In this document: positions 1 to 64,000 of the stretch, piece after piece
Position numbering within the stretch: position 1 is the first letter of the stretch
Layout of the letters: each line of letters begins with the position of its first letter
Assembly: GCA_045546315.1 (NCBI GenBank)
Contig: JAZQCN010000036.1
Coordinates: forward strand, 108,329-172,328
Reading direction: 5' to 3'
Source: Clostridia bacterium
Lineage (GTDB): Bacteria > Bacillota > Clostridia > UBA1381 > UMGS1253
DNA: 64,000 nt
Notes under the pieces: generated by a model
Told to the model about the DNA's origin: nothing
The model's input: the letters and a program-made list of their open reading frames with translations, nothing else
The model's database searches: none
Made by a program: the position numbers and the translations under genes

Positions 1-192
1 GAACTGTATAAAGCGCTCCGGCTCAACAATTCTCTCGATGACACCTGCTTTTACGATGTCTTCTCTCTTTTCTACAACCGGCTCAAAGGATTCTAATACC
101 TCATAAACCGCCTGTAAAAACTCCTTCTCGCCTGCGTTTCTTGCCTCAACCTTGGCATAAACCTCTGCGAGATACGCATTTTTGATTGCCAT
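1..192 (-). CDS. gdhA: NADP-specific glutamate dehydrogenase, N-terminal fragment (gene continues beyond window start)
   Basis: Manual reverse-strand translation MAIKNAYLAEVYAKVEARNAGEKEFLQAVYEVLESFEPVVEKREDIVKAGVIERIVEPERFIQF resembles the conserved GDH N-terminus (..ERIVEPER.IQF). ATG at 190-192; GGAGG complement at 202-206. Confidence 0.7.
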   Translation of the reverse strand, partial: MAIKNAYLAEVYAKVEARNAGEKEFLQAVYEVLESFEPVVEKREDIVKAGVIERIVEPERFIQF

Positions 193-434
193 ATATCATT
201 ACCTCCTCAGGATAGATTACACTACAAATAAAAGTATAGCAAAATGCAGTAGGAATTGCAAGCAAAAATTCTTTTCTTGCAAAATTTTGTGAATATAACC
301 AAAAAACAGTTTTGACATTTACTGTAATTTCAGCATTTTCTTCGTTTTGGCAAAAACCGATATGAAGCTTTTCCTCTGCCTTCCTTCTTTTCAAGCAGTA
401 AAGCGTGTGCCAAAGCACACGCTTTACTTAAGAA

Positions 435-872
435 TTATTCCTCTGTGGTTTCCACTTCGATAATGGTTTCTTCCTTCTCTGTTGTCGGCACATTCTTTGC
501 CGTGCAGGGCAGCGCCGTGCCGCACTTCGAGCAGAAAGCTGCCTCCTCAGCATTTTCTGTGCCGCAGGCCTCGCAAATCTTCATCTTGCGCACTACTGCA
601 TAGTCACCCTTGAGCTGCTCAAGCTCTGCATACATAGCGTCGATTTCGGCGCATTTCGTTTCAATAACCTCGGAATCGCCTTCATCTGCACGGTATGCCT
701 CATATACAGCTCTGCCGATTGCATTGTAGGCCTCCTTAATCTTGCCCTCGAGCGATACAATCGCCAGCTTCAGCTTTGTAATTTTTGCCACATCGCTGGA
801 CTTCTGTACAACAACCTCCTGTGTTCTCTTGGCGTGCTGCATAATTTTTTCCATAAATCCCTTGAATTCCAT
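435..872 (-). CDS. zinc-ribbon domain protein with N-terminal coiled-coil-like region
   Basis: 145-aa ORF with two CxxC pairs (CEACGTENAEEAAFCSKCG). AGGAGG-type RBS just upstream of the ATG. Confidence 0.55.
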   Translation of the reverse strand: MEFKGFMEKIMQHAKRTQEVVVQKSSDVAKITKLKLAIVSLEGKIKEAYNAIGRAVYEAYRADEGDSEVIETKCAEIDAMYAELEQLKGDYAVVRKMKICEACGTENAEEAAFCSKCGTALPCTAKNVPTTEKEETIIEVETTEE

Positions 873-914
873 ATGTATTCCCTCCTTAGTATAGTTTGCA
901 TTGGTTTATACTCT

Positions 915-1799
915 TCAGGCACGCGGGTGGTATTTTTGATACACATCCTTGAGCCTGTTTTTCATCAGCTGTGCATAAATCTGCGTCGAGGAAAGGTCGC
1001 TGTGCCCGAGCATTTCCTGAATCGAGCGCAAATCCGCGCCATTTTCCAAAAGATGCGCCGCAAACGAATGGCGAAGCGTGTGCGGTGTCAGCTCGCAGGC
1101 AATCTCCGCCTTTTCCTTATAGCTGCGGATGATTTTCCAAAACCCCTGACGCGTCATCGGCTTACCGTTCATATTCACAAACAGCACCGGCTCGTCACTT
1201 TGGCGCACCATCAGCGCCCGTGCCTGCTCCAGATATACCGAAACGGCTGCCGTTGCCAGTCGACCGAGCGGCACAATGCGCTCCTTTTTCTTGCCGCAAC
1301 GCACAAAGCCGAGCTGCGTATTGACATCCTCGGTTTTCAATTCAATTAACTCGCTGACGCGAATCCCCGTTGCATACAAAAGCTCCAGCATCGCCTTATC
1401 GCGATAGCCCTTTAAGTCCACGCACTTCGGTGCGTCCAAAAGGCGCTCCACCTCCTGCGCAGTTAAAATCTGCGGCAGCTTACGCGCAACGCGCGGCGTT
1501 TCCACCTCTAAGGTTGCATCCGTATCCGTATAACCCATACGCGTTGCAAAGCGGTAAAATGAGCGAAGCGATGCCAGCGTTCTCGAAACAGTCGATGCAG
1601 CCTTGCCCTGCTTTTGCAGACTGAGCAAATAAGAAAGCACCACCGTTTTATTGGCGCGCTGTAAATCCGGAATTTTTGACTGCTGCAGATATGCAATAAA
1701 CAAGTCAATATCTCTTCGGTAAGACGAAAGCGTGTTCTCTGCCAAATGCCGCTCCCGGATTAAATATTCTATGTAATTGTCGCGGTATTGTGTAAGCAT
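915..1799 (-). CDS. xerD: site-specific tyrosine recombinase, XerD/XerC family
   Basis: 294 aa. C-terminal catalytic region HTLRHSFAAHLLENGADLRSIQEMLGHSDLSSTQIY (R..HxxR..H..Y pattern). N-terminal core-binding region MLTQYRDNYIEYLIRERHLAENTLSSYRRDI. Confidence 0.85.
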   Translation of the reverse strand: MLTQYRDNYIEYLIRERHLAENTLSSYRRDIDLFIAYLQQSKIPDLQRANKTVVLSYLLSLQKQGKAASTVSRTLASLRSFYRFATRMGYTDTDATLEVETPRVARKLPQILTAQEVERLLDAPKCVDLKGYRDKAMLELLYATGIRVSELIELKTEDVNTQLGFVRCGKKKERIVPLGRLATAAVSVYLEQARALMVRQSDEPVLFVNMNGKPMTRQGFWKIIRSYKEKAEIACELTPHTLRHSFAAHLLENGADLRSIQEMLGHSDLSSTQIYAQLMKNRLKDVYQKYHPRA

Positions 1800-1917
1800 A
1801 GCTTTCTCCGATATTATGTACCCTTTAGTTTACATTTTCTATTTTACAGGATTTTTTTGAAAATGTACATAGTTTTTTTGGAAACAATCTATAAATTTTT
1901 TGTAAACAAAGGAAAAG

Positions 1918-2523
1918 TCAGGCAAGAATTGCTAAAATCAGCCGCCAACCGACATACCCTTCATAAATTGCGGCAAGCGCAAAAACACACAGCACAAGCA
2001 GGCAAAACACACAATAGGTAAAAAACAGCTGTCTGCGCTGACGGCGGTCAGCCGTCTCTGCCAACCGCCGGATTTGGCAAACGGCTCCGCTGCATTGCAG
2101 CTGCAGTGCCGGTAAAACCAGAAGCATCTGCGGCAAAAGCCCTGCCGCTGCCGCACCGATACCGCGCGCGCCATACAAAACCGCCAGCGCCGACACCGCA
2201 AAGCCGCATAAAAAGCCTCGTATACCAACCAATAATGGCGCAAACACAAGTCCGATACAGCTCGTACCGCAAAGGCACATAAGCACCCACACCTGCAGCA
2301 AATTCAAAAAAGCACTTCGAAACACGCGCGTTGAATCCGCCGCAGTAAGCAGGCCCGACTGTCCTGCAAATACGCCGTAGAGTGCCTTTTCCGCCTCCTG
2401 CGGTACATTGGCAAGATAGAAGCTGCCGCCGATGACACCTGCGGTAAACACACAGAGCGTAAAAAGCAGCAGTTTATAATTACTCTGAACATAGTTTTCA
2501 AAAAAATTGCCGCTGATGCGCAT
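1918..2523 (-). CDS. spoIIM: stage II sporulation protein M-like integral membrane protein
   Basis: ORF 1918-2532. ATG at 2521-2523 is preferred because AAGGAG lies about 8 nt upstream. About 200 aa, polytopic membrane protein, N-terminus similar in pattern to SpoIIM. Sits next to xerD. Confidence 0.5.
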   Translation of the reverse strand: MRISGNFFENYVQSNYKLLLFTLCVFTAGVIGGSFYLANVPQEAEKALYGVFAGQSGLLTAADSTRVFRSAFLNLLQVWVLMCLCGTSCIGLVFAPLLVGIRGFLCGFAVSALAVLYGARGIGAAAAGLLPQMLLVLPALQLQCSGAVCQIRRLAETADRRQRRQLFFTYCVFCLLVLCVFALAAIYEGYVGWRLILAILA

Positions 2524-2573
2524 AGGACCCACTCCTTCTGTTTATCCTATGCCGTCCGCGGCAAATTTATTAT

Positions 2574-4844
2574 TTATTGTACATAGCTAAAGCATACACC
2601 GTTTAAGGTCAGCGTCAGCCGAATGCAGGCAAAGCGCTCCTGATCTGTAAAGAAGGTTTTTGTGTGTGCATTTTTCATCGCACCACACACGAGGTAGGTC
2701 ACACCCTTTTCCATTGCATAATCCGTTTCACTGCCCTCATAGACCAGATAAACAGCCTTACCCCGGTTTACGGCATCTGCCAAAAGTGCATCCAAAACAC
2801 CCTTCTCGTTTTCCTCCAAGCCATAAACCGTTTTCGGCATTATAATCACAATGCTTTTCTCCGTCGCATTCAGCACGGCAGAAATCAAAAGCGGCCACTG
2901 CGCAGCATCCGTGTTTTTGATGCCGCCCCTTGCGTTATTAACCGTAAGCAGCAGGTTGTTGTTGATGCTTTGCTTTGTAAAGCCGGTAATCGCTGTAATA
3001 TTTTCCGTTTCGCCTGTGTAGGCACCCAATCTGTACGCGTGCTTTTTCGAGGCAAGAAAGCCGTTTCTCTGCGCATTTAAAAGTCGATACAAAAGATTGT
3101 TGCTTTCATAGCCATTGCCGGAAATATACAACTCGTAGCCGTTGCCCTCGCCGTAGCTCGGGTGTGGCACACCAACATCCACCGGCTTGTTATATAAAAT
3201 TTCTCCGTCGGTTGCAATTGCGGCATACGCCCGCATCCCATCAAGCTCGGCACACAAAAAGGCACTGCCGGCAGCCTTTGCCGTCACCTTGCCGTTTTGC
3301 ACGATAAAAGCATCGCTGTCCACACTCCATTTCACCTTCGATGCCGGAACGCTGACGCTGTTGCCGTATTCGTCCGTACCGCGCAGCGTGAAGGTATAGC
3401 TGCTCCCCACTGAAATTCTGCGACTTTGCGAGGACAGATAAATGTCCGTCAGTTCCTCAACGCTTTCAAAATGCACGGTCTGCTTGGCATTGCCACAGGT
3501 GACCGTTACCGTATATGTTCCACCCTCCAGGGGCACGATTTGCGTGCCCGTAATCTTTGAAGCGCGGTCGGTTTTAATGCTTACCTTGGACGACGAAACA
3601 TCTATGTTATTGCCGTACTTATTATATACGGCATATTCTATGTTCACCGGCTCGCCCGGGTACACCTCAGACTTCGAGGTACGCACGGCGATGCCGCTCG
3701 CGGTCGTATTTTTCGGTGCCGCTTCAAAAATCCCGATTGCCGTCGATACCGAGCGCATAGAGCCCGTTAAGGTGTTTTGCACGGCAAGCTTGCCGCTGAA
3801 GCGATCGCGCGCAACCATCGTTGTCGAGCCGCCGCCATCCAAATTAATTGCCGTATCACAGCCAAGCTCAATTAAAACGCGTGCAAGCTCCGTTTGCGTC
3901 ATCCCCTCGCATTCTGCAAGTCTGCCGTCGACGGTCACCAACATCAGCGTTGTGCCGTTTTTGTCAATGCCGATGGCCGTGCGCTGTGCATAGCCCGAAA
4001 TGTTGTGCGTAAAGGTCGATATTTTTCCGTTCTGCACCAAAAGTGTTCCGCCGCCGGTTGCCTCGCGGATTTGATCAATCTCCGGCGCAAGCTCTGTTTC
4101 CAGCTCCACTGCATCCCCGACCTGGAAAGCCTCCTGCAAAAAGCCGTTGATTGCACCGTTGGTTACCAAAACATAGCCGTTTTCCGGAATTGGCGCCGGT
4201 TCCATACCAATGCGAATATCTGTCACGATGCCGTCCTCCACGACGAGCTCCGTCATCGGAATTTGCTTTAAAATCCCCGTTGTTTTTTCGCCCCACGCAG
4301 GCGTCAGCATCGTGATGCCGCCCGTTGTTACCGGCACCTTATTTATAGCAAACAGCGGGCAGTTATACCCTGCCGGTGCCGTGACCTTGCCCGAAAAGCT
4401 GAAATAATCCATCAGCACGGAGCCGTTCTCTAAAAAAGCGAGATTCGCCAGACCTGCATCTGCTGAGGGAGAAGAATGCAGCTCACCCTTTTGCACAACC
4501 ATACCGAGCATATTTGTCGGCGGTGCGGTCATATTAAAAAAATCGCCGTTGACCGCGGCAATCGCGCCGGCACGCTCTGCCATGGAAAGCGTCGTTTCTC
4601 TTTGACTCACGCCGCCGTCCGCTGTCAAAACGCGCAGCGACAGGTTGTCGTTTGTCAAATCCACATATAAAACGCGGATTCTGTCCCAAGTATTCTGATA
4701 AAACCGGTCGATGCGCCGAAGCGTTACGCCCTGCGCAATCTGCGCCTCCGTGTCCGTTTCCCAAAGCGGCGCTGCCAAGGCATACGATGCAGTAATAAAC
4801 AGCATCATACACAGAAGCCACGCGGTCAGGAATGCTTTTTTCAT
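2574..4844 (-). CDS. secreted phosphodiester glycosidase (NAGPA/DUF2233) family protein with Ig-like repeats
   Basis: 756 aa. Signal peptide MKKAFLTAWLLCMMLFITASYALA. AINLDGGGSTTMV motif typical of the NAGPA domain. Two Big_2-like segments and an extra C-terminal domain. AGGAGG RBS. Confidence 0.6.
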   Translation of the reverse strand: MKKAFLTAWLLCMMLFITASYALAAPLWETDTEAQIAQGVTLRRIDRFYQNTWDRIRVLYVDLTNDNLSLRVLTADGGVSQRETTLSMAERAGAIAAVNGDFFNMTAPPTNMLGMVVQKGELHSSPSADAGLANLAFLENGSVLMDYFSFSGKVTAPAGYNCPLFAINKVPVTTGGITMLTPAWGEKTTGILKQIPMTELVVEDGIVTDIRIGMEPAPIPENGYVLVTNGAINGFLQEAFQVGDAVELETELAPEIDQIREATGGGTLLVQNGKISTFTHNISGYAQRTAIGIDKNGTTLMLVTVDGRLAECEGMTQTELARVLIELGCDTAINLDGGGSTTMVARDRFSGKLAVQNTLTGSMRSVSTAIGIFEAAPKNTTASGIAVRTSKSEVYPGEPVNIEYAVYNKYGNNIDVSSSKVSIKTDRASKITGTQIVPLEGGTYTVTVTCGNAKQTVHFESVEELTDIYLSSQSRRISVGSSYTFTLRGTDEYGNSVSVPASKVKWSVDSDAFIVQNGKVTAKAAGSAFLCAELDGMRAYAAIATDGEILYNKPVDVGVPHPSYGEGNGYELYISGNGYESNNLLYRLLNAQRNGFLASKKHAYRLGAYTGETENITAITGFTKQSINNNLLLTVNNARGGIKNTDAAQWPLLISAVLNATEKSIVIIMPKTVYGLEENEKGVLDALLADAVNRGKAVYLVYEGSETDYAMEKGVTYLVCGAMKNAHTKTFFTDQERFACIRLTLTLNGVCFSYVQ

Positions 4845-4945
4845 ACTGCATCCTCCTTTATTTTCTTCTTTTACCTTCAGTATAATTTTAGTATAGAAAC
4901 CCGCTTTTGTAAATAGGCGGTTTTTGACAATTTTACAAAAAATTC

Positions 4946-4974
4946 TTTACAAAGGGATTTTCGTATGGTAAACT
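4946..4974 (+). promoter_or_regulatory. sigma-A-type promoter candidate for the permease leader
   Basis: TTTACA (4946-4951), 17-nt spacer, TGgTAAACT extended -10 (4966-4974). An alternative TTGACA lies at 4925-4930. Confidence 0.4.
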
Positions 4975-5049
4975 AATATCAAGTCAATACGGTAGCTTTT
5001 CTTCGGTGCAAGGACATCGGCAAGATAACATCGTGGTACAGGTAATTTA

Positions 5050-5084
5050 CCTTGTCTGTTTTTTGCACAGACAAGGCTTTTTTT
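5050..5084 (+). terminator. intrinsic terminator inside the 5' leader of the nucleobase permease gene (attenuator candidate)
   Basis: CCTTGTCTG (5050-5058) pairs with CAGACAAGG (5068-5076), followed by a run of 7 T. It lies about 60 nt upstream of the ATG at 5143, downstream of the promoter candidate. Confidence 0.65.
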
Positions 5085-5142
5085 ATGCCCGAAAAGTGCC
5101 GTAAGTGTACGGTAAAAATTTTATAAGGGGGTTTTTCTCGAA

Positions 5143-6567
5143 ATGGCTAAAGAGAAAAAGGTAATTTCCGGCCCGATTTACGATGCGCGTGAATTGGGCA
5201 CCGCCAAGACATTGGTTCTCGGCTTCCAGCATATGTTCGCTATGTTCGGCGCAACTGTATTGGTACCGCTTTTAACCGGTCTTGACATCGCAACAACACT
5301 TTTGATGGCAGGCTTGGGCACGCTGTTGTTCCACCTGGTAACCAAAGGCAAGGTTCCGGCGTTCTTAGGCTCGTCGTTCGCTTTCCTCGGCGGTTACGGC
5401 GCTATCGCACCGCTTGCAGGTAACGGCACACTCACAAACGCACAGCTTCTGCCGTATGCATGCTTGGGCGTAGCTTGCGCAGGTCTTTTGTACCTGGTAT
5501 TGGCTGCACTCATCAAGCTCGTTGGCGTTAAGAAGGTTATGCGCTTCTTCCCGCCGGTTGTAACCGGTCCGATTATTATTTCCATCGGTCTCGGCTTAGC
5601 AGGCAGCGCAGTGGGTAACTGCTCCGCAAACTGGCTTTTAGCATTCATCGCACTCGCTCTCGTTGTTGTTTTCAACATCTGGGGCAAGGGTATGGCAAAA
5701 ATCATCCCGATTCTCATCGGCGTTCTCGGCTCCAGTGCAATTGCAGCAATTCTGGCACTCTGCTGGGGCGCACCTACGGCTGACGGCGCATACATCGCGC
5801 TTGGCGGCAACGAAGGCTTAAAGCTCTTCAGTGTTTCCGCACTCGAAAACTTAAAGACAGCTGCATGGATTGGCTTCCCGATTAAGTGGAACGGCACTGT
5901 ATTCGGCGGCATCGATTGGACAAACACTTCGCTCGTAATCAGCTCCGTTGTTGCAATTATGCCGATCGCACTGGCAACTATGATGGAGCACATCGGCGAT
6001 ATCTGCGCTATCAGCTCGACTGTTGGCAAAAACTTCATCACCGACCCGGGTCTGCACAGAACACTTTTAGGTGACGGTATTGCAACCACACTGGCATCCC
6101 TCTTCGGTGGTCCGGCAAACACAACCTACGGCGAAAATACAGGCGTGCTTGCACTTTCGAAGGTATATGATCCGAAGGTAATCCGCATTGCTGCCATCAT
6201 CGCAGTAATCCTTTCCTTCTCCCCGAAGTTTGCAGCACTCGTTAACCTGATTCCGACAGCCATCATCGGCGGCGTTTCCTTCATCCTCTACGGTATGATT
6301 TCCGCAATCGGTGTTCGTAATGTTGTAGAAAACCAGGTTGACTTCACAAAGAGCCGTAACCTGATCGTTGCAGCGGTAATTCTCGTTTCCGCACTCGGTT
6401 TAGGTTCCATCTCCTTCCCGATCGGTGGCTTGACCATCACACTGTCTGCACTCGCTTGCGCATCCATCGCAGGTATCGTATTAAACGCTATCCTGCCGGG
6501 CAAGGACTATGAGTTCAAGGCAGAGGATCCGAAGGAAGCTGACACAGGCGTTAACTTCAAAGTTTGA
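5143..6567 (+). CDS. NCS2 family nucleobase:cation symporter (uracil/xanthine permease type)
   Basis: 474 aa, polytopic. N-terminus ..TLVLGFQHMFAMFGATVLVPLLTG.. is typical of uracil/xanthine permeases. GGGGG RBS. Confidence 0.8.
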   Translation: MAKEKKVISGPIYDARELGTAKTLVLGFQHMFAMFGATVLVPLLTGLDIATTLLMAGLGTLLFHLVTKGKVPAFLGSSFAFLGGYGAIAPLAGNGTLTNAQLLPYACLGVACAGLLYLVLAALIKLVGVKKVMRFFPPVVTGPIIISIGLGLAGSAVGNCSANWLLAFIALALVVVFNIWGKGMAKIIPILIGVLGSSAIAAILALCWGAPTADGAYIALGGNEGLKLFSVSALENLKTAAWIGFPIKWNGTVFGGIDWTNTSLVISSVVAIMPIALATMMEHIGDICAISSTVGKNFITDPGLHRTLLGDGIATTLASLFGGPANTTYGENTGVLALSKVYDPKVIRIAAIIAVILSFSPKFAALVNLIPTAIIGGVSFILYGMISAIGVRNVVENQVDFTKSRNLIVAAVILVSALGLGSISFPIGGLTITLSALACASIAGIVLNAILPGKDYEFKAEDPKEADTGVNFKV

Positions 6568-6574
6568 TTATAAA

Positions 6575-6620
6575 CAGGCAATAAAAAAGAGAGTCTTCGG
6601 ACTCTCTTTTTTATTGCCTG
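6575..6620. terminator. bidirectional intrinsic terminator (21-bp perfect stem)
   Basis: CAGGCAATAAAAAAGAGAGTC ttcg GACTCTCTTTTTTATTGCCTG. The A-run and T-run lie inside the stem arms. Confidence 0.75.
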
Positions 6621-6724
6621 TTTATTGACTGTGATTTCGGAATATGCTATAATTAACATAAGTATGAATTTCGAAAAATATGAACACAAAAAACACAAAA
6701 CATCTATCTTCGGAGACTGTAGCT

Positions 6725-8281
6725 ATGCAGAAAAAAAAGACACTCTTCAACTCCATCAGCTCTGTAATGGTCATTATGATTCTCGCACGACTGATGAGCC
6801 TGTTTTCCACACAATTTTATATGGCGCATTTCGGCGCTTCCGATGTGTATATGAATATATATTCCTATGTCATCAGCATCCCGAATATTATATTCACTTG
6901 CATTGGTACAGCACTCTCCACCGTTGTCATCCCGATTTTTATGGGGCATATGGCCAACGGTGAGGAAGCAGCTGCTAAGCGCTTTGCAAATAACATCATC
7001 ACCATTTCTATGGCGCTGACCGCCGTTTTGGTGCTCATCGGCATTGCAATATCGCCACTTCTGCCGCGCTTCACGGAGTTTTCCAAAACGCCGGAAACCT
7101 ATTCGTATGCAACCAAAGCGCTGATGATTATGATGCCGGTTATGTTCTTTTATGCGCTCAACTATATTTTTCAGGGCATGCTGCAGGCAATGGGCAGCTA
7201 CCGCCTGCCCGCTTTTGTCAGCGTACCGAGCAGCCTGGTCGTTATTTTATATGTTATCTTTTTCGCTGACAAATTCGGCATCACCGGTCTTTTAGTTGCA
7301 ACACTCATCGGACTTTCCCTGCAGGCACTCATTTTGATTCCGCCGCTGGTGCAAAAGGGTTATCGCTATCGCCCATCCTTCGAGCTGAAGCACCCGGACA
7401 TCGTAAACGCACTCAAGCTGACAGGGCCTGTGCTGTTCGGTGTATCGGCATACCAGCTCAATATGCTCTACAATGTAACGATGATTGCACGCTTTGAAGG
7501 CATGGTTACGCTTTTGACCTATGTGCAAAACATCGTTCTATATATGGTGCTTGCCATTATTTATTCTGTAACGGCTGTGCTCTACCCGCGTTTGACGGAG
7601 AGTGCATCCAAAAACGATATGGTGCAGTACAAAACGGATTTAAACCACATTCTCTGTTCGGTCAGCACGCTTTTGATTCCGATGACCTTCGGCTTCATTG
7701 CCGTGCGCGAGCCGCTTTTGCGCGTATTGGCGCAGTATGGCAATATCACCGCCGCAGACATTACAAAGGCGGCGCTCCTCTTGGCCGCCTACGCCATCAG
7801 CATTCTCGGCATCGGCTACAAGGAAATCCTGGACCGCGCATTTTATGCCCTGCAGGATACAAAAACCTCCGCTGTGGTTGGCTTCATCATTATGGGCGCA
7901 AATATCTGCTGCAGCTTAATTTTGATGCAATTCTTCGGCGCATACGGCATCCCGCTGGCGTATTCCGTTTCTTCTTTAATCGGCAGCTGCGTCCTGCTGT
8001 GGCGCCTGCGTAAAAAAATCGGCAGCTTCGCCGCCGGCCTGGGAACAACGCTTGTAAAAAGTCTCCTCGCCGCGCTGGTAATGTTCGTTGCCGTTTCCGC
8101 TTTATCGCATTTTACCGCCACGCTCAGCGCAGGCGGCGTGCTTCTGCGCATTCTGCATTTAGGCATTTTATGCCTCAGCGGTGTAGCGGTTTACTTTATT
8201 ATGGCACTGCTTCTGCGCATCTCGCATATTACGGACGCGGTGAAGAGTGTTTTAAACAAGCTTTGGAAGCGAGGTGCATAA
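6725..8281 (+). CDS. murJ: MurJ/MviN-like MOP-superfamily lipid-linked glycan flippase
   Basis: ORF 6680-8281. ATG 6725 is preferred (GGAG at 6711-6714). Polytopic protein of about 518 aa with a MurJ-like N-terminus (..FNSISSVMVIMILARLMSLFSTQFYMAHFGAS..). Confidence 0.65.
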   Translation: MQKKKTLFNSISSVMVIMILARLMSLFSTQFYMAHFGASDVYMNIYSYVISIPNIIFTCIGTALSTVVIPIFMGHMANGEEAAAKRFANNIITISMALTAVLVLIGIAISPLLPRFTEFSKTPETYSYATKALMIMMPVMFFYALNYIFQGMLQAMGSYRLPAFVSVPSSLVVILYVIFFADKFGITGLLVATLIGLSLQALILIPPLVQKGYRYRPSFELKHPDIVNALKLTGPVLFGVSAYQLNMLYNVTMIARFEGMVTLLTYVQNIVLYMVLAIIYSVTAVLYPRLTESASKNDMVQYKTDLNHILCSVSTLLIPMTFGFIAVREPLLRVLAQYGNITAADITKAALLLAAYAISILGIGYKEILDRAFYALQDTKTSAVVGFIIMGANICCSLILMQFFGAYGIPLAYSVSSLIGSCVLLWRLRKKIGSFAAGLGTTLVKSLLAALVMFVAVSALSHFTATLSAGGVLLRILHLGILCLSGVAVYFIMALLLRISHITDAVKSVLNKLWKRGA

Positions 8282-9388
8282 ATGAACACGAATTCAAGCG
8301 AAGCTCCGCTTTTGCGCGTGTTGTTTTTAATCAATCACGCCGGCAGAGGCGGCTCCGAAAAATATGTATATAAGTTGATTCAAGCCTACGAGGGCAAGCG
8401 CGCCCGGTGCTATTTTGTTTTCAACGAAGCAGGGCTTTTGTCCGAGCAAATTGCAGAATTGGGCATTCCAAGCCATCGGCTTGAAATGCGCAGCTCCTTC
8501 GATTTAAAGGCGGCCAAGCGCCTGGCACAGCTTTGCCGCGAAAACAAAATTGATGTGATTCACGCACAGCATCCGCGCGAAAACTACATTGCTGTATTGT
8601 CGAGGCTTTTCTACAGCAAGCCAAAGGTTGTCTACACCTGTCATCTGCACTGGGAGGTACCTGCATGGCACAGACCGATTAACCGACTGATTACAAGCGG
8701 AAATCACAAAATCATAGCCGTATGTAACAGCGTGGCAGAGCGCTTAGTGCAAAACGGTGCGATGCGCAAAAAAATCCGGGTGATTTTTAACGGCATTACT
8801 CCGCCGGCGGCAGATAAGCCCTCCACCCTGCGCGAAGAGCTCGGCTTAGACGAAGATACCTTTGTGATTACAACGCTGGCGCGCTATGACATTCTAAAGC
8901 GTTATGACCTGCTTACGGAGGCAGTTGCCAAGCTCAAAAAGCTGACCAATCAAAAATTTGCCGTACTCTATGTCGGCGACGGAGAGCTCTATGACGATAT
9001 CACACAGCACATCCGGACCCTCGGCCTGGAAAAAGACATTTTCCAGCTCGGCTTTCGCACGGATACGGACAATATCCTGCAAGGCAGCGATTTGTTCGTC
9101 AACTGCTCTTCCAGCGAAGCGCTCAGCTTCGCCATTTTAGAGGCGCTCAGTCACGGGCTGCCCGCAATTGCAACAAAAATCGGCGGCAACCCGGACATTC
9201 TCTCGCCGCAGCACGATTGCGGCATCTTAGTAGATTTCGGAAACACGGACGCAATGGCAGAGGCATTCTGCCGTTTCATGGAGGACACCGCTCTCTATGC
9301 GCGCTGCAGTAAAAACGCGCTGCGCACGGTAAATGAGGTCTTTCATTTCAATAAAATATCAGACGAGACCTTTGAAACCTATTTATGA
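8282..9388 (+). CDS. glycosyltransferase family 4 protein
   Basis: 368 aa. GT4 C-terminal signature SSSEALSFAILEALSHGLPAIATKIGGNPDIL. The start codon abuts the murJ-like stop. Confidence 0.75.
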   Translation: MNTNSSEAPLLRVLFLINHAGRGGSEKYVYKLIQAYEGKRARCYFVFNEAGLLSEQIAELGIPSHRLEMRSSFDLKAAKRLAQLCRENKIDVIHAQHPRENYIAVLSRLFYSKPKVVYTCHLHWEVPAWHRPINRLITSGNHKIIAVCNSVAERLVQNGAMRKKIRVIFNGITPPAADKPSTLREELGLDEDTFVITTLARYDILKRYDLLTEAVAKLKKLTNQKFAVLYVGDGELYDDITQHIRTLGLEKDIFQLGFRTDTDNILQGSDLFVNCSSSEALSFAILEALSHGLPAIATKIGGNPDILSPQHDCGILVDFGNTDAMAEAFCRFMEDTALYARCSKNALRTVNEVFHFNKISDETFETYL

Positions 9389-9424
9389 TTTCAAAGGCAA
9401 ACCAAAAGAAAAGAGGTTTTCATT

Positions 9425-9916
9425 ATGCCAGAAAAGAAAAAGTTTAAGTTTAACATCATCGATGCGATTGTTCTCGTGGTTTTAATTGCAGCAATTTGCT
9501 TTGTCGGCTACAAGCTGTTTTTCGACCGCATGGGCGAAGGCTTTAATCAAAATGAGCAAGAGCTCAGCTACACCATCGAATTCTTCTGTGAAGAGTCGCC
9601 GACCTTCGCTGCAGAGCTCGTACAAATCGGCGATGCGGTTTCCGACGAATATAAGGATATTCCGCTCGGCACCGTAACAAGCGTTGAACTTGCGCCGTCT
9701 GTTTCCTATGCAACAAATGCAGCAGGCGAATATGTTGCATCCACGAAAGAAGGCTACAGCTCCGTAAAAATCACAACAGATTTAACCTTTGAAGGCGCAC
9801 CGTACCAGCACGGCTTCCAGATAGATGTCTCCAAGTACGGTGTCGGTCACACGATGACCTTCCGTGCAGGCAAAGCAAAGCTCTACGGCCGTATTTCCGC
9901 GATTGAACAAAAATAA
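9425..9916 (+). CDS. DUF4330-like single-pass membrane protein
   Basis: 163 aa. N-terminal anchor FKFNIIDAIVLVVLIAAICFVGYKLF. Embedded in the glycan operon. Confidence 0.45.
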   Translation: MPEKKKFKFNIIDAIVLVVLIAAICFVGYKLFFDRMGEGFNQNEQELSYTIEFFCEESPTFAAELVQIGDAVSDEYKDIPLGTVTSVELAPSVSYATNAAGEYVASTKEGYSSVKITTDLTFEGAPYQHGFQIDVSKYGVGHTMTFRAGKAKLYGRISAIEQK

Positions 9917-9930
9917 GGAGGCGATTGACT

Positions 9931-11460
9931 ATGCTTCGCCAAAGCATCACCTGGCAGCTTTTGCTGTACCTGAAAAGCATATGGATGCAATACGAAGACT
10001 CCGTTTTCTATCGCCGGATTATGGCACTCGCGGCACGCATTCGCTCCGTATTTTCGGAAAGCGCGCTGTATCACTGTGTTACGCAACCCTCCGCATTAGA
10101 GCAAAAGTATAAAACCTCCCTGTTTTATGCTGTGCTTAGTGCAATATACAGGGGCTTTGTCTTTTGCATCACTACCGTCCGCGATTGGATCGGCGCGCTG
10201 TCGGCGGGCAGTACGCTGCAGCGTATTTTACACAAAACGCGCATCGCCGGCGTATTTAAAATCGAATATCTGAGCGCAGGGTTCTTTGCGCTTATGCTGC
10301 TGACGCCGCATACGCTCTGGAATAACCTGTATGCGCTTGCAGGCGCAGTTTTTCTGCTGGTTGTGTACCTCTTACAGCTGAAAACCTCAGCGCAACCGAT
10401 GCGCAATGTGCGCGGTTTGCCGCTCTCACTGCTCATATTTGTGCTTGCCATCGCCTTCGGCGTAGTGATTACGCCGGTACCGGCAGACGGCGTGCGCATT
10501 GCAATGTTTTATATAACAGCGATTCTGTTTATGCTGATTTGCGCAGCAGGCATCCGCGATAAAAAGGCTCTTTATGCGTTTTTACATCTGCTGCTCGGCG
10601 GCTTGGGTATACTTTGTGTGTTCGGCATCGTGCAGCGCTTTATCGGCGTTGAGGTCAGCGAAGAATTTACCGACCTTGCCAACAATGTCGGTATGCCGGG
10701 CAGAATTTTCGCGACGCTTTCAAACCCGAACAACTATGCAGAGGTCATCGTGATGCTTACGCCGTTTGTCGGCGCAATGCTGCTCAAAACAAAATCCGGG
10801 CGCGCAAAGGTGCTCTGGTCGATTCTTTTGCTGTTGTGCGTCGTTGCATTAGCAATGACCTACTCCCGCTCCTGCTGGGTTTCCTTCGCTATTGCAGTCG
10901 TTGTATTCTTTGCACTCTACGATTGGCGACTTTTATTGCCGCTGTGCCTTGTGGCTGTGTTGTGTCTGCCGCTTTTGCCGGCATCGGTTATGAATCGCAT
11001 CTTAACCATCGGTTCCATGACGGACACCTCCAACGCCAGCCGCGTATTCATTTGGTACGGCGTTGCAGATATGCTGCGCGACCACGGCTTAACCGGCATC
11101 GGTCTCGGCTCGCAGGTGTTTACAAAAATGCACGAGCTTTATGCCCATCCGCACGCCCCCGTTGTTCAGCATTCGCATATGCTGTATTTAGAGCTGTTTA
11201 CGGAAATGGGCATCCTCGGCGGCTGCAGCTTTTTAGCCTTCCTTTTGACTACAATTAAGAAGGGACTTGCAAGCTTTAACCGCACAGACTATGAACTGCG
11301 CAGTCTCATTATTGCGGGCATCGCCTCGCTTGCCGGCATCTGCTTTGCCGGTGCCGCGGAGTACATTTGGTTCTACCCGCGTGTGATGTTCGTATTCTGG
11401 ATTGTCATGGGCATCTTGCTGTGTGCAATCCGTCTTTCCAAGCAGGAAAAGGGCAACTAA
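9931..11460 (+). CDS. O-antigen ligase/polymerase (Wzy_C) family membrane protein
   Basis: ORF 9925-11460. ATG 9931 sits 9 nt after AAGGAGG. Polytopic; Wzy_C-like region ..ALAMTYSRSCWVSFAIAVVVF... Confidence 0.65.
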   Translation: MLRQSITWQLLLYLKSIWMQYEDSVFYRRIMALAARIRSVFSESALYHCVTQPSALEQKYKTSLFYAVLSAIYRGFVFCITTVRDWIGALSAGSTLQRILHKTRIAGVFKIEYLSAGFFALMLLTPHTLWNNLYALAGAVFLLVVYLLQLKTSAQPMRNVRGLPLSLLIFVLAIAFGVVITPVPADGVRIAMFYITAILFMLICAAGIRDKKALYAFLHLLLGGLGILCVFGIVQRFIGVEVSEEFTDLANNVGMPGRIFATLSNPNNYAEVIVMLTPFVGAMLLKTKSGRAKVLWSILLLLCVVALAMTYSRSCWVSFAIAVVVFFALYDWRLLLPLCLVAVLCLPLLPASVMNRILTIGSMTDTSNASRVFIWYGVADMLRDHGLTGIGLGSQVFTKMHELYAHPHAPVVQHSHMLYLELFTEMGILGGCSFLAFLLTTIKKGLASFNRTDYELRSLIIAGIASLAGICFAGAAEYIWFYPRVMFVFWIVMGILLCAIRLSKQEKGN

Positions 11461-11481
11461 ACTTCCGGAGGCAATTTTTCT

Positions 11482-13710
11482 ATGAAAATACTACATTTAA
11501 TCAGTGGTGGCGACAGCGGCGGTGCCAAAACACATTTAAAAAACCTGGTATACAAACTCTCCGAATATGCAACAATTACGGTTGCTTGTCTTATGGAGGG
11601 TGAATTCTATACCGATTTTGTGCAAAACTATAAAGACACCGTGCTTTTCAAGCAAAAAAACCGTATGGATTTATCCGTCGTAAACGCGATTGTCAAAAAA
11701 CTGAAAAACGAGAAGTATGACCTTTTGCATGTACACGGTGCAAGAGCGAATTTTGTCTCCGTATTTATCAAGAAAAAGATTGACATCCCGATTGTCACCA
11801 CGATGCACAGTGACTATCTTTTAGACTTCGACGATTTTTTCAAAAAGCTTTTATTTACAAATATGAACCGTTTTGCACTGCGCAGAATCGACTATTTCAT
11901 CGCCGTATCCGATGCCTTTTCCGTGATGCTGCGCGAAAGAAACTTCCGCCCGAACAGCATCCAGACCGTCTATAACGGTATGAATTTTTCCGCCGTGCCG
12001 CAAACGGTAACCGACAAGGAAACCTTTGCAAAAAACCACGGCATAAACTACGACAAGGATTGCATTTATGTCGGTATCCTGGCGCGTTTGGATTTGGTTA
12101 AGGATGTAGCGACCTTCGTGCGCTGCGCTGCAGAAGCATGCAAGCAAAACAAACGCCTGCGCTTCTTAATCGGCGGCGACGGTGCCGAGCGCAAAAACTT
12201 AGAAGCACTCGCACGCCAGCTCGGCGTCGGCGAAGGGCTTAAGTTTTTAGGCTTTGTCTCCGATAACTACGGCTTTTTGAATTTTGTAGATATCAATACA
12301 TTGACCTCCCTGTGCGAAAGCTTTCCATACTCTATGCTGGAGGGCGCGGCAATGCACCTGCCGATGGTCGCATCGCGCGTCGGCGGTATTCCCGCACTCG
12401 TGCGCGACGGTGAAACCGGCTATTTATTCGATGTCGGCAATGCCAGGGAAATGGCAAAGCACATTCTCACCTTGGCAGACAATCCTGAAATGATGCATCA
12501 AATGGGTGAAAATATTTACACACTTGCAACCACACAGTTTTCCGACGATGCTTTTGCAAAAAGGCATATGGAAATGTATAAAAATATTTTAGAGGATTAT
12601 AATAGTCCAAAGCGCTACGATGTCGTGCTTTCCGGCTACTATGGCTTCCACAACAGCGGCGACGATGCGCTGCTGCTCGCCATACTGGACGGTCTTAAGA
12701 AAAAAAAGCCAAATTTGCGCGCAGCCGTTTTGTCCGCAGCACCGCGCAATACACGCCTGCAATACGGCGTAGATGCCATCAGCCGCGAGAATTTGTTTTC
12801 GCTTTGCCGGATACTGAAGGATTCCTCTATGCTCATCAGCGGCGGCGGCTCACTGATTCAGGACGAAACCAGTCCGCAGTCACTTTGGTACTATCTCGCC
12901 GTTATCCGTTTAGCCAAGCGCTTCGGACTCAAAATCATTCAGCTGGCTAACGGCTTCGGCCCGGTCAAATACAAATTCGATAAAAACCTGTGCCAAAAAA
13001 TTATCCCGCGCTGCGTGGATGCCATCACCCTGCGCGACAGCCACTCCGCAGTTGAATTGGAGCGTCTCGGCATCACCGGTATTCCATGTACCATTACGGC
13101 AGACCCCGCATTGACGCTTATCCCGGCAGACAATCGCCGGGCAAGGGCAATTTTAGAGGCAGCAGGCGTAGCCGAAGGGGAGCGCTTTATTGCCGTCTCC
13201 ATTCGCAGTACAAAAACTGCAAAGCCGGATTTCCGGGCACAGCTAGCAGCTGCGCTTGACCAGATTGCAAAAACGCACAAACGCAGCATCGTATTTTTGC
13301 CGATGCAATATCCGCGCGACTTAGAGATTTCGCGCGATATCGCCAAGCGTATGGGCGCAGCCAGCCATATCATCTCCACACCATCCGAGGTGCAGGAGAC
13401 AATGCAGATTTTAGCACACGCGGATTTGGTGATTGCAATGCGACTGCATACTTTGATTTATGCCGCCGCAATCGGCAAAGATGCCGTTGCAATCGACTAT
13501 GACCCAAAAATCAGAGGCTTTATGCACGATGCAGGTATGACGCATCGTATCACATTAACTGACTTTACGGCACAGGCATTAGTCGATGCAGCGAATGACT
13601 GCGTAACACACGCGCACACCATCGACAATGAAGCACTGCGCGTGCGTGCTGAAAAGAACGCCGATATTGCATTAGCACTCTTAGAGGAGGCAAACCATGC
13701 CAATTTATAA
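11482..13710 (+). CDS. csaB: fusion protein: N-terminal GT4 glycosyltransferase plus C-terminal polysaccharide pyruvyl transferase (CsaB-like)
   Basis: 742 aa. N-half: MKILHLISGGDSGGAKTHL ... ESFPYSMLEGAAMHLPMVASRVGGIPALV (GT4). C-half: YDVVLSGYYGFHNSGDDALLLAIL ... ISGGGSLIQDETS (CsaB/pyruvyl-transferase hallmark). Confidence 0.7.
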   Translation: MKILHLISGGDSGGAKTHLKNLVYKLSEYATITVACLMEGEFYTDFVQNYKDTVLFKQKNRMDLSVVNAIVKKLKNEKYDLLHVHGARANFVSVFIKKKIDIPIVTTMHSDYLLDFDDFFKKLLFTNMNRFALRRIDYFIAVSDAFSVMLRERNFRPNSIQTVYNGMNFSAVPQTVTDKETFAKNHGINYDKDCIYVGILARLDLVKDVATFVRCAAEACKQNKRLRFLIGGDGAERKNLEALARQLGVGEGLKFLGFVSDNYGFLNFVDINTLTSLCESFPYSMLEGAAMHLPMVASRVGGIPALVRDGETGYLFDVGNAREMAKHILTLADNPEMMHQMGENIYTLATTQFSDDAFAKRHMEMYKNILEDYNSPKRYDVVLSGYYGFHNSGDDALLLAILDGLKKKKPNLRAAVLSAAPRNTRLQYGVDAISRENLFSLCRILKDSSMLISGGGSLIQDETSPQSLWYYLAVIRLAKRFGLKIIQLANGFGPVKYKFDKNLCQKIIPRCVDAITLRDSHSAVELERLGITGIPCTITADPALTLIPADNRRARAILEAAGVAEGERFIAVSIRSTKTAKPDFRAQLAAALDQIAKTHKRSIVFLPMQYPRDLEISRDIAKRMGAASHIISTPSEVQETMQILAHADLVIAMRLHTLIYAAAIGKDAVAIDYDPKIRGFMHDAGMTHRITLTDFTAQALVDAANDCVTHAHTIDNEALRVRAEKNADIALALLEEANHANL

Positions 13711-14614
13711 TAACATTACTGAGCTTGTCGGGCATACACCGCTTGTGGCACTTGCGCACTTTGCGCCGGACAAGCATATTCTTGCAAAGGTCGAGTTTTT
13801 CAACCCTGCCGGCTCTGTAAAGGACAGAGCCGCACTGTATATGCTCCGTGCCGCGGAGGAAAGCGGTCTGCTAAAGCCGGACAGCGTTATCATTGAGCCG
13901 ACCAGCGGCAATACCGGCATCGGTATCGCCGCAATTGCTGCCTACAAGGGCTACAAGGTCATCTTAACCATGCCGGAAACGATGAGCGCAGAGCGCAGAA
14001 AGCTGCTTGCCGCTTACGGCGCAGAAATTGTGCTCACCGAAGGCAGCAAGGGTATGAACGGCGCTGTCGAAAAGGCAAACGAGCTTGCAAAACAATATAA
14101 AAACAGCTTCATTGCCGGGCAGTTTGATAACCCTGCCAACGCGCAGGCACATTACGAAACCACCGGCCCGGAAATCTGGGCGGATACCGAGGGCAAGGTC
14201 GACATTTTCGTTGCCGGCGTCGGCACGGGCGGTACGCTCACAGGCATCGGCAAATATTTAAAAGAAAAGAATCCGGACATACAAATCATAGCCGTAGAGC
14301 CCTATGACTCGCCGCTTCTTTCCGAAGGGCGCGCGGGCGCACACGGACTGCAAGGCATCGGCGCGAACTTTGTGCCGTCCTTGCTCGATTGTGCTGTTTA
14401 CGATAAAATCATAACCGTTAAAACCGAGGAGGCCTTCCAAGCTGCAAGAGACTTGGTGCAAACGGAAGGCTTGCTTGTCGGCATTTCCTCCGGCGCTGCG
14501 CTGCACGCCGCAAAGCTGCTTGCCGACCGACCGGAAAATAAGAACAAGACCATTGTTGCACTTTTGCCGGATACGGGCGAACGGTATTTATCTACAGATT
14601 TATTTAAAGCATAA
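13697..14614 (+). CDS. cysK: cysteine synthase A (O-acetylserine sulfhydrylase)
   Basis: 305 aa. PLP-lysine motif FFNPAGSVKDRAALYML. GGAGG RBS. The start overlaps the csaB-fusion stop by 14 nt. Confidence 0.9.
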   Translation: MPIYNNITELVGHTPLVALAHFAPDKHILAKVEFFNPAGSVKDRAALYMLRAAEESGLLKPDSVIIEPTSGNTGIGIAAIAAYKGYKVILTMPETMSAERRKLLAAYGAEIVLTEGSKGMNGAVEKANELAKQYKNSFIAGQFDNPANAQAHYETTGPEIWADTEGKVDIFVAGVGTGGTLTGIGKYLKEKNPDIQIIAVEPYDSPLLSEGRAGAHGLQGIGANFVPSLLDCAVYDKIITVKTEEAFQAARDLVQTEGLLVGISSGAALHAAKLLADRPENKNKTIVALLPDTGERYLSTDLFKA

Positions 14615-14650
14615 AAAAATCACAACGCAAAAACGTTGGGATTTTTTTAT
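14613..14650. terminator. weak bidirectional terminator between convergent cysK and pgcA
   Basis: A-run, then short stem CAACG/CGTTG, then T-run (aaaaaaatcacaacgcaaaaacgttgggattttttt). Confidence 0.4.
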
Positions 14651-14652
14651 CA

Positions 14653-16386
14653 TCAGATATTTAAATAGCTTCTGACCGCACCCTCCAAAAAGGCAATCTG
14701 GCTTTCGGCCGCTTTTTTGGACTCTGCCGCTGTGCAGAAATACAGCTTAATCTTCGGCTCTGTGCCGGACGGACGGATTGCAATAAAGGTCTTGCCGTCT
14801 GCCAGGCGGAAACGCAATACATTGCTTGCGGCAAAATCGCCGATTTTAGTTGTCGTTCCGTCTGCCAGGTACTTGGTGTTGATGCTGTAGTCTTCCTTTT
14901 CTGCAATTGCAATGCCACCGAACTCGCTCGGCATATTGTCGCGGATGCCCTGCATCGTGTCTGCAATCTGCTGCATACCGTCTTTGCCGTACATATATAC
15001 AGATACCGTAGACTCTGCAAAGAAACCGTACTTACCGTAAAGCTCCATCAAGCCGTCATAGAGTGTCATGCCCTTGGTCTGATAATCAGCTGCCATTTCG
15101 GCAATCAGCATTGCCGCGCCGACAGCATCCTTATCGCGCGCATAGGTGCCCGGCAAATAGCCGTAGCTTTCTTCAAAGCCGAATTCATAAGTATGCGCAC
15201 CTGTAACCTCATAGTCCGCAATTTTTTCTGCAATATACTTAAAGCCGGTGAATACATCAATTACATTTACGCCGTAATCCTTTGCAATTTCGCGGCTCGC
15301 ATCCGAGGTAACAATTGTTTTAATAATCACGGACTTATCCGTCAGCACGCCCTTCTTTTTCTTTGCCTCTAAAATATAGCGACACAAAAGCGCGCCCGTC
15401 TGGTTGCCGGTCAAAACCTGATACTCACCCTCGCTGTCGCGCACAACCACGCCAACGCGGTCAGCATCCGGGTCTGTGCCGATAATGAGCGATGCACCGT
15501 TTTCCTTTGCAAGGGCAATCGCCTGTGTAAAGCCTTCCTTGTCCTCCGGATTCGGGGATTTCACCGTCGAAAATGCTGGGTCCGGCTTTGCCTGATTCGG
15601 CTCAACAATCACATTCTTAATGCCGATTTTGTCGAAAATCGCAGTAACCGGACGAAGACCTGTGCCGTGAAACGGTGTATAAACCACTTTAAAATCATCA
15701 CCCAAGGTCTTAAATACCTCCGGGTTAATGCTCTGCGCATAAACTGCATCTAAAAATGCCGCATCGACCTCTGCGCCGATCTTTTCCAAAAGCGGACTTT
15801 TCTCAAATTCCGCATCGGAAATCACCTTTACATCTTCAAAAATATCACAGCTGTTGACAACCTCCACGATTACATCGCTTGCCTCCGGCGGGAACTGCGC
15901 ACCATCACTGCCATATGCCTTAAAGCCGTTGTACTCCTTCGGATTGTGGCTCGCCGTAATCATAACGCCGGCAGCCGCCTTGTAGTAGCGAATGCCGAAC
16001 GATACCTCCGGTGTCGCGTGAATCTGCTCAAACAGATACGCCTTGATACCGTTGGCAATCAATACTTTTGCTGTTTCCTTCGCAAAGGCATCGGAGAAAT
16101 AGCGCGTATCATAGCCGATCACAACGCCGTCTGTCGCCTTGCCGGAATCAAGCACATATTTGGCAAGTCCCTGTGCCGCACGGCGCACGGTGTAGATGTT
16201 CATGCGGTTTGTACCCGCACCCAAAAGCCCGCGCATACCGCCCGTACCGAACTCCAGATCGCGGTAAAAGCGCTCCTCGATTTCCTTTGCATCGCCGGAA
16301 AGCTTTTCAAGCTCTGCCTTTGTTTCGGCATCCAGCTTATCACTTGCAAGCCAGTAGCTGTATAATTCTTCTGCTGTTTTTCTCAT
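14653..16386 (-). CDS. pgcA: alpha-phosphoglucomutase / phospho-sugar mutase
   Basis: 577 aa. Active-site TASHNPKEYNGFKAY. N-terminus FYRDLEFGTGGMRGLLGAGTNRMNIYTVRRA closely resembles B. subtilis PgcA. Confidence 0.85.
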   Translation of the reverse strand: MRKTAEELYSYWLASDKLDAETKAELEKLSGDAKEIEERFYRDLEFGTGGMRGLLGAGTNRMNIYTVRRAAQGLAKYVLDSGKATDGVVIGYDTRYFSDAFAKETAKVLIANGIKAYLFEQIHATPEVSFGIRYYKAAAGVMITASHNPKEYNGFKAYGSDGAQFPPEASDVIVEVVNSCDIFEDVKVISDAEFEKSPLLEKIGAEVDAAFLDAVYAQSINPEVFKTLGDDFKVVYTPFHGTGLRPVTAIFDKIGIKNVIVEPNQAKPDPAFSTVKSPNPEDKEGFTQAIALAKENGASLIIGTDPDADRVGVVVRDSEGEYQVLTGNQTGALLCRYILEAKKKKGVLTDKSVIIKTIVTSDASREIAKDYGVNVIDVFTGFKYIAEKIADYEVTGAHTYEFGFEESYGYLPGTYARDKDAVGAAMLIAEMAADYQTKGMTLYDGLMELYGKYGFFAESTVSVYMYGKDGMQQIADTMQGIRDNMPSEFGGIAIAEKEDYSINTKYLADGTTTKIGDFAASNVLRFRLADGKTFIAIRPSGTEPKIKLYFCTAAESKKAAESQIAFLEGAVRSYLNI

Positions 16387-16466
16387 GCTGTTCTTCCTTT
16401 CTGTATGTATCTAATAATTCAAATTCAACGTACTGCCCCGGTAATCCTCTTTTTTATCTATGTCAC

Positions 16467-16492
16467 GGACCGTCGGGGACGCCGGTCCCTAC
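16467..16492. repeat. GTAGGG-anchored hairpin repeat (family member)
   Basis: GGACCGtcggggacgcCGGTCCCTAC: a stem-loop followed immediately by CCCTAC, the same design as copies at 32736-32759 and 36464-36631. Confidence 0.5.
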
Positions 16493-16511
16493 ATAGCATA
16501 TGCAAATGTGT

Positions 16512-16770
16512 CAAGACGACAACTACGCAATGCGCCAAAATTACCCATATGCGTTTTGAAAGCGGGAATTTGGATGCAGTGCAAGGCAAAGTTGACGACA
16601 CAGTACTCTGTGTACGGGTCGGCAACTTTAACGACGCAATGCGCCAAATTCACCCTGCTTCCTTTTGAAAGAGGGAATTTGGATGCAGTGCGAGGCGTAA
16701 CCGAGGGCACAGTACGCATGTACGGGTCCGAGGTACAACGAAGCAATGCGCCAAATTCACCTTTCAAAAA
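16512..16770. repeat. tandem repeat, about 109-bp unit, about 2.3 copies, each unit containing an internal inverted repeat
   Basis: ACGCAATGCGCC occurs at 16525 and 16634, with aAGCAATGCGCC at 16741. GGGAATTTGGATGCAGTGC occurs at 16564 and 16673. CACAGTAC..TGTACGGGTC occurs at 16599 and 16708. Within a unit, CCAAATTCACCC pairs with GGGAATTTGG. Confidence 0.8.
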
Positions 16771-17004
16771 TAACAAAAGGCAAAAACTATTTATAATATA
16801 TATGCTCAAATACATTATACCAGATTTTGCATCCGGTGGCAACATTATTTTAGGGGGGAATGTTTTAAGGGGGGAAATGTATTTTCGCACTTATAAACAG
16901 CCTTTGCCGGGAAATATGCAATTGTAGGTTTTCTGTGATTTAATTGTACTACTGAACCTTTAAAATGGCAATTAACAAAGTGTGAACATTCTGTTAATTT
17001 TGAT

Positions 17005-17718
17005 TTATGCACTCAGGAGTGCGCGCAGCTTTAAAAGCAGCTTTTTTTCCAGGCGTGATACCTGTACCTGGCTGATGCCGAGCTCGGCGGCAGTTTGGGA
17101 TTGCGTTTGGTTTTGATAATAGCGCAGCGTTATTAAGCGCTTTTCACGCTCGGGCAGAGCCAAAACAAGCTCGTTTAAGGCAAGCCGGTCCAAAAGGTGC
17201 TCCTCTGTATCCGGCGCGGCAAGCGTGTCCATCAAGGCAAAGCCGCTTTCTGCATCCTCCGCTTGCAGATACTGCATCGGGCGCAGCGCCTCCATCGCCA
17301 AAACGACCTCCTCCGGCTGCAGACCAAGCTTTAAAGCGACCTCGGAAACGGTGGGTGCTTCGCCGGTCAGTTTGGTTTGCTGTTCTGTAAAGCGGCGTAC
17401 ATTAAGCGCATTGGTTTTGATGCTTCTGCTGATGCGCAGCGCACCGTCATCGCGCAAATGCCGTTTAATTTCGCCCAAAATCACCGGCACGGCATAGGTC
17501 GAGAGTTTAACCCCGAAGCGAAAATCAAAGCGCTCCACCGCTTTTACAAGCCCGACACAGCCGATTTGAAACAAATCCTCCATATCATAGCCCATATTTG
17601 CAAAGCGTTTGACCACACTGCCGACCAAGCCGATGTTTTCTTCCACAATCCGACTGCGCTCCTCCGGCGAAAATGCACTCGTCGCGGTCGTGTCCTTCTC
17701 TGTCGTTTCCAAATACAT
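17005..17718 (-). CDS. sigF: sporulation sigma factor SigF
   Basis: 237 aa sigma-70 family protein. Region 4.2 HTH TQSQTAAELGISQVQVSRLEKK. Third gene of a spoIIAA-spoIIAB-sigF arrangement. Confidence 0.9.
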   Translation of the reverse strand: MYLETTEKDTTATSAFSPEERSRIVEENIGLVGSVVKRFANMGYDMEDLFQIGCVGLVKAVERFDFRFGVKLSTYAVPVILGEIKRHLRDDGALRISRSIKTNALNVRRFTEQQTKLTGEAPTVSEVALKLGLQPEEVVLAMEALRPMQYLQAEDAESGFALMDTLAAPDTEEHLLDRLALNELVLALPEREKRLITLRYYQNQTQSQTAAELGISQVQVSRLEKKLLLKLRALLSA

Positions 17719-17740
17719 GCACTTCGCCTCCCGCTTTACT

Positions 17741-18205
17741 TTATCCCTCTGCCGCCCGCACAGAAAACAAGCTGCCGACCTTATCCGGCAGACGCAGCTG
17801 TTTTTCCAGAATTACGGTTGTCCCTTCCATAAGCACGCTATGTACCTTCACCGAATCCATAAAGGCCTCCATAACCGTAAAGCCCATACCGGAGCGCTCC
17901 GATTCCGGCTTGCCCGTGTACAAAGGCTCCATTGCCTGCCGCACATCAGCAATACCGGCACCTGTATCTGTGACGCTGACCTTGACATAGCGCTCCTCCG
18001 TTATGCAGTGCACCTCCACTGTCCCTTCGCGCCCGTCATAGCCGTGCACAATTGCGTTGGTCACCGCTTCGGAAAGCGCAGTTTTGATATCCGAAAGCTC
18101 CTCTAAGGTCGGGTCGAGCGGCATAATAAAGGCAGCGACTGCCGTTCGGGCAAAGGCTTCGTTTGCAGAATGTGCCGCAAAGCACAGATGCATTTCATTT
18201 TTCAT
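17741..18205 (-). CDS. spoIIAB: anti-sigma F factor (serine protein kinase) SpoIIAB
   Basis: 154 aa. HATPase N-box EAVTNAIVHGY and G-box VTDTGAGI. Confidence 0.9.
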   Translation of the reverse strand: MKNEMHLCFAAHSANEAFARTAVAAFIMPLDPTLEELSDIKTALSEAVTNAIVHGYDGREGTVEVHCITEERYVKVSVTDTGAGIADVRQAMEPLYTGKPESERSGMGFTVMEAFMDSVKVHSVLMEGTTVILEKQLRLPDKVGSLFSVRAAEG

Positions 18206-18219
18206 GTTCGCCGTCCTCC

Positions 18220-18555
18220 TTACACCTTCAAAAGTGCGTCATCCACCGTTTTTGCCCAATCCACCAGCTTATAAATGCCGGAAAGACTCATCAGCCGATC
18301 CATCTGCTCCGACACGCCTGCAAGCACGATTTTCCCGTCCAGCGGGCGTACCATACGATATCTGCCCATAATTAAGCCGATGCCGGAGCTGTCCATAAAA
18401 TTCAAATCTTTAAAATCAAAGATGATGTGGTCGGCGCGTGTGCTTAAAAATGCGTCGTCGACATTTTGGCGGATGCCGGCGGCGGTGTGATGGTCAATTT
18501 CCTGATCGAGGCGCACAATCAGTGCCCGGCGCTGCCCGTTATACTCTATTTTCAT
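18220..18555 (-). CDS. spoIIAA: anti-sigma F factor antagonist SpoIIAA (STAS domain)
   Basis: ORF 18220-18651. The internal ATG at 18553-18555 (MKIEYNGQRRALIVRLDQEIDHH) is preferred, with a GGAAAGGA RBS. Phospho-serine motif FMDSSGIG. Confidence 0.85.
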   Translation of the reverse strand: MKIEYNGQRRALIVRLDQEIDHHTAAGIRQNVDDAFLSTRADHIIFDFKDLNFMDSSGIGLIMGRYRMVRPLDGKIVLAGVSEQMDRLMSLSGIYKLVDWAKTVDDALLKV

Positions 18556-18676
18556 ATTTTGCTCATCCTTTCCGTCTATATGAAGCATTGTAGCACGCAC
18601 AAAATGAAAAAAAGCGCTTATTCTGTCGTGGATCTGCTTTTCCATCGACAAAATAAGCGCTTTGCTTATTTATTGT

Positions 18677-19978
18677 TTACATTAAATATTCTACTAAGGT
18701 TTCCATCGGCATCAAAAGCTCCACCGGATTCTTCTCCATCACATCCTGCGCCCATATACCGATTGCAATGGCTTTACATAACGCATACTGCTCTTCCCCC
18801 ATCGCCGGCAAAGGCATGCGCTTGATGATATGATAGCCAAATATACTCTGCACAGGTGCGCTGATTTCGCCCACCTGCAAAGCAATCACGCCGTTATAAA
18901 ACTCATCGACCATTTCTTCGGCAGTAAATACATAGCCATCCGGATTTGCTTGCATACCGCCGTCTTGCGAATACTGCTGCATCAACGCATCAAAATCTGC
19001 GCCGTCTGCGAGCTGTGCACACAAATCCTTTGCAAGTGCTTGAGCTGCAAGCTTTTCCTCGTCCGAAAGCGCTGCGCCACTTTGCAAGTCCACCGTCGGA
19101 ATCAAAATATGCTTTGCACACAGATAGTATTCTTCGTAAATCTTTTGCAGCGCTTCTGCGCCAATTATGGATTCTGCCTTCGAGGAAATATCTATTGAAG
19201 TCGCCATCATCTCCAAAAAGAAAGCATAAACACCGGGCAGCGCACCGTACACAACATCATACGGTTCAAACTTAGACACTTCATCCTGTATTGCTTTAAC
19301 TGCATCTGCCGAAAAACCGCCTTGCGCATAAATCAACGCATCATAAAGCGGTAAACACTGGCTATAAACGAATACGATTTCATCCACCAGCTGCTTTTCC
19401 AGAATTGCAATTTCCGCTTCCGTCGCACCGCTTTCCGGTGTCGGTATCCTGTTTTCGTGCATCAAATCATATAGCAGTTTTACTTCCTCCAGGGTTACAA
19501 CGCTATATTTGGAGCGCATAACCACCGGGCTGTCCGTAATATAAATCTGCTGTGTCGACGGCAAATACTTCACAGTATAGCCAAATGTTTCCGTAATAAA
19601 GCGCAGCGGCACAAGCGTTCTGCCGTTTTGCTCTATTGCAGCAACATCCAGCGTAACACTTTCACCGTTTACGGTTGCAAGGTTACTGCCGATTGTAAGC
19701 GCAATGTTAACCGCTTCCGTCGAAATCGTTGCTGTCTGCGTTGTATCGTCCCAGCCGACCTGCGCGCCGAAATTCTCTGCAATCACACGCACCGGCACAA
19801 GCGTTCTGCCGTTTACGGTAAACGGTGCTGTTTCTATTTCCTGCCGTTTTATAACATGTCCATCATCCGGATTAAAAGAAGATACCGTATTCTTTCCTAC
19901 TTGCATTTCGACGCTCATCGCACTCGCCGTTACGCTAAGCATGCAAAAGCACAAAACCAATGCAAGAATTTTTCTCAT
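18677..19978 (-). CDS. secreted parvulin-type peptidyl-prolyl isomerase with tandem copper-amine-oxidase-N-like (stalk) domains
   Basis: 433 aa. Signal peptide MRKILALVLCFCMLSVTASA. VNGRTLVPVRVIAENFGAQVGWDD and QNGRTLVPLRFITETFGYTVKY (Cu_amine_oxidN1-like). C-terminal PpiC motif SIFGYHIIKR. Confidence 0.7.
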   Translation of the reverse strand: MRKILALVLCFCMLSVTASAMSVEMQVGKNTVSSFNPDDGHVIKRQEIETAPFTVNGRTLVPVRVIAENFGAQVGWDDTTQTATISTEAVNIALTIGSNLATVNGESVTLDVAAIEQNGRTLVPLRFITETFGYTVKYLPSTQQIYITDSPVVMRSKYSVVTLEEVKLLYDLMHENRIPTPESGATEAEIAILEKQLVDEIVFVYSQCLPLYDALIYAQGGFSADAVKAIQDEVSKFEPYDVVYGALPGVYAFFLEMMATSIDISSKAESIIGAEALQKIYEEYYLCAKHILIPTVDLQSGAALSDEEKLAAQALAKDLCAQLADGADFDALMQQYSQDGGMQANPDGYVFTAEEMVDEFYNGVIALQVGEISAPVQSIFGYHIIKRMPLPAMGEEQYALCKAIAIGIWAQDVMEKNPVELLMPMETLVEYLM

Positions 19979-19992
19979 AGGTAGTTCACCTC

Positions 19993-20508
19993 TTAAAAGA
20001 ATTTTCCGATTTCATCCAAAACATAAGACTGCTCAATCATGAAATCGCGCACATCCTTGTTTTTTAAAAGCACACCAAAAATCAGCTTCACACGGCGCAC
20101 AAACTCCGGTTCAAAATCCGTCATCCTGAAGGTTTGCGCCAGAGGACACATCGATTTTGCGCGCGGATCAATGATAATTTCCGGCTTTCCGCCCTCCTTT
20201 AAATAAGGAATCAGCGGAAAAATGCGACACGACAGCGGTCGCAGCTTGCGATCACATGTGCCGTCACAAAGCAATATCGGCGCTGCCTTATCTGCATCAC
20301 CGTATAAAAACGCCGAGGTTTCGATTTTCATCCAAGCCAAAGCCTTGCCTTTGTACATGCAGCTTTCACCCGGATACAGATACATCCCTGCTTCATCATC
20401 CTCACTAATGCAGCAAGCGCCGCTGCAGAGCTGACCGCAGTCCACCCTGAGCGGCGTTACATCGTCCAATAAGCGGTATATCCCTTCGTAGATATCGCTT
20501 GCTTTCAT
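19993..20508 (-). CDS. cysteine-cluster protein (YkgJ/UPF0153-like)
   Basis: ORF 19993-20520. ATG at 20506-20508 avoids overlap with the upstream gene. Contains CGQLCSGACC plus further Cys. Confidence 0.4.
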   Translation of the reverse strand: MKASDIYEGIYRLLDDVTPLRVDCGQLCSGACCISEDDEAGMYLYPGESCMYKGKALAWMKIETSAFLYGDADKAAPILLCDGTCDRKLRPLSCRIFPLIPYLKEGGKPEIIIDPRAKSMCPLAQTFRMTDFEPEFVRRVKLIFGVLLKNKDVRDFMIEQSYVLDEIGKFF

Positions 20509-20512
20509 GCAA

Positions 20513-21454
20513 TCAACCAACCTTTGTAACTATAATTTCATCAACCTTGGCTGTCAAAGCCGCAAAGTCCAATATTTCGGAAGCATGGCTCGTAACAACG
20601 GCCTGCGAAAATGCAGCTGCATAGCGCAGGGTATCCTCCATAGCACAGCCCTTCGTCTGCCCATAGATAAAGCCACTCAAAAACGCATCGCCTGCGCCGA
20701 CCGTATTATAAACCGGCACATTCGGCACCTGCACCAGATACACGCTGCCGCCGCAAATTGCGATTGCACCGTCCGGCCCGCAGGAAACCAAAACATTGTC
20801 TACCCCACGCTCGTGAATGCGCTTTGCACATTCAATGATTTCATATCGATTTACCAGATGCACATCAAAGCTGTCCGAAAGCTCTTTTACATTCGGCTTA
20901 ATCACATCCGGCTTTGCCTCCAGCGCCTCCAAAAGCGCTTTGCCGCTGCAATCCACAGCAACCTTCGCGCCGTTTTCGTGAATCACCTGCGTGAGCGTTT
21001 TGTAAATATCCGTCGGCATTTTATCCGACACGCGCCCGCTGAGCGCGATGTAGGCGCAATCCTTTGCCAGCTGTGCTGCCTTTTCGTGCAGCGCTGCAAG
21101 CTGCGCCTCTGTCGGGGTGCCTGCCTCCAGATTAATATCTGTATAAGTACTGTTTTTCAAATCCACAACCTTGATGTTGTTGCGAATCGGATAGTCCACC
21201 GGCAAAAAATCCGAGCGCACGCCGAACTTGTTGAGCTGGCTGATAAACACCGCGCGGTCCGGTCCGCCGATAAAGCCGAAGCACACCGACTCCAAGCCGC
21301 TCGCCGCTAAAAATTTTGCAACATTTACGCCCTTTGAACCGGGAATCGCCGCCGAATCCCGTGCACGATTGACCTCGTTTAAGCAAAAATCATCAACATA
21401 GATTGTTCTGTCCATTGCCGGACTTAACGAAAGACCTGCAACTATTGTACGCAT
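20513..21454 (-). CDS. PfkB-family sugar-phosphate kinase (1-phosphofructokinase/tagatose-6-phosphate kinase type)
   Basis: ORF 20513-21475. ATG at 21452-21454 (MRTIVAGLSLSPAMDRTIYV) follows GGAAGGTGA. Contains GKGVNVAKFL and C-terminal NTVGAGDAF motifs. Confidence 0.75.
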   Translation of the reverse strand: MRTIVAGLSLSPAMDRTIYVDDFCLNEVNRARDSAAIPGSKGVNVAKFLAASGLESVCFGFIGGPDRAVFISQLNKFGVRSDFLPVDYPIRNNIKVVDLKNSTYTDINLEAGTPTEAQLAALHEKAAQLAKDCAYIALSGRVSDKMPTDIYKTLTQVIHENGAKVAVDCSGKALLEALEAKPDVIKPNVKELSDSFDVHLVNRYEIIECAKRIHERGVDNVLVSCGPDGAIAICGGSVYLVQVPNVPVYNTVGAGDAFLSGFIYGQTKGCAMEDTLRYAAAFSQAVVTSHASEILDFAALTAKVDEIIVTKVG

Positions 21455-21477
21455 ACTGTCACCTTCCCCTGGCAAAC

Positions 21478-22713
21478 TTACGCTTCATATAACGGATGCT
21501 TCTTGCAAAGCGCTGCTACGCGCGCTTTGATTTCATCTGCACTTGCGCCGTCTGTTACGGCAAGCTTAATGAGCGCCGCAACTTCCTTCATATCTTCCTC
21601 TACAAAGCCGCGGGAGGTTACCGCCGGTGTGCCGATACGGATACCGCTGGTTACAAACGGACTCTGTGTATCAAACGGGATTGCATTCTTATTTACGGTA
21701 ATACCGATTTCATCAAGCTTATGCTCTGCATCCTTACCGGTGATGTTCATCGGTGTCAAGTCAACGAGCATCAAGTGGTTGTCTGTACCGCCGCTTACAA
21801 GCTTAAAGCCTTCTGCTACGAGTGCATCCGCCAGCGCAGCCGCATTTTTTACAATCTGTGCCTGATAAGCTTTAAATTCATCGGAAAGGGCTTCCTTAAA
21901 GCATACTGCTTTCGATGCAATGACATGCATCAAAGGACCGCCCTGGATTCCCGGGAACAATGCCTTGTTAATCTTTGCTGCATGCTCTTCTTTACAGAGA
22001 ATCAAGCCGCCGCGCGGACCGCGAAGTGTCTTATGTGTTGTCGTGGTTACGAAATCCGCATGCGGTACCGGATTCGGATGCAAGCCTGCTGCAACCAAGC
22101 CGGCAATATGCGCCATATCTACCATAAAGTATGCACCGACTTCCTTTGCAATTTCTGCAAAGCGCGCAAAATCAATCGTTCTCGGATATGCAGAAGCACC
22201 TGCCAAAATCAGCTTCGGCTTGCACTCAAGCGCGAGACGGCGAACCTCATCGTAATCAATTACGTTTTCGCCTTCGTTTACGCCATACGGCACGATGTTA
22301 AAGTATTTACCGGAAATATTCACCGGGCTGCCGTGGCTTAAGTGACCGCCATGTGCAAGACTCATACTCAAAACGGTGTCGCCTGGCTCCAGAACGGAGA
22401 AGAACACCGTCAGGTTTGCCTGTGCACCGGAGTGCGGCTGTACATTGGCGTGGTCTGCGCCAAACACCTGCTTTGCGCGTTCAATTGCCAAGTTTTCCAC
22501 AACGTCTACATATTCGCAGCCACCGTAGTAGCGCTTACCCGGATAGCCCTCTGCATATTTATTGGTCAGCGGTGTACCCATCGCTTCCATAACAGCTTCG
22601 CTTACAAAGTTTTCCGAAGCAATCAATTCAATCTTGTTCTGCTGACGGGAAAGCTCCTGCATAATCGCAGCATGCACTTCCGGGTCTGCGTGTTTTACCT
22701 TATTAAACTCCAT
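21478..22713 (-). CDS. glyA: serine hydroxymethyltransferase
   Basis: 411 aa. PLP-lysine motif [14 protein letters not shown]. Confidence 0.95.
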
Positions 22714-22839
22714 TGTATAACACTCCTTAATATTTATAGATAGATATATTATACAGTATTCTTATAATTTAAGCAAGCCTTTTTGCATTTCTTTGCCATA
22801 TATTGTATTTGTACTGATTTTTTAACAAACACATCTCAC

Positions 22840-23946
22840 TCAGTCTACCTCTACATCTTTTGTAAAGAAATCAGCATAAGTTTTACTACCGCTCGGGAAT
22901 GGCGCATAATTCACCAGCGCCGGCACGTGTGAAACCTCAAAGCGGTCATTGTCCAATCTGACCAGCGTGCCGCCGAGCTGCCCCGGCAAATGAGAATCAT
23001 ACTGCCCTGTTTTCAGGCCGAATACCCAGCGGATATTTTTATATGTGATGCAGGTATTGATTCTGTGCACATGGCCGACAAATACGCCATCCACGTTACA
23101 CGCCTGCGCAAAGTCCATAAAACCGGGCACTTCGATAGAATGTACCACCTGCGGCATTTGCTTTGAACCGAAGTCGCCGTCCTTTGCCTCCACATCGACG
23201 CCAATCTGATAAAATCCATCGTCATCCGTCACATAGCCCTTTGCCTTCGCCGCTTCGGTAAATTCCATCGTCGGATGATGGCAGCATACAAACGCCGGCA
23301 CGCTTCTGCCCTGATTTTGACTAATGCGCACCGTATTTTTTCTGACCATTTCCAGCTGATCCGGATACAAACCGCTTGCACATTGCCCTTTGCAGCCGTG
23401 CGAGTCCAGCATATGCAACACACGGACAAGTTCGTCACCAACTGCCACGCCGACCGTATAGTTGCCGTTACCCGTCACATTGCCGCGGCAAAACAGACAA
23501 TTTTTTGCCTTTTCAAGCATCGAGCATTGCCAATCTATACCCATATAAGATTCGTTGTCGTGATTACCGAACACCGGCGCCCACGGAATCCCAAGAGAAC
23601 CCATAAAATCGCAAAACAGTTCAAAACTGGTACCTGCATCGTCGAACGAACCGTAGATCAAGTCACCCGTGATAAAAATCAGATCCGGTCTTGTCTGCGC
23701 AACCAAAGAACGAATATGCGTAAACACATTCTGCTCAATCATTTCCGGTTGCCATGCAAGAATCTGATCCAGCGGTATTCTGTCCGGCGTACGGCGCTGC
23801 AGCGCATCAATCACCTGCATATCCGTAAGCTGCAATAATCGGATAGTTGTGTTCTTTCTCTCCTCCGGCAAACGCACTACCACATCGCAACCGTCAAAAC
23901 CGTCCGGGTTATGCAGAATTTCCGTCAATTCAATCGCATTGCTCAT
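22840..23946 (-). CDS. calcineurin-like metallophosphoesterase
   Basis: 368 aa. Motifs ITGDLIYG, FGNHDNESY, GHVHRIN. Confidence 0.7.
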   Translation of the reverse strand: MSNAIELTEILHNPDGFDGCDVVVRLPEERKNTTIRLLQLTDMQVIDALQRRTPDRIPLDQILAWQPEMIEQNVFTHIRSLVAQTRPDLIFITGDLIYGSFDDAGTSFELFCDFMGSLGIPWAPVFGNHDNESYMGIDWQCSMLEKAKNCLFCRGNVTGNGNYTVGVAVGDELVRVLHMLDSHGCKGQCASGLYPDQLEMVRKNTVRISQNQGRSVPAFVCCHHPTMEFTEAAKAKGYVTDDDGFYQIGVDVEAKDGDFGSKQMPQVVHSIEVPGFMDFAQACNVDGVFVGHVHRINTCITYKNIRWVFGLKTGQYDSHLPGQLGGTLVRLDNDRFEVSHVPALVNYAPFPSGSKTYADFFTKDVEVD

Positions 23947-23947
23947 C

Positions 23948-25087
23948 TTAAAACATCTCCCCTCTTAAAATCGTTTCTTGCACATGAAACCATTCATCGA
24001 CAATAATCAGATTTGCAACATTCCCCTTGCGGATTTCGCCGAGGTCAGGCAGATTTAAAAGTCTTGCCGGATTTAAGGACGCATAGCGGAATACATCGCA
24101 AATCGAGCCACCGGTATGTACCATCATATTATGGCAAGCAATATCAAGCGTCAGCTTCGAGCCGGCAATATCACCGCCCCAGTCAAAATTGATATCAAAT
24201 GCATCCTCTAAACCCGCAATCGGCGGACCGTCTGCCACAAAGGCATCCGCAATTAAGATAATCTTATCCTTCCCCTTAATCTTTTTGATCAGGCGCAGCA
24301 TATACGGATGCACATGCACGCCCTTCGAATCACAAATGAGTTCTGCATAAATACCGTCGTTATAGTTAACGGTTTCATCCACACATACGCCGCGCACCTC
24401 GGGATAGTTTTCCAACGTGCCGGTTGCATTGGTGTGATGTGTGCCGAGCTTTAAGCCGTATGGCATCAACACTTCAATCTGCTCAGGGGTTGCCTCGGAA
24501 TGTGCCACAGAAAAGACGATACCCGGGATTTCTTTTTTTACATACTGCACAAACTCCAAAATCCCCTCGCGCTCCGGCGCAACGCACCAGACCTTCGCAA
24601 AATCCTTTGCCGCCTCGACCACTTCGGCGTAGTCTGCTTCACGAATTGCATCCTTCCACACGTTCTTTTCCTTATCACAGCCAAAATCCGGATTTAAGTA
24701 CGGTCCTTCCATATAAACGCCGAGAATGTTTTTACACGTTCCATCCGCAATGCCTTTTTTAAACTTTGCAATCGCATCCAGATGCTCCTGCTTGTTCATA
24801 CTGTAAAACAACGCAGGCAACACAGAGGTCACACCGTGCTTTAAAAGCGTAGCACAGCATTTTGCCGGATCCTCGTGAAAATAAGTTTCTCCGTCGGCGT
24901 GTGTATGTATGTCAATCAGTCCCGGACCGACAAACTTCCCCTTCGCATCGATAATTTCGCACTCCTCCGGCACAGCTACGGCTTTCGCCGCACCAAAATC
25001 AACAATTCTGCCATTCTCCATCAAAAGCACGCCGTCCGGGATATAATGGTCCTTCATTACAAGTACTGCGTTAATAATTGCCGTCAT
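23948..25087 (-). CDS. amidohydrolase-superfamily protein (NagA-like deacetylase fold)
   Basis: 379 aa. Metal-binding GLIDIHTHADG. 1-nt gap to the downstream phosphoesterase gene, suggesting an operon. Confidence 0.55.
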   Translation of the reverse strand: MTAIINAVLVMKDHYIPDGVLLMENGRIVDFGAAKAVAVPEECEIIDAKGKFVGPGLIDIHTHADGETYFHEDPAKCCATLLKHGVTSVLPALFYSMNKQEHLDAIAKFKKGIADGTCKNILGVYMEGPYLNPDFGCDKEKNVWKDAIREADYAEVVEAAKDFAKVWCVAPEREGILEFVQYVKKEIPGIVFSVAHSEATPEQIEVLMPYGLKLGTHHTNATGTLENYPEVRGVCVDETVNYNDGIYAELICDSKGVHVHPYMLRLIKKIKGKDKIILIADAFVADGPPIAGLEDAFDINFDWGGDIAGSKLTLDIACHNMMVHTGGSICDVFRYASLNPARLLNLPDLGEIRKGNVANLIIVDEWFHVQETILRGEMF

Positions 25088-25296
25088 ATATTTGGCACCT
25101 CATTTTCTCTAATTCTACCTGTGCTTCAATTATATAATACTACCGCATTTCTGTCAATTTCCCACGCTACAATTCTTCCTATGTTTTTATTGCTTTCCGC
25201 AAATGACTGTGATAAAATCATTACAGTACATTCTGTAATTCTGTGAAGGTGTTTATTTTTCTGACAGCACTTTGCATCTTCAGAAAGGAATCTGCT

Positions 25297-25836
25297 ATGC
25301 AAAACCGCAACAAATCTTTAAAAATCGTTCTCTCCGCTTTCTTTTTGGCGCTTTCATATGTTCTGCCGTTTTTGACGGGGCAAATCCCGGAAATCGGCGC
25401 GATGCTGTGCCCGCTGCACATTCCGGCGCTTCTGTGCGGCTTTATCTGCGGCTGGCCATACGGCTTGGCGGTCGGCTTTATTGCACCGCTTTTCCGCTCG
25501 ATGGCACTCGGCATGCCGCCAATGTTTCCAACGGCAATTTGTATGGCATTTGAGCTTGCGGCATACGGCGCGGTCGGCGGCTTATTCCACAGATTACTGC
25601 CGCGCAAAAAGGCATATATCTACTGCTCACTCGTGTGCGCAATGCTTGCAGGCAGAGTCGTTTGGGGCATAGCGATGGCAATCTGCCTCGGTTTTGGCGG
25701 CAGCGGCTTTACCTTTGCCGCATTTATCGCCGGCGCATTTACAGACGCAATCCCCGGCATTATTCTGCAGCTTATTATCGTTCCCGTACTGGTGATGGTG
25801 CTGGAAAACCCCAAAATATCAGTTTTAAAGGATTAG
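25297..25836 (+). CDS. ECF-transporter S-component-like membrane protein
   Basis: ORF 25243-25836. ATG 25297 (MQNRNKSLKIVLSAFFLALSYVLPFLTGQIPE) is preferred, after AAAGGA. About 180 aa with about 6 TM segments. Confidence 0.5.
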   Translation: MQNRNKSLKIVLSAFFLALSYVLPFLTGQIPEIGAMLCPLHIPALLCGFICGWPYGLAVGFIAPLFRSMALGMPPMFPTAICMAFELAAYGAVGGLFHRLLPRKKAYIYCSLVCAMLAGRVVWGIAMAICLGFGGSGFTFAAFIAGAFTDAIPGIILQLIIVPVLVMVLENPKISVLKD

Positions 25837-25840
25837 CGCT

Positions 25841-26908
25841 ATGAGTCCAAACGAAAAAACCTGCAATTTACTTCTTAAACACTACGAAAGCTATCCGCAT
25901 CTGCAAATGCAGGATATATTCAAATTCATTCACCAAAGTGCATTCGGCTGTGAGCATATGGTATCCTCTTTAGAGGCGGTAACGGACTATATCCGCACAG
26001 AATATGAAACTGCTGATTTATCCAGCGCACCGCTCATTGTACCGCTCGACGGCGCATACAGCCGCGTGTATCTCACCTATTTAGACAATGGCTTAAGCGC
26101 ACAAACGCTTGGCAAGCTTTTCTACCTGTCTGCTAAGGCGGAAACAAACGACAAAGCAGATGCAGAAAGCAAGCTTTCCGTTGCAGCAGAGCTTGTGCGC
26201 CGGGGCAAGCTTCCGTTTTCTGCCGAAGCCTTCGAAAATGCGGCAGCAAAGTGGAAGGCAGACGGCTACCCTGCCGTGCATCATTCCGACAGCTTCAGAA
26301 ATACATACAAACCGGCCTACCGCGTAATTGCAAACAAATTCGTTCCGTTTTTATCGCTTTTTGCAAAGCTCGATCAAATGCTTGCAAACGGCACGGTGAC
26401 GCTCGCAATAGAAGGCGGCAGTGCAAGCGGCAAATCCACGCTGAGTACACTTTTGGAAATGCTTTACGGCTGTACGGTACTGCATATGGATGATTTCTTT
26501 TTGCGCCCGGAGCAAAGAACGCCCGAGCGCTATAAGGAAGTCGGCGGCAATATTGATTATGAGCGGTTTTCAGAAGAAGTGCTCCTACCGCTCGGCAAGC
26601 GCGAGCCGATAAGCTACCGAAAATTCGATTGCTCTACACAAACGCTATCCGCACCGTGTACAGCTTTGCCTGAAAAGCTGACCATAATTGAAGGCGTGTA
26701 TTCTATGCATCCGAAATTTGAAAATTACTATAACTTATCTGTATTTTTAGACATTACGCCTGCCCTGCAAACCGCGCGCATTTCCAGGCGAAACACGCCG
26801 GCGCTGGCAGAGCGGTTTCACAACACCTGGATTCCGTTGGAAAACCGATATTTCGAAGAAACGCAAATCCAAGGGCGCTGCAGCATAACCGTTTCGGTGC
26901 AGGAATAA
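25841..26908 (+). CDS. two-domain protein: uncharacterized N-terminal domain plus uridine-kinase-like P-loop kinase
   Basis: 355 aa. Walker A IEGGSASGKSTLS in the C-terminal half. 4-nt gap to the S-component gene. Confidence 0.5.
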   Translation: MSPNEKTCNLLLKHYESYPHLQMQDIFKFIHQSAFGCEHMVSSLEAVTDYIRTEYETADLSSAPLIVPLDGAYSRVYLTYLDNGLSAQTLGKLFYLSAKAETNDKADAESKLSVAAELVRRGKLPFSAEAFENAAAKWKADGYPAVHHSDSFRNTYKPAYRVIANKFVPFLSLFAKLDQMLANGTVTLAIEGGSASGKSTLSTLLEMLYGCTVLHMDDFFLRPEQRTPERYKEVGGNIDYERFSEEVLLPLGKREPISYRKFDCSTQTLSAPCTALPEKLTIIEGVYSMHPKFENYYNLSVFLDITPALQTARISRRNTPALAERFHNTWIPLENRYFEETQIQGRCSITVSVQE

Positions 26909-26966
26909 ATTCCCCCCTGCTTTACATTGCCGTTTGCGCGTGATAGAATAATGATTGGTGATGAAA

Positions 26967-27596
26967 ATGACAAAAAAAGAACGCCTGCTGCTTATAGCGC
27001 AGGACTTGGAAAATGCATATCCGGATGCGGTATGCTCGTTAGATAACGCGACTGACCCGTGGAAGCTGCTCGTTTCTGCAATTCTTGCAACGCAGTGCAC
27101 GGACAAGCGCGTGAATATGGTAACACCGGCACTGTTTGACCGCTTCCCGACGATTGCAGACTTTGCAAAAGCGACCGCGGAGGAGGTTATGCCCTACATC
27201 CGCTCGACCGGCTTTTTTAACCACAAGGCGGCAAACATCGTCGGCTCGGCGAAAAGGATTATGGATAGTTTCGGCGGCGCAGTGCCGCGCACGATGGAAG
27301 AGCTCACCACGCTTCCCGGTGTCGGCAGAAAGATTGCAAATCTTTTAATCGGCGACTGCTTCGGCGGCGATGCGATTGTCGTCGACACGCACTGCAAGCG
27401 TTTAACCTACCGCATGGGGCTTACAAAGCAGACCGATCCGACCAAAATCGAAATGGAGCTTTGGAAAATCATGCCGCCCGGTATCGGCAGCGACTTTTGC
27501 CACCGCATTGTCTACCTCGGGCGCGAATACTGTGTGCGCAATCCAAAATGCGATATTTGTCCGGTAAATGCGCATTGTAAAAAGGTATTGAAATAA
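26967..27596 (+). CDS. nth: endonuclease III (DNA-(apurinic/apyrimidinic site) lyase)
   Basis: ORF 26955-27596; start is ambiguous (26961 or 26967). HhH-GPD motif LPGVGRKIANLL and a C-terminal four-Cys cluster CVRNPKCDICPVNAHC. Confidence 0.9.
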   Translation: MTKKERLLLIAQDLENAYPDAVCSLDNATDPWKLLVSAILATQCTDKRVNMVTPALFDRFPTIADFAKATAEEVMPYIRSTGFFNHKAANIVGSAKRIMDSFGGAVPRTMEELTTLPGVGRKIANLLIGDCFGGDAIVVDTHCKRLTYRMGLTKQTDPTKIEMELWKIMPPGIGSDFCHRIVYLGREYCVRNPKCDICPVNAHCKKVLK

Positions 27597-27635
27597 CTAT
27601 AAAACACAAAAAAGGCTCCCCTGTGTAAGGGGAGC
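27572..27635 (+). repeat. left direct repeat of the island (covers the last 7 nth codons, stop and terminator-type hairpin)
   Basis: GCATTGTAAAAAGGTATTGAAATAA ... AAAAAAGGCTCCCCTGTGTAAGGGGAGC. It matches 30456-30508 with a few mismatches and an 11-nt insertion. Confidence 0.8.
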
Positions 27636-27636
27636 T

Positions 27637-27718
27637 GTCATTTTGTAAAAATGACTGAGGGGGTTGTTACAACCCTCCCGTCGCGCTTCGCGCGCCACCC
27701 TCCCTTACACAGGGAGGG
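27637..27718. repeat. cluster of four consecutive short hairpins at the island's left junction
   Basis: GTCATTTtgtaaAAATGAC; GAGGGggTTGttacCAACCCTC-like; CGCGCttcGCGCG; CCCTCCCttacacaGGGAGGG. The loop of the last is the complement of the CTGTGTA loop in the flanking repeat hairpin. Confidence 0.6.
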
Positions 27719-27723
27719 CTTTT

Positions 27724-28035
27724 TTAGTTTTTCACCATATTTTTCAAAAGCTTTTCAACCAACTCTAATTGCTCATCATCCAGCTTCTTTAACAAATCTG
27801 TAATTCTGCTCAGCTTCTCCGGATTTTTATTCTCCAAGTCAAAAAACGCACTCGGTGTTATGCCGAGATAGTCACAGATATAAAGCAATACCGGCAAGGA
27901 CGGAAATCCTTGTCCAGTTTCAATATGGTTAATATAACCTGCATTTTGTCCAATAGACAAACTCATTTCGCGAGCAGAAACATTTTTTTGCTCACGCAAC
28001 TGATATAGTCGCATTCCAAAATCTATCTCGTACAT
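27724..28035 (-). CDS. XRE-family helix-turn-helix transcriptional regulator (possible controller protein)
   Basis: ORF 27724-28053. ATG at 28033-28035 is preferred (GAAGGA RBS). HTH LREQKNVSAREMSLSIGQNAGYINHIETGQ. Divergent from the MTase gene. Confidence 0.8.
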   Translation of the reverse strand: MYEIDFGMRLYQLREQKNVSAREMSLSIGQNAGYINHIETGQGFPSLPVLLYICDYLGITPSAFFDLENKNPEKLSRITDLLKKLDDEQLELVEKLLKNMVKN

Positions 28036-28107
28036 TTCCTTCACCACCCACATTATATTTTATGCCATACACTGACGCAAGATATGCTTTTTAATCAATT
28101 ATTTTTG

Positions 28108-28136
28108 TTGTAATATGCTTTTTTATATGATATAAT
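28108..28136 (+). promoter_or_regulatory. promoter candidate for the MTase-nuclease operon, overlapped by an 11-bp direct repeat
   Basis: TTGTAA (28108-28113), 17 nt, TGaTATAAT (28128-28136). ATATGCTTTTT occurs at 28082-28092 and again at 28113-28123, inside the spacer. Confidence 0.45.
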
Positions 28137-28179
28137 TTTTAAAATACAACTTTTTAAAGCATAAGGATGGTAATTCGCC

Positions 28180-29295
28180 ATGGCAAATGAAAATCTATCA
28201 AAAGCTAAGAATGCAAAAAATGACGAGTTTTATACACAGTACGAGGATATACAAAGAGAAATCAATGCGTATTTAGAATACAATCCCGATGTTTTTAAAG
28301 GCAAAACAATCCTGCTTCCCTGCGACGACCCCGAATGGAGTAACTTTACAAGGTTTTTTGCACAAAACTTTGCAAGCTTTGGCTTGAAAAAACTGATTAG
28401 TACAAGCTATGCGACAGAAAGCAAGGGAAATAACGGCTACTATCAGCTTTCCTTATTCGAAGAGGAGTCCCCGCAATTCGACGAAAACAAAACAAAGACA
28501 CACGGAAAAATATTTACGCTTACGCGCGACAGCAATCATTCCGGCGCAATTGATGTTGACGATTTGGAATGGCAGTATCTCGAAGGTGACGGCGACTTCC
28601 GCAGCGACGAGGTGAAGGCTCTAAGGGATGAAGCGGATATTATTGTGACAAATCCACCGTTTTCTTTGTTCAGAGAATTCCTTGCTTGGATCGTTGAAGG
28701 AAGCAAAAACTTTATAATCATTGGAAACCAAAACGCTATAACATACAAAGAGGTTTTTCCTCTGATAAAAGAAAACAAAATATGGCTTGGCAAGGGATTT
28801 AAAGGTGGTGCAACACATTTTATAAATAAATATTATACCGATTATGCTACCGCGAGTGACCATCGTGAAGGAATGATTCGTGTATCAGGGGTAGTGTGGT
28901 TTACAAACCTCGACCATGGTCGCAGACATCAACCTTTAAGCCTGATGACAATGGAAGATAACATAAAGTTCAGCAAGCATAAAGAAATCCGAAACATTGG
29001 TTACAGAAGTTATGATAATTATAATGCAATTGAAGTTCCATTCACCGATTCTATTCCCAGTGATTACGATGGTGTTATGGGCGTACCAATTACTTTTTTG
29101 GATAAGTACTGTCCTGAACAATTTGAAATCATATGGCAGGCAAGTGGCAACGCCTATGCAAATGCTCCTAAAGAAGTTCTAAAAATGCTCAATTTTGATC
29201 CAACTGTAAAATATGGCGGTGGACTTGGGGCGGCTGTTGTTGACGGGAAAGCAGTATACTCTCGAATACTCATAAGAAAGAAGGTAGTCAAATGA
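28180..29295 (+). CDS. N6-adenine-type DNA methyltransferase, EcoRI-methylase-like family
   Basis: 371 aa. N-terminal [12 protein letters not shown]. Catalytic motif [27 protein letters not shown]. Confidence 0.75.
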
Positions 29296-30455
29296 TTACA
29301 ACCCTGAAAACCGACATCACCGTAGCCGACATTTGCAAAGGCTTTGTCTATAATGAATACGAGGGCAAGGGCTTATTTGGGCTGTCCGGCAAGCTTGTAA
29401 TTCAGCCGGAATATCAAAGAAACTACATCTATGCCGACGGCAAGCGTGATGTTGCCGTGATAGACTCTATTATCAAGGGCTATCCGCTCGGGCTTATCTA
29501 TTTTACAAAGGTTGCAGAAGATAAATATGAAGTGCTCGACGGGCAGCAGCGCATCACGAGCTTCGGCCGCTTTGTGACGAACAAATTTGCCATAACCGAT
29601 ACAAACGGCATTCCGCGCTATTTTTCCGGACTTGCCACAGATATACAGCAAAAGATTATGGAAACACCGCTTACGATTTACATCTGTGAAGGCACGGAGA
29701 GCGAAATCAAGGCATGGTTTAAAACCATCAATATTGCAGGCGTCCCCTTAAACGAGCAGGAGCTTTCTAACGCAATTCATTCCGGTCCGTTTGTAACCAA
29801 GGCGAAAGAAGAATTTTCAAACAGTCAAAACGCCAACATTCAGAAATGGAGCGCTTATATCTCCGGCAGTGTATTACGGCAGGATTATCTGCGCACAGCG
29901 CTTGAATGGGTAAGCAAGGGCAACATCGACGATTATATGAGCCGTCACCGCTACGACGAGAATATAAACGAATTAAAATCCTATTTCACAAGCGTGATAG
30001 ACTGGGTTTCAAGCGTATTTACCGATGTAGAAAGTGAAATGCGCGGTCTGCCTTGGGGCGAGCTTTACGAAAAGTATCACAAAAATTCCTACGATCCCGA
30101 TGTCGTGGCTGCGCATCTACGCTCACTTTATGCAGATTTTTATGTAAAAGACAAAAGAGGCATTTACGAATTCATTCTCGGCGGCTGTACAGATCACAAG
30201 CTGTTAAACATCCGCATCTTCGACGAGCCGACGAAAAAGACGGTTTATGCCATACAGACCGAAAAAGCGAAGGGCGAATGCATATCAAACTGTCCGCTCT
30301 GCGCCGTAGGCTTTGACAGCAACAAAACGCGCATTTGGAAAATAAGCGAAATGGATGCCGACCATGTTACCGCCTGGAGCAGAGGCGGCAGCACAGACAT
30401 GAAAAATTGTCAGATGCTTTGCAAGACACACAATAGAGCCAAGGGCAATAAATGA
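29292..30455 (+). CDS. DUF262 (ParB-like NTPase/nuclease superfamily) - HNH endonuclease fusion protein
   Basis: 387 aa. DUF262 signatures [11 protein letters not shown] and [10 protein letters not shown]-terminal zinc-HNH CPLC...[32 protein letters not shown]. The start overlaps the MTase stop (ATGA). Confidence 0.75.
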
Positions 30456-30508
30456 GCATTGTAAAAAAGTATTGAAATGAAAAAAGGCTCCCCTATGTAA
30501 GGGGAGCC
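30456..30508 (+). repeat. right direct repeat of the island (displaced nth 3' end plus terminator hairpin)
   Basis: GCATTGTAAAAAAGTATTGAAATGA AAAAAGGCTCCCCTATGTAAGGGGAGCC. Reading frame g-CAT TGT AAA AAA GTA TTG AAA TGA gives HCKKVLK*. Confidence 0.8.
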
Positions 30509-30515
30509 TTTTTTG
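30486..30515. terminator. bidirectional intrinsic terminator (island/nth side versus convergent PTS gene)
   Basis: A-run, then GGCTCCCCtatgtaaGGGGAGCC, then TTTTTT. Confidence 0.75.
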
Positions 30516-30521
30516 CATATT

Positions 30522-32561
30522 CTAAAACTCTATTTCTATCACCGTATCACCGGCCGAAACCTTGCCGCTTGCAACGGTTTTGATGTCCTTTATGCCCTCT
30601 GCATCGGCAATCACCATCGGTGTGACGGTTTTATAGCCGGCGCGCTCGATTGCCGCCTTGTCAAAGCGAATCAGCGCATCGCCCTTTTTCACTTTATCTC
30701 CATCCTTGACAGCATATTCAAAATGCTTTCCCTTCAAATTCACCGTGTCGATGCCGACATGAATCAAAAGATTAAATCCATCCTCGGTTTGAATACCGAT
30801 GGCGTGCTTGGAGTCGACCAGATTACAAGCTACACCGTCACACGGCGCAAATATCACACCTGCCATCGGGCGGATAGCAATACCCTTGCCTAAGATTCCC
30901 TGACTGAATACCTCGTCCTCAACCTTTTCAAGCGGTACAATTTCACCATCTGCATATGCGCCAAGCGTAAATGCGCTGACTTTCGTCTCCACATGCATAT
31001 CCAGATAATCCTCTAAGTTCGACTTCACAACCGTTACCGTCGGACCGTAAATCACCTGCACGCCGTTGCCCTTTATAATCACACCGCTTGCACCGCTCTG
31101 CTTTAAGAGTGCATCCGACACCTTGCTGCCGTCCTTTACTGTAATTCTAAGGCGCGTTGCACAGCAGTCCACATCGGAAATATTTTCCTTACCTCCGAGA
31201 CCTTTTACAATCAGCTCCGACTGCTTGTTTCCCTGCTTTGCCGCCTCAACATCCTTTCGGGTATAGAGCTTCGTTTCCTCGCCCTCGTCCTCGCGGCCCG
31301 GCGTTTTATAGTTAAACTTCTTAATCATAAAGCTGAAAATGCCCCAGTAGATAAAGAAATACACAATACCGACAAGCACGATATAAATCCAGTTCGTCTT
31401 CGCGTTACCCTGCAGCACACCAAAGAGCACCAAGTCAATAATACCGCCGGAAAATGTCATACCCACGCCGACACGCAAAATGTGCATCAGCATAAAGGAA
31501 AGACCGGCTAAAACGCAGTGCACACCGTACATCAGCGGTGCAACGAAAATAAACGTAAACTCCAACGGCTCTGTGATACCCGTGAGCATCGCGGTCAGTG
31601 CAGCTGAGATTAAAAGGCTGCCCGCGACCTTGCGTTTTTCCGGCTTGGCGCATAAATACATCGCCAATGCCGCGCCCGGCAGACCGAATATCATGAACGG
31701 GAACTTACCTGCCATAAAGCGCGTCGCTTCCACATTAAACACCGTTGTAGACTTCGATGCCAGCTCTGCAAAATAGATGTTCTGCGCGCCCTGCACAAGC
31801 ACGCCGTCAATTACCGCGCTGCCGCCGACACTCGTCTGCCAGAACGGAATATAGAACACATGGTGCAAGCCAAACGGAATGAGCGCACGCTCGATGATGC
31901 CGTAAATCCATGTGCCGGCATAGCCGGATGCAAGCACAAGATTGCCAAGCATAGAGATGCCGCGCTGAATGAGCGGCCAGATAAAGAACAGCAAAATGCC
32001 GACCAAAACATACACCAGTGCCGAAATAATCGGCACAAAGCGCGTGCCGCCGAAAAATGCCAGCACCGGCGGCAGCTCGATTCTGTAGAAGCGGTTATGC
32101 AGCGCCGCAACACCCAAGCCGACAATAATACCGCCGAACACACCCATCTGCAGCGTGGTGATACCGAGCACACTCGCCGTCGAGTTGGTGAGCATACTCT
32201 CTGCGCCGCCGCGGGCATTAATTAAGGCAAAAATCGTGGTGTGCATAATTAAAAATGCCACTACGCTTGAAAGCGCCGCAACCTCTTTTTCCTTCTTTGC
32301 CATACCGATGGACACACCGATGGCAAACAAAAGCGCAAGGTTATCAAACACGGCGCTGCCCGCCTTGCTCATAATATCCAGCACCGTATACAAAAGGCTG
32401 CCCGGATAAATTACGCTTGTCAGGCGGTAGGCTTCCAGCATCGTCTGGTTGGTAAATGAGCTGCCGATGCCCAAAAGCAGACCTGCGACCGGCAAAATTG
32501 CAATCGGCAGCATAAACGAACGCCCGACTCTTTGCAATACGCCGAAAATTTTATCTTTCAT
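30522..32561 (-). CDS. PTS glucose/N-acetylglucosamine-family transporter, fused EIICBA
   Basis: ORF 30522-32771. ATG at 32559-32561 (MKDKIFGVLQRVGRSFMLPIAILP) is preferred, with GGGAGG RBS. EIIB DCCATRLR. EIIA LIHVGIDTVNLKGKHF. Confidence 0.85.
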   Translation of the reverse strand: MKDKIFGVLQRVGRSFMLPIAILPVAGLLLGIGSSFTNQTMLEAYRLTSVIYPGSLLYTVLDIMSKAGSAVFDNLALLFAIGVSIGMAKKEKEVAALSSVVAFLIMHTTIFALINARGGAESMLTNSTASVLGITTLQMGVFGGIIVGLGVAALHNRFYRIELPPVLAFFGGTRFVPIISALVYVLVGILLFFIWPLIQRGISMLGNLVLASGYAGTWIYGIIERALIPFGLHHVFYIPFWQTSVGGSAVIDGVLVQGAQNIYFAELASKSTTVFNVEATRFMAGKFPFMIFGLPGAALAMYLCAKPEKRKVAGSLLISAALTAMLTGITEPLEFTFIFVAPLMYGVHCVLAGLSFMLMHILRVGVGMTFSGGIIDLVLFGVLQGNAKTNWIYIVLVGIVYFFIYWGIFSFMIKKFNYKTPGREDEGEETKLYTRKDVEAAKQGNKQSELIVKGLGGKENISDVDCCATRLRITVKDGSKVSDALLKQSGASGVIIKGNGVQVIYGPTVTVVKSNLEDYLDMHVETKVSAFTLGAYADGEIVPLEKVEDEVFSQGILGKGIAIRPMAGVIFAPCDGVACNLVDSKHAIGIQTEDGFNLLIHVGIDTVNLKGKHFEYAVKDGDKVKKGDALIRFDKAAIERAGYKTVTPMVIADAEGIKDIKTVASGKVSAGDTVIEIEF

Positions 32562-32617
32562 ACTACAACCTCCCAAGGATTTATGTTTGTAGTATGAACA
32601 AAGAAAAAGCAAATTAT

Positions 32618-32660
32618 GAAAAAATTTAAAAAGCAGGAAAACCAATTTGTTTTCCTGCTT
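32618..32660 (-). terminator. intrinsic terminator between hemW and the PTS gene
   Basis: AAGCAGGAAAAC (32631-32642) pairs with GTTTTCCTGCTT (32649-32660). On the minus strand it is followed by TTTTTAAATTTTTT. Confidence 0.65.
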
Positions 32661-32735
32661 TAAATGCTTTGTTTCTCTCCCTCTGATACAGCGCATATGC
32701 CGTTTGTTTCTTCGCCCTGCCGGGCAGGCTCGCAA

Positions 32736-32759
32736 AACGACACACAGGTCGTTCCCTAC
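32736..32759. repeat. GTAGGG-anchored hairpin repeat (family member)
   Basis: AACGACacacagGTCGTTCCCTAC. Near-identical, in inverted orientation, to 36606-36631 (GTAGGGAACGACctatgtGTCGTTCC). Confidence 0.65.
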
Positions 32760-32778
32760 ATATTCCATCACTCGAACA

Positions 32779-33897
32779 CTATATCAACTCGCACAAAATC
32801 GAATTGCTTACCTGTATGCCCTTTTTTGTGAAAGCAATTCTTCCGTCTTTGCAAACCATAAACCCATTTTGGATATACAACTCCAGCTTCTTTTTGTGTG
32901 CATCATAAAAGTCATAGCCGAATTTTTCGGAAAATGCCGAAAGTGAAATGCCTTCTTTTAAACGAAGTGCCATCATAATATACTCACTTGCCAAATCTGC
33001 CTGTGTAAGTTTTGTCTGCTCTGCAATCGGTGCTTTGCCGCCCTCGAGCATTTGCAAATACTGCGTTAAATCGCGCACATTTTCCGTGCGCACGCTACCG
33101 TCAAAGCCGTGTGCGCCGAGCCCTGCCGCCAGATACGGACTGCAGTGCCAATATTTTAAATTGTGCCGGCTTTCAAAGCCGGATTTTGCATAATTTGAAA
33201 TCTCATAATGCACAAAGCCGTGCGCATCCAGAATTTCACCCGTGCGCGCATACATTGCGCGCTCACTGTCCTCATCAGGCAAATCCCGCCCGTCTGCATA
33301 CAGCTTTTCAAACGGCGTGTCCGGCTCGACAATTAAAGAATACGCGCTGATGTGCGTCGGCTCGTAGGAAAGTGCAATATGCAGATTTTCCTCAAAGCTT
33401 TCAACCGTCTGCTTGGGAATACCGCTCATCAAATCCAGGTTGATGTTTTCAAAGCCTGCGTTTTTTGCATCTGTGATACACACCTTTGCCGCTGCGCTGT
33501 CGTGCACGCGCCCGAGCAGCTTCAGTTCTGCATCGTGAAAGCTTTGCACGCCGATGCTTAAGCGGTTAATGCCCATTTTACGATACGCGGAAAGCTGATT
33601 AAAATCCGCCGTCGCCGGATTACACTCCGTTGTAATTTCTGCGTCCTGTTCCACGCTGTGGCGTGCATAAACTGCATCTAAAATCCGCTCTGTCTGCGCC
33701 GCGGTAAGCACGCTCGGCGTACCGCCGCCAAAAAAGATGCTGTCAATGTGTTGCGCCTGCTGTATGGAAATCTCACGCACAAGCGCAGAAACATACCTTT
33801 CACGCATCGCCTCATCCGCCGGGGCAGACAAAAAGTCGCAGTAGGCACACTTTTGTACGCAAAACGGAATATGCAAATATAAACCAAAACTATTCAT
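32779..33897 (-). CDS. hemW: radical SAM heme chaperone HemW (oxygen-independent coproporphyrinogen-III-oxidase-like)
   Basis: 372 aa. [10 protein letters not shown] radical-SAM cluster. Overlaps the lepA stop by 8 nt; the lepA-hemW pairing is classical. Confidence 0.85.
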
Positions 33898-35689
33898 CGA
33901 GCTTGAGTACAGACATAAACGCCTCCTGCGGCAGCTCTACGCTGCCCACCTGGCGCATACGCTTTTTACCTTCCTTCTGCTTTTCAAGCAGCTTCTTTTT
34001 ACGGGTAATATCGCCGCCGTAGCACTTGGCAAGCACATCCTTGCGCATTGCCTTAACGGTTTCACGCGCAATAATCTTGCCGCCGATTGCCGCCTGAATC
34101 GGCACCTCAAAGAGCTGGCGCGGAATCGCTTCCTTCAGCTTTTCGGCAATTCGTCTGCCGCGGGCATACGATTTTTCGCGGTGCACGATAAACGAAAGTG
34201 CATCGACCATATCGCCGTTTAAGAGCATATCGAGCTTCACCAGATCGGAGCGCTGATAGCCGTAGAGCTCATAGTCAAACGATGCGTAGCCGCGCGTGCG
34301 CGATTTGAGCGCATCGAAAAAGTCATAAATAATTTCATTTAATGGCATATCGTAATGCAGCGATACACGGTCAGCATCGATATACTGCATATCCTTATAC
34401 ACACCGCGTCTGTCCTGGCAAAGCTCCATAATATTGCCGACATAATCCTTCGGCACCATAATGTCTGCCTTTACCATCGGCTCCTCCATATACTCAATCT
34501 CCGCAGCCGGCGGCAGATTGGTCGGGTTGGAAATATCGAAATACTCGCCGTTGGTCTTTTTTACCTTATACACAACGCTCGGCGCGGTTGTAACCAGGTC
34601 GAGGTTATATTCACGTTCGAGGCGTTCCTGGATGATTTCCATATGCAAAAGCCCCAAAAAGCCGCAACGGAAGCCAAAGCCGAGCGCCACGGAGGTCTCC
34701 GGCTCAAACACCAGAGAAGCATCATTTAACTGCAGCTTCTGCAGTGCATCGTTTAAATCATTGTATTTTGCGCCGTCCGCCGGATAAATACCGCTAAATA
34801 CCATCGGCTGTACATCACGGTAGCCTTTAAGCGGCTCTTTTGCCGGGCGGTCCGTTGTTGTAACGGTATCGCCTACACGCGCATCGCGCATCGACTTGAT
34901 GCTTGCCGCAATATAGCCAACCTCACCGGCAGAAAGGCTGTCCGCCTTCTGCATGCCGACCGGCTTTAAATACCCGACTTCCACAACCTCGTACTTTGCG
35001 CCGGTTGCCATCATCAAGATGGTCTGCCCCGCCTTGATTGTGCCTTCCTTGATGCGGACATAGACTATAACGCCCTTATAGCTGTCGTAGTACGAGTCGA
35101 AAATCAGCGCCTGCAGCGGTGCACTCGCATCGCCAGTCGGCGGCGGTACACGCTTTACAATTTCCTCCAAAACGGCAGGTATGTTGATGTTATTTTTCGC
35201 CGAAATCAGCGGCGCTTCCTGCGCCTCGATGCCGATAACGTCCTCAATTTCATTTTTAACCGCTTCCGGTCTTGCCGCCGGCAGGTCAATTTTATTGATG
35301 ACCGGCACAACCTCCAAATCGTGCTCAATGGCAAGATAGGTGTTGGCAAGCGTCTGCGCTTCGATGCCCTGCGAAGCATCAACAACCAAAATCGCGCCCT
35401 CGCAGGCTGCAAGCGAGCGAGACACCTCGTAGTTAAAGTCAACATGTCCCGGGGTATCAATCAGGTTTAAGACATAGTCCTCCCCGTCCTGCGCCTTGTA
35501 CTTTAAGCGCACGGCGCGCGCCTTAATCGTAATGCCGCGCTCACGCTCAAGGTCCATGTTATCTAAAAGCTGACTTTCCATGTCGCGCTGCTCAACCTCG
35601 CCGGTATTTTCCAACAGGCGGTCTGCCAGGGTTGACTTGCCGTGGTCAATATGTGCAATAATAGAAAAATTTCGAATGTTCTTTTGCAT
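33890..35689 (-). CDS. lepA: translation elongation factor 4
   Basis: 599 aa. G1 motif [24 protein letters not shown], and a conserved LepA C-terminal domain. Confidence 0.95.
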
Positions 35690-35768
35690 ATACTTTATCC
35701 ATTCCTTTATTTAGTGCATAGTATGATAGTTTATTGTACCACAGAATTGCAGATTTGTCACCTGTTTT

Positions 35769-36167
35769 TTAATAGCGTTTGCGATAGAACAAATATGCGC
35801 CAGATATTAAAAGCGTTTGAAAACAAGCGGTACAGGCCATAAGCATCTGCCAATCTTCCTTTTTCATAAGCGCAAACACAATAGATAACATATACTCTAC
35901 AGCTATCGAAATCCAAAGTGCCGTCGCATAGCTTTTTTGAGAAAGCCATATGTTACGCTCATCTTCATTTTCACACTGATACGCTTTAAGCTTTTCCGGA
36001 TGCTTGCAAAACTTGTAAATGCGTACACTTTGCAAAATAGCCACGCCCAACGCACCTGCACCGTAGCCGTCTAAAGGAAAATCGGTTACAACATCAGCAA
36101 CCAACAAACCCAATCCCAAAATCCATCCAATAACCGTACCCCAAATCAATCTTTTTGGTATTTTCAT
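35769..36167 (-). CDS. small integral membrane protein, translationally coupled to an HTH regulator
   Basis: 132 aa with 3-4 TM segments. 4-nt overlap (ATGA) with the upstream regulator gene. Confidence 0.5.
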
Positions 36168-36367
36168 TGTTCGCCCTCCTCAAAAATAAATACATCCTCA
36201 ATATGACACTCAAAAGCCTTTGCAATCTTGTATGCCAACAGTATAGACGGATTGTATCGCCCGTTTTCCAAAGAAATAATTGTCTGCCTCGAAACCTGCA
36301 AAGCATCCGCCAACATTGCCTGCGTCATATTTCGCTGCTTCCGATACGCTTCAATTCTGTTTTTCAT
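36164..36367 (-). CDS. short XRE/Cro-type HTH transcriptional regulator
   Basis: ORF 36164-36418. ATG at 36365-36367 is preferred: [41 protein letters not shown]. Confidence 0.75.
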
Positions 36368-36463
36368 CCACTCACCTTCCTTAAACGTAAAGTCAACTTT
36401 ACATTTAATATAGCACATCCCTTTTCAAATGTCAAGCATGCTTTACATTTTTATAAAGCATAC

Positions 36464-36631
36464 GGGCGATTCGTGAATCGCCCCTACGAGCACAAATTGC
36501 AAGCAGTAGCGTAGGGCGATGATTTATCATTGCCGTAAAATTATGCCCCATTGACGGCGCGGCACACAGGCACGCGCCCTACGATGCTGATTAAAATGTA
36601 TATTTGTAGGGAACGACCTATGTGTCGTTCC
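36464..36631. repeat. cluster of four GTAGGG-anchored hairpin repeats in alternating orientation
   Basis: 36464-36487 GGGCGATTCgtgAATCGCCCCTAC. 36511-36534 GTAGGGCGATGATttATCATTGCC. 36556-36582 GGCGCGgcacacaggcaCGCGCCCTAC. 36606-36631 GTAGGGAACGACctatgtGTCGTTCC. Confidence 0.7.
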
Positions 36632-36674
36632 GCCAATTCTACACAAACAAAAAGAACGGTCAAGCATTGACCGT

Positions 36675-36935
36675 TCACTGTTCAAGTAGTTTTTGAAAAT
36701 CCTCAAGCAAAGCTTGCGGCGATACATCAAATATCTCGCAAAAGCACGCAAATTCATAATCCGTTACAATGCGCAGATTCTTTTCTATGCGACTAATCAT
36801 TTGCTGGTCCATATGCACACCCAACACCTGCATTTTTGCCGCTAATACCTCCTGCGACATGCCTGCTGCGCAACGCAAACGCTTAACGGAAGCTCCGACA
36901 ACATTCTTATGCTCGTTAAAGTCAATCTTCTTCAT
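36675..36935 (-). CDS. XRE-family HTH transcriptional regulator
   Basis: ORF 36675-37073. ATG at 36933-36935 is preferred: MKKIDFNEHKNVVGASVKRLRCAAGMSQEVLAAKMQV... Confidence 0.7.
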   Translation of the reverse strand: MKKIDFNEHKNVVGASVKRLRCAAGMSQEVLAAKMQVLGVHMDQQMISRIEKNLRIVTDYEFACFCEIFDVSPQALLEDFQKLLEQ

Positions 36936-37054
36936 CTTACCAAACCCTTTTACGTCAATCAAATGTAATTTCAGTTTGACTTTAACATATATTTTGTCGT
37001 ATAATACGTTATATAAACGTAAAATAGATATTTTTAGGGAGAAGGTATACACAA

Positions 37055-37210
37055 ATGAAAACTGCAAAAGCAAAACTTCTGCTTTGGTACTACAGAAGAA
37101 AAATGAACAGGCTGATTGCCAAAGGTATGCCTTTGACCGACGAAAAAGTAATTCGCGCTAGTCAAAAATGCGACAAATATATAAATCTATGTTTGGATTA
37201 CAAGCGATAA
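37055..37210 (+). CDS. Spo0E-like small protein (aspartyl-phosphate phosphatase family), below the ORF-track length cutoff
   Basis: Manual translation, 51 aa: MKTAKAKLLLWYYRRKMNRLIAKGMPLTDEKVIRASQKCDKYINLCLDYKR. It has the helix - SQxxDxxI pattern of Spo0E-family proteins. GAAGG lies upstream and a terminator downstream. Confidence 0.45.
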   Translation: MKTAKAKLLLWYYRRKMNRLIAKGMPLTDEKVIRASQKCDKYINLCLDYKR

Positions 37211-37237
37211 GTGGCGCTGCGCCAATTCCGCACAAAA

Positions 37238-37262
37238 CAAAAAAGGGCTTTCGCCCTTTTTT
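37238..37262. terminator. bidirectional terminator
   Basis: AAAAAAGGGCtttcGCCCTTTTTT. Confidence 0.6.
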
Positions 37263-37917
37263 AATATTTTGCCAATTCGTCCTTTAACGCCTCTTGATAC
37301 ACCTGCGTGTACATCTCGTAGCCAAATGCGTTATAATGCACGTTGTCAGAAAAAATGTCCTTGCTCTGCATCAGCGGATGATTGAGCACGTCTATGTAAT
37401 GACAATCCGGTGTTTTCTGCACAAATTCTTTAAGAATCGACTCTAATTTCGCTCTTACTTCTAAAAGCCCCGGCTCCTTCGACTCATCCTTTCTCGGATG
37501 CGGTCCGGGCAAATAAATATGAATACCCGGAAAATCGTGCCTTGCATAAGCAATCACGCGCTGCCCAAGTGTAAAGCACTCCTCCGGCGTATAGCCGAGA
37601 GACGCGCCGTTTCCGAAGCATTCATACACAAGCACCTTCGGCGCAAGCGGACGAATCATACGCGGATAGTAGTAAAGCTGATGCTCCGCGCAGCTCGAGC
37701 CGAAGCCGCGGTTGATGACGCACCTCTTACCGCTCTTACCCAAAAGGCACTCTGCCATCGGCTTTATGCCATATTTCGGGCCCCATCTTGTGAATATAGA
37801 CGGACCGTAAAATACAATCTGCCCCGTTACGATTTCTTCTTGTTCATATTCGCGGATTTTAGGCTCCATATACTCATCATACTGCGCAATATAATCGAAA
37901 CCAACCTTAATTTCCAT
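37261..37917 (-). CDS. SGNH/GDSL-like hydrolase (putative carbohydrate esterase)
   Basis: ORF 37261-37983. ATG at 37915-37917 (MEIKVGF..) follows AAAGGAG. Blocks: FYGPSIF (Ser), GFGSS, FGNGAS, DNVHYN (DxxH). Confidence 0.5.
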   Translation of the reverse strand: MEIKVGFDYIAQYDEYMEPKIREYEQEEIVTGQIVFYGPSIFTRWGPKYGIKPMAECLLGKSGKRCVINRGFGSSCAEHQLYYYPRMIRPLAPKVLVYECFGNGASLGYTPEECFTLGQRVIAYARHDFPGIHIYLPGPHPRKDESKEPGLLEVRAKLESILKEFVQKTPDCHYIDVLNHPLMQSKDIFSDNVHYNAFGYEMYTQVYQEALKDELAKY

Positions 37918-37933
37918 GCTTATCACTCCTTTA

Positions 37934-38204
37934 GGCGGAACCAACGAATCCGAACTTGTTTTTTGCTTTCTGTTTTCCGCCATTCCTTCGTTAAAATCCT
38001 CGCAAATACACGAGTATTTGCTGCGTTTTTGCCTTGTACTGACAAAAAACAGTTTGCAAAAAATTCATTGGAACCTGAAATTGTTTAAAATCGAGATTTT
38101 TCGAGGCGGCAGGGCGAAGGAATACGCCCGTATTTCAAGACCGACAACGCTGAAAAAGCCGATTTTCAGCAATTTCAGGCAGGTTCGGATTTGTCGGTTC
38201 CGCC
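37934..38204. repeat. about 270-bp intergenic module bounded by a 22-bp imperfect inverted repeat
   Basis: GGCGGAACCAACGAATCCGAAC (37934-37955) versus GTTCGGATTTGTCGGTTCCGCC (38183-38204), 20/22 complementary. Nested IRs lie inside (CCTGAAATTG/CAATTTCAGG; ATTCCTTCG/CGAAGGAAT). Confidence 0.6.
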
Positions 38205-38214
38205 TAATCGCAAA

Positions 38215-39378
38215 TCACATCTCAATTAAATACAGCTGCGGTTTACCCTGTTCATCTTTATCGGATGCGTAGAGAATCGAATTGTTCGACCAGCTGAAGG
38301 TCGGGTGCGGATGTGTGCTCTGCGACTCCCACGATGTTCCGTGCTTGCAAAGCACCTCCATCTTCGGCGTATCCGTTGAAATATCAATAAGCATCAAATC
38401 GTCAAGTGCATCGCCGACCAGCTTTGTGTTGTCGATATTGGCATGGTAGTGGTTGCAGTAAAACGGCACTTCCAAGTAGCGCACGATGTTGCAATCCTTA
38501 TCTGCAAAGCCAATGCACGGAATTGCACTTTCCGACTCCTCGGCAAACGCCTGCTTACGGTCAACGGTGATGGTACCGTCGTGCCCCGGGCCGCGGTTGT
38601 CAAAGAAGACAAGACCGTCGCGCGTCCAGAACTCGTGGCCTACGCTGTCCGGCGCATCCTGACGAAAACACGGCATCACGCGGCGCGTCACGGTGTTGAC
38701 CATCCAGATTCTCTGCGTAACCAGATTCCACGGTCCTTCGTGGCAATAGGACAAAAACTCGTTCGTGTCCGGCGCAAACTGCACATGTGCCACCTGGCAG
38801 GTATCGTCGACAATCGTCTCGCCGCCGCTGCCGTCCATGCAGATGACAACAATTTTACCGCGCTTCTGCTTATAATAACGCTCGTTAAAGCCGTCGTAGT
38901 TTTTACCCGAGAACTGACGATGGTAATCGACAATCTCATTGAGCGCAAACGCCACATAGCGGTTGTCAAAGCTTACATTACCGCCAAAAAATTTGAAGCC
39001 GAATGGCGCGGTGTAAAGGTGCGTTAAGTTTTCCGTACCGCGCTCGAGCTTGTATACCTTATCACCGGCAATAAACACGATGTACTTACTGTCGTTTGTC
39101 TTGGTCACAAAGCCGATATTGTCAATGCCCCACGCCGCAAAATCTGTCAGCTGTGTACGCACACCGGTTTCTAAATCCATAGCGTACAGCTCCGCTATTT
39201 TCTCCCCTTCGTTTGTATGCTTGTAAATGATTTCCTTATCCCCTAAGGTATAGGAATTCTCCGTAAAATAGAAATGTACATTGCAGCCGCTCTTTGTCAG
39301 CTGCTTAATCGTTCTTCCGCTCGTTTCATCCACAAAGGTGGTGATTTCGGACGGAAACTGTCTCCCTACATTCGACAT
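38215..39378 (-). CDS. oligogalacturonate-lyase-like (PL22-like) beta-propeller protein, paralog 1
   Basis: ORF 38215-39393. ATG at 39376-39378 follows GGAGG. No signal peptide. N-terminus and size resemble Ogl. YCNHYHAN metal-site-like motif. Collinear with 51313-52512. Confidence 0.6.
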   Translation of the reverse strand: MSNVGRQFPSEITTFVDETSGRTIKQLTKSGCNVHFYFTENSYTLGDKEIIYKHTNEGEKIAELYAMDLETGVRTQLTDFAAWGIDNIGFVTKTNDSKYIVFIAGDKVYKLERGTENLTHLYTAPFGFKFFGGNVSFDNRYVAFALNEIVDYHRQFSGKNYDGFNERYYKQKRGKIVVICMDGSGGETIVDDTCQVAHVQFAPDTNEFLSYCHEGPWNLVTQRIWMVNTVTRRVMPCFRQDAPDSVGHEFWTRDGLVFFDNRGPGHDGTITVDRKQAFAEESESAIPCIGFADKDCNIVRYLEVPFYCNHYHANIDNTKLVGDALDDLMLIDISTDTPKMEVLCKHGTSWESQSTHPHPTFSWSNNSILYASDKDEQGKPQLYLIEM

Positions 39379-39396
39379 GCTGTCGCCTCCCAAAAA

Positions 39397-42300
39397 TTAT
39401 TTACAAGTCAGCGTAACGGATGCTTCCACCTTGGCATACTTTCCTTCGTAGGTTGCGGCAATCGTAGTATCACCCTTACCGACAAAGGTCACAACGCCGT
39501 TTGCGTCTACCGTTGCAACCGCCGGATTGGAGCTGGTAAATACAACGCCGCCCGCCAAAACCTCTTCGCCCTTGCCGTTATACGCTTTCAGCACAAGCGC
39601 CTTGGTTTCGCCGACGCTGCCGTTTACGCTGTTGCCCGCAAAGTAAATCGGCCAATACTGCATATCGGTTTCCATCTGTTCTTTGGAAGTATAGAAGCAA
39701 ACCTCGGTATAGCTGTTGTAGCTGCCTCCGTTTGCATCGCCCTGACCGTTGATGCGGAAATACTTCGCTGTCTTACCGCCCAGTTCAAAGATTTCCGGCA
39801 TATTGGTCGTACCGCTGGTTCTGGTATCAAGCACCTGCTCCCAGTTTATGCCGTCTACGGAAACCTCGGCGTTAAAGATAAAGCTTCTCGGACCCGAGGC
39901 TGTACCTAAACCTGCAAGACCGAACGCATACAGGCTGACCGGCTCTGCAAATTCATAGCAAATCCACGCAGGCTTTGCCGCAGACCAACGATTCACCAGC
40001 TCATCGGAAATGATGTTATCCACCGTACCGAATTCCACATATTTGTCGTGACCTGCGGAGAAGGTGACATGCGCTACGCTCTGACGGCTCAGCTCCGCCG
40101 GCACACCGCTCAAGCTTGCACTCAATTTCAGCTCAGTGATGTTGTTCGGGCTGTTTGTGCCCTCCTGCCCTGCAAACTTATCCGTTACAAATGTAATTGT
40201 ATACGATTTTTCGCCGATTGTAAAGCTTGCTGTGTTTCCGTTTTGTACAACCGGTGCACCGCTTGCCAGCGTTACGGTCGGGATATTGCCGTCCGTCAGC
40301 ACGGTATAATCGGTTTTATCCGTTGTAAAGCTCTTCATTTCCGCACCGTTTAAGAGCACACGCTCGGAAAGCAGGGAAATGATGTTTACCTTTTCTGCCT
40401 CGGTATATTCTACTGCGCTGTCCGAGATAACAATCAAGCCGCGGTCATCCCACAAAACCTTTTTGCCGAGTGCCTCTACGAGCGCGCGGAGCGGAATGAG
40501 CGTTCTGCTGTTATAGGTCTGCGCCGGCACATCCAGAATTCTCTCTTCGCCGTTAACCAGCATCTTATCCGAGCCAATCTGCAGCTGAATCGTCGTATTG
40601 CCCTTGGTTACCGATACGGTCTGCGACGGCTCATACCAACTAACCTGCGCATCAAAGCTTTCGGAAATAAAGCGTACCGGCACGAGTGTTCTGCCGTTAT
40701 CGGTAAACGGATATACATCCATATTCGCCGTGTCGACATAGGTTCTGTAGCCCTTATCGAGTACAACCGGGCTGTTTAAGAAAAGTGCTACCGTATTGCC
40801 TGCCTGACGTGCGGTGGAAATCGCGTTGTCCGAAACAGACCAAGTGTCCATTTTCGTCACCGGTGTAAGTGTTTCCGGTGCTGCTTCGCCTTCTTTAAGC
40901 GGTACAAATTCAACCGCAAGTGTCATCTCTGTCACATTCGTCATATGGATGGCAAGCTTATAAATATCCTGATACACTTCATCCGGTGCTGTCGGGGAAG
41001 TCGGCAGCGGTCTTGCCGCCATGATCTCAAAGGTTGCATCGGCAGGACCTTCGGTAATGGCAGCATACATTCTTTCGTTGCCGACCGTAAGCAGCGCACT
41101 CTTTTTATCTGCAGAGAGCGTGATGTCGCCGGTTGCATGTGCAAACCACCAAAGCTCGGACGGCTTTTTCATCGTTACCTCATCCTGTAAAACGATGCTG
41201 TTTCTGCCCTTGGTTATATACATACCGCGCTTTGCGGATGCAAAGTCATAGCTTGTCTGCGTCATATCCAGAATGGAGAATGCCTCATTTTCCGCTTCCT
41301 CGTGACGGATAAACTTTGCATATGCCGTTTCCACCTGATCCCAGCCCTTGCCCGGATTTACAATCAAAGTATTCTGACCTTCCGCGCGCTTTTGGTAATA
41401 CATATTTGCATCATAGAGCGAGGAATAATCGGAACGGCCAAGTGTGCGGATAAAACGCTGTCCGTTGGCATCAATTACAAATGTACCCAACGACTTAAAC
41501 ATATGACCGGTGCCGTTATAACCGCCCTGCATTGCCGCATAAAGCGCATTGTCATCCGTCCATGAGGAGCGGAAGGTGGCAACCTGTGCATCGTCCTTGG
41601 CATCAAAGGTTTTATCAAGCGGTGTATCGCCTACATCCGAGCTCATATTCACATCCTTATAAAGTAATGCAAAATACGGATAGTTGACACCGCTCCTTTT
41701 GTCCAGAGCCCAGTTGTAGAGCGGCTTATTATAGCGCGCTGCCAGCCAATACGGTGTCGGGTCACCTTCAATGGTGTCGGATGCATCACCAAAGTTAAAG
41801 TTCTTTTTCGGACCGGCAGTATATACCCAGTAGTCGCCCATATTTTCAACCACCGGATTGTCGAAAAACCAGGTAATCGCCTCCGGCTTTTCAAATTCCG
41901 GCTTAAATGCACTTTCAAGCTGTGCGAGCATATACACCATATACTCCGTTGCAAGACCCCAGTAGGATGAACCCTCCGGGAAGCCGCCGTCTGCGCCGAA
42001 GGCCTCAACCGGCTGTCTGCCGTGCTTGAGGGCATAGGTCAGCAAGTACTCCGCAAGCTGCGGCTCTTCATCGGCAATCGCAAGTGCAATGCCTGCCGCA
42101 GAGGTATTGGCAATCATAGTACGGTTCGAGGTACCCTTTGCAATTTCAACAGAAATTACACCGTCATACGAACGCACAAACTGCCAGAGTGCCTGCTTCT
42201 TTAAAATATCAATAATTTCTGTTCTTTCCTCCGGCGTGAGTGCATCGTAGCACCAATCGTAGAAGCACGCCACGCCGTACATCAGCTCCGACGGAATCAT

Positions 42301-43977
42301 CGGCGCAACATTCGACCAATCCGGGAAGGTGCCCGCATTGCGGATTTCTTTAAGACCGCGCTCGACATACTTTCTGTCCTGCTCGACGAGGTAAGTAAAG
42401 CCGAGCATCATCATGCGGCGCTCGATGCTTCTTGCCGCACTCAAAATATTTCTGCCGTTTGCAAAGGTGTACGTTTCACAAGGTGTAGTCAAAAGCAAAT
42501 CTGCATTGTCCTTGGTTTCTGCATACCAAATCGCGCACTGCTCATCTGTCGCAATTTTATCCGTTACTTCCGTTCTGCTGTTGATAAACAATCTCGGATG
42601 TGCATTTAAGTTCGACACGTAGCTCTTCTCCGTTACCGGCTCGCCGATTTTTGCCCAGTTTGTACCGGTTGAGCCGTAATACTTTGCATCGCCGAAATCC
42701 GGTGCCGCATCGCTGTAAATGATAAAGTTATCCAGCAAAATGGTGTCGCCCGGCTGCAGCACCGGGAAAATGCGCATCTGCACCTCGGAATAGCTTTCTA
42801 CTTCTTTACTGAACGAAACGCTGTCCACTTCCTTGCCGTTTAAATAAGCAACAACGCTCTTTTTGTTAAAATCAAACACAGCCTTGATGTGGTCCCAAAC
42901 CTGCGTTCCGCTCGGCACAAAACCATTCTTTGCTGCGGCAAAGTTCGTGCCTGCCGCATCCTGAAGATAGATTGTCATCGAGCTTTGCGAGCCCTTGGTA
43001 AACTGTGCATAAAATTCCACCGTCAGCGTCGTCGGCTTTTCGCCGAGCGTCAGATTCTTTTCAAAGCGCGGTGTCTTTTGTACCCTTTCCAGATTGGTTG
43101 CGCGAATGACCTTTTCCTTATCCAGTAGAACCGGCTTAATATAGTCCGATGTACTGATTTTTGAAAAGTTTGCTTCACTGCCCGTCGGGACATAGCTATC
43201 GCCATTTAAGGAACAATCGTATGTAAACAAGGTATACTTGCCCGCCGGTACGGAAAGTGCCGGTGCAGGCGTCTTATCAAACACCGCCATAATTTCCTCC
43301 GGTGTCACAATTTTTTCTTCCTTCTCGCCACCGCCCAGAATATCCTCGGCGGTCACATTATCTGTCGTGGAAAATACAATATCGTCGACAAAAGCTTCTT
43401 CCCCTGCACCGATGGTCGACGTAAAACGGATTTGCACCTCGGTCGTATCCAAAGCCTTGAATGCTTTGCCTTCCGAGCTCAATTCCCCATTAACATACAC
43501 ATCGAAGGTGCCGGCTTTAAAGTCCATCACAATCTTGTACGAATTCCACTCGCCCTTCGTGTCGCCGTTTACCAGGGTTGTGCCCGTGCCGCCCATGTAG
43601 GCAACCGACGCAAACTTACAGCCCTCCGATTTCGCGCGGTAGGTCAGCGTCAAATTCGTCAGCGCCGAAAAGTCAAAATGCTTTTCAAAGCGCGGACCGT
43701 TCGTGCCCTCGGTATTGGTGTTGGTAAAGCGCATCACCATACCGGTTTCATCCTTGTAACCGGCAATTTTCGTCGTTGCCGCGTTGGACTGCTTTGTCCA
43801 TGCAAGGCTGTCCTTGCTGCTGGTCGCAAGGGGCTGTCCGTCGGAATAGCTTTCAAAATCGTCCGAAAACAAAATGTTGCCTTCCGTACTTGCGTTGTCT
43901 TTTGCCGCAAACACATTTGTGATGCCGCAACCAAGCAGCATGCAGATGCTCAAAAGCAAGCAAATTCCTTTTTTCAT
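39397..43977 (-). CDS. large secreted multidomain polysaccharide lyase (DUF4962/heparinase II/III-like core)
   Basis: 1526 aa. Signal/lipobox-like MKKGICLLLSICMLLGCGITNVFA. Two ConA/LamG-like N-terminal modules (..FVDDIVFS, ..LLDNFIIYSD). HPRLFINSRTEVTDKI and QNTLIVNPGKGWDQ (heparinase II/III-like). Cu-amine-oxidase-N-like insert GRTLVPVRFISESFDAQVSW / SRTLIPLRALVEALGKKVLW. Discoidin-like region. C-terminal Big_2 FTSSNPAVATVDANGVVTFVGKGDTTIAATY. Confidence 0.6.
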   Translation of the reverse strand: MKKGICLLLSICMLLGCGITNVFAAKDNASTEGNILFSDDFESYSDGQPLATSSKDSLAWTKQSNAATTKIAGYKDETGMVMRFTNTNTEGTNGPRFEKHFDFSALTNLTLTYRAKSEGCKFASVAYMGGTGTTLVNGDTKGEWNSYKIVMDFKAGTFDVYVNGELSSEGKAFKALDTTEVQIRFTSTIGAGEEAFVDDIVFSTTDNVTAEDILGGGEKEEKIVTPEEIMAVFDKTPAPALSVPAGKYTLFTYDCSLNGDSYVPTGSEANFSKISTSDYIKPVLLDKEKVIRATNLERVQKTPRFEKNLTLGEKPTTLTVEFYAQFTKGSQSSMTIYLQDAAGTNFAAAKNGFVPSGTQVWDHIKAVFDFNKKSVVAYLNGKEVDSVSFSKEVESYSEVQMRIFPVLQPGDTILLDNFIIYSDAAPDFGDAKYYGSTGTNWAKIGEPVTEKSYVSNLNAHPRLFINSRTEVTDKIATDEQCAIWYAETKDNADLLLTTPCETYTFANGRNILSAARSIERRMMMLGFTYLVEQDRKYVERGLKEIRNAGTFPDWSNVAPMIPSELMYGVACFYDWCYDALTPEERTEIIDILKKQALWQFVRSYDGVISVEIAKGTSNRTMIANTSAAGIALAIADEEPQLAEYLLTYALKHGRQPVEAFGADGGFPEGSSYWGLATEYMVYMLAQLESAFKPEFEKPEAITWFFDNPVVENMGDYWVYTAGPKKNFNFGDASDTIEGDPTPYWLAARYNKPLYNWALDKRSGVNYPYFALLYKDVNMSSDVGDTPLDKTFDAKDDAQVATFRSSWTDDNALYAAMQGGYNGTGHMFKSLGTFVIDANGQRFIRTLGRSDYSSLYDANMYYQKRAEGQNTLIVNPGKGWDQVETAYAKFIRHEEAENEAFSILDMTQTSYDFASAKRGMYITKGRNSIVLQDEVTMKKPSELWWFAHATGDITLSADKKSALLTVGNERMYAAITEGPADATFEIMAARPLPTSPTAPDEVYQDIYKLAIHMTNVTEMTLAVEFVPLKEGEAAPETLTPVTKMDTWSVSDNAISTARQAGNTVALFLNSPVVLDKGYRTYVDTANMDVYPFTDNGRTLVPVRFISESFDAQVSWYEPSQTVSVTKGNTTIQLQIGSDKMLVNGEERILDVPAQTYNSRTLIPLRALVEALGKKVLWDDRGLIVISDSAVEYTEAEKVNIISLLSERVLLNGAEMKSFTTDKTDYTVLTDGNIPTVTLASGAPVVQNGNTASFTIGEKSYTITFVTDKFAGQEGTNSPNNITELKLSASLSGVPAELSRQSVAHVTFSAGHDKYVEFGTVDNIISDELVNRWSAAKPAWICYEFAEPVSLYAFGLAGLGTASGPRSFIFNAEVSVDGINWEQVLDTRTSGTTNMPEIFELGGKTAKYFRINGQGDANGGSYNSYTEVCFYTSKEQMETDMQYWPIYFAGNSVNGSVGETKALVLKAYNGKGEEVLAGGVVFTSSNPAVATVDANGVVTFVGKGDTTIAATYEGKYAKVEASVTLTCK

Positions 43978-44067
43978 AGTATCCTCTCCTTTTATGTTTA
44001 TTAAATTTGTATATTCTGATTGAATGCATTAAAACGGAAATAATGCCTTTTCTCGCGACGTAGCTCT

Positions 44068-45639
44068 TCAGTTCAGCTGAATATCAATAGGCAATTTGCC
44101 TTTTGGTTCGAATTCACCGGTTAAAACCTCAAGAGGGTATTTCATATCCACAGGTCCTAAGCTGTAAATGACTCTCGGGAAATGCGGCGCTTTTTCTATG
44201 GAATACGGGTTTCCGAAATGGACAATCGTTGAAAGCTTAGACTGCATTGCTGCCATAAGATTGGTTATCTTTTCGGTCAGATTTTCACTACCTGCGTATG
44301 CACCGACTTCGGCAAAGGTTATAAAGTGAACTTCATCCACCTTTGTGCTTTCAAAGCAAACATTTTCAATCTGCTTTTTGTTCGGAAACACATTGATTGC
44401 CACACAGTTAGCATCAGGAAACTTTTCTTTGATTTCATCAATGATTTTATTCGCTGCAGCCCAGGAGCCTCCGGTTTTTTCCGTCCATTCTCTTACTTCG
44501 TAATTTGAATCGTCGTATAGATTTTCTGCCAAAACAACAAACAAGCGTTTCTTGCCGGCTTCGAGCTTTGCGGAAACATTTTCGTCTTTTATAAGACAAA
44601 TGCCTTCACGCCAAACCCTTTCGATACACTGTTTCTGATACTCCGAAATTTCAGTTGCGGTTGCAGGCTTCATGGTGGAGTTCTGTGCCCGAATCACTCT
44701 TGCTACGGCTTCGTTTAATCGCTCTTCGGTAAAAGCACCGTTTTTATATGAATTCAGAAGATATTCATATGAGGTTTTAAAGGGAACACGATAATTCGGC
44801 AGAACCATATCTATTCCTGCAGCGATTGCGATTCCGTAGCACTTATCTTCGCTGTGCTTCTGCAAAATCCCCATCATTGCAAAGGAATCGGTTAATATGA
44901 GTCCGTCAAAGCCCTGATTTCTTAATATGGACAGAAGCTTTTTAGACATACTCGCGGGATAAACAGGATCAATTTTAGGATAAACAACATGCTTTGTCAT
45001 AATGCCGGGAAGATTTGCTTCTTTCATTGCATTTGCATACGGAACCATATCAACATCAAGGATATCTTTTTCCGTAAGCATCGATAATCCTTCTTCCATA
45101 TGGGTATCCACTGTTATATCTCTTCCGCCGGGAAAATGCTTTGCAGTTGCAAACATTCCGTTATCCAGGTACCCTTTCAGCACCGCAGTTGTAATTTTAG
45201 CAACATAATTTTCATCACTTCCGCAGGTTCTGATAACGCGGCTGCGCGCATTGCCCATAACCATATCAACATTGGGTGCCCAGACTGTATTATAGCCTAA
45301 TTTTTTAGCTTCAATCGCTGTTATGCAACCATGCTGATATGCAATCTCTTCATCGTTTAAAGATGCCAGCGCCATCATGGAAGGAATCTTGTATTTACTC
45401 ATAGGAAATCCGGTTTCCATATCGCTGCATATAAGCACCGGATATCCTGCATGCGCATTTATTCTTTTAATTTCTTCAGCATTTCCGTTGACACATGGAA
45501 CCTGAACGGCACCTATGCTTTTTTTCTCAAGCATTTCATAAACAAAATTACGGTCCTCTTCATCGAGGTAACCTCTTACACAGAGAAGCTGCCCTATCTT
45601 TTGTTCGACTGTAAGTTCACGAATATTAAGCTCTTTCAT
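44068..45639 (-). CDS. glycoside hydrolase family 3 protein (cytoplasmic)
   Basis: ORF 44068-45693. ATG at 45637-45639 is preferred (MKELNIRELTVEQKIGQLL). KHFPGGRD motif. No signal peptide. Confidence 0.7.
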   Translation of the reverse strand: MKELNIRELTVEQKIGQLLCVRGYLDEEDRNFVYEMLEKKSIGAVQVPCVNGNAEEIKRINAHAGYPVLICSDMETGFPMSKYKIPSMMALASLNDEEIAYQHGCITAIEAKKLGYNTVWAPNVDMVMGNARSRVIRTCGSDENYVAKITTAVLKGYLDNGMFATAKHFPGGRDITVDTHMEEGLSMLTEKDILDVDMVPYANAMKEANLPGIMTKHVVYPKIDPVYPASMSKKLLSILRNQGFDGLILTDSFAMMGILQKHSEDKCYGIAIAAGIDMVLPNYRVPFKTSYEYLLNSYKNGAFTEERLNEAVARVIRAQNSTMKPATATEISEYQKQCIERVWREGICLIKDENVSAKLEAGKKRLFVVLAENLYDDSNYEVREWTEKTGGSWAAANKIIDEIKEKFPDANCVAINVFPNKKQIENVCFESTKVDEVHFITFAEVGAYAGSENLTEKITNLMAAMQSKLSTIVHFGNPYSIEKAPHFPRVIYSLGPVDMKYPLEVLTGEFEPKGKLPIDIQLN

Positions 45640-45698
45640 TTTGATGTACCTCTTTAATATTCTTAAAAAGTTCCAGCTATTTTTACTCTGCACTACCC

Positions 45699-45727
45699 TT
45701 GACAGATATATTTGCTCATGCTATACT
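45699..45727 (+). promoter_or_regulatory. promoter candidate for the AraC regulator 45808-46638
   Basis: TTGACA (45699-45704), 17 nt, TGcTATACT (45719-45727). Confidence 0.5.
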
Positions 45728-45732
45728 TTCAT

Positions 45733-45777
45733 TATACAGCAATATTTACCCAGCTTCAATGGTTATATTGCTGTATA
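45733..45777. promoter_or_regulatory. 13-bp perfect inverted repeat (operator or 5'-UTR hairpin candidate)
   Basis: TATACAGCAATAT (45733-45745), 19 nt, ATATTGCTGTATA (45765-45777). A related half-site ATTATACAGAAGCAATTTT lies at 50113-50131. Confidence 0.5.
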
Positions 45778-45807
45778 CATTGAAAATATTGCGCAGAGGT
45801 GAGAAAG

Positions 45808-46638
45808 ATGCTACCGCAAAAACCATTTGTAGACTTGAACTTTTCACTCAAAAACGGATACAAGGTATATACAAGTGAAACAAGCACCGCGCAAAATACA
45901 CATACGCATCATCACGATTCTTACGAAATCTATATGCTTTTAAACAGCCGTGTCGATTTTTTTGCCGACGGTGCCATGTATCCGCTCAACCCCAAAGAGC
46001 TGATTGCCGTACGCGGCGCATCGCCGCACGGGCGGCTCACCGTACACAACGGCAGTGCAGAATATATGGTCATTTTGCTCAACGAAGACTTTTTTGTGCA
46101 AAACGGCTGTACGCAGTATGAGGAAATCTTTTATCCGCACGCGCGCGGCGACCGCAAAATCAGCGCCGCCACCTGTGAAAACAGCGGACTTTATGACGTA
46201 TATACGCGCTTGAAAAAATACACCAACAATTTTACGGACACCGATAATGTCATTACAAGGACGCTTTTGATTGAGTTTTTGCATGTCTTAAATACAGAAA
46301 CGCACTTTTCCAAAACCTACATCTCCAATCCGCAGGTAGAAAAGATTTTAACCTATATCGACGAAAATTTAAGCAAAAAGCTTACCTTAGACGAGCTTGC
46401 GGAGCACGCATTTTTGTCGAAATACCATATGTGCCGCCTGTTTAAAAAATATGTCGGCTGTACAATTAACCAGTACATCACCGCCAAGCGCATTGAGCGT
46501 ACAAGCGCGCTTGCACAGGAAAAGAAAAGCTTGACCGCCGCCTGCGCCGAAGCCGGCTTTTCGGATTATTCCGCTTTTTACAAAGCCTTTAAGCGCGAGC
46601 ACGATACGCAGCCGAAAATCCTTTTGAAAAAGAAATAA
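45808..46638 (+). CDS. AraC-family transcriptional regulator (cupin sensor plus HTH)
   Basis: ORF 45799-46638. ATG 45808 follows AGAGGTGA. C-terminal HTH LSKYHMCRLFKKYVGCTINQYI. Confidence 0.8.
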   Translation: MLPQKPFVDLNFSLKNGYKVYTSETSTAQNTHTHHHDSYEIYMLLNSRVDFFADGAMYPLNPKELIAVRGASPHGRLTVHNGSAEYMVILLNEDFFVQNGCTQYEEIFYPHARGDRKISAATCENSGLYDVYTRLKKYTNNFTDTDNVITRTLLIEFLHVLNTETHFSKTYISNPQVEKILTYIDENLSKKLTLDELAEHAFLSKYHMCRLFKKYVGCTINQYITAKRIERTSALAQEKKSLTAACAEAGFSDYSAFYKAFKREHDTQPKILLKKK

Positions 46639-46646
46639 AAGCCTTC

Positions 46647-47444
46647 TCAGAATTTGAGAAGGCTTTTAATATACTTTTGCGGCGACAGTCTCGTTTCAGT
46701 TTTGAACACCTTTGAAAAATAGAATTGGTCGCGGTAGCCGCATTTGCCTGCAAGCTCTGCGACATTTACCTCGCCCGCTTCCATCAGTCGTTTTGCATAC
46801 CCGATGCGTAGCGTAGTAACATACTGCGAAAACTTGCATCCCGTCTTTTTTATAAACAGCGAAGAAAGGTATTTTTCGCTGTAAAAGAAGATGCCCGCAA
46901 CCTTTTTCAAAGACATATCCGACATCTGATAATTGTGGTTGATATATTCTAACACAAAATCAATCTTTTCTTTGTGCTTCTGTTGCGCACGCACATCGTT
47001 TAAATACGATAGCGTATGCGTAAAGACGCTTTCTGTCAAAAGATATGCATTGCCCGGATGCACGCGGATGATGGAATCCATCCAGAATTGTAGCACGTGG
47101 TCAAAATCCCGAAACAAAAAGCTTTCTTCACAAACGCCCAAATCCTTTAAAAGCCCCAGGGCACTTTCGCCGTTAAAGCTGATATACAAAAAAGTAAAGT
47201 CGTTGTCCGGCTTTAGCGTATAGCTCTGATAGGGAAATGTAAAAAACAAATCCCCTTTTTTCAGCCGTGTCTCCATGTCACCGGATTTAAACACCGCGCT
47301 CCCCTTGTCTACAAGATGCATACAATAGGTCGGCTTTAAAAATGGCTGCTGCAATCTCTTTATACCGGTTTCATAAACAAAATGTATAAACTGTAGGCTT
47401 TGCTTTACCTCCGTTTGCGGTATAAAATTACATATATCCGTCAT
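46647..47444 (-). CDS. AraC-family transcriptional regulator
   Basis: ORF 46647-47474. ATG at 47442-47444 follows AAGGAG. HTH region ..YLSSLFIKKTGCKFSQYVTTLRIGYAKRLM... Confidence 0.8.
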   Translation of the reverse strand: MTDICNFIPQTEVKQSLQFIHFVYETGIKRLQQPFLKPTYCMHLVDKGSAVFKSGDMETRLKKGDLFFTFPYQSYTLKPDNDFTFLYISFNGESALGLLKDLGVCEESFLFRDFDHVLQFWMDSIIRVHPGNAYLLTESVFTHTLSYLNDVRAQQKHKEKIDFVLEYINHNYQMSDMSLKKVAGIFFYSEKYLSSLFIKKTGCKFSQYVTTLRIGYAKRLMEAGEVNVAELAGKCGYRDQFYFSKVFKTETRLSPQKYIKSLLKF

Positions 47445-47534
47445 ATGCCCCACTCCTTTTCTCCAGTGTAGCAAAAAATCTGTAAATAAGCAAGAAAATA
47501 TGGCTTTTTTGCATTTGAAAATGGTTTTTTTACA

Positions 47535-47562
47535 TTCACAAGCACTATGAATATGCTATAAT
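47535..47562 (+). promoter_or_regulatory. promoter candidate for the oxidoreductase gene 47601
   Basis: TTCACA (47535-47540), 16 nt, TGcTATAAT (47554-47562). Confidence 0.45.
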
Positions 47563-47600
47563 GGTATTAACAAACAATCGTACAAAGGAGTAATTCTATT

Positions 47601-48743
47601 ATGAAAGAAATCAGACTTGGTGTGGTCGGTCTCGGCCACCGTGGCAGAGCTATGGTGAAGCTCGCCGCTTGCTTTAAGCAGGTAAGGATTGCTACCGCCT
47701 GCGACATATTACCGCATAACTGGTATGCCCAGCAATGGCTTTCAGACAAGCCGCTTGCGGAAATGTTTCCGGAGGCTGCATTTTACGAGGATTATGACAA
47801 GATGCTTTCCGAAGCAAATTTGGATGCCGTCATCGTCGAAACCGGCGCAGACATTCACGCCGCATTTTGCGTAAAGGCACTTGAAAAGAACATAAACGTG
47901 CTCTCGGACATTCCGAATGTTGCAAATCTGCAGGAAGCAGAGGATTTGTGGAAGGCAGCGGAGGCGAGCGAGGCAAAGATTTGCACGGGAGCAAACCCGA
48001 ACTTCCAGAAATTCGCAGTTTTGCTCAAGGATTTTTACAACAAAGGTCTTTTGGGCAAACCGTACTGTATGGAAGCAGAATACATTCACTGGAATCTGCC
48101 TACATCTGTCGAGCATAAACACTTAACCGAAAACGGCGACTGGCGCAAGCTGCTAAAGCCGATTCGCTACTGCACCCATTCCTTAGGTCCGCTGTTAACC
48201 ATTCTGGAAGAGGATTTAAGAAAAGTATCCTGCTTCGGCACCGGAAAACACGGCCCTGCCGAGGACTATGCCGACACAGATAAAGACGATATGATGTGCG
48301 CACAATTCCAGACAGAGTCCGGCGTGGTTGTCCGCCTGATGCGCAACGGCAGATGCCGCGCAAAAATCGGGCATCACAACTACAGAGTCTTCGGCTCGGA
48401 AGGCTATATGGAAAGAATAGAGCGTTGCGGTACGCCTATAATTCGCTATAATTCTATGAAAGAGCTTGACATCAAGTGCAAGGAAATCGGCGGCGAATTT
48501 ATGCCACCTGCTTACGCAAATGATCCGGAGGCAAAGGCGAGCGGCCACGGCGGCATCGACTATGCAATGATGGATAACTTCGTGAAAGAGCTTATCGAAG
48601 GCAAGAGCGAAAGCGTTACCTTGCGAGAAGGCTTGGCTATGACGCTCCCGGGCATTTATGCAGAGGAATCCGCAAAGCGCGGCGGCGCAGTTTTAACGAT
48701 GTACTATCCGTGGGACAAAGAGTGGTCGGCAACGATTAAATAA
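47601..48743 (+). CDS. Gfo/Idh/MocA-family NAD(P)-dependent oxidoreductase
   Basis: 380 aa. N-terminal Rossmann motif IRLGVVGLGHRGRAM. AAAGGAG RBS. Confidence 0.8.
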   Translation: MKEIRLGVVGLGHRGRAMVKLAACFKQVRIATACDILPHNWYAQQWLSDKPLAEMFPEAAFYEDYDKMLSEANLDAVIVETGADIHAAFCVKALEKNINVLSDIPNVANLQEAEDLWKAAEASEAKICTGANPNFQKFAVLLKDFYNKGLLGKPYCMEAEYIHWNLPTSVEHKHLTENGDWRKLLKPIRYCTHSLGPLLTILEEDLRKVSCFGTGKHGPAEDYADTDKDDMMCAQFQTESGVVVRLMRNGRCRAKIGHHNYRVFGSEGYMERIERCGTPIIRYNSMKELDIKCKEIGGEFMPPAYANDPEAKASGHGGIDYAMMDNFVKELIEGKSESVTLREGLAMTLPGIYAEESAKRGGAVLTMYYPWDKEWSATIK

Positions 48744-48755
48744 AGCAAAAGCTAC

Positions 48756-48789
48756 AAAAATGGAGTTGCAATTTTGCAACTCCATTTTT
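48756..48789. terminator. bidirectional terminator between convergent oxidoreductase genes
   Basis: AAAAATGGAGTTGCaattttGCAACTCCATTTTT. Confidence 0.7.
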
Positions 48790-48816
48790 ATATGAATCTC
48801 CGTTTTGCGCTGTCCC

Positions 48817-50076
48817 TTAATAAATCGAAACGCTTTCGTCGATACAAACCTCATCCAAGCAATATTTACCGCGCACAATCGCTTCTCTGCAAAGCCATTT
48901 GCCCTTCGTAAAGTCCGGCACCTCTACCGGTGCACCACCCTTGGCAATGGAAGCCTCGGAAAGCGGTGCAATCGCCATCCATGTCGCCGTATCATACGCA
49001 TCAATCGGTGTGTTTGTACCCTGCTTCACCGCTTCGATAAATGCACGGCACACAAGCCAGTCCATACCACCATGGCCGGCTCTTTCGCCCAGTGCAACAT
49101 ACTCTTTGTGGAGTGGATGGTCGTATGTCTTGTACATTTCTTCTTCGTTGTTTTCAACGCCCTCTTCCATACCTTCGAAGTAGAGAACCTTTCTTTCTTC
49201 GGTATACATGCCTTTGGAGCCTCTCACCGTAAAGTTTCTGCTGTAATATGGTCTTGGCAATGTGGTATCCAGGCATAGATGAATCGTCTCACCACCGGCG
49301 CAGGTAATCACGGTTGTGATAATATCGCCCTGCTTGTAGTCCATATTGGCATACGGACTGTCTGCACCCAAAATGGTTTTTGCCGCTTCCTTTAAACCTG
49401 CACTACGCGATGCAAACGACGAAAGTGTCAGCATCTTATTGCCGCGGTTAATATTTAATACCTTCGAAATCGGACCAAGTTCGTGGGTCGGATACTGCTC
49501 ACAATTTCTTTTAATATACGACTCAAGTCTGTAGTGTTTATATTCGTCACCTACATCCTTAAACAGCTCGCACTCCGGTAAGTTATGGTGATAACCGCCG
49601 GCACAGTGCACCACCTCGCCGAACAGGCCTTCCTTCACGAGCTTTAATGCCATCATCTCTCTGCGTCCATAGCAACAGTTTTCCAGCATCATCAGCGGCA
49701 CCCCTGTTTTTTCATAGGTATCTACCAAGTCGTAGCACTCCTGCAAATCGAATGCACACCCTACTTCAATGCCGGTATATTTGCCCGCCTTCATCGACTC
49801 AATCGCGATGGCGCTTCTGCCTTCCCAACACGTCATAACAAACACCGCATCAATATCCGGATTTTTCAAAATATCGTGATAATCCGTCGTCAGAATCGGC
49901 TCCGGCAACCCCTTTTCGACAATCATAACCTTCGCTTTTTCCAGATGCGGTGCATAACCGTCGCAAAGCGCCGTGATTTCCACATCCTTCATCTCGCTGA
50001 GACATTTGTCCAAAACAGAATAGCCTCTTCTGCCCAAACCAATATAACCAATCTTAATTTTTTCTTTCATTTTCAT
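48817..50076 (-). CDS. Gfo/Idh/MocA-family oxidoreductase (GH109-like architecture)
   Basis: 419 aa. N-terminal IKIGYIGLGRRGYSVL. Long C-terminal alpha/beta domain. Confidence 0.7.
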   Translation of the reverse strand: MKMKEKIKIGYIGLGRRGYSVLDKCLSEMKDVEITALCDGYAPHLEKAKVMIVEKGLPEPILTTDYHDILKNPDIDAVFVMTCWEGRSAIAIESMKAGKYTGIEVGCAFDLQECYDLVDTYEKTGVPLMMLENCCYGRREMMALKLVKEGLFGEVVHCAGGYHHNLPECELFKDVGDEYKHYRLESYIKRNCEQYPTHELGPISKVLNINRGNKMLTLSSFASRSAGLKEAAKTILGADSPYANMDYKQGDIITTVITCAGGETIHLCLDTTLPRPYYSRNFTVRGSKGMYTEERKVLYFEGMEEGVENNEEEMYKTYDHPLHKEYVALGERAGHGGMDWLVCRAFIEAVKQGTNTPIDAYDTATWMAIAPLSEASIAKGGAPVEVPDFTKGKWLCREAIVRGKYCLDEVCIDESVSIY

Positions 50077-50191
50077 TTCTCCTTGACGTAAGCTTTAACA
50101 TATGTTATCTTGATTATACAGAAGCAATTTTGATACTTCAATGTTTAAATAGATATATAAATTATCGTTTCAGACAGTATGGTGATTGAAG

Positions 50192-50992
50192 ATGCATCCG
50201 ATTGACGAAAAATTCCATATCAATAATATCTCCAAAAGCATTTTGGACAGAGTGTTTGACAAAACATTTTCTTTCGAAGGCGAAGCGCATGACTTTTGGG
50301 AGATTGTATACGTTGTCAGCGGCAAAATCGAAGTGGCAGAGAACGAAAACATCTACATTTTAAGCGAAGGGGATATGATTTTTCATGCGCCGATGGAATT
50401 TCATAAAATCTGTGCGACGGACGATACTGCTCCGCATGTCCTCAATATGAGCTTTACCGCCGTCGGCGACTTGCCGTCAAAGCTGAAAGACGGGCTTTTT
50501 CATCTCAATACAGATGAGCAAAGCACCTATATAAAGCTTTTCGAATTTGTAAAAGACAATTTAATCAAGACAAAATCACCCGCTCCCTATACAGCGCAGG
50601 AGGCGGCATACAGATTGGCAGTCTTTCTCTTGCATCTTTGTCATTCCACGCAAACGCGCGAAGCCTTCTCCTCGACAGCCTCCGCTCTGACCTATAAAGC
50701 GCTGGTGCATTTGATGCAACAAGAGGTCCGCAATAATTTATCTGTGAAGGATTTCGCAGAAAAAAGCTTTATCAGCATCAGCTATATCAAGCTTCTCTTT
50801 CGACATTATGCCGGCATCAGTCCTAAAACATATTACAACAATTTGCGCATCCTCGAAGCTAAGCATCTGCTCTCCTTCGGCTATTCCGTAACCGAAACGG
50901 CAAGTCGGATGAATTTTTCTTCGCCGAACAATTTCGTTCGCTTTTTTAAAACGTACACATCCGTCACACCGTATCAATACAAGAAAAATTAA
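50192..50992 (+). CDS. AraC-family transcriptional regulator
   Basis: ORF 50186-50992 (TTG); the first ATG is at 50192. HTH ..SISYIKLLFRHYAGISPKTYYNNLRILEAKHLL... Confidence 0.8.
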   Translation: MHPIDEKFHINNISKSILDRVFDKTFSFEGEAHDFWEIVYVVSGKIEVAENENIYILSEGDMIFHAPMEFHKICATDDTAPHVLNMSFTAVGDLPSKLKDGLFHLNTDEQSTYIKLFEFVKDNLIKTKSPAPYTAQEAAYRLAVFLLHLCHSTQTREAFSSTASALTYKALVHLMQQEVRNNLSVKDFAEKSFISISYIKLLFRHYAGISPKTYYNNLRILEAKHLLSFGYSVTETASRMNFSSPNNFVRFFKTYTSVTPYQYKKN

Positions 50993-50994
50993 AA

Positions 50995-51271
50995 GGCGCC
51001 TTCACTTAGGGATACAACGGTTTTAGCCGGCAATTTACCGAAAACAGTTCACAAAAAATCCGCATTATACGCGAGTATGATGCGGATTTTTATGTTCCTC
51101 TTTTCGACAAAATTTCTCATCTAAAACTGCCAAAGGCACCTTAAAGGGTAATAGTTTGGATAAAGAGCAAGGCAAAAACGACCGACATCCTCGCGGATCT
51201 CGGTCGTTTTTAACGCAGCTATTTGCCAAAATATTGCTTTTTAAGGCGTTTTATCCCTAAGCGAAGACGCC
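50995..51271. repeat. about 277-bp intergenic module bounded by a 20-bp imperfect inverted repeat, containing two strong hairpins
   Basis: GGCGCCTTCACTTAGGGATA (50995-51014) versus TATCCCTAAGCGAAGACGCC (51252-51271), 18/20 complementary. Internal terminator-like hairpins lie at 51053-51091 and 51174-51211. Confidence 0.6.
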
Positions 51272-51312
51272 CAAGCTTCTGCTTTCTTTTCAGAAAACAG
51301 AAGCTTTTTCAC

Positions 51313-52512
51313 TTACATCTCAATTAAATATAACTGCATCATACCCGGTGCATAGCCGTTATCGGAAGCGTAGAGGATATATTTATTGTCCCAGCTCCAG
51401 GTCGGGTGGCAATGCGCGCCCGGTCCGTACCAGCCGTTGTTGTGTACGGCGAGGGTTTCAATCGTCGGCTTGTCGGTGGAAATATCCATCAGCACAATAT
51501 CATTGACCGCATCGGCAACGAGCAGTGTGTTTTCCTTGTTTGCATGGTAGTGGTTGCAGTAATACGGCAGCTCTAACTCACGCAGCACCCTGCCGGATTT
51601 ATCTGCAAAGCCGACACGCGGAATCGCGTCCGGACCGTCGTGCGAAACGGTCACCGCCTGCGTCTTATCCGAGGTAATTGTACCGTCGTGCCCTACGCCG
51701 CGGTTGTCGTAGAAGATAAGACCATCGCGCGTCCAGAACTCGTGCCCGATGCTGTCGTCCTGCTTTTGGCGCACACAAGGCTTTATCTGTCTTGTGATGG
51801 TGTTTAACAGCCAGATGCGCTGCTGCACATAGTTCCACGGACCTTCGTGGCAGAAGGAAATATACTCGTTGGTATCCGGCGCAAACTGCACATGCCCTAC
51901 CCAATGCGTGTCCTCATACAAAATCCAGCCGCCGCTGCCGTCCATAGCGGCAATCGCAACTGCACCGCGCTTCTGCCCGTAGAAACGGTCTAAAAAACCG
52001 TCATAGTTGCTTACTTTAAACGCGCGGTCATATTCCGGCACCTCGTTGAGCGCAATGACAACATAGCGGTTGTCAAAGCTCACATTCGGGCTGGAAATCG
52101 TAAAACCGACCGGCGCGCGGTACAAAAGGCGGTACTCGCCCGTCGAGCGCACAAAAGCGTGCAAATCGCCGTTATACGTAAAGATAATATACTCGCCATC
52201 TCTGCTTTTCGAGCCGCCGGCAATTTTGCAGCCTTTGCCGAAGTGCGCTTCAAAATCCGTCAGCTGTGTGCTTTCGCCGGTTTCGATATTCATCGCATAA
52301 TAGTTGATGACATCGGTTTGCCCACCTTCGGCATACGGCGAAGTTTCCGAATGTGTGTAGATGATTTCCTTGCCGTCCTCGGTAAAGGAATTTTCCGTAA
52401 AATAATAGTGATAGTTTCTGCCGGAACTTGTCAGCTTAATAATTTTTCTGCCGCTCTTTTCGTCGATATAGCTTTGCTTTTGCGGCGCAATTTTCCTGCC
52501 CATATTTGACAT
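51313..52512 (-). CDS. oligogalacturonate-lyase-like (PL22-like) beta-propeller protein, paralog 2
   Basis: ORF 51313-52521. ATG at 52510-52512 is preferred (9 nt after GGAGG). Shares blocks HVQFAPDTNE, CHEGPWN, GHEFWTRDGL, YCNHYHAN and C-terminal QLYLIEM with 38215-39378. Confidence 0.6.
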   Translation of the reverse strand: MSNMGRKIAPQKQSYIDEKSGRKIIKLTSSGRNYHYYFTENSFTEDGKEIIYTHSETSPYAEGGQTDVINYYAMNIETGESTQLTDFEAHFGKGCKIAGGSKSRDGEYIIFTYNGDLHAFVRSTGEYRLLYRAPVGFTISSPNVSFDNRYVVIALNEVPEYDRAFKVSNYDGFLDRFYGQKRGAVAIAAMDGSGGWILYEDTHWVGHVQFAPDTNEYISFCHEGPWNYVQQRIWLLNTITRQIKPCVRQKQDDSIGHEFWTRDGLIFYDNRGVGHDGTITSDKTQAVTVSHDGPDAIPRVGFADKSGRVLRELELPYYCNHYHANKENTLLVADAVNDIVLMDISTDKPTIETLAVHNNGWYGPGAHCHPTWSWDNKYILYASDNGYAPGMMQLYLIEM

Positions 52513-52650
52513 GATTTGCATCCTCCCTGCGCTACCGTTTTTATTATAGCTTCGTTATAACACAACCATTTTTCAAAGTCAAGGTGTGCGTTCATATTTT
52601 GCTAATAATTGAGCAAATCGTACAATAGCGCAGGCGAATCGTGTCAAACA

Positions 52651-54528
52651 TTATTTTTTAAGGCGCAGTAAAAAGCTGTAGTCAATTTCCGGAATCACGA
52701 TACTGCCATTTTCTACATGCAGTTCCGTTTCGCCCTCCGGCGTAATCAGGCGCGCCGCTTTGAACGGAAGGGCAATATCCAGCTTCTGATTTATAAACTT
52801 TTTGTAGTGCATACTGTTGTTGCATACAGTAACGAAATAATAGTCCTCGCCTTCGATGACTTTTGCAAACAGATGCCGGTTGTTCGTCTGCACCATCGGT
52901 GTTAAATCGTGCATTTCTACAATATCGTCGATTTCCCAAGCGCCCTCAAACTCGTCGCAGGTTTCGTTCTTTTTCGGCTTTTTGGAATTGATGTAGCCAA
53001 AGGTGTTGATTGTACCAAAGGATACCCTGCGGTCTGTATAATATACCTCGCCGCCGTTTTGAACGAAAGCTTCAACCAGTGCACGCTCCTCTTCGGAAAG
53101 AAAATCAAGCATTGGCACAAACAAAACCTTTACGCCGAATTGATTCTCCGCAAGATGCTCTGCGCGCATAAAGTCGACCTGCAGCTTCTTGCGCATCAGC
53201 TGCGTATAAATCACGATGCTTTCCTTTTGCCAAACATTGATGCCGCCGGCATCGAGATTTGCGAGCGCTTCGCCGGTGCTGCAGCCGTAATCAGAGTGCA
53301 AAATCGCAACGCCGTTGTGGGTGCGCTTGGCAAGCGCAAGCTCTGTAGAATACTTATTGATAATCGGCAACAGCTTCATTTTTTCGTCAAACTCAAGGCC
53401 CTTTGTGCCGTCATAGTGTAAAAAGCCGCAGTTGTCCGGCAGCGGTGTACCCTCATACGGATAGTCACCGCGCCACTCATAGTAGCAAAGTCCCTTAAAG
53501 CCTGCACCAAGTGCAACATAGCTTTGCGCAAACAGCTTGCGCGCCGGCATCTTCATTCTTGCGTCTGCCTCAATCAGCCACGCCGGCTTGTTGTCAAGCT
53601 CTGCCGCACACGCACAGATGTCTAAAACGCACGTACCGGTATACATATCGGAGCCGACAAAATTTGCATAGCTTGTCAGACCGAGGATGTCCATTGTATC
53701 GCCAAAGTAGGAAACACCGTGCCCGACACGCTTATTTGCGGTTTCTGCCGAGGTAAAACAAGTGTAGGTTCCGAGACGCGGTGTCTGCTGCTTTGCAGCA
53801 TTTGCGGTTGCATTTAAAAAGTCGGACATCGACTGCATTGCAAACAAATTCCAGCGATTCCATTCCGGCAACTCCTCTTTACAAACCGGTTTTTCCGTCG
53901 GCGGCATATAATTTTCTGCCTCAGCCTCTGTCATATAGCCTTGCGCTACCGCATATTTGCGGTAAGCTTCAATCGCCATCGGGTGATAGTCAAATCTACC
54001 GTTGCCCGGATAATGCGGCTCGTTGTATATCTGATAGGAAACCATAGAATTGAATTCGGCAAAATGCGCCGCCAATGCCTTGGTCACCTTTTCGTTGTCT
54101 TTTAATATACCCTTATGATGCAGGCAAAACTCTAAAAACACGGACCATTTTTTCTCAAGCGGCTCGCCGCGGTGGTTTCGCATCTCGTAGTCCGTGTTGC
54201 CGCTCAAATTCGTTACATAGCCGTTTAAGCGAACACTGCAGGCGATATCGCGCTTTTCACATTCCAGCGCCATCGCATCAATAAAGTCGGTTTGAACGGA
54301 TACCTCACCGTTTTCGTCTAACCCAAGCTCGCCGATGGCAGCCGTACGCAAAAAGTTAAAGCCGCAGTCCTGCATCAGCTTTAAATCCTTTTCCATTTCT
54401 CCGATGCGGTCGCCCTCCGGCGGCACCTGAAACTTTGCCTTGTGGAAGGACGGATAGTACGATGCGCCAAGGGCAATTTTCGCAACGCCGTCCTTGTGCA
54501 GTATACCTTTTTTGATTTCGTATGCCAT
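52651..54528 (-). CDS. clan GH-A TIM-barrel glycosidase, GH42-like (cytoplasmic)
   Basis: 625 aa. N-terminal ..YYPSFH...DLKLMQDCGFNFLRT... Acid/base-type motif QIYNEPHYPG. No signal peptide. Confidence 0.45.
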   Translation of the reverse strand: MAYEIKKGILHKDGVAKIALGASYYPSFHKAKFQVPPEGDRIGEMEKDLKLMQDCGFNFLRTAAIGELGLDENGEVSVQTDFIDAMALECEKRDIACSVRLNGYVTNLSGNTDYEMRNHRGEPLEKKWSVFLEFCLHHKGILKDNEKVTKALAAHFAEFNSMVSYQIYNEPHYPGNGRFDYHPMAIEAYRKYAVAQGYMTEAEAENYMPPTEKPVCKEELPEWNRWNLFAMQSMSDFLNATANAAKQQTPRLGTYTCFTSAETANKRVGHGVSYFGDTMDILGLTSYANFVGSDMYTGTCVLDICACAAELDNKPAWLIEADARMKMPARKLFAQSYVALGAGFKGLCYYEWRGDYPYEGTPLPDNCGFLHYDGTKGLEFDEKMKLLPIINKYSTELALAKRTHNGVAILHSDYGCSTGEALANLDAGGINVWQKESIVIYTQLMRKKLQVDFMRAEHLAENQFGVKVLFVPMLDFLSEEERALVEAFVQNGGEVYYTDRRVSFGTINTFGYINSKKPKKNETCDEFEGAWEIDDIVEMHDLTPMVQTNNRHLFAKVIEGEDYYFVTVCNNSMHYKKFINQKLDIALPFKAARLITPEGETELHVENGSIVIPEIDYSFLLRLKK

Positions 54529-54542
54529 GGAAATCTCTCCTT

Positions 54543-54636
54543 TGTATTATTTTATCATTGCAAAAACAATTATAACAAAGGAGTTTTAAAAACAAAATAG
54601 AATATATTATTATATAAAATGTATTATTTTATCATT
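54543..54636. promoter_or_regulatory. pair of perfect 17-bp direct repeats in a divergent promoter region (AraC-type operator candidate)
   Basis: TGTATTATTTTATCATT occurs at 54543-54559 and again at 54620-54636, same orientation, 77 bp start-to-start. Confidence 0.55.
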
Positions 54637-54653
54637 TATCGAGGTGAGGACAA

Positions 54654-55385
54654 ATGCAGCTGCTTGTATCCATAAAGGTGTACAGAGAAAAATTTGTCGA
54701 GGAGCAGTTTTGCACGACGGACGATATTTTTGCGCTGGTCAAATCCGGCAGCTTTTCCTACGAAACCGAAAACGAGAGCTATATCGTTTCTGCAAACGAG
54801 GGTGCACTTTTCAAAGCAGGTGTGCCGGGTGTAAAGAAAGTGCTTTCACCGGTGACGATGTTTCTGTTTCGCTATAAAAATGAGCATTCACTGTTTCAGC
54901 ACAAAAAAATTGTGTTCGAGGATACGGCGCGCATGCAGTCAACCCTGCGGATGCTGGACAGCTTGTCCGACTACACGATGCCGGATGCCTTTGATTTTTG
55001 GTTTTCGCTGTTTAACGACATCGTTACGCAGTACCGCATAGAAAACAGCCAGAAAGAACTGCCCAATGACGAGGTTATACTGCGCGCAGCCAAAAGCTTG
55101 CAGGCGCATTACCACGAAAAGCTGGATTTAACGGAAGTCGCAAAGCGGTGCAATTTATCCTATCCGCAATTCATCCGCCGCTTTAAAAAAGCTATGCGCG
55201 TCACGCCGTCGGATTATGTAACGGCATTGCGATTCAACAAAGCCAAAGCACTTTTAACCGATTCGAAGTTGCAAATCCGCGAGATTGCTTTTGCCTGCGG
55301 TTTTGAAAGCGAATACTATTTCAGCAAGTTTTTCAAAAAACACATCGGCGTTTCCCCCGCTTACTTCAGAAAAACAACTATGTAA
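54654..55385 (+). CDS. AraC-family transcriptional regulator
   Basis: 243 aa. HTH ..LSYPQFIRRFKKAMRVTPSDYVTALRFNKAKALL... GAGGTGAGG RBS. Confidence 0.8.
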   Translation: MQLLVSIKVYREKFVEEQFCTTDDIFALVKSGSFSYETENESYIVSANEGALFKAGVPGVKKVLSPVTMFLFRYKNEHSLFQHKKIVFEDTARMQSTLRMLDSLSDYTMPDAFDFWFSLFNDIVTQYRIENSQKELPNDEVILRAAKSLQAHYHEKLDLTEVAKRCNLSYPQFIRRFKKAMRVTPSDYVTALRFNKAKALLTDSKLQIREIAFACGFESEYYFSKFFKKHIGVSPAYFRKTTM

Positions 55386-55431
55386 AAACAAAAAATGGTG
55401 CAACCTGAATGGTTGCACCGTTTTGATTTGT

Positions 55432-56814
55432 TTATAATGTTACGCCGTTTTTGAAAATGGCAATTTCTCGATAGCCGTTTTCTTCGTTTCTTGTCTTCTT
55501 GCCTTCTGCGACGGAAATGATGTAGTTATAAAAATCTGCATCCAGATCCTTGCCGTCTAACAGCGCACCTGCATTGTAGTCGATCCAGTTTGCCTTCTTC
55601 TCGGCAAGCGGTGTGTTCGTCGAAATCTTCACCGTCGGGCATACGCCGGCAAACGGTGTACCGCGACCTGTTGTAAAGAGCACCATATGGCAGCCGGAGG
55701 CGATTAAGTTCGTTACCGCAACCATATCGTTGCCCGGACCGTACAAAAGATTTAAGCCGCACTTCACTGCCGGCTCGGCGATGTCGAGTGCATCGACAAC
55801 CGGGGCACTGCCGCCCTTTTGTACACAGCCGAGAGATTTTTCCTCGAGCGTGGTAATGCCGCCCGCCTTATTGCCCGGCGACGGATTTTCGTAAATCGGC
55901 TGCCCGTAGGCAATAAAGTAGTCCTTATAGCGGTTAATCATATGAACTGTTTTTTCAAAAATGTGTTCATCCACACAGCGGTTCATTAAGATGGTTTCCG
56001 CGCCGAACATTTCCGGCACTTCGCTTAAAACAGCAATACCGTTTTCTGCGGTAAAGCGGTCGCAGAATCTGCCGACGAGCGGATTTGCCGTTACGCCGGA
56101 AAGCCCGTCCGAGCCGCCGCACTTTAAACCAATTTTCAGCTTCGATACCGGAATCGGCTCGCGCTTCTGCTTTTTCGCTTCCTCGGCAAGTGCGCGAAGG
56201 ATTTCCACACCCTCTGCAATTTCGTCTTTGCTGTCCTGCGCATTTAAGAAACGGATATTTGTACCCTCTGTGTCGCCGAGCACCTTTGCAAACTCACCCA
56301 AGTGGTTGTTTTCACAGCCGAGACCCAATACCAACACGCCGAACGCATTCGGGTGTCCGCAAAGGGATGCAAGCACCTTCTGCGTGGTTTCGTGATCGCC
56401 GCCGAGCTGCGAGCAGCCGTACGGATGCACAAACGCATAGGTATCTTCAAAAAAGCTTCTTGCCTTTTCCGCAATTTTTTCTGCCGCACCGTTGATGCAG
56501 CCAACTGTCGGGATAATCCAGAGCTCGTTACGGATTGCAGCCTCACCGTTTTGACGAAGGTAGCCCATAAAAGTCGGTGTTTCCTTATGTACCACTTCAA
56601 ATTCCGGTGCATAGGTATATTCAAGCTTGCCCTCAAGACCGGTTTTTACATTGTGGCTGTGCACATGCTCGCCCTCGGTAATATCCGCCGTAGCGACACC
56701 GATCGGAAAGCCGTACTTGATGACCTTTTCGCCTGCTTTGATGGCGCAGGCAGCATATTTATGACCGCTTGTCACATCGACAAGCACATTGTCCTTTTCA
56801 TGAATTTTCAGCAT
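55432..56814 (-). CDS. uxaA: altronate dehydratase (UxaA family hydro-lyase)
   Basis: 460 aa. N-terminal SAF domain MLKIHEKDNVLVD...IKAGEKVIKYGFPIG and a C-terminal UxaA-type domain. Adjacent to uxaB. Confidence 0.8.
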   Translation of the reverse strand: MLKIHEKDNVLVDVTSGHKYAACAIKAGEKVIKYGFPIGVATADITEGEHVHSHNVKTGLEGKLEYTYAPEFEVVHKETPTFMGYLRQNGEAAIRNELWIIPTVGCINGAAEKIAEKARSFFEDTYAFVHPYGCSQLGGDHETTQKVLASLCGHPNAFGVLVLGLGCENNHLGEFAKVLGDTEGTNIRFLNAQDSKDEIAEGVEILRALAEEAKKQKREPIPVSKLKIGLKCGGSDGLSGVTANPLVGRFCDRFTAENGIAVLSEVPEMFGAETILMNRCVDEHIFEKTVHMINRYKDYFIAYGQPIYENPSPGNKAGGITTLEEKSLGCVQKGGSAPVVDALDIAEPAVKCGLNLLYGPGNDMVAVTNLIASGCHMVLFTTGRGTPFAGVCPTVKISTNTPLAEKKANWIDYNAGALLDGKDLDADFYNYIISVAEGKKTRNEENGYREIAIFKNGVTL

Positions 56815-56815
56815 A

Positions 56816-58180
56816 TTACGCCTCCACTAATTCTGCGATAACCTCGCGAATCGGACGCTCTGCACAGTCGGCAATGTAGCCCTCTACAGCCTCTAAAAGA
56901 CCGTCCACCTTCGTCAAATCCTGGCCCCACATCTCTGCGTTTGCAAGCACTGCCTTCGTTGTTGCGCCCTTCATAAATTCAAGCGCCGCCGGCATATCGT
57001 TTGCCTTGTCTGTCTTATAAAACATTACAAGCGCTGCAAGCGAGAAGGTCAGAATCTTCGACGGTGTGCCGTTTTCGATTGCACCCAAAAGCGACGGAAG
57101 AACTCTTTCCTTATACTTTGCTGTGGAGTTAAGGCAAATATCCAGCAGTCTGTGGCGGATGTACGGGTTTTCAAAACGCTCCATAACGCTGCCGGCAAAA
57201 TCCTCAAGCTCTGCCTTGGAAAGACCGTCAATCGTCGGGATAACCTCTTCAAAGATACCCTTGCGCACATACTTGCCCATAATTTCGTCGTCCATCATTT
57301 CCTTAACGGTTTCCAGGCCGCAAAGGTGCGCTGCCATAACGCTCATTGTATGTGCACCGTTTAAGATACGCACCTTGCGCTTCTTGTACGGAACGATATC
57401 ATCCGTGAAAACAACATTGTAGCCGTATTTATCGAGCGGGAGCAAATCCTTTTTATCGTTCATCCCCTCGATTACCCACAAGTGGAAATACTCAGCCGTT
57501 ACCATCAGCTTATCTTCGTAGCCGAGGCGCTCTTTCCACGCTGCCTCCTCGCCGCGCGGAAAACCGGTAACGATACGGTCAACGAGCGAGCTTGCAAAGG
57601 TGCAGGCCTTTTCCACCCACGCCTTGAAGCCGTCCTCTAATTTCCAAAGGTCGATGTACTGCATTACGCACTTTTTCAGCGCTCTGCCGTTAAAGTCAAT
57701 CAGCTCGCACGCGATAAAGATCAGACCTTTATCCATCGCGCCGTCAAACGCCTTATAGCGCGCATACAAAAACTGCGTTACCTTACCCGGGAAGGAAACC
57801 GCCGGCATATCGTCAATTTTACAGGAAGCATCAAACGCAATGCCTGCTTCCGTTGTGTTGGAAATCACAAACTGCAGCTCCGGCTTATTTGCAATCTCTA
57901 AAAATGCATCAAATTCTGCATAAGGATTGATGCAGCGGCTTACCGCCGTATTCTTTGTAATTTCTTCTACGAGCTCGCCGTTTTGCTTGCCGCGCAAAAT
58001 CGTTGTGTATTTGCCGCCCTGGGCGTTAATGATTTCGCCCATGCCCTGCGCCAGCGGTTGTACCAAAATCACAGATGTGTCAAAATTCGCCTTTTCATTG
58101 AGTCCGTTGATAAAGTAGTCTACAAAACCGCGAAGGAAATTACCCTCGCCAAACTGTAAAATTCTTTCCTGCATAATCAA
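56816..58180 (-). CDS. uxaB: tagaturonate reductase (altronate oxidoreductase)
   Basis: 454 aa. N-terminal ILQFGEGNFLRGFVDYFI is typical of mannitol-dehydrogenase-family UxaB. 1-nt gap to uxaA. Confidence 0.8.
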   Translation of the reverse strand: MIMQERILQFGEGNFLRGFVDYFINGLNEKANFDTSVILVQPLAQGMGEIINAQGGKYTTILRGKQNGELVEEITKNTAVSRCINPYAEFDAFLEIANKPELQFVISNTTEAGIAFDASCKIDDMPAVSFPGKVTQFLYARYKAFDGAMDKGLIFIACELIDFNGRALKKCVMQYIDLWKLEDGFKAWVEKACTFASSLVDRIVTGFPRGEEAAWKERLGYEDKLMVTAEYFHLWVIEGMNDKKDLLPLDKYGYNVVFTDDIVPYKKRKVRILNGAHTMSVMAAHLCGLETVKEMMDDEIMGKYVRKGIFEEVIPTIDGLSKAELEDFAGSVMERFENPYIRHRLLDICLNSTAKYKERVLPSLLGAIENGTPSKILTFSLAALVMFYKTDKANDMPAALEFMKGATTKAVLANAEMWGQDLTKVDGLLEAVEGYIADCAERPIREVIAELVEA

Positions 58181-58290
58181 AAACTCCTTTGCATAGTATC
58201 ATAATCGTATTGTAGCATCTATCAAAATAAAATGCTATACGATAAAAAGCAAGTTTTTCGTTTTCTACAATTTTTGATTATATTATAAAG

Positions 58291-58320
58291 AAAAACCGAC
58301 TTGAATCAAGTCGGTTTTTC
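58291..58320 (-). terminator. intrinsic terminator after the GH78-like gene
   Basis: AAAAACCGACTTGaaTCAAGTCGGTTTTT. Confidence 0.65.
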
Positions 58321-58328
58321 TTTGATAT

Positions 58329-60482
58329 TTACATAGAATATTTTCCGCTCTGCACCGTCATTTCTTTGCCGTCCGGCATCGTCAGAATTGCAGCTTCACC
58401 TTCCGGCAGCTTCAGCTCAATTTCAAATGCGCCGTTTTCCTGCTTCCAGGCAACATACACGCCGCCGACCGGCGTTGCAACCGTGCCCTTGGCATACGGA
58501 CGGCTGCCGATATGCGGATGTACATGGATTTGCCCATCAGTATATGTTACGCCGAGCACCTTCGCCGTAAATTCATAAATCGCAACCGCGCTCCACGCGT
58601 GGCACTCACTGCGCACGTCTTCATACTCGTGCTCCGGCATCGTTGTACAGCCGAGCGCAACCATGCCACGGTAGGTATCCATAATTTCATCGGCTTTATC
58701 ATACATACCAACCTGCTCATAAGCGCGCAAACGGTAATACGTATATGCCAGTGTCGCCTTGCACGAAAGCTGTTCCGAACGAAGCAAAAGCTGTTTTGCA
58801 GCTTCGCCGGTCTCCATGCCGCAAAGTACTGCCCAGATTTGCTGATGCTGCGAAAAATGCCCCTTCAGCGGCGTATCGGCATACAGGCCTGCCGCTTCAT
58901 CATAGCATCTTTCTTTGACCTCTGCTTTGATTTGCTTTGCAAGCGCAGTATACGACGGTATGCTGTTGCCGAGCATAGCGTGCAATTCCGCTGTTTTTTC
59001 AAGTGCATCTGCAAGCATCATACTGTAAACCGACATTGGCGCATATTCCGGATAACAACCTGCCTCAAACTCCTTTGGCCAGTCGATAAAATCCCACAAA
59101 TTCGTCCGCGCTACCATAGTCCCATCCAGGTGCTCTGTAAACCACTGCAGAGTGCCGTCCGCCACATGGATATACTTCCGGATAAAGCTTTTATCCCCGA
59201 AACGCTTAGCATGTATATGCAGCATATAAATCAGAAACAGCGAAAATCCCGGAATAAATTGCACGGTATTGGTCGGGAAACGGCTCTGTGTAAGCCCACC
59301 GACACGGTAGCTTTTTGCAAAATCATCTATCGCCTTTTCCGGCAAGGCTTTGTCCTGTGTAAGCTGGTAGGTAAAAAGCATCTGCTGGTTCGTATCCATC
59401 GTATACTGAAGCTGCTCATAATACGGGCAATCCACATACGTTTCATGCATACATCTGCGAAGCGTATTCACGCTGACCGCAAACACCTTGTTGTCCATTT
59501 CATTGCCAAAATCATAGTCATCATATGTATTGAGCGGATATCCGGTTTCCAGAAAGTCAAAACTGTCAATACAAACCTCACCCTCAGTTTCGATTTGTAT
59601 ATAACGGAACGTGCGCATCCAGAAGGTTTCAAAATCAAGCGTTCCGTCCACTTTTAAGCGGTCGCAATCTCCCAAAATAATACCGTCTTCCGCATCGCGG
59701 CGGCGTTTATATCTTTTACCGTCCTCCAAAAATGCCTTAGACTCTGTATAGGTCAGTTTCATTTCACCCTTGCCGCTTGCGCGCACGCGCACATAGCCAC
59801 AGGTTTCATAACCTGCGTCATACACACCGTTTTTCTCACTTGCAAAATCTTTTTTTTCAAAATACATCATCGGAATCGGTCGCTCTGTCACCGGATTCGG
59901 CGAGATGGTACGCCCACGGATGACCGAATCTAAGTTATAGATTTCTCTCCCTGAAACAGCAGGTAAAAACTCAAGCGCTTTTCCGTAATCCGGCGAGGTA
60001 AATTCATAGCACTGCACCGCATTATAGTTGCTATAGCCTTGTTCAAAGCCAAAGCGCACATTTTCTTCTTTAGCACAAACCCAGCTTTCATCCGTACCAA
60101 ATGCATCTGCGCCCAGATTGCCCCAGATGCAAAGCGAAAGATTTCCGTTTCGCATTACACTTTCCAGCAAAAGCCAGCTTTCCGGCTCCGGCTTGACTGC
60201 AAGCTGCAACACCCGCACCTCAAATTCATTTGTACCTGCGCGCAAATACGGTGTGATATCCAATTTATCATAATAGCCGATTTCGCTCGAACGGCGGCAT
60301 GGCCCGATTGCGACTAACACACCATTGATATATAGCTTATATCTTGCATCCGCATAAATACAAATCTCACTCTTCTCTACAGTTTCAAGCGCTGCACTTT
60401 TTTTGAAAACATACAATGCGTTTTCATTCTGCACCGCCACAGGCGATGTAATCATCCTTTGAATCTGCTTAATTTTTCCCAT
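58329..60482 (-). CDS. six-hairpin glycosidase, alpha-L-rhamnosidase (GH78)-like
   Basis: 717 aa. N-terminal rhamnosidase-N-like ARYKLYINGVLVAIGPCR. Catalytic-domain-like VDCPYYEQLQYTMD. No signal peptide. Confidence 0.5.
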   Translation of the reverse strand: MGKIKQIQRMITSPVAVQNENALYVFKKSAALETVEKSEICIYADARYKLYINGVLVAIGPCRRSSEIGYYDKLDITPYLRAGTNEFEVRVLQLAVKPEPESWLLLESVMRNGNLSLCIWGNLGADAFGTDESWVCAKEENVRFGFEQGYSNYNAVQCYEFTSPDYGKALEFLPAVSGREIYNLDSVIRGRTISPNPVTERPIPMMYFEKKDFASEKNGVYDAGYETCGYVRVRASGKGEMKLTYTESKAFLEDGKRYKRRRDAEDGIILGDCDRLKVDGTLDFETFWMRTFRYIQIETEGEVCIDSFDFLETGYPLNTYDDYDFGNEMDNKVFAVSVNTLRRCMHETYVDCPYYEQLQYTMDTNQQMLFTYQLTQDKALPEKAIDDFAKSYRVGGLTQSRFPTNTVQFIPGFSLFLIYMLHIHAKRFGDKSFIRKYIHVADGTLQWFTEHLDGTMVARTNLWDFIDWPKEFEAGCYPEYAPMSVYSMMLADALEKTAELHAMLGNSIPSYTALAKQIKAEVKERCYDEAAGLYADTPLKGHFSQHQQIWAVLCGMETGEAAKQLLLRSEQLSCKATLAYTYYRLRAYEQVGMYDKADEIMDTYRGMVALGCTTMPEHEYEDVRSECHAWSAVAIYEFTAKVLGVTYTDGQIHVHPHIGSRPYAKGTVATPVGGVYVAWKQENGAFEIELKLPEGEAAILTMPDGKEMTVQSGKYSM

Positions 60483-60485
60483 GCC

Positions 60486-61355
60486 CTATGTCCTCCTTTT
60501 ATGTCCCATTTGAATAAATATACCGCCCACAATCACGCACAATCCGACAACTGCGTTGACCGTAATTTGTTCCTTTAAAATCAGCGCCGTCCACACAAGC
60601 GACAAAAACGGCGTGATGTAAGCCAGATTGGAAATTTTCGCCGTTTTGCCCGATTCGAGCGCCCACATCCATGTCATGCACGCCAGTGCCATCGTAAACG
60701 CACCGTTCCAACAAAACCCGAGTGCCTGCCCGAGACTCGGCAAAAACAAATCGCCTTTACTCAGATTAAAAATGGTTGTTAAAACAAATGTGGTTGTATA
60801 GCTTATCAAAACCGATATGGGTTTATCATAGTGAAATTTTTGATTCAGCGCAGTAAATACACCGTAGCAAACCGCATCGAAAAAGCAGCACAGCGCACCG
60901 AGCAGTACAAGCGTATTCAAGTGCACCATATCTGCACTCGTCACAATCACAACACCGAGAAACGAAACCGCAATCGCAATCGCTTTGCGCGCAGTCATTT
61001 TTTCCTTTAAAAGAATCCAGGCAAAAACCACGCTCATAATCGGCCACATATAGTTAACGATAAACGCCTGTGATGCCGGCAAAATGGATGCACCGGCATA
61101 AAAGAAAACATAATAAAAGAATGTGCCCGGCAAACCAATGAGAATCATAATAAGATAATCTTTCGCCTTATAGTCCTTCAGCCGCTTTAAATTGCCTGTA
61201 AACAGATTAAACAAAAACATAAACAGCATCGCAAAAAACGAGCTTGCCCACAGCACCTGAAAGCTGGTTTGGCTGCCCAAAAGCAGCTTGGAAGCCGTTG
61301 CCATTGTTGACCACAAAAGTATGGAGATTGCCGCAAATATATATTCCTTTTTCAC
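60486..61355 (-). CDS. DMT-superfamily (EamA-type) transporter
   Basis: 289 aa, about 10 TM segments, two EamA-like halves. 3-nt gap to the GH78-like gene. Confidence 0.7.
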   Translation of the reverse strand: MKKEYIFAAISILLWSTMATASKLLLGSQTSFQVLWASSFFAMLFMFLFNLFTGNLKRLKDYKAKDYLIMILIGLPGTFFYYVFFYAGASILPASQAFIVNYMWPIMSVVFAWILLKEKMTARKAIAIAVSFLGVVIVTSADMVHLNTLVLLGALCCFFDAVCYGVFTALNQKFHYDKPISVLISYTTTFVLTTIFNLSKGDLFLPSLGQALGFCWNGAFTMALACMTWMWALESGKTAKISNLAYITPFLSLVWTALILKEQITVNAVVGLCVIVGGIFIQMGHKRRT

Positions 61356-61413
61356 TCAAACCACCCCAACACGCGTATTGTATCACTTTCACATAAAAAG
61401 GTCAAGATGCACA

Positions 61414-61446
61414 CAAAAAAAGCACCTTGGTTTTCACCAAAGTGCT
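61414..61446 (-). terminator. intrinsic terminator after yabR
   Basis: AGCACCTTGG (61421-61430) pairs with CCAAAGTGCT (61437-61446). The A-run 61414-20 gives a U-tail on the minus strand. Confidence 0.65.
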
Positions 61447-61451
61447 AAAAA

Positions 61452-61901
61452 TTAAAATCTCTTATAGCCTGCACGCAGCTTGGAATCCGAGCTGCGGCGC
61501 AGCGCCTGCTGCTTTTCATCGCTGTCGGATTTAAACTTGGAGAGCAAATCCTCAAACGACAAATCGGAGGTATCGCTTTTCAGCGAATCCACATCTGCCG
61601 GACGAACACTGCCGCCTGCCGCACGCGGTGCACCGCCGCGCGGTCTGCGGTTTGCCTTTTGCTCGTCGAGCATTCTCTTTTTAATCGAAAGGCTGATTTT
61701 ACCGTTTTCATCGACTTTAACGACCTTCGCTTTTACAACATCGCCGACCTTTAAATGGTCTGCCACTGCCTGCACATACTCGGTTGAAATCTCAGAAATA
61801 TGTACAAGTCCGTTCACGCCGCCCTCCAGCTCGACAAATGCGCCGAACGGCATAACGCTAACGACCTTTCCTTCAACTACACTACCAACCTCTACTGCCA
61901 T
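61452..61901 (-). CDS. yabR: S1 RNA-binding domain protein
   Basis: 149 aa. [37 protein letters not shown] closely resembles B. subtilis YabR. Basic C-terminal tail. Confidence 0.85.
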
Positions 61902-61926
61902 AAAACCCGTATCCTCCTACCTCTTT

Positions 61927-62259
61927 TTATTCACCGGCAACATCGATGAATACCTTTTCATTTTCTTCCACCAGGCCGAGGCGCTCCTTGGCGATTTGCT
62001 TTTGATGCTCTTCCGTTTTGCGCAGCTCTGTCACATTCTCATAATGCTCTTTTTCTTTTTCCTGCTGCTCAATTTCCATTTCCAGTTGGGCAATCTGCTT
62101 ATCAAGCTCCGCACCCTCTTTGCTTTGTCTGTAAAACTTAGCACCGACAAAGATAAGTGCGAGCAAAAGACAGCTGACAACCAGAACCAAACGGAATCTT
62201 CCGGCATTTTTCGCACGACGACTCTCTCTATTTGCTTTCTTTTCTTCTAATCTTTTCAT
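61927..62259 (-). CDS. divIC: septum formation initiator (DivIC/FtsB family)
   Basis: ORF 61927-62331. ATG at 62257-62259 is preferred (MKRLEEKKANRESRR..). A single TM segment followed by a coiled coil. Syntenic position between yabQ and yabR. Confidence 0.7.
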   Translation of the reverse strand: MKRLEEKKANRESRRAKNAGRFRLVLVVSCLLLALIFVGAKFYRQSKEGAELDKQIAQLEMEIEQQEKEKEHYENVTELRKTEEHQKQIAKERLGLVEENEKVFIDVAGE

Positions 62260-62285
62260 AGAAAATCTCCTGTGTGCAAAAGCCC

Positions 62286-62783
62286 CTACTTTTTTCTGAG
62301 CACAAGCCGAAGCCCGTGCCATCTGCGACAAGCAAACACACCTGCACGGCGCACACCTTTGCCGAGCGGCGCCAGCAAATGCTTTAAAAGCAACAATACA
62401 CTATTAAATATTTTATACAAAAAACCAAGTATAGTCAATACTATTTTCAAAAATATCCTGAGGATTTTCTGTAAAATTTTAAAAACCGCCCCAAAAATAA
62501 CACGCACAAGGCGGCTGAGCAATAAATAATACAAAACTGCACCCAAAATCAGGCCGCAAAAGGCATACCACCGCAGCGCACCGTCATTGACATAAAAGTT
62601 CAAGGTAAAAATCCCCGCCGCCAAAAGCGCCCACAGCAAAAGGTCCGCCAGATTGGTCGTGAGGCGCTTAAAGCCAAAGGCGGCACGCAGAAGCATAAAC
62701 AAATCTGCCAGCATCCCGCTCGCCGCGCCGCCGAAAAGCATTGCACAAAAGGACAAAAGCTGTTCACTTACGGAAACCGTCAT
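62286..62783 (-). CDS. yabQ: spore cortex biosynthesis protein YabQ
   Basis: 165 aa polytopic membrane protein immediately downstream of yabP. Confidence 0.65.
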   Translation of the reverse strand: MTVSVSEQLLSFCAMLFGGAASGMLADLFMLLRAAFGFKRLTTNLADLLLWALLAAGIFTLNFYVNDGALRWYAFCGLILGAVLYYLLLSRLVRVIFGAVFKILQKILRIFLKIVLTILGFLYKIFNSVLLLLKHLLAPLGKGVRRAGVFACRRWHGLRLVLRKK

Positions 62784-62789
62784 CGCGCC

Positions 62790-63068
62790 TTACCCGAACA
62801 GACGCCCAAACAGCCCCTTTTTGCCGGCAGTGGCGCTATCATAGACCAGCTCGTCGATATTGCCTTCGATGACCAGCTCGCCGCTGTCCACATTATACTT
62901 TTGAATATGCAGCTCGCTGCCGGAAAGCAAAAGCACCCCCTGCACGGTTGCAATCACCATGCTCTCCTCGTCGAAGCTTTCAACATCCTCTACACCGCTC
63001 AGGCTCAGTCTCTCTCTGTTATCAAGCTGCAGACTATGCTGCTGTATGCGTTTTTCCTCCATCGGCAT
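62790..63068 (-). CDS. yabP: sporulation protein YabP
   Basis: ORF 62790-63083. ATG at 63066-63068 sits 7 nt after GGGAGG. LSLSGVEDVESFDEESMV is typical of YabP. Confidence 0.8.
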   Translation of the reverse strand: MPMEEKRIQQHSLQLDNRERLSLSGVEDVESFDEESMVIATVQGVLLLSGSELHIQKYNVDSGELVIEGNIDELVYDSATAGKKGLFGRLFG

Positions 63069-63128
63069 AAAAAAACCTCCCATAAATTTTTGTTTCTACA
63101 AATTTATGAGAGGTTTTATTGGAATATG

Positions 63129-63371
63129 TCAATCCAGTATTCTGTACATCGCGGCTGCATCGTTTTTGAGCACATGCTCTGCAATTGCAACGACCTCGGC
63201 GCGCAGCGTCTTTTCGCCAAATGTAATTTCAATCACATCGCCGATTTTTACGGCATAGGATGCCTTGCACACCTTGCCGTTGACGCTGATTCTGCCTGTA
63301 TCGCAAGCTTCGTTTGCTACACCGCGGCGCTTAATGAGTCTGGAAACCTTTAAATATTTATCCAGGCGCAT
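63129..63371 (-). CDS. yabO: S4-domain RNA-binding protein (YabO/RqcP type)
   Basis: 80 aa. MRLDKYLKVSRLIKRRGVANEACDTGRISVNGK closely resembles B. subtilis YabO. Confidence 0.85.
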   Translation of the reverse strand: MRLDKYLKVSRLIKRRGVANEACDTGRISVNGKVCKASYAVKIGDVIEITFGEKTLRAEVVAIAEHVLKNDAAAMYRILD

Positions 63372-63395
63372 ACTTTTTTCTCCTTTTTTGTTTGC

Positions 63396-63431
63396 CTAAG
63401 AAAAACAACCCCGGCGAAGCGCCGAGGTTGT
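63396..63431 (-). terminator. intrinsic terminator after hup
   Basis: ACAACCCCGGCGaaGCGCCGAGGTTGT stem. The minus strand is followed by TTTTTCTT. Confidence 0.7.
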
Positions 63432-63448
63432 CCTCAATTATGCTTAAA

Positions 63449-63721
63449 TTATTTAATAGCGTCCTTGAGAGCCTTACCAGCCTTGAAAGCCGGAACCTTG
63501 GAAGCTGCAATCTTGATTTCTTCCTTAGTCTGCGGATTTCTGCCGATTCTTTCGCCTCTTTCTCTAACTTCGGATGTACCGAAGCCAACGAGCTGTACCT
63601 TCTCACCCTTCTTGAGTGCATCTGTGATGTTCTCAACAACAGCGTTGAGCACCTTTGCTGCATCTGTCTTGGATACGCCGGCAGCAGCTGCTACATTTGC
63701 GATAAATTCTGCTTTGTTCAT
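63449..63721 (-). CDS. hup: HU-family nucleoid DNA-binding protein
   Basis: 90 aa. [11 protein letters not shown]...[42 protein letters not shown]. Confidence 0.95.
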
Positions 63722-63803
63722 AGTAAAAAACCTCCTAAAAAAATTATAGTAATTATAGCTTCTCTTTTTTTTCTTTATTTCCTTTAATTTCTCGAAAATT
63801 TTT

Positions 63804-64000
63804 TTACTTTTTTTCGATTTTTGCGCGCTGCCACAGGCTTTCCAGCGTTTCTAATGGCAAATTACACAAATTTTCGCCGTTTTCTTGTGCAATTTGCTCT
63901 AAAACCGCAAAGCGCTCGATAAACTTGTCTGTCGCGTGGCGAAGGGCTTCCTCTGCATCCGTATGCACAAAACGCGAAATATTGACTGCGGAAAACAGCA
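63804..64000 (-). CDS. mazG: MazG-family nucleoside triphosphate pyrophosphohydrolase, C-terminal fragment (gene starts beyond window end)
   Basis: Manual reverse-strand translation ..[65 protein letters not shown]. Stop complement at 63804-63806. Syntenic with yabN in Bacillus. Confidence 0.65.

Follow-up and report, generated by a model that had tools for sequence, protein, structure and literature searches.

The DNA examined here, a stretch of 64,000 nucleotides from a clostridial genome (the window), carries a restriction-modification (R-M) cassette between two convergent host genes. On the left lies nth (26967..27596, + strand), which encodes endonuclease III (Pfam HhH-GPD, HHH and EndIII_4Fe-2S; NCBIfam nth, 199.6 bits). 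The right flank is formed by a PTS EIICBA gene (30522..32561, − strand, from the ORF list), whose orthologues in the relatives L092, L101 and L116 are annotated PTS_EIIC/EIIB/EIIA_1 and adjoin hemN and lepA, as here.

Three genes are found in between. The C gene (27724..28053, −) codes for a putative controller, a 109-residue XRE/Cro-type helix-turn-helix (HTH) protein (Pfam HTH_19, HTH_31 and HTH_3; PADLOC HTH_VI, 4e-9, and Control_protein, 2e-6), and it has a homologue in the same position and orientation in L112 (about 85% nucleotide identity) and L113. The M gene (28180..29295, +) encodes an EcoRI-family N6-adenine DNA methyltransferase of 371 residues with an NPPF motif, which is matched by Pfam PF13651 (1.9e-128) over profile positions 1-345 of 345 and by PADLOC MTase_II (1e-90). 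The R gene (29292..30455, +), the start of which overlaps the M stop codon (ATGA), encodes a 387-residue protein with DUF262 (Pfam GmrSD_N, 9e-20) and HNH endonuclease (4e-7) domains and a PADLOC REase_II match (2e-90) over profile positions 8-372 of 372; among the matches listed, almost all R homologues have 386-387 residues. Together, the three genes form an intact-looking Type II R-M operon with a divergent HTH controller gene and apparent translational coupling of M and R, in which the methylase would shield host DNA and the endonuclease would cleave unmodified incoming DNA.

The divergent C/M control region (28054..28179) harbors a promoter-like site, TTGTAA-17-TATAAT (28108-28136), and three 14-nt direct repeats, GATATGCTTTTTAA, at 28081, 28112 and 28129, which might serve as an operator; these repeats were all that was found there in place of a canonical C-box palindrome. 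In C-protein-controlled Type II R-M operons such as PvuII, BamHI and Esp1396I, C usually lies upstream in the same operon. The present locus resembles them in having a small HTH regulator gene with a Control_protein match beside M and R, but its C gene is divergent from M-R. The R protein, for its part, shares an N-terminal DUF262 (DGQQR) and a His-Me/HNH-type nuclease with GmrSD, BrxU and SspE. Those DUF262 nucleases belong to the modification-dependent Type IV enzymes and as a rule contain DUF1524 and lack a partner methylase (PMC12707154). R, by contrast, is in every case accompanied by an EcoRI-family methylase and matches the PADLOC Type II REase profile end to end.

A sequence-only reading of the locus had placed the cassette between imperfect direct repeats that duplicate the nth end and a terminator hairpin. 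Both copies were confirmed, with starts 7 nt further left than reported, at 27565 and 30449. The left copy (27565..27635, +) comprises the nth end VNAHCKKVLK*, CTATAAAACAC, a run of six A residues and a hairpin, H1; the right copy (30449..30507, +) indeed reads (N)EHCKKVLK-stop in the nth frame. In a pairwise alignment 55 of 59 positions are identical, the substitutions (left/right) being C/A at 27571, G/A at 27584, A/G at 27595 and G/A at 27623. The "few substitutions" of the earlier description are these four, but its 11-nt insertion is a 12-nt gap, ACTATAAAACAC being present only in the left copy. Blocks identical in both copies measure 12-15 nt, and the longest (15 nt) lies within the hairpin. 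In the window, the 30-nt nth part occurs at these two places only, with up to three mismatches allowed (0 expected in 100 shuffles), and the 26-nt hairpin part is found at the same two places only (0 expected).

These counts bear on a non-biological origin of the repeat, namely that two terminators are alike by chance or that a chimeric metagenomic contig has fused two strains. The stem A6-GGCTCCCC...GGGGAGCC-T6 does have a generic terminator shape, the source is possibly a metagenome-assembled genome (MAG), and relatives' contigs break at the same hairpin, those of L103 and L104 ending inside H1. However, the coding part is repeated as well, contrary to chance expectation, the 7 nt in common at the junction of R and the nth fragment are too short for a k-mer mis-join, and the arrangement is in frame and functional-looking. 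Such an origin is very improbable.

The other half of the repeat, the hairpin, falls into an undescribed BIME/REPIN-like family of two-hairpin elements, which is dispersed and abundant in phage-like contigs. The palindromic element next to nth (27607..27726) consists of half A (27607-27666, +) and half B (27669-27726, −), which score 60 bits (E 3e-15) and 22.8 bits (E 1e-4) with the covariance model R1. Its folding energies are -61 and -63 kcal/mol (z -7.3 and -6.2), and each strand has terminator-like sites. The hairpin is present a third time, inverted, as H2 (27698-27718, −), which lies inside half B, is followed by T6 and had been overlooked in the earlier reading. When the window was scanned with R1 and filters off, there was no other full copy, and a partial match was obtained at 30487-30507. 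At that place lies H3 (30480..30514), a solo copy of the element's first hairpin with A6/T6 flanks. Its 15-bp A6-stem-T6 structure is perfect, with a folding energy of -25.3 kcal/mol on either strand (z about -6.8), and its right flank, CTTTTTTGCATATTC..., is also present in L092. H3 is predicted to be a bidirectional terminator for M-R and PTS, and the element and H3 may thus insulate nth, C, M-R and PTS from one another as terminators.

REP, BIME and REPIN sequences are extragenic palindromes of Proteobacteria. Like them, the element is a short, imperfect extragenic palindrome that occurs as inverted doublets and, in some genomes, as dense alternating arrays, and it is placed between convergent genes in the manner of a terminator. 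Unlike them, it lacks a GTAG head, has two hairpins per half and a conserved TGAC-TGAGGGG tail, and is a member of a family spread over loci of 37-71% GC, mostly on phage-like contigs, with one full copy in the window. Family members vary in presence among close relatives, and one lies directly 3' of nth in a distant MAG (L041). The terminator hairpin that had been tied to nth is present, but as the first hairpin of a dispersed two-hairpin element it is not nth-specific; the description that had been set down as grounds against an integration event, a common dispersed terminator unrelated to nth, thereby applies to one half of the repeat.

H1 and H3 might themselves have been the recombination site, exchanged through a hairpin-specific enzyme or cruciform-induced breaks, with the nth fragment hitch-hiking. 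The variable presence of the family and its occurrence 3' of nth in L041 are consistent with this idea, as are the location of the longest identical block inside the hairpin and the limits of homology to relatives, since L117 loses homology inside the hairpin 5' arm and L092 regains it inside the 3' arm. An exchange of hairpins would nevertheless leave unexplained both the TAAATG boundary and the allele switch at 27569 described below, the element was not found beside the R-M module at 28 other loci, the 64 kb hold a single full copy, and no candidate enzyme was identified. It is considered quite unlikely.

The inserted segment is placed at 27571..30454 (+; 2,884 nt), with TAAATG on both sides. 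The left hexamer (27565..27570, +) marks the left limit of the direct repeat and consists of parts of the nth codons V-N-A, and the right hexamer (30449..30454, +) is part of the final native codons of R (AAT AAA TGA). The segment contains a spare nth 3' end, a 3' UTR, the hairpin element and the C, M and R genes, which are its only genes according to the ORF list, Pfam and PADLOC. Its in-silico removal brings nth back in frame, with a 41-nt spacer and a single bidirectional hairpin between it and the convergent PTS gene. The AT-richness that had been estimated by eye was borne out by computation, the insert having a GC content of 41.8%, whereas the window averages 47.6% (sd 2.3% for same-size windows, 1.5% of which are as low in GC). 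The C and M genes have 37.9% and 39.6% GC, with GC3 values of 43% and 38% versus 52-62% in adjacent genes; the composition of R is near host values (45.9% GC, GC3 54%). The 2,884-nt segment is most likely foreign and is located within the last nth codons at TAAATG.

In related genomes the site is empty or occupied by different cargo, or the same operon turns up at unrelated locations, plasmids and phages among them. In L101, nth is separated from PTS by a 36-nt spacer with one hairpin, and in L116 by a 90-nt spacer with one long hairpin. This is the layout that results from deleting 27571-30454, which upholds the proposal of an insertion into the nth 3' end with the gene end restored. The predicted order of nth, hairpin and PTS was thus found, but an empty allele with the exact predicted sequence was not recovered in the same lineage, nth being 81-88% identical in the empty sites seen. 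Close relatives display five different states 3' of nth with differing breakpoints, which in other lineages fall about 10 nt past the stop codon, 2 nt past it, or within a hairpin arm. The closest relative, L102 (95% nth identity), is without this arrangement, and L112 has the homologous C gene likewise 3' of nth but with a different left junction. The same C-M-R module is found without nth in an Oscillospiraceae MAG (L113), and the M-R pair occurs in 63 plasmid records, 3 phage records and 25 viral contigs. These findings bear out the claim of horizontal mobility for the cargo and of strain variability for the site. Identity to relatives drops to 76-92% in 100-nt blocks over 25.4-33 kb, compared with 96-100% outside, and the convergent nth/PTS spacer is probably a recombination hot spot in the species complex. 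The cassette is an instance of known R-M cassette movement and not a new kind of element.

The nth body is host-type and closest to L102, and the 3' end from about 27569 belongs to the inserted segment. The last 28 nt of nth and the next 33 nt are 100% identical to L103, although identity over the whole of nth is 89.5%. In a stretch that starts at 27569 and reaches at least 27629 there are no differences from L103, against 5 in the preceding 35 nt, and by our own calculation the probability of finding none in 61 nt is ~0.001. Allelic affinity therefore changes at 27568/27569. The nth end, UTR and H1 start of the left copy are also present 3' of nth in L103 and L104. The displaced original nth 3' end (30455..30480, +; (E)HCKKVLK, stop TGA), GAGCATTGTAAAAAAGTATTGAAAT, matches the nth allele of L102 and L117 in full, and the positions at which it departs from the left copy are exactly the polymorphic ones; the right copy has the L102/L117 allele at both coding differences. 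Judged by these matches, the two repeat copies represent different nth alleles. The TGA stop and the 12-nt deletion of the right copy were found in no relative and are assumed to reflect decay after displacement.

R-M gene units are reported to have inserted with long target duplication (Nobusato et al. 2000), and in-situ insertion of this kind might have duplicated ~60-70 nt of nth end and terminator, with point mutations and a 12-nt deletion occurring later. The descriptive criteria for such units, R and M in an insert of <20 kb with no mobility genes and a repeat of >30 bp (Furuta, Abe & Kobayashi 2010, PMC2853133), fit the locus, which is likewise a small R and M unit without transposase or integrase, flanked by direct repeats of >30 bp that correspond to a single-copy sequence at empty sites. 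In contrast, the published repeat pairs are 44/46 to 47/47 identical (PMC2853133), whereas the copies here are different alleles, with 93% identity and an indel. Both coding differences match alleles segregating in relatives, the left copy, unlike the nth body beside it, is 100% identical to another lineage, and L102 lacks the arrangement. Two further properties set the locus apart: a microhomology of 6-7 nt with the R stop region forms one of the boundaries, and the repeat contains the end of a coding gene that is thereby reconstituted. Target duplication is thus an improbable origin of these repeats.

Integrase-borne islands and prophages enter the 3' ends of genes (tRNA, tmRNA or protein-gene att sites) and bring a replacement end, and CIME-type derivatives of them are integrase-less. 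The sequence-only reading had proposed such an event, with a decayed or trans-mobilised islet. Spelled out, the model would have an attP that mimics the nth end, the repeats as attL and attR, and a crossover at or near TAAATG or within the hairpin by an external integrase. The layout is indeed that of a classic island, with the element-borne copy rebuilding the target end and the displaced original at the distal junction, in an imperfect direct repeat with identical blocks of 12-15 nt, and the C homologue 3' of nth in L112 also speaks for it. However, the insert has only 2.9 kb and cargo genes, and a recombinase gene was found neither in it (ORF list, Pfam), as the same reading had stated, nor among the ORFs of the low-GC stretch scanned with Pfam. 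The "P arm" would have to coincide with the end of the R coding sequence, which is conserved and unchanged in unrelated contexts: R homologues end in ...KGN(K/R)* in 11/11 cases of one printed set and 23/24 of another, and in L248 and L249 the R gene terminates in AATAAATGA, as here. Since TAAATGA is the native end of R, its 6-7 nt match to nth is a feature of the junction and not part of a larger site. No dyad symmetry was seen by eye around the hexamer, the left junction of L112 is different, other occupants of the site have other breakpoints with no common conserved crossover core, and IMG/VR viral contigs do not contain the nth-end repeat. Nothing specific to an att/integrase event having emerged, we regard site-specific integration as unlikely, although a site-specific recombinase acting in trans might be encoded beyond the 64 kb.

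The lack of a recombinase in the insert, the restriction of R-side identity to 6-7 nt and the lineage-specific breakpoints favor host recombination over an att/integrase event. The account that we consider somewhat more probable than its negation is that homologous and microhomology-mediated recombination by the host brought in the cassette with a donor-derived spare nth end and joined it illegitimately at the R stop. The donor might have been another lineage, of the type of L103 and L104 (the contigs of which end in H1), with the cassette already downstream of nth, so that its nth 3' end, 3' UTR and hairpin terminator would form the left end of the segment and complete the nth frame. The host's last 8 nth codons and bidirectional terminator would have been moved beyond the R gene, where they would persist as the right-hand repeat. 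Entry would not have involved an element-encoded or dedicated recombinase. One side would result from homologous exchange inside nth, and the other from an illegitimate join between the R stop region and nth at TAAATGA; the right hexamer and the A at 30455 provide a 7-nt microhomology with host-type nth (GTAAATGAG).

Such a route would amount to homology-facilitated illegitimate recombination or, equivalently, to a Campbell-type crossover of a circular copy at the hexamer. Homology-facilitated illegitimate recombination has reportedly been described in naturally transformable bacteria, with microhomologies of 3-10 nt (de Vries & Wackernagel 2002; Prudhomme et al. 2002). The present locus resembles it in the homologous anchor on one side, the microhomology on the other, and the entry of foreign DNA with partial duplication or deletion in the recipient; it differs in that the homologous crossover maps to the coordinate of the illegitimate join, and the lineage is one of uncultured Clostridia. 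That both events share one nth coordinate would be a coincidence in a one-sided homologous recombination, unless the intermediate was circular. As the region is a mosaic, the labels of donor and recipient rest on short tracts, and the 35 nt before the junction are L112-like rather than L102-like.

Pairwise alignment (MAFFT and a repeat finder) of the two direct repeats noticed in the sequence-only reading, both present at the places noted there, gave identity at 55 of 59 positions. The left copy (27565-27635) lies at the end of the endonuclease III gene nth (26967-27596, + strand), the right copy (30449-30507) near the convergent PTS EIICBA gene (30522-32561, - strand). The copies differ by four substitutions, at 27571, 27584, 27595 and 27623, and by one 12-nt gap, ACTATAAAACAC being found in the left copy only, so that the repeat measures 59 nt on the right and 71 nt on the left. 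The same two stretches are concerned as before, with their start moved 7 nt further left, to TAAATG (27565 and 30449). The 30-nt nth part of the repeat (up to 3 mismatches allowed) and its 26-nt hairpin part each occur at two sites only in the 64 kb, where shuffled sequences lead one to expect 0, and the two halves are therefore not chance matches. That the arrangement as a whole reflects fortuitous similarity or a chimeric assembly seems barely plausible to us. In the right copy, the hairpin has a perfect 15-bp stem between A6 and T6 and an energy of -25.3 kcal/mol whichever strand is folded; the hairpin recurs a third time, inverted, at 27698-27718.

Between the repeats lie three genes, here called C, M and R, which appear to form an intact-looking Type II restriction-modification operon. 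The product of C (27724-28053, - strand), 109 residues long, is an HTH protein of the XRE type that matches PADLOC Control_protein (2e-6). M (28180-29295, + strand) codes for an EcoRI-family adenine methylase (PF13651, 1.9e-128) with a complete catalytic domain, profile positions 1-345 of 345 being covered; its NPPF motif occupies residues 158-161, and the PADLOC MTase_II model extends over its full length. R (29292-30455, + strand), whose start overlaps the stop of M (ATGA), combines DUF262 and HNH domains with DGQQR and HNH motifs and matches the PADLOC Type II REase model (REase_II) end to end (2e-90). By homology only, it is the putative cognate endonuclease, which would cut unmethylated sites. 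Other DUF262 nucleases are familiar chiefly as Type IV, modification-dependent enzymes, whereas the DUF262-HNH protein considered here is always accompanied by a methylase partner. A search for solved structures related by sequence to R or M returned none. The divergent C/M spacer contains a promoter-like site (28108-28136) and, overlapping it, three 14-nt direct repeats (GATATGCTTTTTAA-like, 28081-28142), candidate operators for the HTH protein; these repeats are not conserved in the homologous module of the Oscillospiraceae MAG L113. The pair of EcoRI-family methylase and DUF262-HNH genes (window 28180-30455) retains 66-68% DNA identity across phyla, and it is carried by Enterococcus faecium megaplasmids, by Lactococcus, Moraxella and Rhodococcus plasmids and by one Flavobacterium phage.

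The impression of an AT-richer island, previously gained by eye, holds for part of the cargo now that composition has been computed. The GC content of the insert is 41.8%, versus 47.6% for the window (sd 2.3% among equally sized windows). C and M have 38-40% GC, with GC3 values of 43% and 38%, respectively, versus 52-62% for neighboring genes; the composition of R, on the other hand, is near host values. Two further stretches of the window, 35600-37200 and 43500-45300, are AT-rich as well (approximately 42% GC). Among the ORFs checked in these two stretches, which encode an HTH protein, a GDSL lipase and glycoside-hydrolase-type proteins, there is no recombinase.

The insertion can be delimited at the level of single bases. 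The TAAATGA at 30449-30455 belongs to R, because the lengths and ends of R homologues are conserved: almost all of them have 386-387 residues, they end in KGN(K/R)-stop (11 of 11 printed in one set, 23 of 24 in another), and two of them finish with the identical bases AATAAATGA. The bases that it shares with nth (GTAAATG[C/A]G) are thus a junction microhomology of 6-7 nt, and identity at the R-side junction goes no further. The segment 27571-30454 (2,884 nt, with C, M and R as its only genes) has both ends at TAAATG together with a change of allelic type. If it is deleted, GTA AAT G is joined to AG CAT TGT AAA AAA GTA TTG AAA TGA, which yields an in-frame nth followed by a single terminator and, 41 nt away, by the PTS gene, a plan also found where the site is empty. 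The left copy, which completes nth, differs in allelic type from the gene body. These features, namely ends at TAAATG with an allele change and restoration of nth upon deletion, indicate that the left copy is probably a spare gene end carried by the insert and the right copy the displaced original end of the host. An insertion that reconstituted the 3' end of nth, as proposed from the sequence, is thereby borne out, and it is placed at TAAATG.

The region after nth is in different states in relatives, as seen in the contexts of the 23 members of the 90% identity cluster of the window nth. In L101 (nth 81% identical), the gene is followed by 36 nt with one bidirectional hairpin and then the convergent PTS gene. 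Similarly, L116 (88%), whose upstream synteny is that of the window, has 90 nt with one long hairpin before the PTS gene. In both loci the site is empty, a single nth end being followed by a single hairpin, of a sequence different from that in the window. Empty sites of the layout predicted earlier for closely related genomes are thus seen at 81-88% nth identity; among the relatives compared, neither an empty allele of the same lineage nor a donor allele was recovered. Samples that contain close relatives are JGI 3300031555, 3300024303 and 3300018495 and ENA ERZ27317279, ERZ28594167, ERZ28019288 and ERZ28653922. Elsewhere, nth is followed by a DUF4832 gene and other DNA (L092, 93%), by unrelated sequence from approximately 10 nt past the stop (L102, 95%) or from inside the 5' arm of the hairpin (L117, 89.5%), or by a C homologue of approximately 85% nucleotide identity with a different left junction (L112, 85%). 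Breakpoints differ by lineage: counted from the nth stop, they fall at +2, near +10, at -27 or within the arm of the hairpin. A C-M-R module with no nth nearby is present in L113, its R being 87% identical, and the M-R pair occurs on 63 plasmid records, 3 phage records and 25 IMG/VR contigs. Taken together, these differing states and locations show that the cargo is mobile and the site variable, in agreement with the horizontally acquired, strain-variable trait initially proposed. Other searches gave no match: a scan of genome contigs for nth brought up no relative beyond 68% identity, no exact-protein match was found for nth (209, 211 or 213 aa) or R, a metagenome scan with a 20-mer of the PTS flank returned chance matches only, and the nth-end repeat was absent from IMG/VR.

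The closest long relative contig, L092, has in its nth-PTS spacer (8640-10846) two window-like stretches besides the DUF4832 gene, 90-95% identical to a window spacer at 50991-51271 that separates an AraC-type regulator from an oligogalacturonate-lyase-like gene. The same contig has, at about 10470-10680, a further hairpin element, which belongs to a sister subfamily. Across 25.4-33 kb of the window, identity to same-species relatives is 76-92% per 100 nt, versus 96-100% in the flanks; the low-identity tract (25400-33000) takes in the ECF-S and PRK-like genes, nth and the PTS gene, and the amidohydrolase and lepA genes belong to the flanks. This neighborhood is a recombination mosaic centered on the insertion site.

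Comparison of alleles bears on how the cassette entered. Positions 27569-27629, up to the base at which the contig of L103 ends, are 100% identical to that relative; the 35 nt that precede 27569 show 5 differences from it, and over the entire nth gene identity to it is 89.5%. An allele switch is seen at 27568/27569, against a mosaic background. The body of nth is closest to that of L102, and at both coding differences the variants of the right copy are precisely those of L102 and L117. Somewhat in favor, on balance, is an entry by host recombination, with homologous exchange within nth on one side and, on the other, a microhomology join at the TAAATG(A) common to the native end of R and to nth. 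This would be homology-facilitated illegitimate recombination or, had the incoming copy been circular, a Campbell-type crossover, and the donor would be a lineage in which the cassette already followed nth. Homology-facilitated illegitimate recombination is characterized by 3-10 nt of microhomology at the illegitimate junction, where TAAATG(A) is found here, and by a homologous anchor on the other side, at which donor sequence gives way to recipient sequence and to which the change at 27568/27569 would correspond; it would also depend on DNA uptake and RecA. This model predicts an empty allele that reads CCGGTAAATGAGCATTGTAAAAAAGTATTGAAATGAAAAAAGGCTCCCCTATGTAAGGGGAGCCTTTTTTGCATATTC, and a donor-type allele with the order nth(AHCKKVLK*)-CTATAAAACAC-element-C-M-R, devoid of a distal nth fragment.

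A class of restriction-modification units has been described whose insertion is accompanied by a long target duplication; R and M homologues lie in an insert of less than 20 kb without mobility genes, and the flanking direct repeat exceeds 30 bp and is present once where the site is empty in the compared genome (Furuta et al. 2010; PMC2853133). The cassette can descriptively be placed in this class, which would suit a long target duplication formed in situ that diverged later. The allele pattern points the other way, since the two copies match different nth alleles and, with 55/59 identical positions and a 12-nt indel, lack the near-identity of duplicates. We regard in-situ duplication as unlikely. 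In contrast to Furuta-type insertions, the duplication here is allelic and includes a coding gene end.

The layout, with the 3' end of the target gene reconstituted by an element-borne copy, would also fit an integrase acting in trans, and the att-like reading first given to the repeats rested on it. As that reading had stated, no integrase lies between the repeats: none of the three genes in 27571-30454 is a recombinase or mobility gene, and the ORFs checked in the low-GC stretches supply none. Furthermore, dyad symmetry is not apparent by eye, no crossover core is shared, breakpoints vary by lineage, and the R-side identity is of 6-7 nt. The att interpretation is thus disfavored, and an integrase supplied in trans is unlikely; an integrase island would also be expected to excise as a circle and to leave one att copy behind. 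The cassette works like an island at a gene 3' end, yet it lacks the recombinase and the common core of integrase elements. Imperfect direct repeats at the 3' end of a gene do not, on their own, speak for an att site, and allele comparison of the repeat copies can tell import by recombination from in-situ duplication. If host recombination is the correct explanation, the locus offers a base-pair-resolved case, from uncultured gut Clostridia, of a naked restriction-modification operon that enters a chromosome with no recombinase of its own and leaves the target gene unbroken; the operon would travel with the spare gene end and terminator of its previous host and join by a few bases of microhomology.

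It had been asked whether the repeat is specific to nth or a common dispersed terminator. One half is genuinely nth, and the hairpin half is a member of a dispersed family, because copies are found at many loci by the covariance model R1 and in IMG/VR. In the latter, 11 contigs share the hairpin and the bases after it, and a wider pattern occurs in at least 120 contigs, sometimes in dense arrays. Among the matches listed there are 107 distinct copies, in host loci of 37-71% GC. The half-unit reads GGCTCCCC-loop-GGGGAGC-TG(T/G)CA-stem/loop-TGAC-TGAGGGG (TGKCA form), two inverted halves make a full unit, and the second stem covaries strongly (one pair being GC in 28 copies, CG in 12, UA in 6 and AU in 6). 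In the 64 kb, R1 detects one full element at 27607-27726 (half A 27607-27666, +; half B 27669-27726, -) and the solo hairpin at 30480-30514, and nothing else. It also detects a full element directly after nth in the distant Acutalibacteraceae MAG L041 (3082-3218), a copy in L116 that is missing from the window, and 98 matches in 68 kb of seven viral loci, with runs of approximately 17 half-units. Members of the family abound in phage-like contigs from gut and rumen Clostridia (loci L081-L227, for instance L218 at 7099-8027, L147 and L204). No element was found beside this restriction-modification module in 28 other loci; exchange mediated by the hairpin elements is a distinctly unlikely origin of the insertion.

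This family, a by-product of the analysis and a less expected one than the cassette, appears to be BIME/REPIN-like and undescribed. Like REP, BIME and REPIN sequences, it consists of short extragenic imperfect palindromes in inverted doublets, seen in the window and also in L041, L087 and L082. Those sequences have many copies per genome, a conserved GTAG head and a RAYT transposase. The 64 kb contain one full and one solo copy, as against the 98 matches of the viral loci, and no GTAG is visible in the element alignment. Over the island, Rfam gave terminator-like matches below threshold that amount to noise, and it assigned the element arrays to no family; a literature search on REP-like elements in Clostridia yielded nothing usable. 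An integron attC site was rejected by inspection, the order of the GTTG/CAAC motifs being wrong, as were a dif/Xer site, a hammerhead core and Tn3-type inverted repeats. Location upstream of gene starts was weakly enriched (47/103, versus 4-29 in controls), in part an artefact of GGAG in the stem. Pfam searches of ORFs adjoining the element in viral contigs were uninformative, and an alignment of the PTS-hemN spacer for the element insertion site was too noisy. In the TG(T/G)CA column of alignment A3, approximately 40% of copies have G instead of T facing the A of TGAC; the second hairpin thereby has at its base a conserved G.A mismatch, which looks more like a feature for protein recognition than for RNA pairing.

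One may imagine that the elements are portable terminator and recombination modules, hot spots at which defense cassettes are swapped between phages and chromosomes with the help of a hairpin-recognizing enzyme, nth/PTS being one docking point; we consider this speculative and very doubtful. The elements break metagenomic assemblies precisely at variable sites and may serve to mark them. Close-relative contigs from different assemblies (L103 at 4254, L104 at 1106) end at the same base, in the loop of the left-copy hairpin, and the contig of L116 ends at 7997, inside another element copy.

Follow-up and report, generated by a model that had tools for sequence, protein, structure and literature searches.

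A mobile pair of EcoRI-family methyltransferase and DUF262-HNH nuclease in which a near-invariant nuclease accompanies two exchangeable methyltransferase cassettes

Introduction

The window, by which we mean the whole 64,000-nucleotide stretch of DNA analysed here, carries a short island with genes for an XRE-family regulator, an EcoRI-family adenine DNA methyltransferase (MTase) and a nuclease that joins a DUF262 domain to an HNH domain. This locus raises the question of whether the MTase and the nuclease work together in restriction-modification (R-M) and, if so, which of them holds the DNA specificity. PADLOC covers both proteins with full-length type II models (MTase_II, PDLC03297, E = 1.2e-90; REase_II, PDLC03418, E = 2.3e-90, a family labelled 'Type II restriction enzyme'), and therefore standard tools would call the pair a type II R-M system. 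Because of these matches, the statement of the original prediction that the combination was not recognisable as a described system has to be corrected. In the published literature, we found no description or characterisation of a pair made of an EcoRI-family MTase and a DUF262-HNH nuclease.

Results and Discussion

A repeat-bounded island with an accessory regulator

27565-27635, plus strand: left direct repeat, comprising the final ~30 nt of the nth CDS and its terminator hairpin (GGCTCCCCTGTGTAAGGGGAGC); left island boundary
27698-27718, no strand assigned: degenerate third copy of the hairpin, inverted, just 3′ of the XRE stop codon (inverted-repeat and terminator-like scans)
27724-28053, minus strand: XRE-family HTH regulator, longest ORF 109 aa (Pfam HTH_19/HTH_3, E = 6.5e-10)
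28081-28142, plus strand: candidate operator/promoter region (repeat search and promoter scan)
30449-30507, plus strand: right direct repeat, a copy of the nth 3′ end with hairpin, starting at the nuclease stop codon; right island boundary

The three open reading frames read at this locus and the ATGA overlap between the last two were confirmed, and these genes do fill an island, of 2.9 kb, with a direct repeat of the nth 3′ end at both sides (spacing 2884; 93% identity over 30 nt and 82% over 45 nt in a repeat search). The nth terminator hairpin occurs at only two sites in the 64 kb, the left repeat and 30486-30507, for a chance expectation of 0. A dispersed REP-like repeat was ruled out by this count of two, and the hairpin of the right repeat acts as terminator for the island. 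The inverted third copy is possibly the XRE terminator or an insertion scar. GC content is 0.38-0.43 within the island vs ~0.49 in its surroundings; its neighbours are nth and a PTS gene, and phage genes are absent from it.

The regulator also matched the PADLOC models HTH_VI (4.4e-9) and Control_protein (1.6e-6). Its probable start is 28035, an in-frame ATG lying 8 nt downstream of a Shine-Dalgarno-like element (GGTGGTG) and agreeing with the N-terminus of the homologue at locus L002; a start at 28053 is also possible. Three direct 14-nt boxes (GATATGCTTTTTAA) at 28081, 28112 and 28129 overlap the best sigma-70-like promoter of the promoter scan (TTGTAA-17-TATAAT, 28108-28136, TG-extended, 10/12 match), and may be operator boxes of a C-protein-like arrangement. 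The proposal that XRE control belongs to the system did not hold, as only 3 of the ~62 related loci with enough room have an HTH gene upstream (L002, 43%; L033; L055). The XRE gene is a local, island-specific accessory, outside the conserved system.

An EcoRI-family methyltransferase with two variable cassettes

28180-29295, plus strand: EcoRI-family N6-adenine DNA MTase, 371 aa (Pfam PF13651, PADLOC MTase_II)
28648-28662, plus strand: catalytic motif IV TNPPF, aa 157-161 (sequence reading and alignment)
28786-28893, plus strand: variable cassette VR1, aa 203-238, putative target-recognition element (block identity 0.24)
29137-29256, plus strand: variable cassette VR2, aa 320-359, putative second target-recognition element (block identity 0.19)

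The MTase matched EcoRI_methylase (PF13651) over profile positions 1-345 of 345 (E = 1.9e-128, 429 bits for a cut-off of 26.4), and T157, N158, P159 and F161 were invariant across 53 homologues. One database protein (P0271) is 100% identical to the window MTase.

Divergence among the homologues is concentrated in the two cassettes, which fall into discrete types, 8 for VR1 and 31 for VR2. The 69 systems compared display 55 combinations, each common VR1 type being paired with 5-13 VR2 types; VR1 and VR2 recombine independently of one another. The VR2 type of the window is also found in five other loci spanning phyla (L002, L022, L047, L049, L076). At the DNA level the breakpoints are sharp: in the L037/L043 mosaic, both flanks, the 5′ third of the MTase gene and the nuclease gene are 99-100% identical, vs 20-50% from VR1 to VR2. 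Most of the compared loci derive from MAGs; the identical flanks and the presence of the pair on isolate plasmids make assembly artefacts less likely.

M.EcoRI, an autonomous monomer within a classical type II system, has GAATTC as its target. From the behaviour of the cassettes and from the M.EcoRI literature, we infer that VR1 and VR2 set the sequence specificity of the MTase. Specificity does vary within the EcoRI_methylase family, from the GAATTC of M.EcoRI to the CTAT methylated by the EcoRI-like M.MpnI (PMC3536716). The AlphaFold2 model of the MTase had a pLDDT of 71.5 (below 50 in VR1) and gave no Foldseek match in the PDB (best E 0.56), thus no DNA-bound structural template for the cassettes.

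The DUF262-HNH nuclease

29292-30455, plus strand: DUF262 (ParB/Srx-fold)-HNH nuclease, 387 aa (Pfam GmrSD_N and HNH; PADLOC REase_II)
29292-29726, plus strand: DUF262/ParB-fold putative NTP-binding domain, aa 1-145 (conserved motifs, Foldseek, profile match)
30291-30452, plus strand: zinc-braced canonical HNH domain, aa 334-387 (PF01844, profile matches, conservation)

Profile searches supported all the family assignments that had been made by eye, the XRE domain and PF13651 as well as, in the nuclease, GmrSD_N/DUF262 (PF03235, 8.6e-20) and HNH (PF01844, 3.9e-7); DUF1524 gave no Pfam match to the nuclease at E ≤ 0.1. The DUF262 domain contains a QR motif (aa 38-43, nt 29403-29420) and DGQQR (aa 83-87, nt 29538-29552), of which Q42, R43, D83, G84 and R87 are invariant in 51 nuclease representatives of 33-63% identity. 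These conserved NTP-binding motifs hint that cleavage would not be NTP-free. The nuclease profile matched BrxU (7P9K, E = 0.003). The AlphaFold2 model of the nuclease was poor (pLDDT 58.5, from a shallow alignment of 78-87% identity) and usable in its DUF262 part only; all top Foldseek matches of this weak model had the ParB/Srx fold, including ParB-CDP and BrxU (prob 0.97, E ~0.01), which tentatively suggests the same fold for the N-terminal domain.

The HNH domain presents C334/C337, D357-H358, N372, C373/C377 and H380-N381; C334 and H358 are invariant, and D357, N372, C377 and N381 are at least 90% conserved. Its profile matches were 4H9D (2.3e-6), the Cas9 HNH and EcoKMcrA. In a single-sequence search, neither the nuclease nor the MTase matched any PDB sequence. 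Relatives 72-89% identical to the nuclease occur across phyla, and the best scores on PDLC03418 belong to a distant clade of 360-378-aa proteins, distant nuclease homologues scoring 404-456 bits.

Pairing and distribution

29292-29295, plus strand: ATGA overlap of MTase stop and nuclease start, translational coupling (read in the sequence)

The overlap lies in the context AGAAGGTAGTCAAATGA, with an AGAAGG ribosome-binding site. The original prediction asked whether the two genes are conserved together, and they are. The MTase gene lies upstream of the nuclease gene on the same strand in 74 of 80 genome loci, that is in 74/74 informative ones, as the upstream DNA of the other six was absent or truncated and these were left out of the count. 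It also adjoins the nuclease in 23/24 informative viral loci and is paired in 5/5 plasmid homologues, where nuclease identity is only 37-43%. Gene order was MTase then nuclease in all loci; the genes overlap in 47/74 (by 4 nt in 37/74) and lie at most 20 nt apart in 61/74. The family comprises thousands of homologues in many phyla, and the pair is common on plasmids, among them E. faecium plasmids, and on chromosomes.

The pair is kept even with other genes inserted between its members, these passengers being of defence type; in Variovorax, one nuclease adjoins two tandem MTases with different cassettes. The same inserted gene splits the pair in L059 and L075. Locus L060, which had looked devoid of an MTase, carries this gene as well and its contig ends 3.3 kb upstream, so it was rejected as a true MTase-less locus. 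One locus, L104, has a solo nuclease. Also, in a natural in-frame MTase-like/DUF262/HNH fusion (P0180) the MTase motifs are degenerate, and there is no further MTase within 9 kb. A read-through artefact was rejected for P0180, since it occurs in two assemblies and its reading frame, under code 4, runs across the junction without a stop. L104 and this fusion show that the nuclease can persist without an adjacent active MTase. The MTase-then-nuclease pair is nonetheless a real, co-conserved and translationally coupled module.

A conserved nuclease beside changing cassettes

Mean pairwise identity reached 0.75 among the nucleases and 0.60 among the MTases, and in 99.8% of locus pairs it was the nuclease that had diverged less. 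Type II restriction endonucleases (REases), in contrast, usually diverge rapidly, according to one study (PMC2441816). Beside unrelated MTase cassettes, nuclease identity reached 99.2% (L008/L009), 99.2% (L037/L043) and 98.7% (L001/L003), these nucleases being 3-5 scattered substitutions apart. The partial correlation between the variable parts of the nuclease and the MTase cassettes was 0.08; on this comparative proxy, which assumes that the cassettes set specificity, none of the co-variation expected of matched type II specificity was seen. The new element reported here is this asymmetry, a near-invariant nuclease next to an MTase that shuffles two cassettes. The module thus probably works otherwise than textbook type II. 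The original prediction had already set the locus apart from classical type II because of its NTPase-like DUF262 domain, a view that the lack of co-variation reinforces.

Proposed mechanism and alternative explanations

Near-identical nucleases beside unrelated cassettes make a logic of the type III or type I kind the best reading. We favour, with about an even chance of being right, a mobile R-M module outside classical type II logic, with the specificity in the MTase cassettes and a nuclease that serves as a generic, NTP-switched effector. The Variovorax nuclease beside two tandem MTases and the P0180 fusion also speak for this reading, the solo nuclease of L104 and the degenerate MTase motifs of the fusion against it. 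The module would move horizontally, and in this genome it would have inserted at the nth 3′ end together with its accessory XRE gene. An EcoRI-family m6A MTase would be co-expressed with a DUF262 (ParB-fold NTPase)-HNH nuclease, DNA specificity would sit in the recombining cassettes VR1 and VR2, and the conserved nuclease would itself lack a matching sequence specificity. The MTase, on which the nuclease would presumably depend for targeting, would most likely direct or license it at unmethylated targets, by analogy with type III (Mod/Res) and type I systems, and the DUF262 domain would be the putative nucleotide-dependent switch that gates HNH cleavage. We further consider possible, though short of probable, that this is an undescribed R-M class in which the ParB/Srx-fold NTPase-HNH protein replaces Res/HsdR and a two-cassette monomeric EcoRI-family MTase supplies the targets; two swappable cassettes would then give rise to dozens of specificities, all served by a single universal nuclease.

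An orthodox type II system is unlikely yet credible. The DUF262-HNH protein would then be an autonomous, sequence-specific REase whose site all its partner MTases methylate, in keeping with the two full-length PADLOC matches, with the typical two-gene layout and with an MTase family that holds the archetypal M.EcoRI, itself partnered by R.EcoRI. The central region of the nuclease (aa ~146-330) could read DNA itself, and there are nuclease families in which a few substitutions can be enough to change the target. However, nucleases 98-99% identical stand beside unrelated cassettes, the nuclease does not co-vary with them and is the better conserved partner, contrary to the usual divergence of REases, and an orthodox enzyme would not be expected to carry an NTPase-like domain whose NTP-binding motifs are conserved.

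A self-sensing nuclease similar to SspE would equally account for a generic nuclease beside variable MTases, and we hold it to be improbable. Its DUF262 domain would read m6A regardless of sequence, holding the HNH domain off or sending it to an unmodified invader, with no complex between the two proteins, just as the DUF262 domain of SspE senses the cognate phosphorothioate made by its partner module (PMC12707154; PMC12065111). Nevertheless, if any m6A protected, there would be little selection for extensive cassette diversification, and the C-terminal HNH differs from the DUF1524 of SspE.

Little probability is also left to a type IV, GmrSD-like nuclease directed against foreign modified DNA, beside which the MTase would be an independent neighbour of unrelated function. 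Every characterised DUF262 nuclease (GmrSD, BrxU, Eco94GmrSD) stands alone and depends on modification (PMC12707154), and this explanation also fits a solo nuclease (L104), a fusion with apparently dead MTase motifs and no MTase nearby, and the weak PADLOC matches of the DUF262 part to PD-T4-2_A, HEC-05/06 and NsnA. It sits badly with a ~99% co-occurrence with one MTase family across phyla, down to 37% nuclease identity, with genes that overlap or are tightly coupled, with the retention of the pair around inserted genes and with a nuclease lacking DUF1524. Under such a type IV reading, the MTase could for example shield a mobile element from the restriction systems of other hosts.

Finally, a phage-derived selfish or anti-restriction cassette, whose MTase would shield phage DNA and whose nuclease would serve in host DNA degradation, homing or packaging, is very improbable: although the pair occurs in Flavobacterium phage laban6-1 (as a moron) and HNH nucleases are frequent in phages (PHROG matches), the distribution largely refutes it and the phage origin once suggested as an alternative, with nuclease loci in 25 of 2.9 million viral contigs vs more than 566 in 185,579 species genomes, the pair common on plasmids and chromosomes and the window island, between nth and a PTS gene, free of phage genes.

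Significance

The family is abundant across phyla, plasmids and phages, yet it is filed as ordinary type II in databases. If the MTase holds all the specificity and the nuclease is universal, the module would represent a fourth R-M organisation beside the logic of types I, II and III, and would give a ParB-fold NTPase its first defined role in an R-M enzyme, that of the "motor or switch" subunit. Pipelines of the PADLOC, DefenseFinder and REBASE kind would then mis-type thousands of systems. The same organisation would account for a nuclease gene spreading across phyla while specificity diversifies locally by recombination, and it would offer a natural two-cassette system to reprogram m6A specificity, useful for MTase and nuclease design. 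If the system is orthodox type II instead, the locus is an ordinary R-M island and only the unusual conservation of its nuclease is left to explain.

Comparison with known systems

With the EcoRI system (type IIP), the module shares an MTase that is full-length in PF13651, has the same NPPF motif and is ~49% identical to M.EcoRI in its core. The VR1 type 5 cassette is M.EcoRI's own, the only cassette type shared with M.EcoRI (62-72% identity to the true M.EcoRI VR1, vs 12-38% for the other VR1 types). In contrast, R.EcoRI is a PD-(D/E)XK enzyme unrelated to the present DUF262 and HNH nuclease, the REase gene precedes the MTase gene in pMB5823_5 whereas here the MTase gene comes first and overlaps the next, and the present MTases exchange cassettes combinatorially without the nuclease following.

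The architecture of GmrSD, BrxU and SspE, which had been proposed for the nuclease, was borne out at the level of the fold and not at the C-terminus, where those enzymes carry DUF1524 and the present one a zinc-braced canonical HNH (PF01844). GmrSD, BrxU and Eco94GmrSD have the same N-terminal DUF262 ParB/Srx fold with QR and DGQQR motifs, and their nuclease activity is NTP-stimulated (PMC12707154). BrxU is the closest solved DUF262 protein, although it measures ~590 aa vs 387 aa here. GmrSD-type enzymes are stand-alone and modification-dependent, whereas nearly every nuclease of the present kind is coupled to what looks like a cognate MTase.

The further claim that enzymes of this kind normally lack a cognate modification enzyme is incorrect for SspE, whose working partner is SspABCD. 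Indeed, SspABCD-SspE and Dnd also pair a DUF262 nuclease functionally with a self-marking DNA-modification module (PMC12707154; PMC12065111), but with phosphorothioate and DUF1524 in place of the predicted single-MTase m6A, the HNH and the translationally coupled genes described here. Menshen NsnA, PD-T4-2_A, HEC-05 and HEC-06 are similar at the DUF262 level only and in part (NsnA 4.2e-30, PD-T4-2_A 7.6e-15, aa ~32-240), and their partners differ, with no EcoRI-family MTase; those of Menshen are an ABC ATPase and PIN effectors (PMC12065111). The DUF262-HNH genes embedded in BREX loci (PMC10117892) belong to a different family from the present pair. So do the GmrSD-like systems of Vibrio and Enterococcus, which are different families too.

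Type III systems (Mod/Res, for example EcoP15I) and the TRD shuffling of type I HsdS provide the last comparison. Here as there, the nuclease gene follows a mod-like gene, overlaps it and is co-transcribed with it, the MTase contains the variable target-recognition segments (putative here) while the nuclease subunit is conserved, one allele takes the place of another at a fixed chromosomal locus, and defence-type passenger genes stand in the operon. The present nuclease differs in having a ParB-fold NTPase and HNH instead of an SF2 helicase/ATPase or PD-(D/E)XK domain, and the MTase belongs to PF13651, not to Mod PF01555 or HsdM PF02384, with no HsdS subunit. Since the nuclease contains GmrSD_N and HNH only and the MTase is of PF13651, the module at most works like type III and is not a member of it.

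Organization of the island

The genes and end repeats of the island, in window coordinates, are:

27565-27635, left direct repeat: terminator hairpin of nth (endonuclease III) together with the final ~30 nt of its coding sequence
27724-28053, (-) strand, XRE-type HTH gene (HTH_19/HTH_3 regulator by Pfam)
28180-29295, (+) strand, MTase of 371 aa (EcoRI_methylase PF13651, whole profile, 1.9e-128; TNPPF at aa 157-161)
29292-30455, (+) strand, nuclease of 387 aa (Pfam GmrSD_N/DUF262, 8.6e-20; C-terminal HNH PF01844, 3.9e-7)
30449-30507, right direct repeat: second copy of the nth end and hairpin, beginning exactly at the nuclease stop codon

The three ORFs of the original prediction were all recovered in place, its XRE start at 28035 being an ATG in frame and preceded by a good ribosome-binding site, and its domain calls were upheld by Pfam (PF13651, DUF262, PF01844, HTH_19/HTH_3). 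Reading of the sequence also confirmed the predicted ATGA, in which the nuclease ATG overlaps the MTase TGA. The two direct-repeat copies are spaced by 2884 nt, the hairpin of the island ends is absent elsewhere in the 64-kb window (0 expected by chance), and GC content is 0.38-0.43 within the island versus ~0.49 outside. Together, these three observations indicate the insertion of a 2.9-kb unit at the nth terminator, with exactly the three genes, XRE, MTase and nuclease, that had been predicted to fill it. The 2.9-kb island contains no integrase and adjoins a convergent PTS gene. Between XRE and MTase, three direct 14-nt boxes (GATATGCTTTTTAA-like) lie over the best promoter match, TTGTAA-17-TATAAT, and plausibly represent an operator. 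A third hairpin copy, inverted and degenerate, sits just 3' of the XRE stop (27698-27718); it may terminate XRE transcription or be a relic of island assembly or insertion. Further low-GC stretches of the window (36001-38000, 44001-46000 and 50001-51000; 0.40-0.44 vs ~0.49) might be other acquired segments.

Distribution and pairing of the two genes

Close relatives of the nuclease exceed 8000 in the protein collection, and more than 566 nuclease loci were found in the species-genome collection. The best 80 of these >566 loci, 72-89% identical to the nuclease of the window, span Clostridia, Bacteroidota, Spirochaetota, Chloroflexota, CPR phyla and Proteobacteria. In 74 of these 80, the nuclease gene is preceded on its own strand by an EcoRI-family MTase gene. 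Of the remaining six, five leave at most 210 nt of contig upstream of the nuclease; in the sixth, L060, the contig ends 3.3 kb upstream and carries the same inserted gene as that found between MTase and nuclease in L059 and L075. The two genes overlap in 47 of the 74 paired loci (37 of these share an identical 4-nt overlap), and their spacing is at most 20 nt in 61. The pairing is kept at only 37-43% nuclease identity in five plasmid homologues (Macrococcoides, Variovorax, Aeromonas, Thiomicrorhabdus, Lactiplantibacillus). It is also present in 23 of 24 informative viral contigs, on E. faecium megaplasmids and in one Flavobacterium phage. Co-conservation of MTase and DUF262-HNH nuclease, as expected for the predicted module, is thus well documented across the 80 loci, the plasmids and the viral contigs. 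The XRE control that had been proposed as a part of the system falls outside this conserved core, as only three loci, L002, L033 and (weakly) L055, showed an HTH gene upstream. L002 holds the sole clear homologue (43%) of the XRE gene of the window, in the same divergent position.

The only real exception to the pairing is L104, an MTase-less nuclease (8001-9176) in a Mu-like prophage (rve transposase, S24 repressor). It is directly followed by a 1076-aa KAP-family P-loop NTPase (9204-12434), which may be an alternative nuclease partner. In L050, L059, L064, L075 and L077, mostly from CPR/Patescibacteria, 1-3 kb of other same-strand genes separate MTase and nuclease. Judged from their N-terminal sequences, the inserted genes (in L060, at 1944-3260) include a recurrent ~420-aa protein (MKKVKVSIQDENTLVL...), a 607-aa AAA/OLD-like ATPase, and RhuM-, Bro-N-, Fic-, nucleotidyltransferase- and T5orf172/DUF3800-like genes; they are reminiscent of the passenger defence genes carried within type I R-M operons.

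Also, decayed copies of an EcoRI-family MTase gene seem to be present in 21 Lactococcus plasmid records (search matches H131-H143, e.g., NC_008505.1 28371-28559), as an unannotated remnant of ~67 aa that is 67% identical to MTase aa 26-92. Mycobacterium phages Marchy, Hami1 and Norz (H155-H157) and Helicobacter phage Pt11509_1 (H151) encode EcoRI-family MTases (~38-40% identical) beside which no DUF262-HNH partner was detected, the Helicobacter phage gene adjoining an annotated EcoRI-type endonuclease. Thus, two or more kinds of nuclease are partnered with this MTase family, which may also include orphans.

Conservation asymmetry and cassette shuffling

Across 69 complete systems and the window, the nuclease had a mean pairwise identity of 0.75 and the MTase one of 0.60; in 99.8% of locus pairs, the nuclease was the more conserved protein. 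Type II endonucleases usually show the opposite, diverging fast, and have been called "a paradigm of ORFans" (PMC2441816). Divergence of the MTase resides almost wholly in two segments, VR1 (aa ~203-238) and VR2 (aa ~320-359), with block identities to the window of 0.24 and 0.19; the remainder is ~0.68 identical. Single-linkage clustering at 40% identity, which merged some subtypes, yielded 8 VR1 and 31 VR2 types that are discrete, mutually unalignable and of differing lengths. These cassettes assort independently (55 combinations in 69 systems, with 5-13 VR2 types per common VR1 type), and a given type can recur in different phyla; for example, the VR2 type of the window is also present in Oscillospiraceae, Ruminococcus, Bacteroidales and Chitinophagales loci. 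Four pairs of loci combine near-identical nucleases with different cassettes:

L008/L009, nuclease 99.2% identical (3 residue differences), VR1 differs
L037/L043, nuclease 99.2% identical (3 residue differences), VR1 and VR2 differ
L001/L003, nuclease 98.7% identical (5 residue differences), VR1 and VR2 differ
L005/L008, nuclease 98.2% identical (7 residue differences), VR2 differs

The nuclease differences in these pairs are scattered, and most of them are conservative. In DNA sequence, L037 and L043 show sharp breakpoints: identity is 99-100% in the two chromosomal flanks, the 5' third of the MTase gene and the entire nuclease gene, versus 20-50% from VR1 to VR2. No co-variation was seen between the cassettes and the variable parts of the nuclease (partial r 0.08). 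Most loci come from metagenome-assembled genomes; the identical flanks on either side of internal mosaic segments and the occurrence of the pairing on isolate plasmids speak against assembly artefacts. L002 and L003 are two contigs of one such genome (Oscillospiraceae RGIG2118), with nucleases 96.9% identical and different VR2 cassettes. On Variovorax sp. SRS16 plasmid 2 (L084), two tandem EcoRI-family MTases (767-1795 and 2474-3490) share 55% identity, their cores being conserved and their VR1 and VR2 regions distinct; they adjoin a tyrosine recombinase gene and precede a single nuclease (3480-4604).

We infer from three lines of evidence that the cassettes are specificity determinants. In type I HsdS and type III Mod, target-recognition domains are discrete, length-variable, recombining segments within conserved flanks, with a conserved nuclease gene downstream, and the cassette pattern of the MTase resembles this arrangement. 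Secondly, VR1 of the true M.EcoRI, read from an E. coli EcoRI plasmid, is 62-72% identical to one specific VR1 type, whereas the core is only ~49-58% identical and the remaining VR1 types 12-38%. Residues C223, W225 and H235 of M.EcoRI, with reported roles in cofactor/DNA interaction and specificity, directly follow VR1. Finally, specificity differs by experiment within the MTase family, since M.EcoRI methylates GAATTC and the "EcoRI-like" M.MpnI and M.MgeI the short asymmetric CTAT, as found by cloning and SMRT sequencing (PMC3536716).

Nuclease domains and proposed mechanism

Among 51 nuclease representatives at 33-63% identity, the DUF262 nucleotide-binding motifs (Q42-R43 and D83-G84-x-x-R87) are invariant, as are C334 and H358 of the HNH core, while D357, N372, C377 and N381 are at least 90% conserved. 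This residue pattern indicates purifying selection on both halves of the protein. Structural neighbours of the N-domain are ParB-CDP, BrxU, PadC, Noc and sulfiredoxin (weak predicted model, E~0.01); by sequence profile, the DUF262 part reaches BrxU (E 0.003), and the C-terminus matches canonical HNH domains, among them those of 4H9D, Cas9 and EcoKMcrA. In the characterised DUF262 nucleases BrxU, GmrSD and SspE, the nuclease is under the control of this domain, which binds or hydrolyses NTPs (PMC12707154).

From the conserved motifs, the DUF262 precedents and the cassette pattern, we propose an R-M system with type III/type I logic built from other parts. Sequence would be read by the MTase alone, and the nuclease would be a generic effector, directed or licensed by the MTase at unmethylated sites, with the DUF262 domain acting as an NTP-dependent switch.

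A generic nuclease would also be accounted for by an SspE-like model, with DUF262 itself sensing the modification (here m6A), but the strong diversification of the MTase is then unexplained. The enzyme could instead be of type IV and merely linked to an MTase, for which DUF262 precedent, the solo copy in L104 and a fusion in L089 speak; ~99% co-occurrence with a single MTase family and the overlap of the two genes argue against it. The L089 fusion (6001-8067; proteins P0180 / P0406) joins in frame an EcoRI-methylase-like domain, a 23-aa linker and DUF262-HNH (688 aa), and two assemblies contain it, 99% identical (GC 33%; genetic code 4, with seven TGA=Trp codons). It is compatible with MTase and nuclease modules acting as a single unit, as a lead and not as evidence. 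Because its MTase motifs have degenerated (TNPPF to TFPSF, DEFYTQ to NNLFAS) and the available 9 kb contain no other MTase, it can also be read as a nuclease with no further need of methylation. Orthodox type II R-M, the database label, is contradicted by near-identical nucleases adjoining MTases with unrelated cassettes, unless these cassettes have no effect on specificity. The phage origin raised in the original prediction is not supported by the distribution, with 25 viral loci against hundreds on chromosomes and plasmids.

Comparison with known systems

The MTase matches the full-length PADLOC model MTase_II (PDLC03297, 1.2e-90), and the nuclease matches REase_II (PDLC03418, "Type II restriction enzyme", 2.3e-90; residues 9-387 vs model 8-372 of 372). 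Distant nuclease homologues reach 404-456 bits on REase_II, above the nuclease of the window, so the model seeds come from another branch of the same family. Since both proteins have full-length models, standard defence-finding tools would label the island "RM type II". Full-text literature searches found no paper describing the MTase and DUF262-HNH pair, and a 2025 survey of the ParB-CTPase fold gives ParB-HNH fusions as novel and uncharacterised (PMC12704722). The original prediction had not recognised this exact combination as a described defence system. We classify the system as R-M, already catalogued by sequence, with a mechanism undescribed as far as the searchable literature shows.

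Type II R-M profiles match here, but the system does not pass the comparative proxy for an autonomous, sequence-matched endonuclease. DUF262 is common to the GmrSD family and to this system, which differs in having no DUF1524 and in not standing alone. Also, SF2 ATPase, PD-(D/E)XK nuclease and type III Mod are all absent from it, yet its gene order and variability pattern are like those of type III R-M.

Follow-up and report, generated by a model that had tools for sequence, protein, structure and literature searches.

The 64,000-nucleotide stretch of DNA analysed here (the window) comes from an uncultured animal-gut Clostridium and contains a 24-kb patchwork of one secreted chondroitinase-like lyase and cytoplasmic finishing enzymes. 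With moderate confidence we interpret this region as a mosaic island for the catabolism of glycans that contain uronic acids, with units that are regulated as well as gained and lost separately, rather than as one fixed set of operons. All functional steps assigned to the island are deduced from homology and genomic context. Pfam and NCBIfam profile searches together with sequence matches to the PDB confirmed the gene map of a preliminary description, with all 16 open reading frames in place and carrying the claimed domains (Table 1). Housekeeping genes lie at both borders (lepA on one side, yabR/divIC on the other), and sporulation and division genes surround the island. In a crude hydropathy scan of all N-termini (not SignalP), only the 1526-aa protein carries a signal peptide, as claimed before, with cleavage between MKKGICLLLSICMLLGCGITNVFA and AKD; GH78L lacks one, and EamA alone among the island proteins has transmembrane segments.

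Table 1. Features of the island (window positions unless given in aa; GH78L, GH78-like; GH42L, GH42-like)
Feature	Position	Strand	Supporting match or remark
Bidirectional terminator	37238-37263		3' of SGNH gene, island end
SGNH/GDSL esterase, 240 aa	37261..37983	-	Pfam, 35 bits
PL22-like lyase a (PL22a), 392 aa (387 aa from probable start), cytoplasmic	38215..39393	-	Pfam, 81 bits
Secreted multidomain lyase, 1526 aa	39397..43977	-	Pfam DUF4962 + Hepar_II_III_C
Lyase signal peptide	aa 1-24		
Lyase beta-sandwich modules (two)	aa ~26-430		
Lyase PL35-like catalytic core	aa ~457-992 (40948-42660)		
Lyase Cu_amine_oxidN1	aa 1084-1179		
Lyase CBM32/F5_F8_type_C	aa 1326-1426		
Lyase Big_2 module			after CBM32/F5_F8_type_C
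NagZ-type GH3, cytoplasmic	44068..45693	-	Pfam GH3, 188 bits
Promoter-like sites	45699-45759	both	between GH3 and AraC1
13-nt inverted repeat	45733-45745 / 45765-45777		GH3-AraC1 intergenic
AraC1	45799..46638	+	Pfam; divergent from GH3-lyase-PL22a unit
Bidirectional terminator	46636-46668		AraC1/AraC2 convergence
AraC2	46647..47474	-	Pfam; divergent from Gfo1, convergent with AraC1
Gfo/Idh/MocA protein (Gfo1), distant GH109-like paralog	47601..48743	+	Pfam
18-bp hairpin	48753-48792		between Gfo1 and GH109 genes
GH109 NAD-dependent N-acetylgalactosaminidase-type enzyme, cytoplasmic	48817..50076	-	Pfam Glyco_hydro_109_C, 181 bits
Promoter-like site	50141-50113		GH109
AraC3, cupin sensor domain	50186..50992	+	Pfam HTH_18, AraC_binding, Cupin_2; divergent from GH109
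PL22-like lyase b (PL22b), 402 aa, cytoplasmic	51313..52521	-	Pfam PF14583, 72.5 bits
GH42L, clan GH-A glycosidase, 625 aa	52651..54528	-	Pfam Glyco_hydro_42, 29.5 bits (cutoff 21)
16-nt direct repeat GTATTATTTTATCATT	54544-54559 and 54621-54636		GH42L-AraC4 intergenic; kept in L091
AraC4, 243 aa	54654..55385	+	Pfam HTH_18/HTH_AraC; divergent from GH42L
Bidirectional terminator	55392-55424		3' of AraC4
UxaA-type altronate dehydratase	55432..56814	-	Pfam SAF + GD_AH_second + GD_AH_C (321 bits)
UxaB, tagaturonate reductase	56816..58180	-	NCBIfam NF002969, 573 bits (cutoff 359)
GH78L, alpha-L-rhamnosidase-type (alpha/alpha)6 enzyme, 717 aa, cytoplasmic	58329..60482	-	Pfam Bac_rhamnosid6H, 65 bits, + Bac_rhamnosid_C
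EamA/DMT transporter, 289 aa, two EamA repeats	60486..61355	-	Pfam EamA, 118 bits, 2 stretches
Promoter-like site	61405-61377		EamA

The earlier assignment to uronic-acid catabolism holds, as the UxaB/UxaA pair is genuine and the active sites of both PL22-like lyases as well as the catalytic triad of the secreted lyase are kept. UxaB (Pfam Mannitol_dh and Mannitol_dh_C) is, judged by its equivalog-level profile score, a bona fide tagaturonate reductase. The two PL22 copies are 53% identical, and both retain the catalytic His/Arg and Mn motif of oligogalacturonate lyase. In PL22a, whose gene lies 3 nt 3' of the lyase gene, the match to PDB 3c5m (E=1.8e-22) shows both catalytic residues, His and Arg, in place along with the metal motif Q-x-x-H-x-H, all of them invariant in a 25-sequence alignment (A3), while PL22b matches 3pe7 (E=1.1e-19) with equivalents of His242 and Arg217. 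Elsewhere, neighbours of this PL22 subfamily include KduI, SDR, UxaC, UxuA, heparinase-like genes and Opp-type ABC transporters. GH78L resembles RhaB (PDB 2okx, E=1.5e-32). The family assignment of GH42L is weak: a NEP motif is present (residues 169-171), GH42M stays below cutoff, PDB 5xb7 is matched at only E=0.003, and a single-sequence AF2 model (pLDDT 38) is too low in confidence for use.

Taken by themselves, these enzymes and the SGNH esterase recall a single coherent utilisation locus for homogalacturonan or rhamnogalacturonan-I type pectin, essentially the reading first proposed, which we consider unlikely. In that reading, the lyase would depolymerise pectin, PL22 act as Ogl, GH78L release rhamnose, GH42L attack galactan side chains, the SGNH esterase deacetylate and UxaB/UxaA process galacturonate. 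A GH28 gene adjoining tandem lyase paralogs in the same MAG and the herbivore-gut origin of the source MAGs (e.g. goat colon) would fit such a locus, and the yes RG-I cluster of Bacillus subtilis likewise combines lyases with an AraC regulator, SGNH esterases and GH42. However, family searches of the 16 island genes returned no PL1, PL9, PL10, PL4, PL11, CE8 or GH105, the blocks of the island are separable in natural genomes, and the lyase block itself points elsewhere.

The label heparinase-II/III-like, previously given to the secreted lyase, is borne out by its Hepar_II_III_C domain and can be sharpened to PL35-like, a glycosaminoglycan-lyase family. The best solved relatives of the core, which matches PDB 8khw at E=1.3e-37, are PL35 GAG lyases and the BcPL35 chondroitinase 9o3q, and its residues N618, Y672 and H825, invariant across paralogs, align with the PL35 catalytic residues Asn192/Tyr246/His401 (PMC12088678). 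The substrates of characterised PL35 enzymes are GlcA-containing GAGs or alginate rather than pectin (PMC12088678, PMC12269599), which argues against a pectic locus. Since three of the four Mn2+ ligands of PL35 are replaced in the core and the lyase matches the characterised enzymes with only ~130 bits, the substrate class of PL35 is not transferable to it. The N-terminal part of the protein (predicted model, pLDDT 82) matches generic lectin/CBM-like folds. According to neighbourhood statistics based on crude ORF calls and the top 25 Pfam families only, lyase homologs usually adjoin sugar ABC importers, those of Paenibacillus have GH123 and Gfo/Idh/MocA genes nearby, and those of Clostridia lie in surroundings rich in SLH proteins, one of them near GH88.

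A second signal concerns N-acetylhexosamines. The GH3 enzyme, 523 aa long from its probable start at 45639, as are its homologs, has beta-N-acetylglucosaminidases as top PDB and NCBIfam matches and carries the NagZ motif KHFPGGRDITVDTH with the Asp-His dyad. GH109 matches PDB 2ixa (306 bits, E=4e-90) and 6t2b (E=3e-64), and L047 holds a GH109 of 49% identity. Gfo1 is 23% identical to the window GH109 (blastp E=7e-17), and 6t2b, a GH109, is its best PDB match (E=2.6e-11). The xGHGG loop, which PMC12269599 mentions among its references, occurs in both oxidoreductases (AGHGG, residues 333-337 of GH109; SGHGG, residues 313-317 of Gfo1). As GH109-type NAD-dependent glycosidases, the two proteins have a role that is largely accounted for, although it had been called unexplained. 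The preliminary description overlooked this HexNAc signal, formed by the NagZ-type GH3, the true GH109 and the published pairing of PL35 with GH109, which renders it improbable that the lyase block serves a purely pectic or ulvan-like substrate; for GH109, pectin offers no substrate.

It is likewise doubtful that the whole island is a Gram-positive counterpart of Bacteroides caccae PUL25, directed at a polymer of HexNAc and uronate made by the host or by microbes, such as one resembling unsulfated chondroitin; that PL22 lyases would replace GH88 and a dehydratase there seems no more probable. The kinship of the core with 9o3q, the PL35-GH109 co-operation in BcPUL25 (PMC12269599), the GH3 gene within the lyase operon and beside lyase homologs in L012 and L085, and the GH123, Gfo/Idh/MocA and GH88 genes near other homologs are in its favour, but UxaB/UxaA belong specifically to the galacturonate branch and show the tightest linkage to the lyase family (L004). 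Moreover, chondroitin would give GH78L and GH42L nothing to act on, the metal site of PL35 is not retained, and a beta-1,3 uronate-to-HexNAc bond is probably beyond PL22 chemistry. Family searches of the island genes returned no sulfatase, KduI or KduD, and neither GH88 nor GH105 to take the unsaturated uronate off lyase products; the SGNH and GH42-like matches are weak.

The four AraC regulators resemble each other in the HTH domain only and are not close paralogs. Each faces a catabolic gene, as described before, across gaps of 168 nt (GH3/AraC1), 156 nt (AraC2/Gfo1), 121 nt (GH109/AraC3) and 125 nt (GH42L/AraC4), measured from start codons backed by homolog lengths; the preliminary description had given 125-170 bp. 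Strong bidirectional terminators and promoter-like sites set the transcription units apart, and a hairpin with promoter-like sites lies between GH78L and uxaB.

Comparison with relatives identifies a conserved backbone, EamA-GH78L / UxaB-UxaA / PL22, and separable blocks: AraC1 with GH3-lyase-PL22a; AraC2 with Gfo1 / GH109 with AraC3; AraC4 with GH42L; and SGNH. These blocks occur or are missing independently of each other, so that the island is a mosaic and not, as first proposed, one pathway in which four modules of equal standing are combined. The arrangement in L007 is compact, EamA-GH78L-UxaB-UxaA-PL22b-<AraC1-GH3-lyase-PL22a, and of the four AraC genes of the island only AraC1 (74% identity) is kept there. 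L091 reads EamA-GH78L-UxaB-UxaA-<AraC4-GH42L-chimeric PL22-SGNH and lacks window ~38980-51315; L004 has uxaB-uxaA only, followed by a lyase paralog. The uxaB-uxaA pair is kept in all three, and the EamA-GH78L adjacency in L007 and L091, while SGNH is strain-variable (in L005 and L091; missing from L001 and L007). In one near-identical strain, recombination between the two PL22 paralogs has removed three of the AraC genes together with those for the lyase, GH3 and GH109.

Independent gain and loss, four unrelated regulators, terminators between units and PL22-like genes that elsewhere stand near-solitary amid housekeeping genes might also suggest unrelated, individually regulated sugar genes piled up at a recombination-prone spot with no common substrate. 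This is quite improbable, as EamA-GH78L-UxaB-UxaA with PL22 is co-located repeatedly across species, as is GH3-lyase-PL22a, uxaBA adjoins a lyase paralog in another species, and at least five of the 11 catabolic genes are predicted to act on uronates. That the giant proteins do not serve nutrient acquisition but remodel the cell surface or wall by acting on the cell's own anionic wall polymer, as at least five lyase paralogs per MAG (some in tandem), the Cu_amine_oxidN1 module common to the lyase and a PrsA-like foldase in the window, the SLH proteins near Clostridia homologs and the sporulation and division genes around the island might hint, is highly improbable, given that operon linkage ties the lyase to PL22, UxaAB and glycosidases of the cytoplasm, with AraC-type sensors in control, and given the sugar ABC importers usually beside its homologs and the absence of its gene from one natural strain.

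EamA, the first gene of the EamA-GH78L unit, is the sole transporter inside the island and ends 3 nt upstream of GH78L (stop 60486, GH78L start 60482), in line with the preliminary description. Its best NCBIfam matches, YddG and the 2A78 carboxylate/amino-acid/amine transporter, are both below cutoff, and its closest named relatives are exporters. The claim that no ABC, PTS or SBP importer is present stands for the island, but a glucose/GlcNAc-family PTS EIICBA (30522-32771) lies 4.5 kb to the left, beyond lepA/hemW. No ABC or SBP genes, and no uxaC, kduI, kduD, kdgK or kdgA, were found among the scanned window ORFs of at least 150 aa, and the bordering housekeeping genes leave no adjacent ABC importer that would make the locus conventional. 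A pfkB gene (20513-21475) considered as KdgK was rejected as 1-phosphofructokinase-like.

In the mosaic island that we favour, the exported lyase would probably be held at the surface by its Cu_amine_oxidN1, CBM32 and Ig-like modules, and its (alpha/alpha)6 plus beta-sandwich core would cleave an acidic polymer by Tyr/His beta-elimination, as the intact triad suggests. Fragments would most likely enter through an unlinked transporter rather than an island-encoded ABC system; the conserved EamA/DMT protein is a candidate for the transport of a small acidic sugar or a disaccharide of this type. In the cytoplasm, GH3, GH109 and the GH109-like enzyme would take off N-acetylhexosamines, GH78L rhamnose-type and GH42L galactose-type residues, and the SGNH esterase acyl groups; the PL22 lyases would then cut leftover 4-linked uronate di- or oligosaccharides to 5-keto-4-deoxyuronate and a saturated sugar. 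Free galacturonate would pass via UxaC (encoded elsewhere), UxaB and UxaA to KDG, each unit responding to its own AraC sensor. The substrate is most likely a polymer, or polymers, combining galacturonate with HexNAc and/or rhamnose. The known polymers suggested by the galacturonate/rhamnose cues (UxaAB, PL22, GH28 near a lyase paralog) differ from those suggested by the HexNAc cues (PL35 with GH109, GH3), so that the substrates of the individual units may be unrelated.

As noted earlier, the locus is not accounted for by the pathways that textbooks give for pectin or heparin. Loci of this kind usually include an ABC importer, whereas this island has none; since relatives of the lyase and PL22 normally adjoin such importers, this is a real deviation. 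The PL35 enzyme GAGase II requires its four Mn2+ ligands, as mutagenesis showed, whereas the window lyase lacks three of them. The combination of PL35 and GH109 is that of Bacteroides caccae PUL25, where the two jointly degrade chondroitin (PMC12269599).

The gene order put forward in the preliminary description is matched exactly by our list of open reading frames together with the Pfam and NCBIfam scans (see table). The four AraC-family regulators, AraC1 to AraC4, face the GH3, Gfo1, GH109 and GH42-like genes, respectively, and with gene starts chosen according to the lengths of homologs, the gaps of the four divergent pairs measure 168, 156, 121 and 125 nt. The distance from the end of the EamA gene to the start of the GH78-like gene is 3 nt, and a hydropathy scan of all N-termini confined the signal peptide to the 1526-aa lyase, both as previously proposed; the same kind of scan placed membrane segments in the EamA protein only. 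The units are set apart by strong hairpin terminators and promoter-like sites. Similarity among the four AraC proteins is confined to their HTH domains, and a k-mer comparison across the four divergent intergenic regions revealed no shared operator. Two of these regions carry exact repeats that are candidate AraC operators: the 16-nt direct repeat between the GH42-like gene and AraC4 is kept in L091, a locus of a relative, and the 13-nt inverted repeat between GH3 and AraC1 is kept in L001, L005 and L008. Scanning the entire window with Rfam and for tRNA genes gave no matches.

Coordinates of the features discussed, in nucleotides of the window unless a locus of a relative is named; island genes are listed along the minus strand from position 61355
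Feature	Position	Strand	Remarks
Island	37261-61355		16 genes
EamA/DMT transporter		minus	
GH78-like		minus	
UxaB		minus	
UxaA-type dehydratase		minus	
AraC4		plus	
GH42-like		minus	
PL22b (PL22-like)	51313-52521	minus	
AraC3		plus	
GH109-type	48817-50076	minus	
Gfo1 (Gfo/Idh/MocA)	47601-48743	plus	
AraC2		minus	
AraC1		plus	
GH3		minus	
Lyase	39397-43977	minus	1526 aa; DUF4962/heparinase-II/III-like
PL22a (PL22-like)	38215-39393	minus	
SGNH esterase		minus	
Left terminator	37238-37263		strong, bidirectional
Right terminator	61421-61446		after yabR-like S1 gene
Direct repeat	54544-54559, 54621-54636		GTATTATTTTATCATT
Inverted repeat	45733-45745, 45765-45777		13 nt
Stretch between lepA and island	35769-37073		XRE-type HTH genes (36164-36418, 36675-37073), small membrane protein
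PTS gene	30522-32771		glucose/GlcNAc family
Low-GC islet	28180-30455		GC 0.41
pfkB	20513-21475		1-PFK-like
PrsA-like PPIase	18677-19978		
Recombinase and sporulation genes	915-2532, 17005-18205		
Envelope polysaccharide cluster	6680-13710		
Chimeric PL22 gene	L091:8633-9823		
Lyase-paralog loci	L005:3381-14572, L012:1671-15203		~1500-aa lyases
PL22-like trio	L088:8965-11185, L090:8952-11185		other gut Clostridia
Heparinase-II/III-like genes	L096:7028-8896, L124:3997-6021, L158:2885-4819		~620-675 aa; environmental contigs

The preliminary description had divided the island into four AraC modules. This is correct as geometry, but evolutionarily the island consists of a conserved uronate/rhamnose backbone joined by accessory blocks. 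Contigs of uncultured 'Clostridia bacterium' MAGs of animal-gut origin, among them RGIG2041 from goat colon, match the window with 96-99% identity, and the loci of the window's relatives reveal the mosaic build. L007, whose lyase is 80% identical, has a compact EamA-GH78L-UxaB-UxaA-PL22b arrangement, AraC1 as its single AraC gene and GH3-lyase-PL22a, and lacks the counterparts of window positions 52639-55431, 46641-51300 and 37212-38210. The segment covered in the 98% strain L001 extends from the GH42-like gene to PL22a and is without the SGNH gene, while L004, from another species, has none of the island genes apart from uxaB-uxaA, which precede a 62%-identical lyase paralog. L091 (GCA_054278975.1) has EamA-GH78L-UxaB-UxaA, AraC4, the GH42-like gene, one PL22 gene and SGNH, with 98-99% protein identity for five shared genes and 92-94% DNA identity, and lacks window positions ~38980-51315. 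Its PL22 gene is a clean chimera, resembling PL22b over the first ~220 aa and PL22a over the remainder, which indicates that recombination between PL22a and PL22b removed ~12.5 kb with the lyase, GH3, AraC1-3, Gfo1 and GH109. L091 is thus a natural lyase-minus variant. When the 16 window proteins were compared by tblastn with 77 genome loci that contain lyase homologs, almost no partners co-occurred beyond the immediate clade, GH109 in L047 being the exception, and the same comparison with 80 metagenome loci containing PL22 homologs showed no co-occurrence. The contexts of more distant core homologs are heterogeneous and offer no substrate cue. The contexts looked up for P0159 and P0156 proved to be one and the same locus. 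In the window-related MAGs the giant-lyase family is expanded to five or more paralogs in each genome, some in tandem. Loci of this expanded family are L006, L013, L014 and L016 besides the two listed in the table; a GDPD-like gene, a GH3 gene and a gene of unknown function lie between the members of one tandem pair, accompanied by a GH28 gene in divergent orientation, and another paralog is accompanied by a sugar-phosphate isomerase/epimerase, an FAD oxidoreductase, a Zn-ADH and a DeoR gene.

An exact look-up of the window lyase returned no match, and its 98% relative P0001 was used in its place. Residues ~457-992 match the PL35 enzymes GAGase VII (8khw) and GAGase II (8khv) and a B. caccae chondroitinase (9o3q) with E=1e-33 to 1e-37, and phmmer aligned residues 459-988 to residues 17-555 of 8khw (E=2.3e-37). 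In GAGase II, mutagenesis identified Tyr246 as catalytic acid, His401 as base and Asn192 as neutraliser (PMC12088678), and it showed the Mn2+ site, formed by His403, Asp405, Asp421 and His457, to be needed for activity. Asn192, Tyr246 and His401 align to N618, Y672 and H825 of the lyase, which are invariant in its eight closest homologs, and the metal ligands His403, Asp405 and Asp421 align to F827, S829 and T845. Because three Mn2+ ligands are replaced, the lyase is, as far as the alignment goes, PL35-like and not a typical member. By exhaustive HMMER searching, the lyase falls into a large, mostly uncharacterised family with 1555 representatives at E<=1e-30, among which multimodular proteins are frequent; the lyase scores 250-700 bits against this clade versus ~130 bits (E~1e-37) against the characterised PL35 enzymes. 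Its N-terminal 430 residues were modelled as two beta-sandwich lectin/CBM-like domains, for which a fold search returned generic beta-sandwich/lectin matches only, and the C-terminal part contains Cu_amine_oxidN1, CBM32 and Big_2. A possible LLGC lipobox led us to consider a lipoprotein, but the invariant VFA/A motif better suits signal peptidase I. The PrsA-like PPIase of the window also carries a Cu_amine_oxidN1 module, and since it shares this with the lyase, the module suggests itself as a general surface-retention device of the organism.

The two PL22 copies are 53% identical to each other and match the PL22 beta-propeller family over their whole length (PF14583, 81 bits for PL22a and 72.5 for PL22b against a cutoff of 30), with hits of ~80 bits to the Ogl structures 3c5m and 3pe7 (E=1e-19 to 1e-22). 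In YeOGL numbering, counted out in the alignment, we take His242 and Arg217 to be the catalytic residues and Gln350, His353 and His355, together with His287, to be the Mn2+ ligands. Both copies keep the catalytic His (HEFW) and Arg (R(I/M)W), the Q-x-T-H-P-H-P metal motif is kept in PL22a, and H253, R228, H361 and H363 are invariant in a 25-sequence alignment of PL22 homologs that includes PL22b; the equivalent of His287 is ambiguous in the alignment. Neither protein has an N-terminal hydrophobic segment, which points to a cytoplasmic location. The subfamily has over 1000 members, none of them characterised. Neighbours of the metagenome PL22 loci and of the Clostridia and Paenibacillus lyase loci were classified by Pfam profiling, and elsewhere in metagenomes the PL22 subfamily is found beside KduI, SDR, UxaC, UxuA, GH4, heparinase-like and ABC genes, a neighbourhood that fits uronide cleavage and implies no specific substrate. 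A 56%-identical PL22-like gene forms a trio in L088 and L090 with a ribulose-phosphate-3-epimerase-like gene and a gene for a 113-aa cupin, placed among mraZ/ruvAB housekeeping genes with no other CAZymes nearby. Heparinase-II/III-like genes lie directly upstream of PL22-subfamily genes in L096, L124 and L158, their products ~21% identical to the window core, so that the pairing of heparinase-like and PL22-like genes recurs beyond the window clade.

The remaining enzymes differ in how clearly they can be assigned. Judged by its sequence, the GH109-type protein is a genuine GH109, combining a Rossmann NAD-binding domain and the C-terminal domain of the family, with 181 bits to PF21252, 306 bits to 2ixa (E=4e-90) and a GLGRRG NAD-binding motif. 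According to Teze et al. (2020), cited in PMC12269599, the catalytic His of GH109 is located in a GGHGG loop. The corresponding xGHGG loop reads AGHGG in GH109 and SGHGG in Gfo1, which is 23% identical to GH109 and likewise has a GH109 as its best PDB match. The top PDB matches of the GH3 protein are all beta-N-acetylglucosaminidases, and its score against the NCBIfam NagZ model, 116, is below the cutoff of 207. The NagZ motif KH(F/I)PG(H/L)Gx4D(S/T)H carries the Asp-His dyad, and residues 185-198 of the GH3 protein, KHFPGGRDITVDTH, keep its spacing and D-T-H with two inner residues changed. UxaB scores 573 bits against NF002969 (cutoff 359), and UxaA has the full SAF, GD_AH_second and GD_AH_C architecture; none of the dedicated altronate-dehydratase models matched UxaA, and the galactarate dehydratase model stayed below cutoff. 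The GH78-like protein has six-hairpin and C-terminal beta-sandwich domain matches and hits RhaB with E=1.5e-32. The GH42-like protein matches weakly (29.5 bits over part of the domain, a PDB match at E=0.003); it contains an NEP motif, with E320 our guess for the nucleophile, and its single-sequence AlphaFold model, with a pLDDT of 38, is too poor for use. The nearest named relatives of EamA are exporters.

EamA is also the sole transporter of the island, which contains no ABC, MFS or PTS importer. An ABC importer gene adjoining the island had been named beforehand as the observation that would speak against an importer-free locus; no ABC/SBP gene adjoins it and both flanks carry housekeeping genes, so the claim stands. 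Beyond the left terminator follow two small XRE-type HTH genes, then lepA, hemW and a glucose/GlcNAc-family PTS, and past the right terminator divIC/ftsB-, yabQ- and yabP-like, S4 protein, HU and mazG genes, with names read off the translations and Pfam support for the S1 domain only. The absence of an importer gene is meaningful because the neighbourhoods of lyase and PL22 homologs are rich in genes of this kind: SBP_bac_1/8 and BPD_transp_1 abound at 16 Clostridia lyase-homolog loci, 18 permease and 10 SBP matches occur among the 106 ORFs of 19 Paenibacillus loci, Opp-type ABC components abound at 24 metagenome PL22 loci, and an Occultella homolog adjoins an SBP gene, two permease genes and a LacI gene. 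The missing importer is therefore a genuine deviation, as relatives of both signature enzymes usually have adjoining ABC importers. In agreement with the preliminary description, uxaC, kduI/kduD and kdgK/kdgA were not found among the scanned window ORFs of at least 150 aa. The pfkB gene was rejected as KdgK, being 1-PFK-like, and the PTS gene was rejected as an island member, as lepA and hemW intervene and its family is that of glucose/GlcNAc.

At the position of the stretch between lepA and the island, whose small membrane protein is DUF2178-like in L001, L005 has a second giant lyase paralog instead. The low-GC islet, which separates nth from the PTS gene, carries genes for an EcoRI-like adenine methyltransferase and for a nuclease of the GmrSD/HNH type; the matching stretch of L001 holds other genes, a 52-aa ORF and one for a DUF4832 protein. 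A cluster for cell-envelope polysaccharide biosynthesis encodes a MurJ/MATE-like flippase, a GT4, a DUF4330 protein, a Wzy_C/O-antigen-ligase-like protein and a GT4-pyruvyl-transferase fusion, and fits an SLH/pyruvylated wall polymer. Genes for a XerC/D-like tyrosine recombinase, SpoIIM, a sporulation-type sigma factor and a SpoIIAB-like anti-sigma kinase are also present in the left part of the window and confirm a spore-forming Firmicute host.

The cues to the substrate fall into three groups. Galacturonate is suggested by UxaB/UxaA, whose linkage to the backbone as well as to a lyase paralog is the most persistent of all, by the GH28 gene divergent beside tandem lyase paralogs in the same MAG, by PL22 being the oligogalacturonate-lyase family, and by the genes that neighbour the PL22 subfamily elsewhere. 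HexNAc is suggested by the affinity of the lyase core to PL35, by a GH3 of NagZ type within the lyase operon and by the GH109 pair, PL35 and GH109 being used together on chondroitin in B. caccae PUL25; GH3 genes recur beside lyase homologs in L012 and L085, and GH123 and Gfo/Idh/MocA genes lie near Paenibacillus lyase homologs. Rhamnose- and galactose-type trimming enzymes and the esterase point to side chains. No textbook polymer accounts for all these cues together. Either the target is a galacturonate heteropolymer with HexNAc or rhamnose, candidates being polymers of microbial walls or capsules, or the units serve separate substrates. A literature search on PL22 residues, DUF4962 with pectin, EamA importers in PULs and glycoside 3-dehydrogenases returned nothing directly relevant.

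A bolder joint reading is a largely hydrolase-sparing route for a microbial or other non-textbook polymer of galacturonate and GalNAc/GlcNAc, in which a PL35-like clade without the metal site provides the extracellular depolymerase, PL22-type exolyases replace GH88/GH105, and DMT/EamA is the dedicated importer of an acidic di- or oligosaccharide; its candidate polymers are teichuronic-acid-like, capsule-like or methanochondroitin-like. We regard this combination as improbable. In the mechanism that we consider most likely, the surface-retained lyase would act extracellularly by Tyr/His beta-elimination, fragments would enter via an unlinked transporter, and EamA may carry a small acidic sugar. 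In the cytoplasm, GH3, GH109 and Gfo1 could remove HexNAc, GH78L rhamnose and GH42L galactose-type residues, and PL22a and PL22b would convert 4-linked uronate di- and oligosaccharides to 5-keto-4-deoxyuronate and a saturated sugar. Galacturonate would pass through a UxaC encoded elsewhere, UxaB and UxaA to KDG, use of 5-keto-4-deoxyuronate would need KduI/KduD from elsewhere, and each unit might be induced via its own AraC sensor.

If the functional reading is true, PL35-type lyases reach beyond Bacteroidota PULs and include giant enzymes anchored at the surface of uncultured gut Clostridia. PL22-family lyases may then serve generally in the cytoplasm as 'finishing' enzymes that act on uronate oligosaccharides, and some Firmicute glycan loci may do without an ABC importer linked to them, perhaps by using a DMT carrier or products released by neighbours. 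The lyase-less L091 strain provides a natural comparison of cross-feeding with primary degradation. Uncharacterised CAZyme clusters are common in uncultured gut Clostridia; the island is one of many and contradicts no current concept.

Among the closest known systems, PUL25 of Bacteroides caccae breaks down chondroitin with PL35, GH88, GH109 and a GlcA dehydratase, its PL35 favouring unsulfated chondroitin (PMC12269599). Like PUL25, the island combines a PL35-type depolymerising lyase and a GH109 N-acetylgalactosaminidase in one locus, and both are without a chondroitin-sulfate-specific sulfatase gene. Unlike PUL25, it is Gram-positive, has no SusC/D, ABC importer, GH88 or GH154-like dehydratase, and adds two PL22 genes, UxaB/UxaA, the GH78-like, GH42-like and NagZ-type GH3 genes; its lyase is ~2.5 times longer, has CBM modules as well as surface modules, and is missing three of the four Mn2+ ligands of PL35. 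With the PL35 GAGases (GAGase II, 8KHV; GAGase VII, 8KHW; PMC12088678, PMC11262172) the lyase shares a predicted two-domain architecture over ~500 aligned residues and the Asn/Tyr/His triad. The similarity amounts to only ~130 bits, however, and three metal-site residues are replaced in the island lyase. In the pectin catabolism of Dickeya and Yersinia, the enterobacterial PL22 enzyme Ogl/YeOGL works with KduI/KduD and UxaCBA. The island likewise links cytoplasmic PL22 proteins with catalytic His/Arg and a His/Gln metal motif to UxaB/UxaA, but it has two paralogs that are 53% identical to each other, is devoid of kduI/kduD, uxaC and a TogT/TogMNAB-type importer, and pairs its PL22 proteins with a PL35-like lyase in place of PL1/PL9 pectate lyases. 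The yes cluster of Bacillus subtilis, directed at the rhamnose/galacturonate polymer RG-I, comprises YesW/X (PL11), YesR (GH105), the SGNH esterases YesT/Y, YesZ (GH42), the AraC regulator YesS and the ABC importer YesOPQ. Both are Firmicute loci with secreted lyase(s), AraC-family regulation, an SGNH esterase and a GH42-type enzyme, whereas the island lacks PL11, GH105 and the ABC importer, has another lyase fold, contains HexNAc-active enzymes and has four regulators against one. As in Gram-positive PULs of gut Firmicutes, genes for enzymes, regulators and a transporter are co-located, but the transporter is a 10-TMS-type DMT/EamA protein and not of the ABC/SBP, MFS or PTS type. The island thus shares parts with PUL25, the Ogl/Kdu/Uxa pathway and the yes cluster and belongs to none of them.
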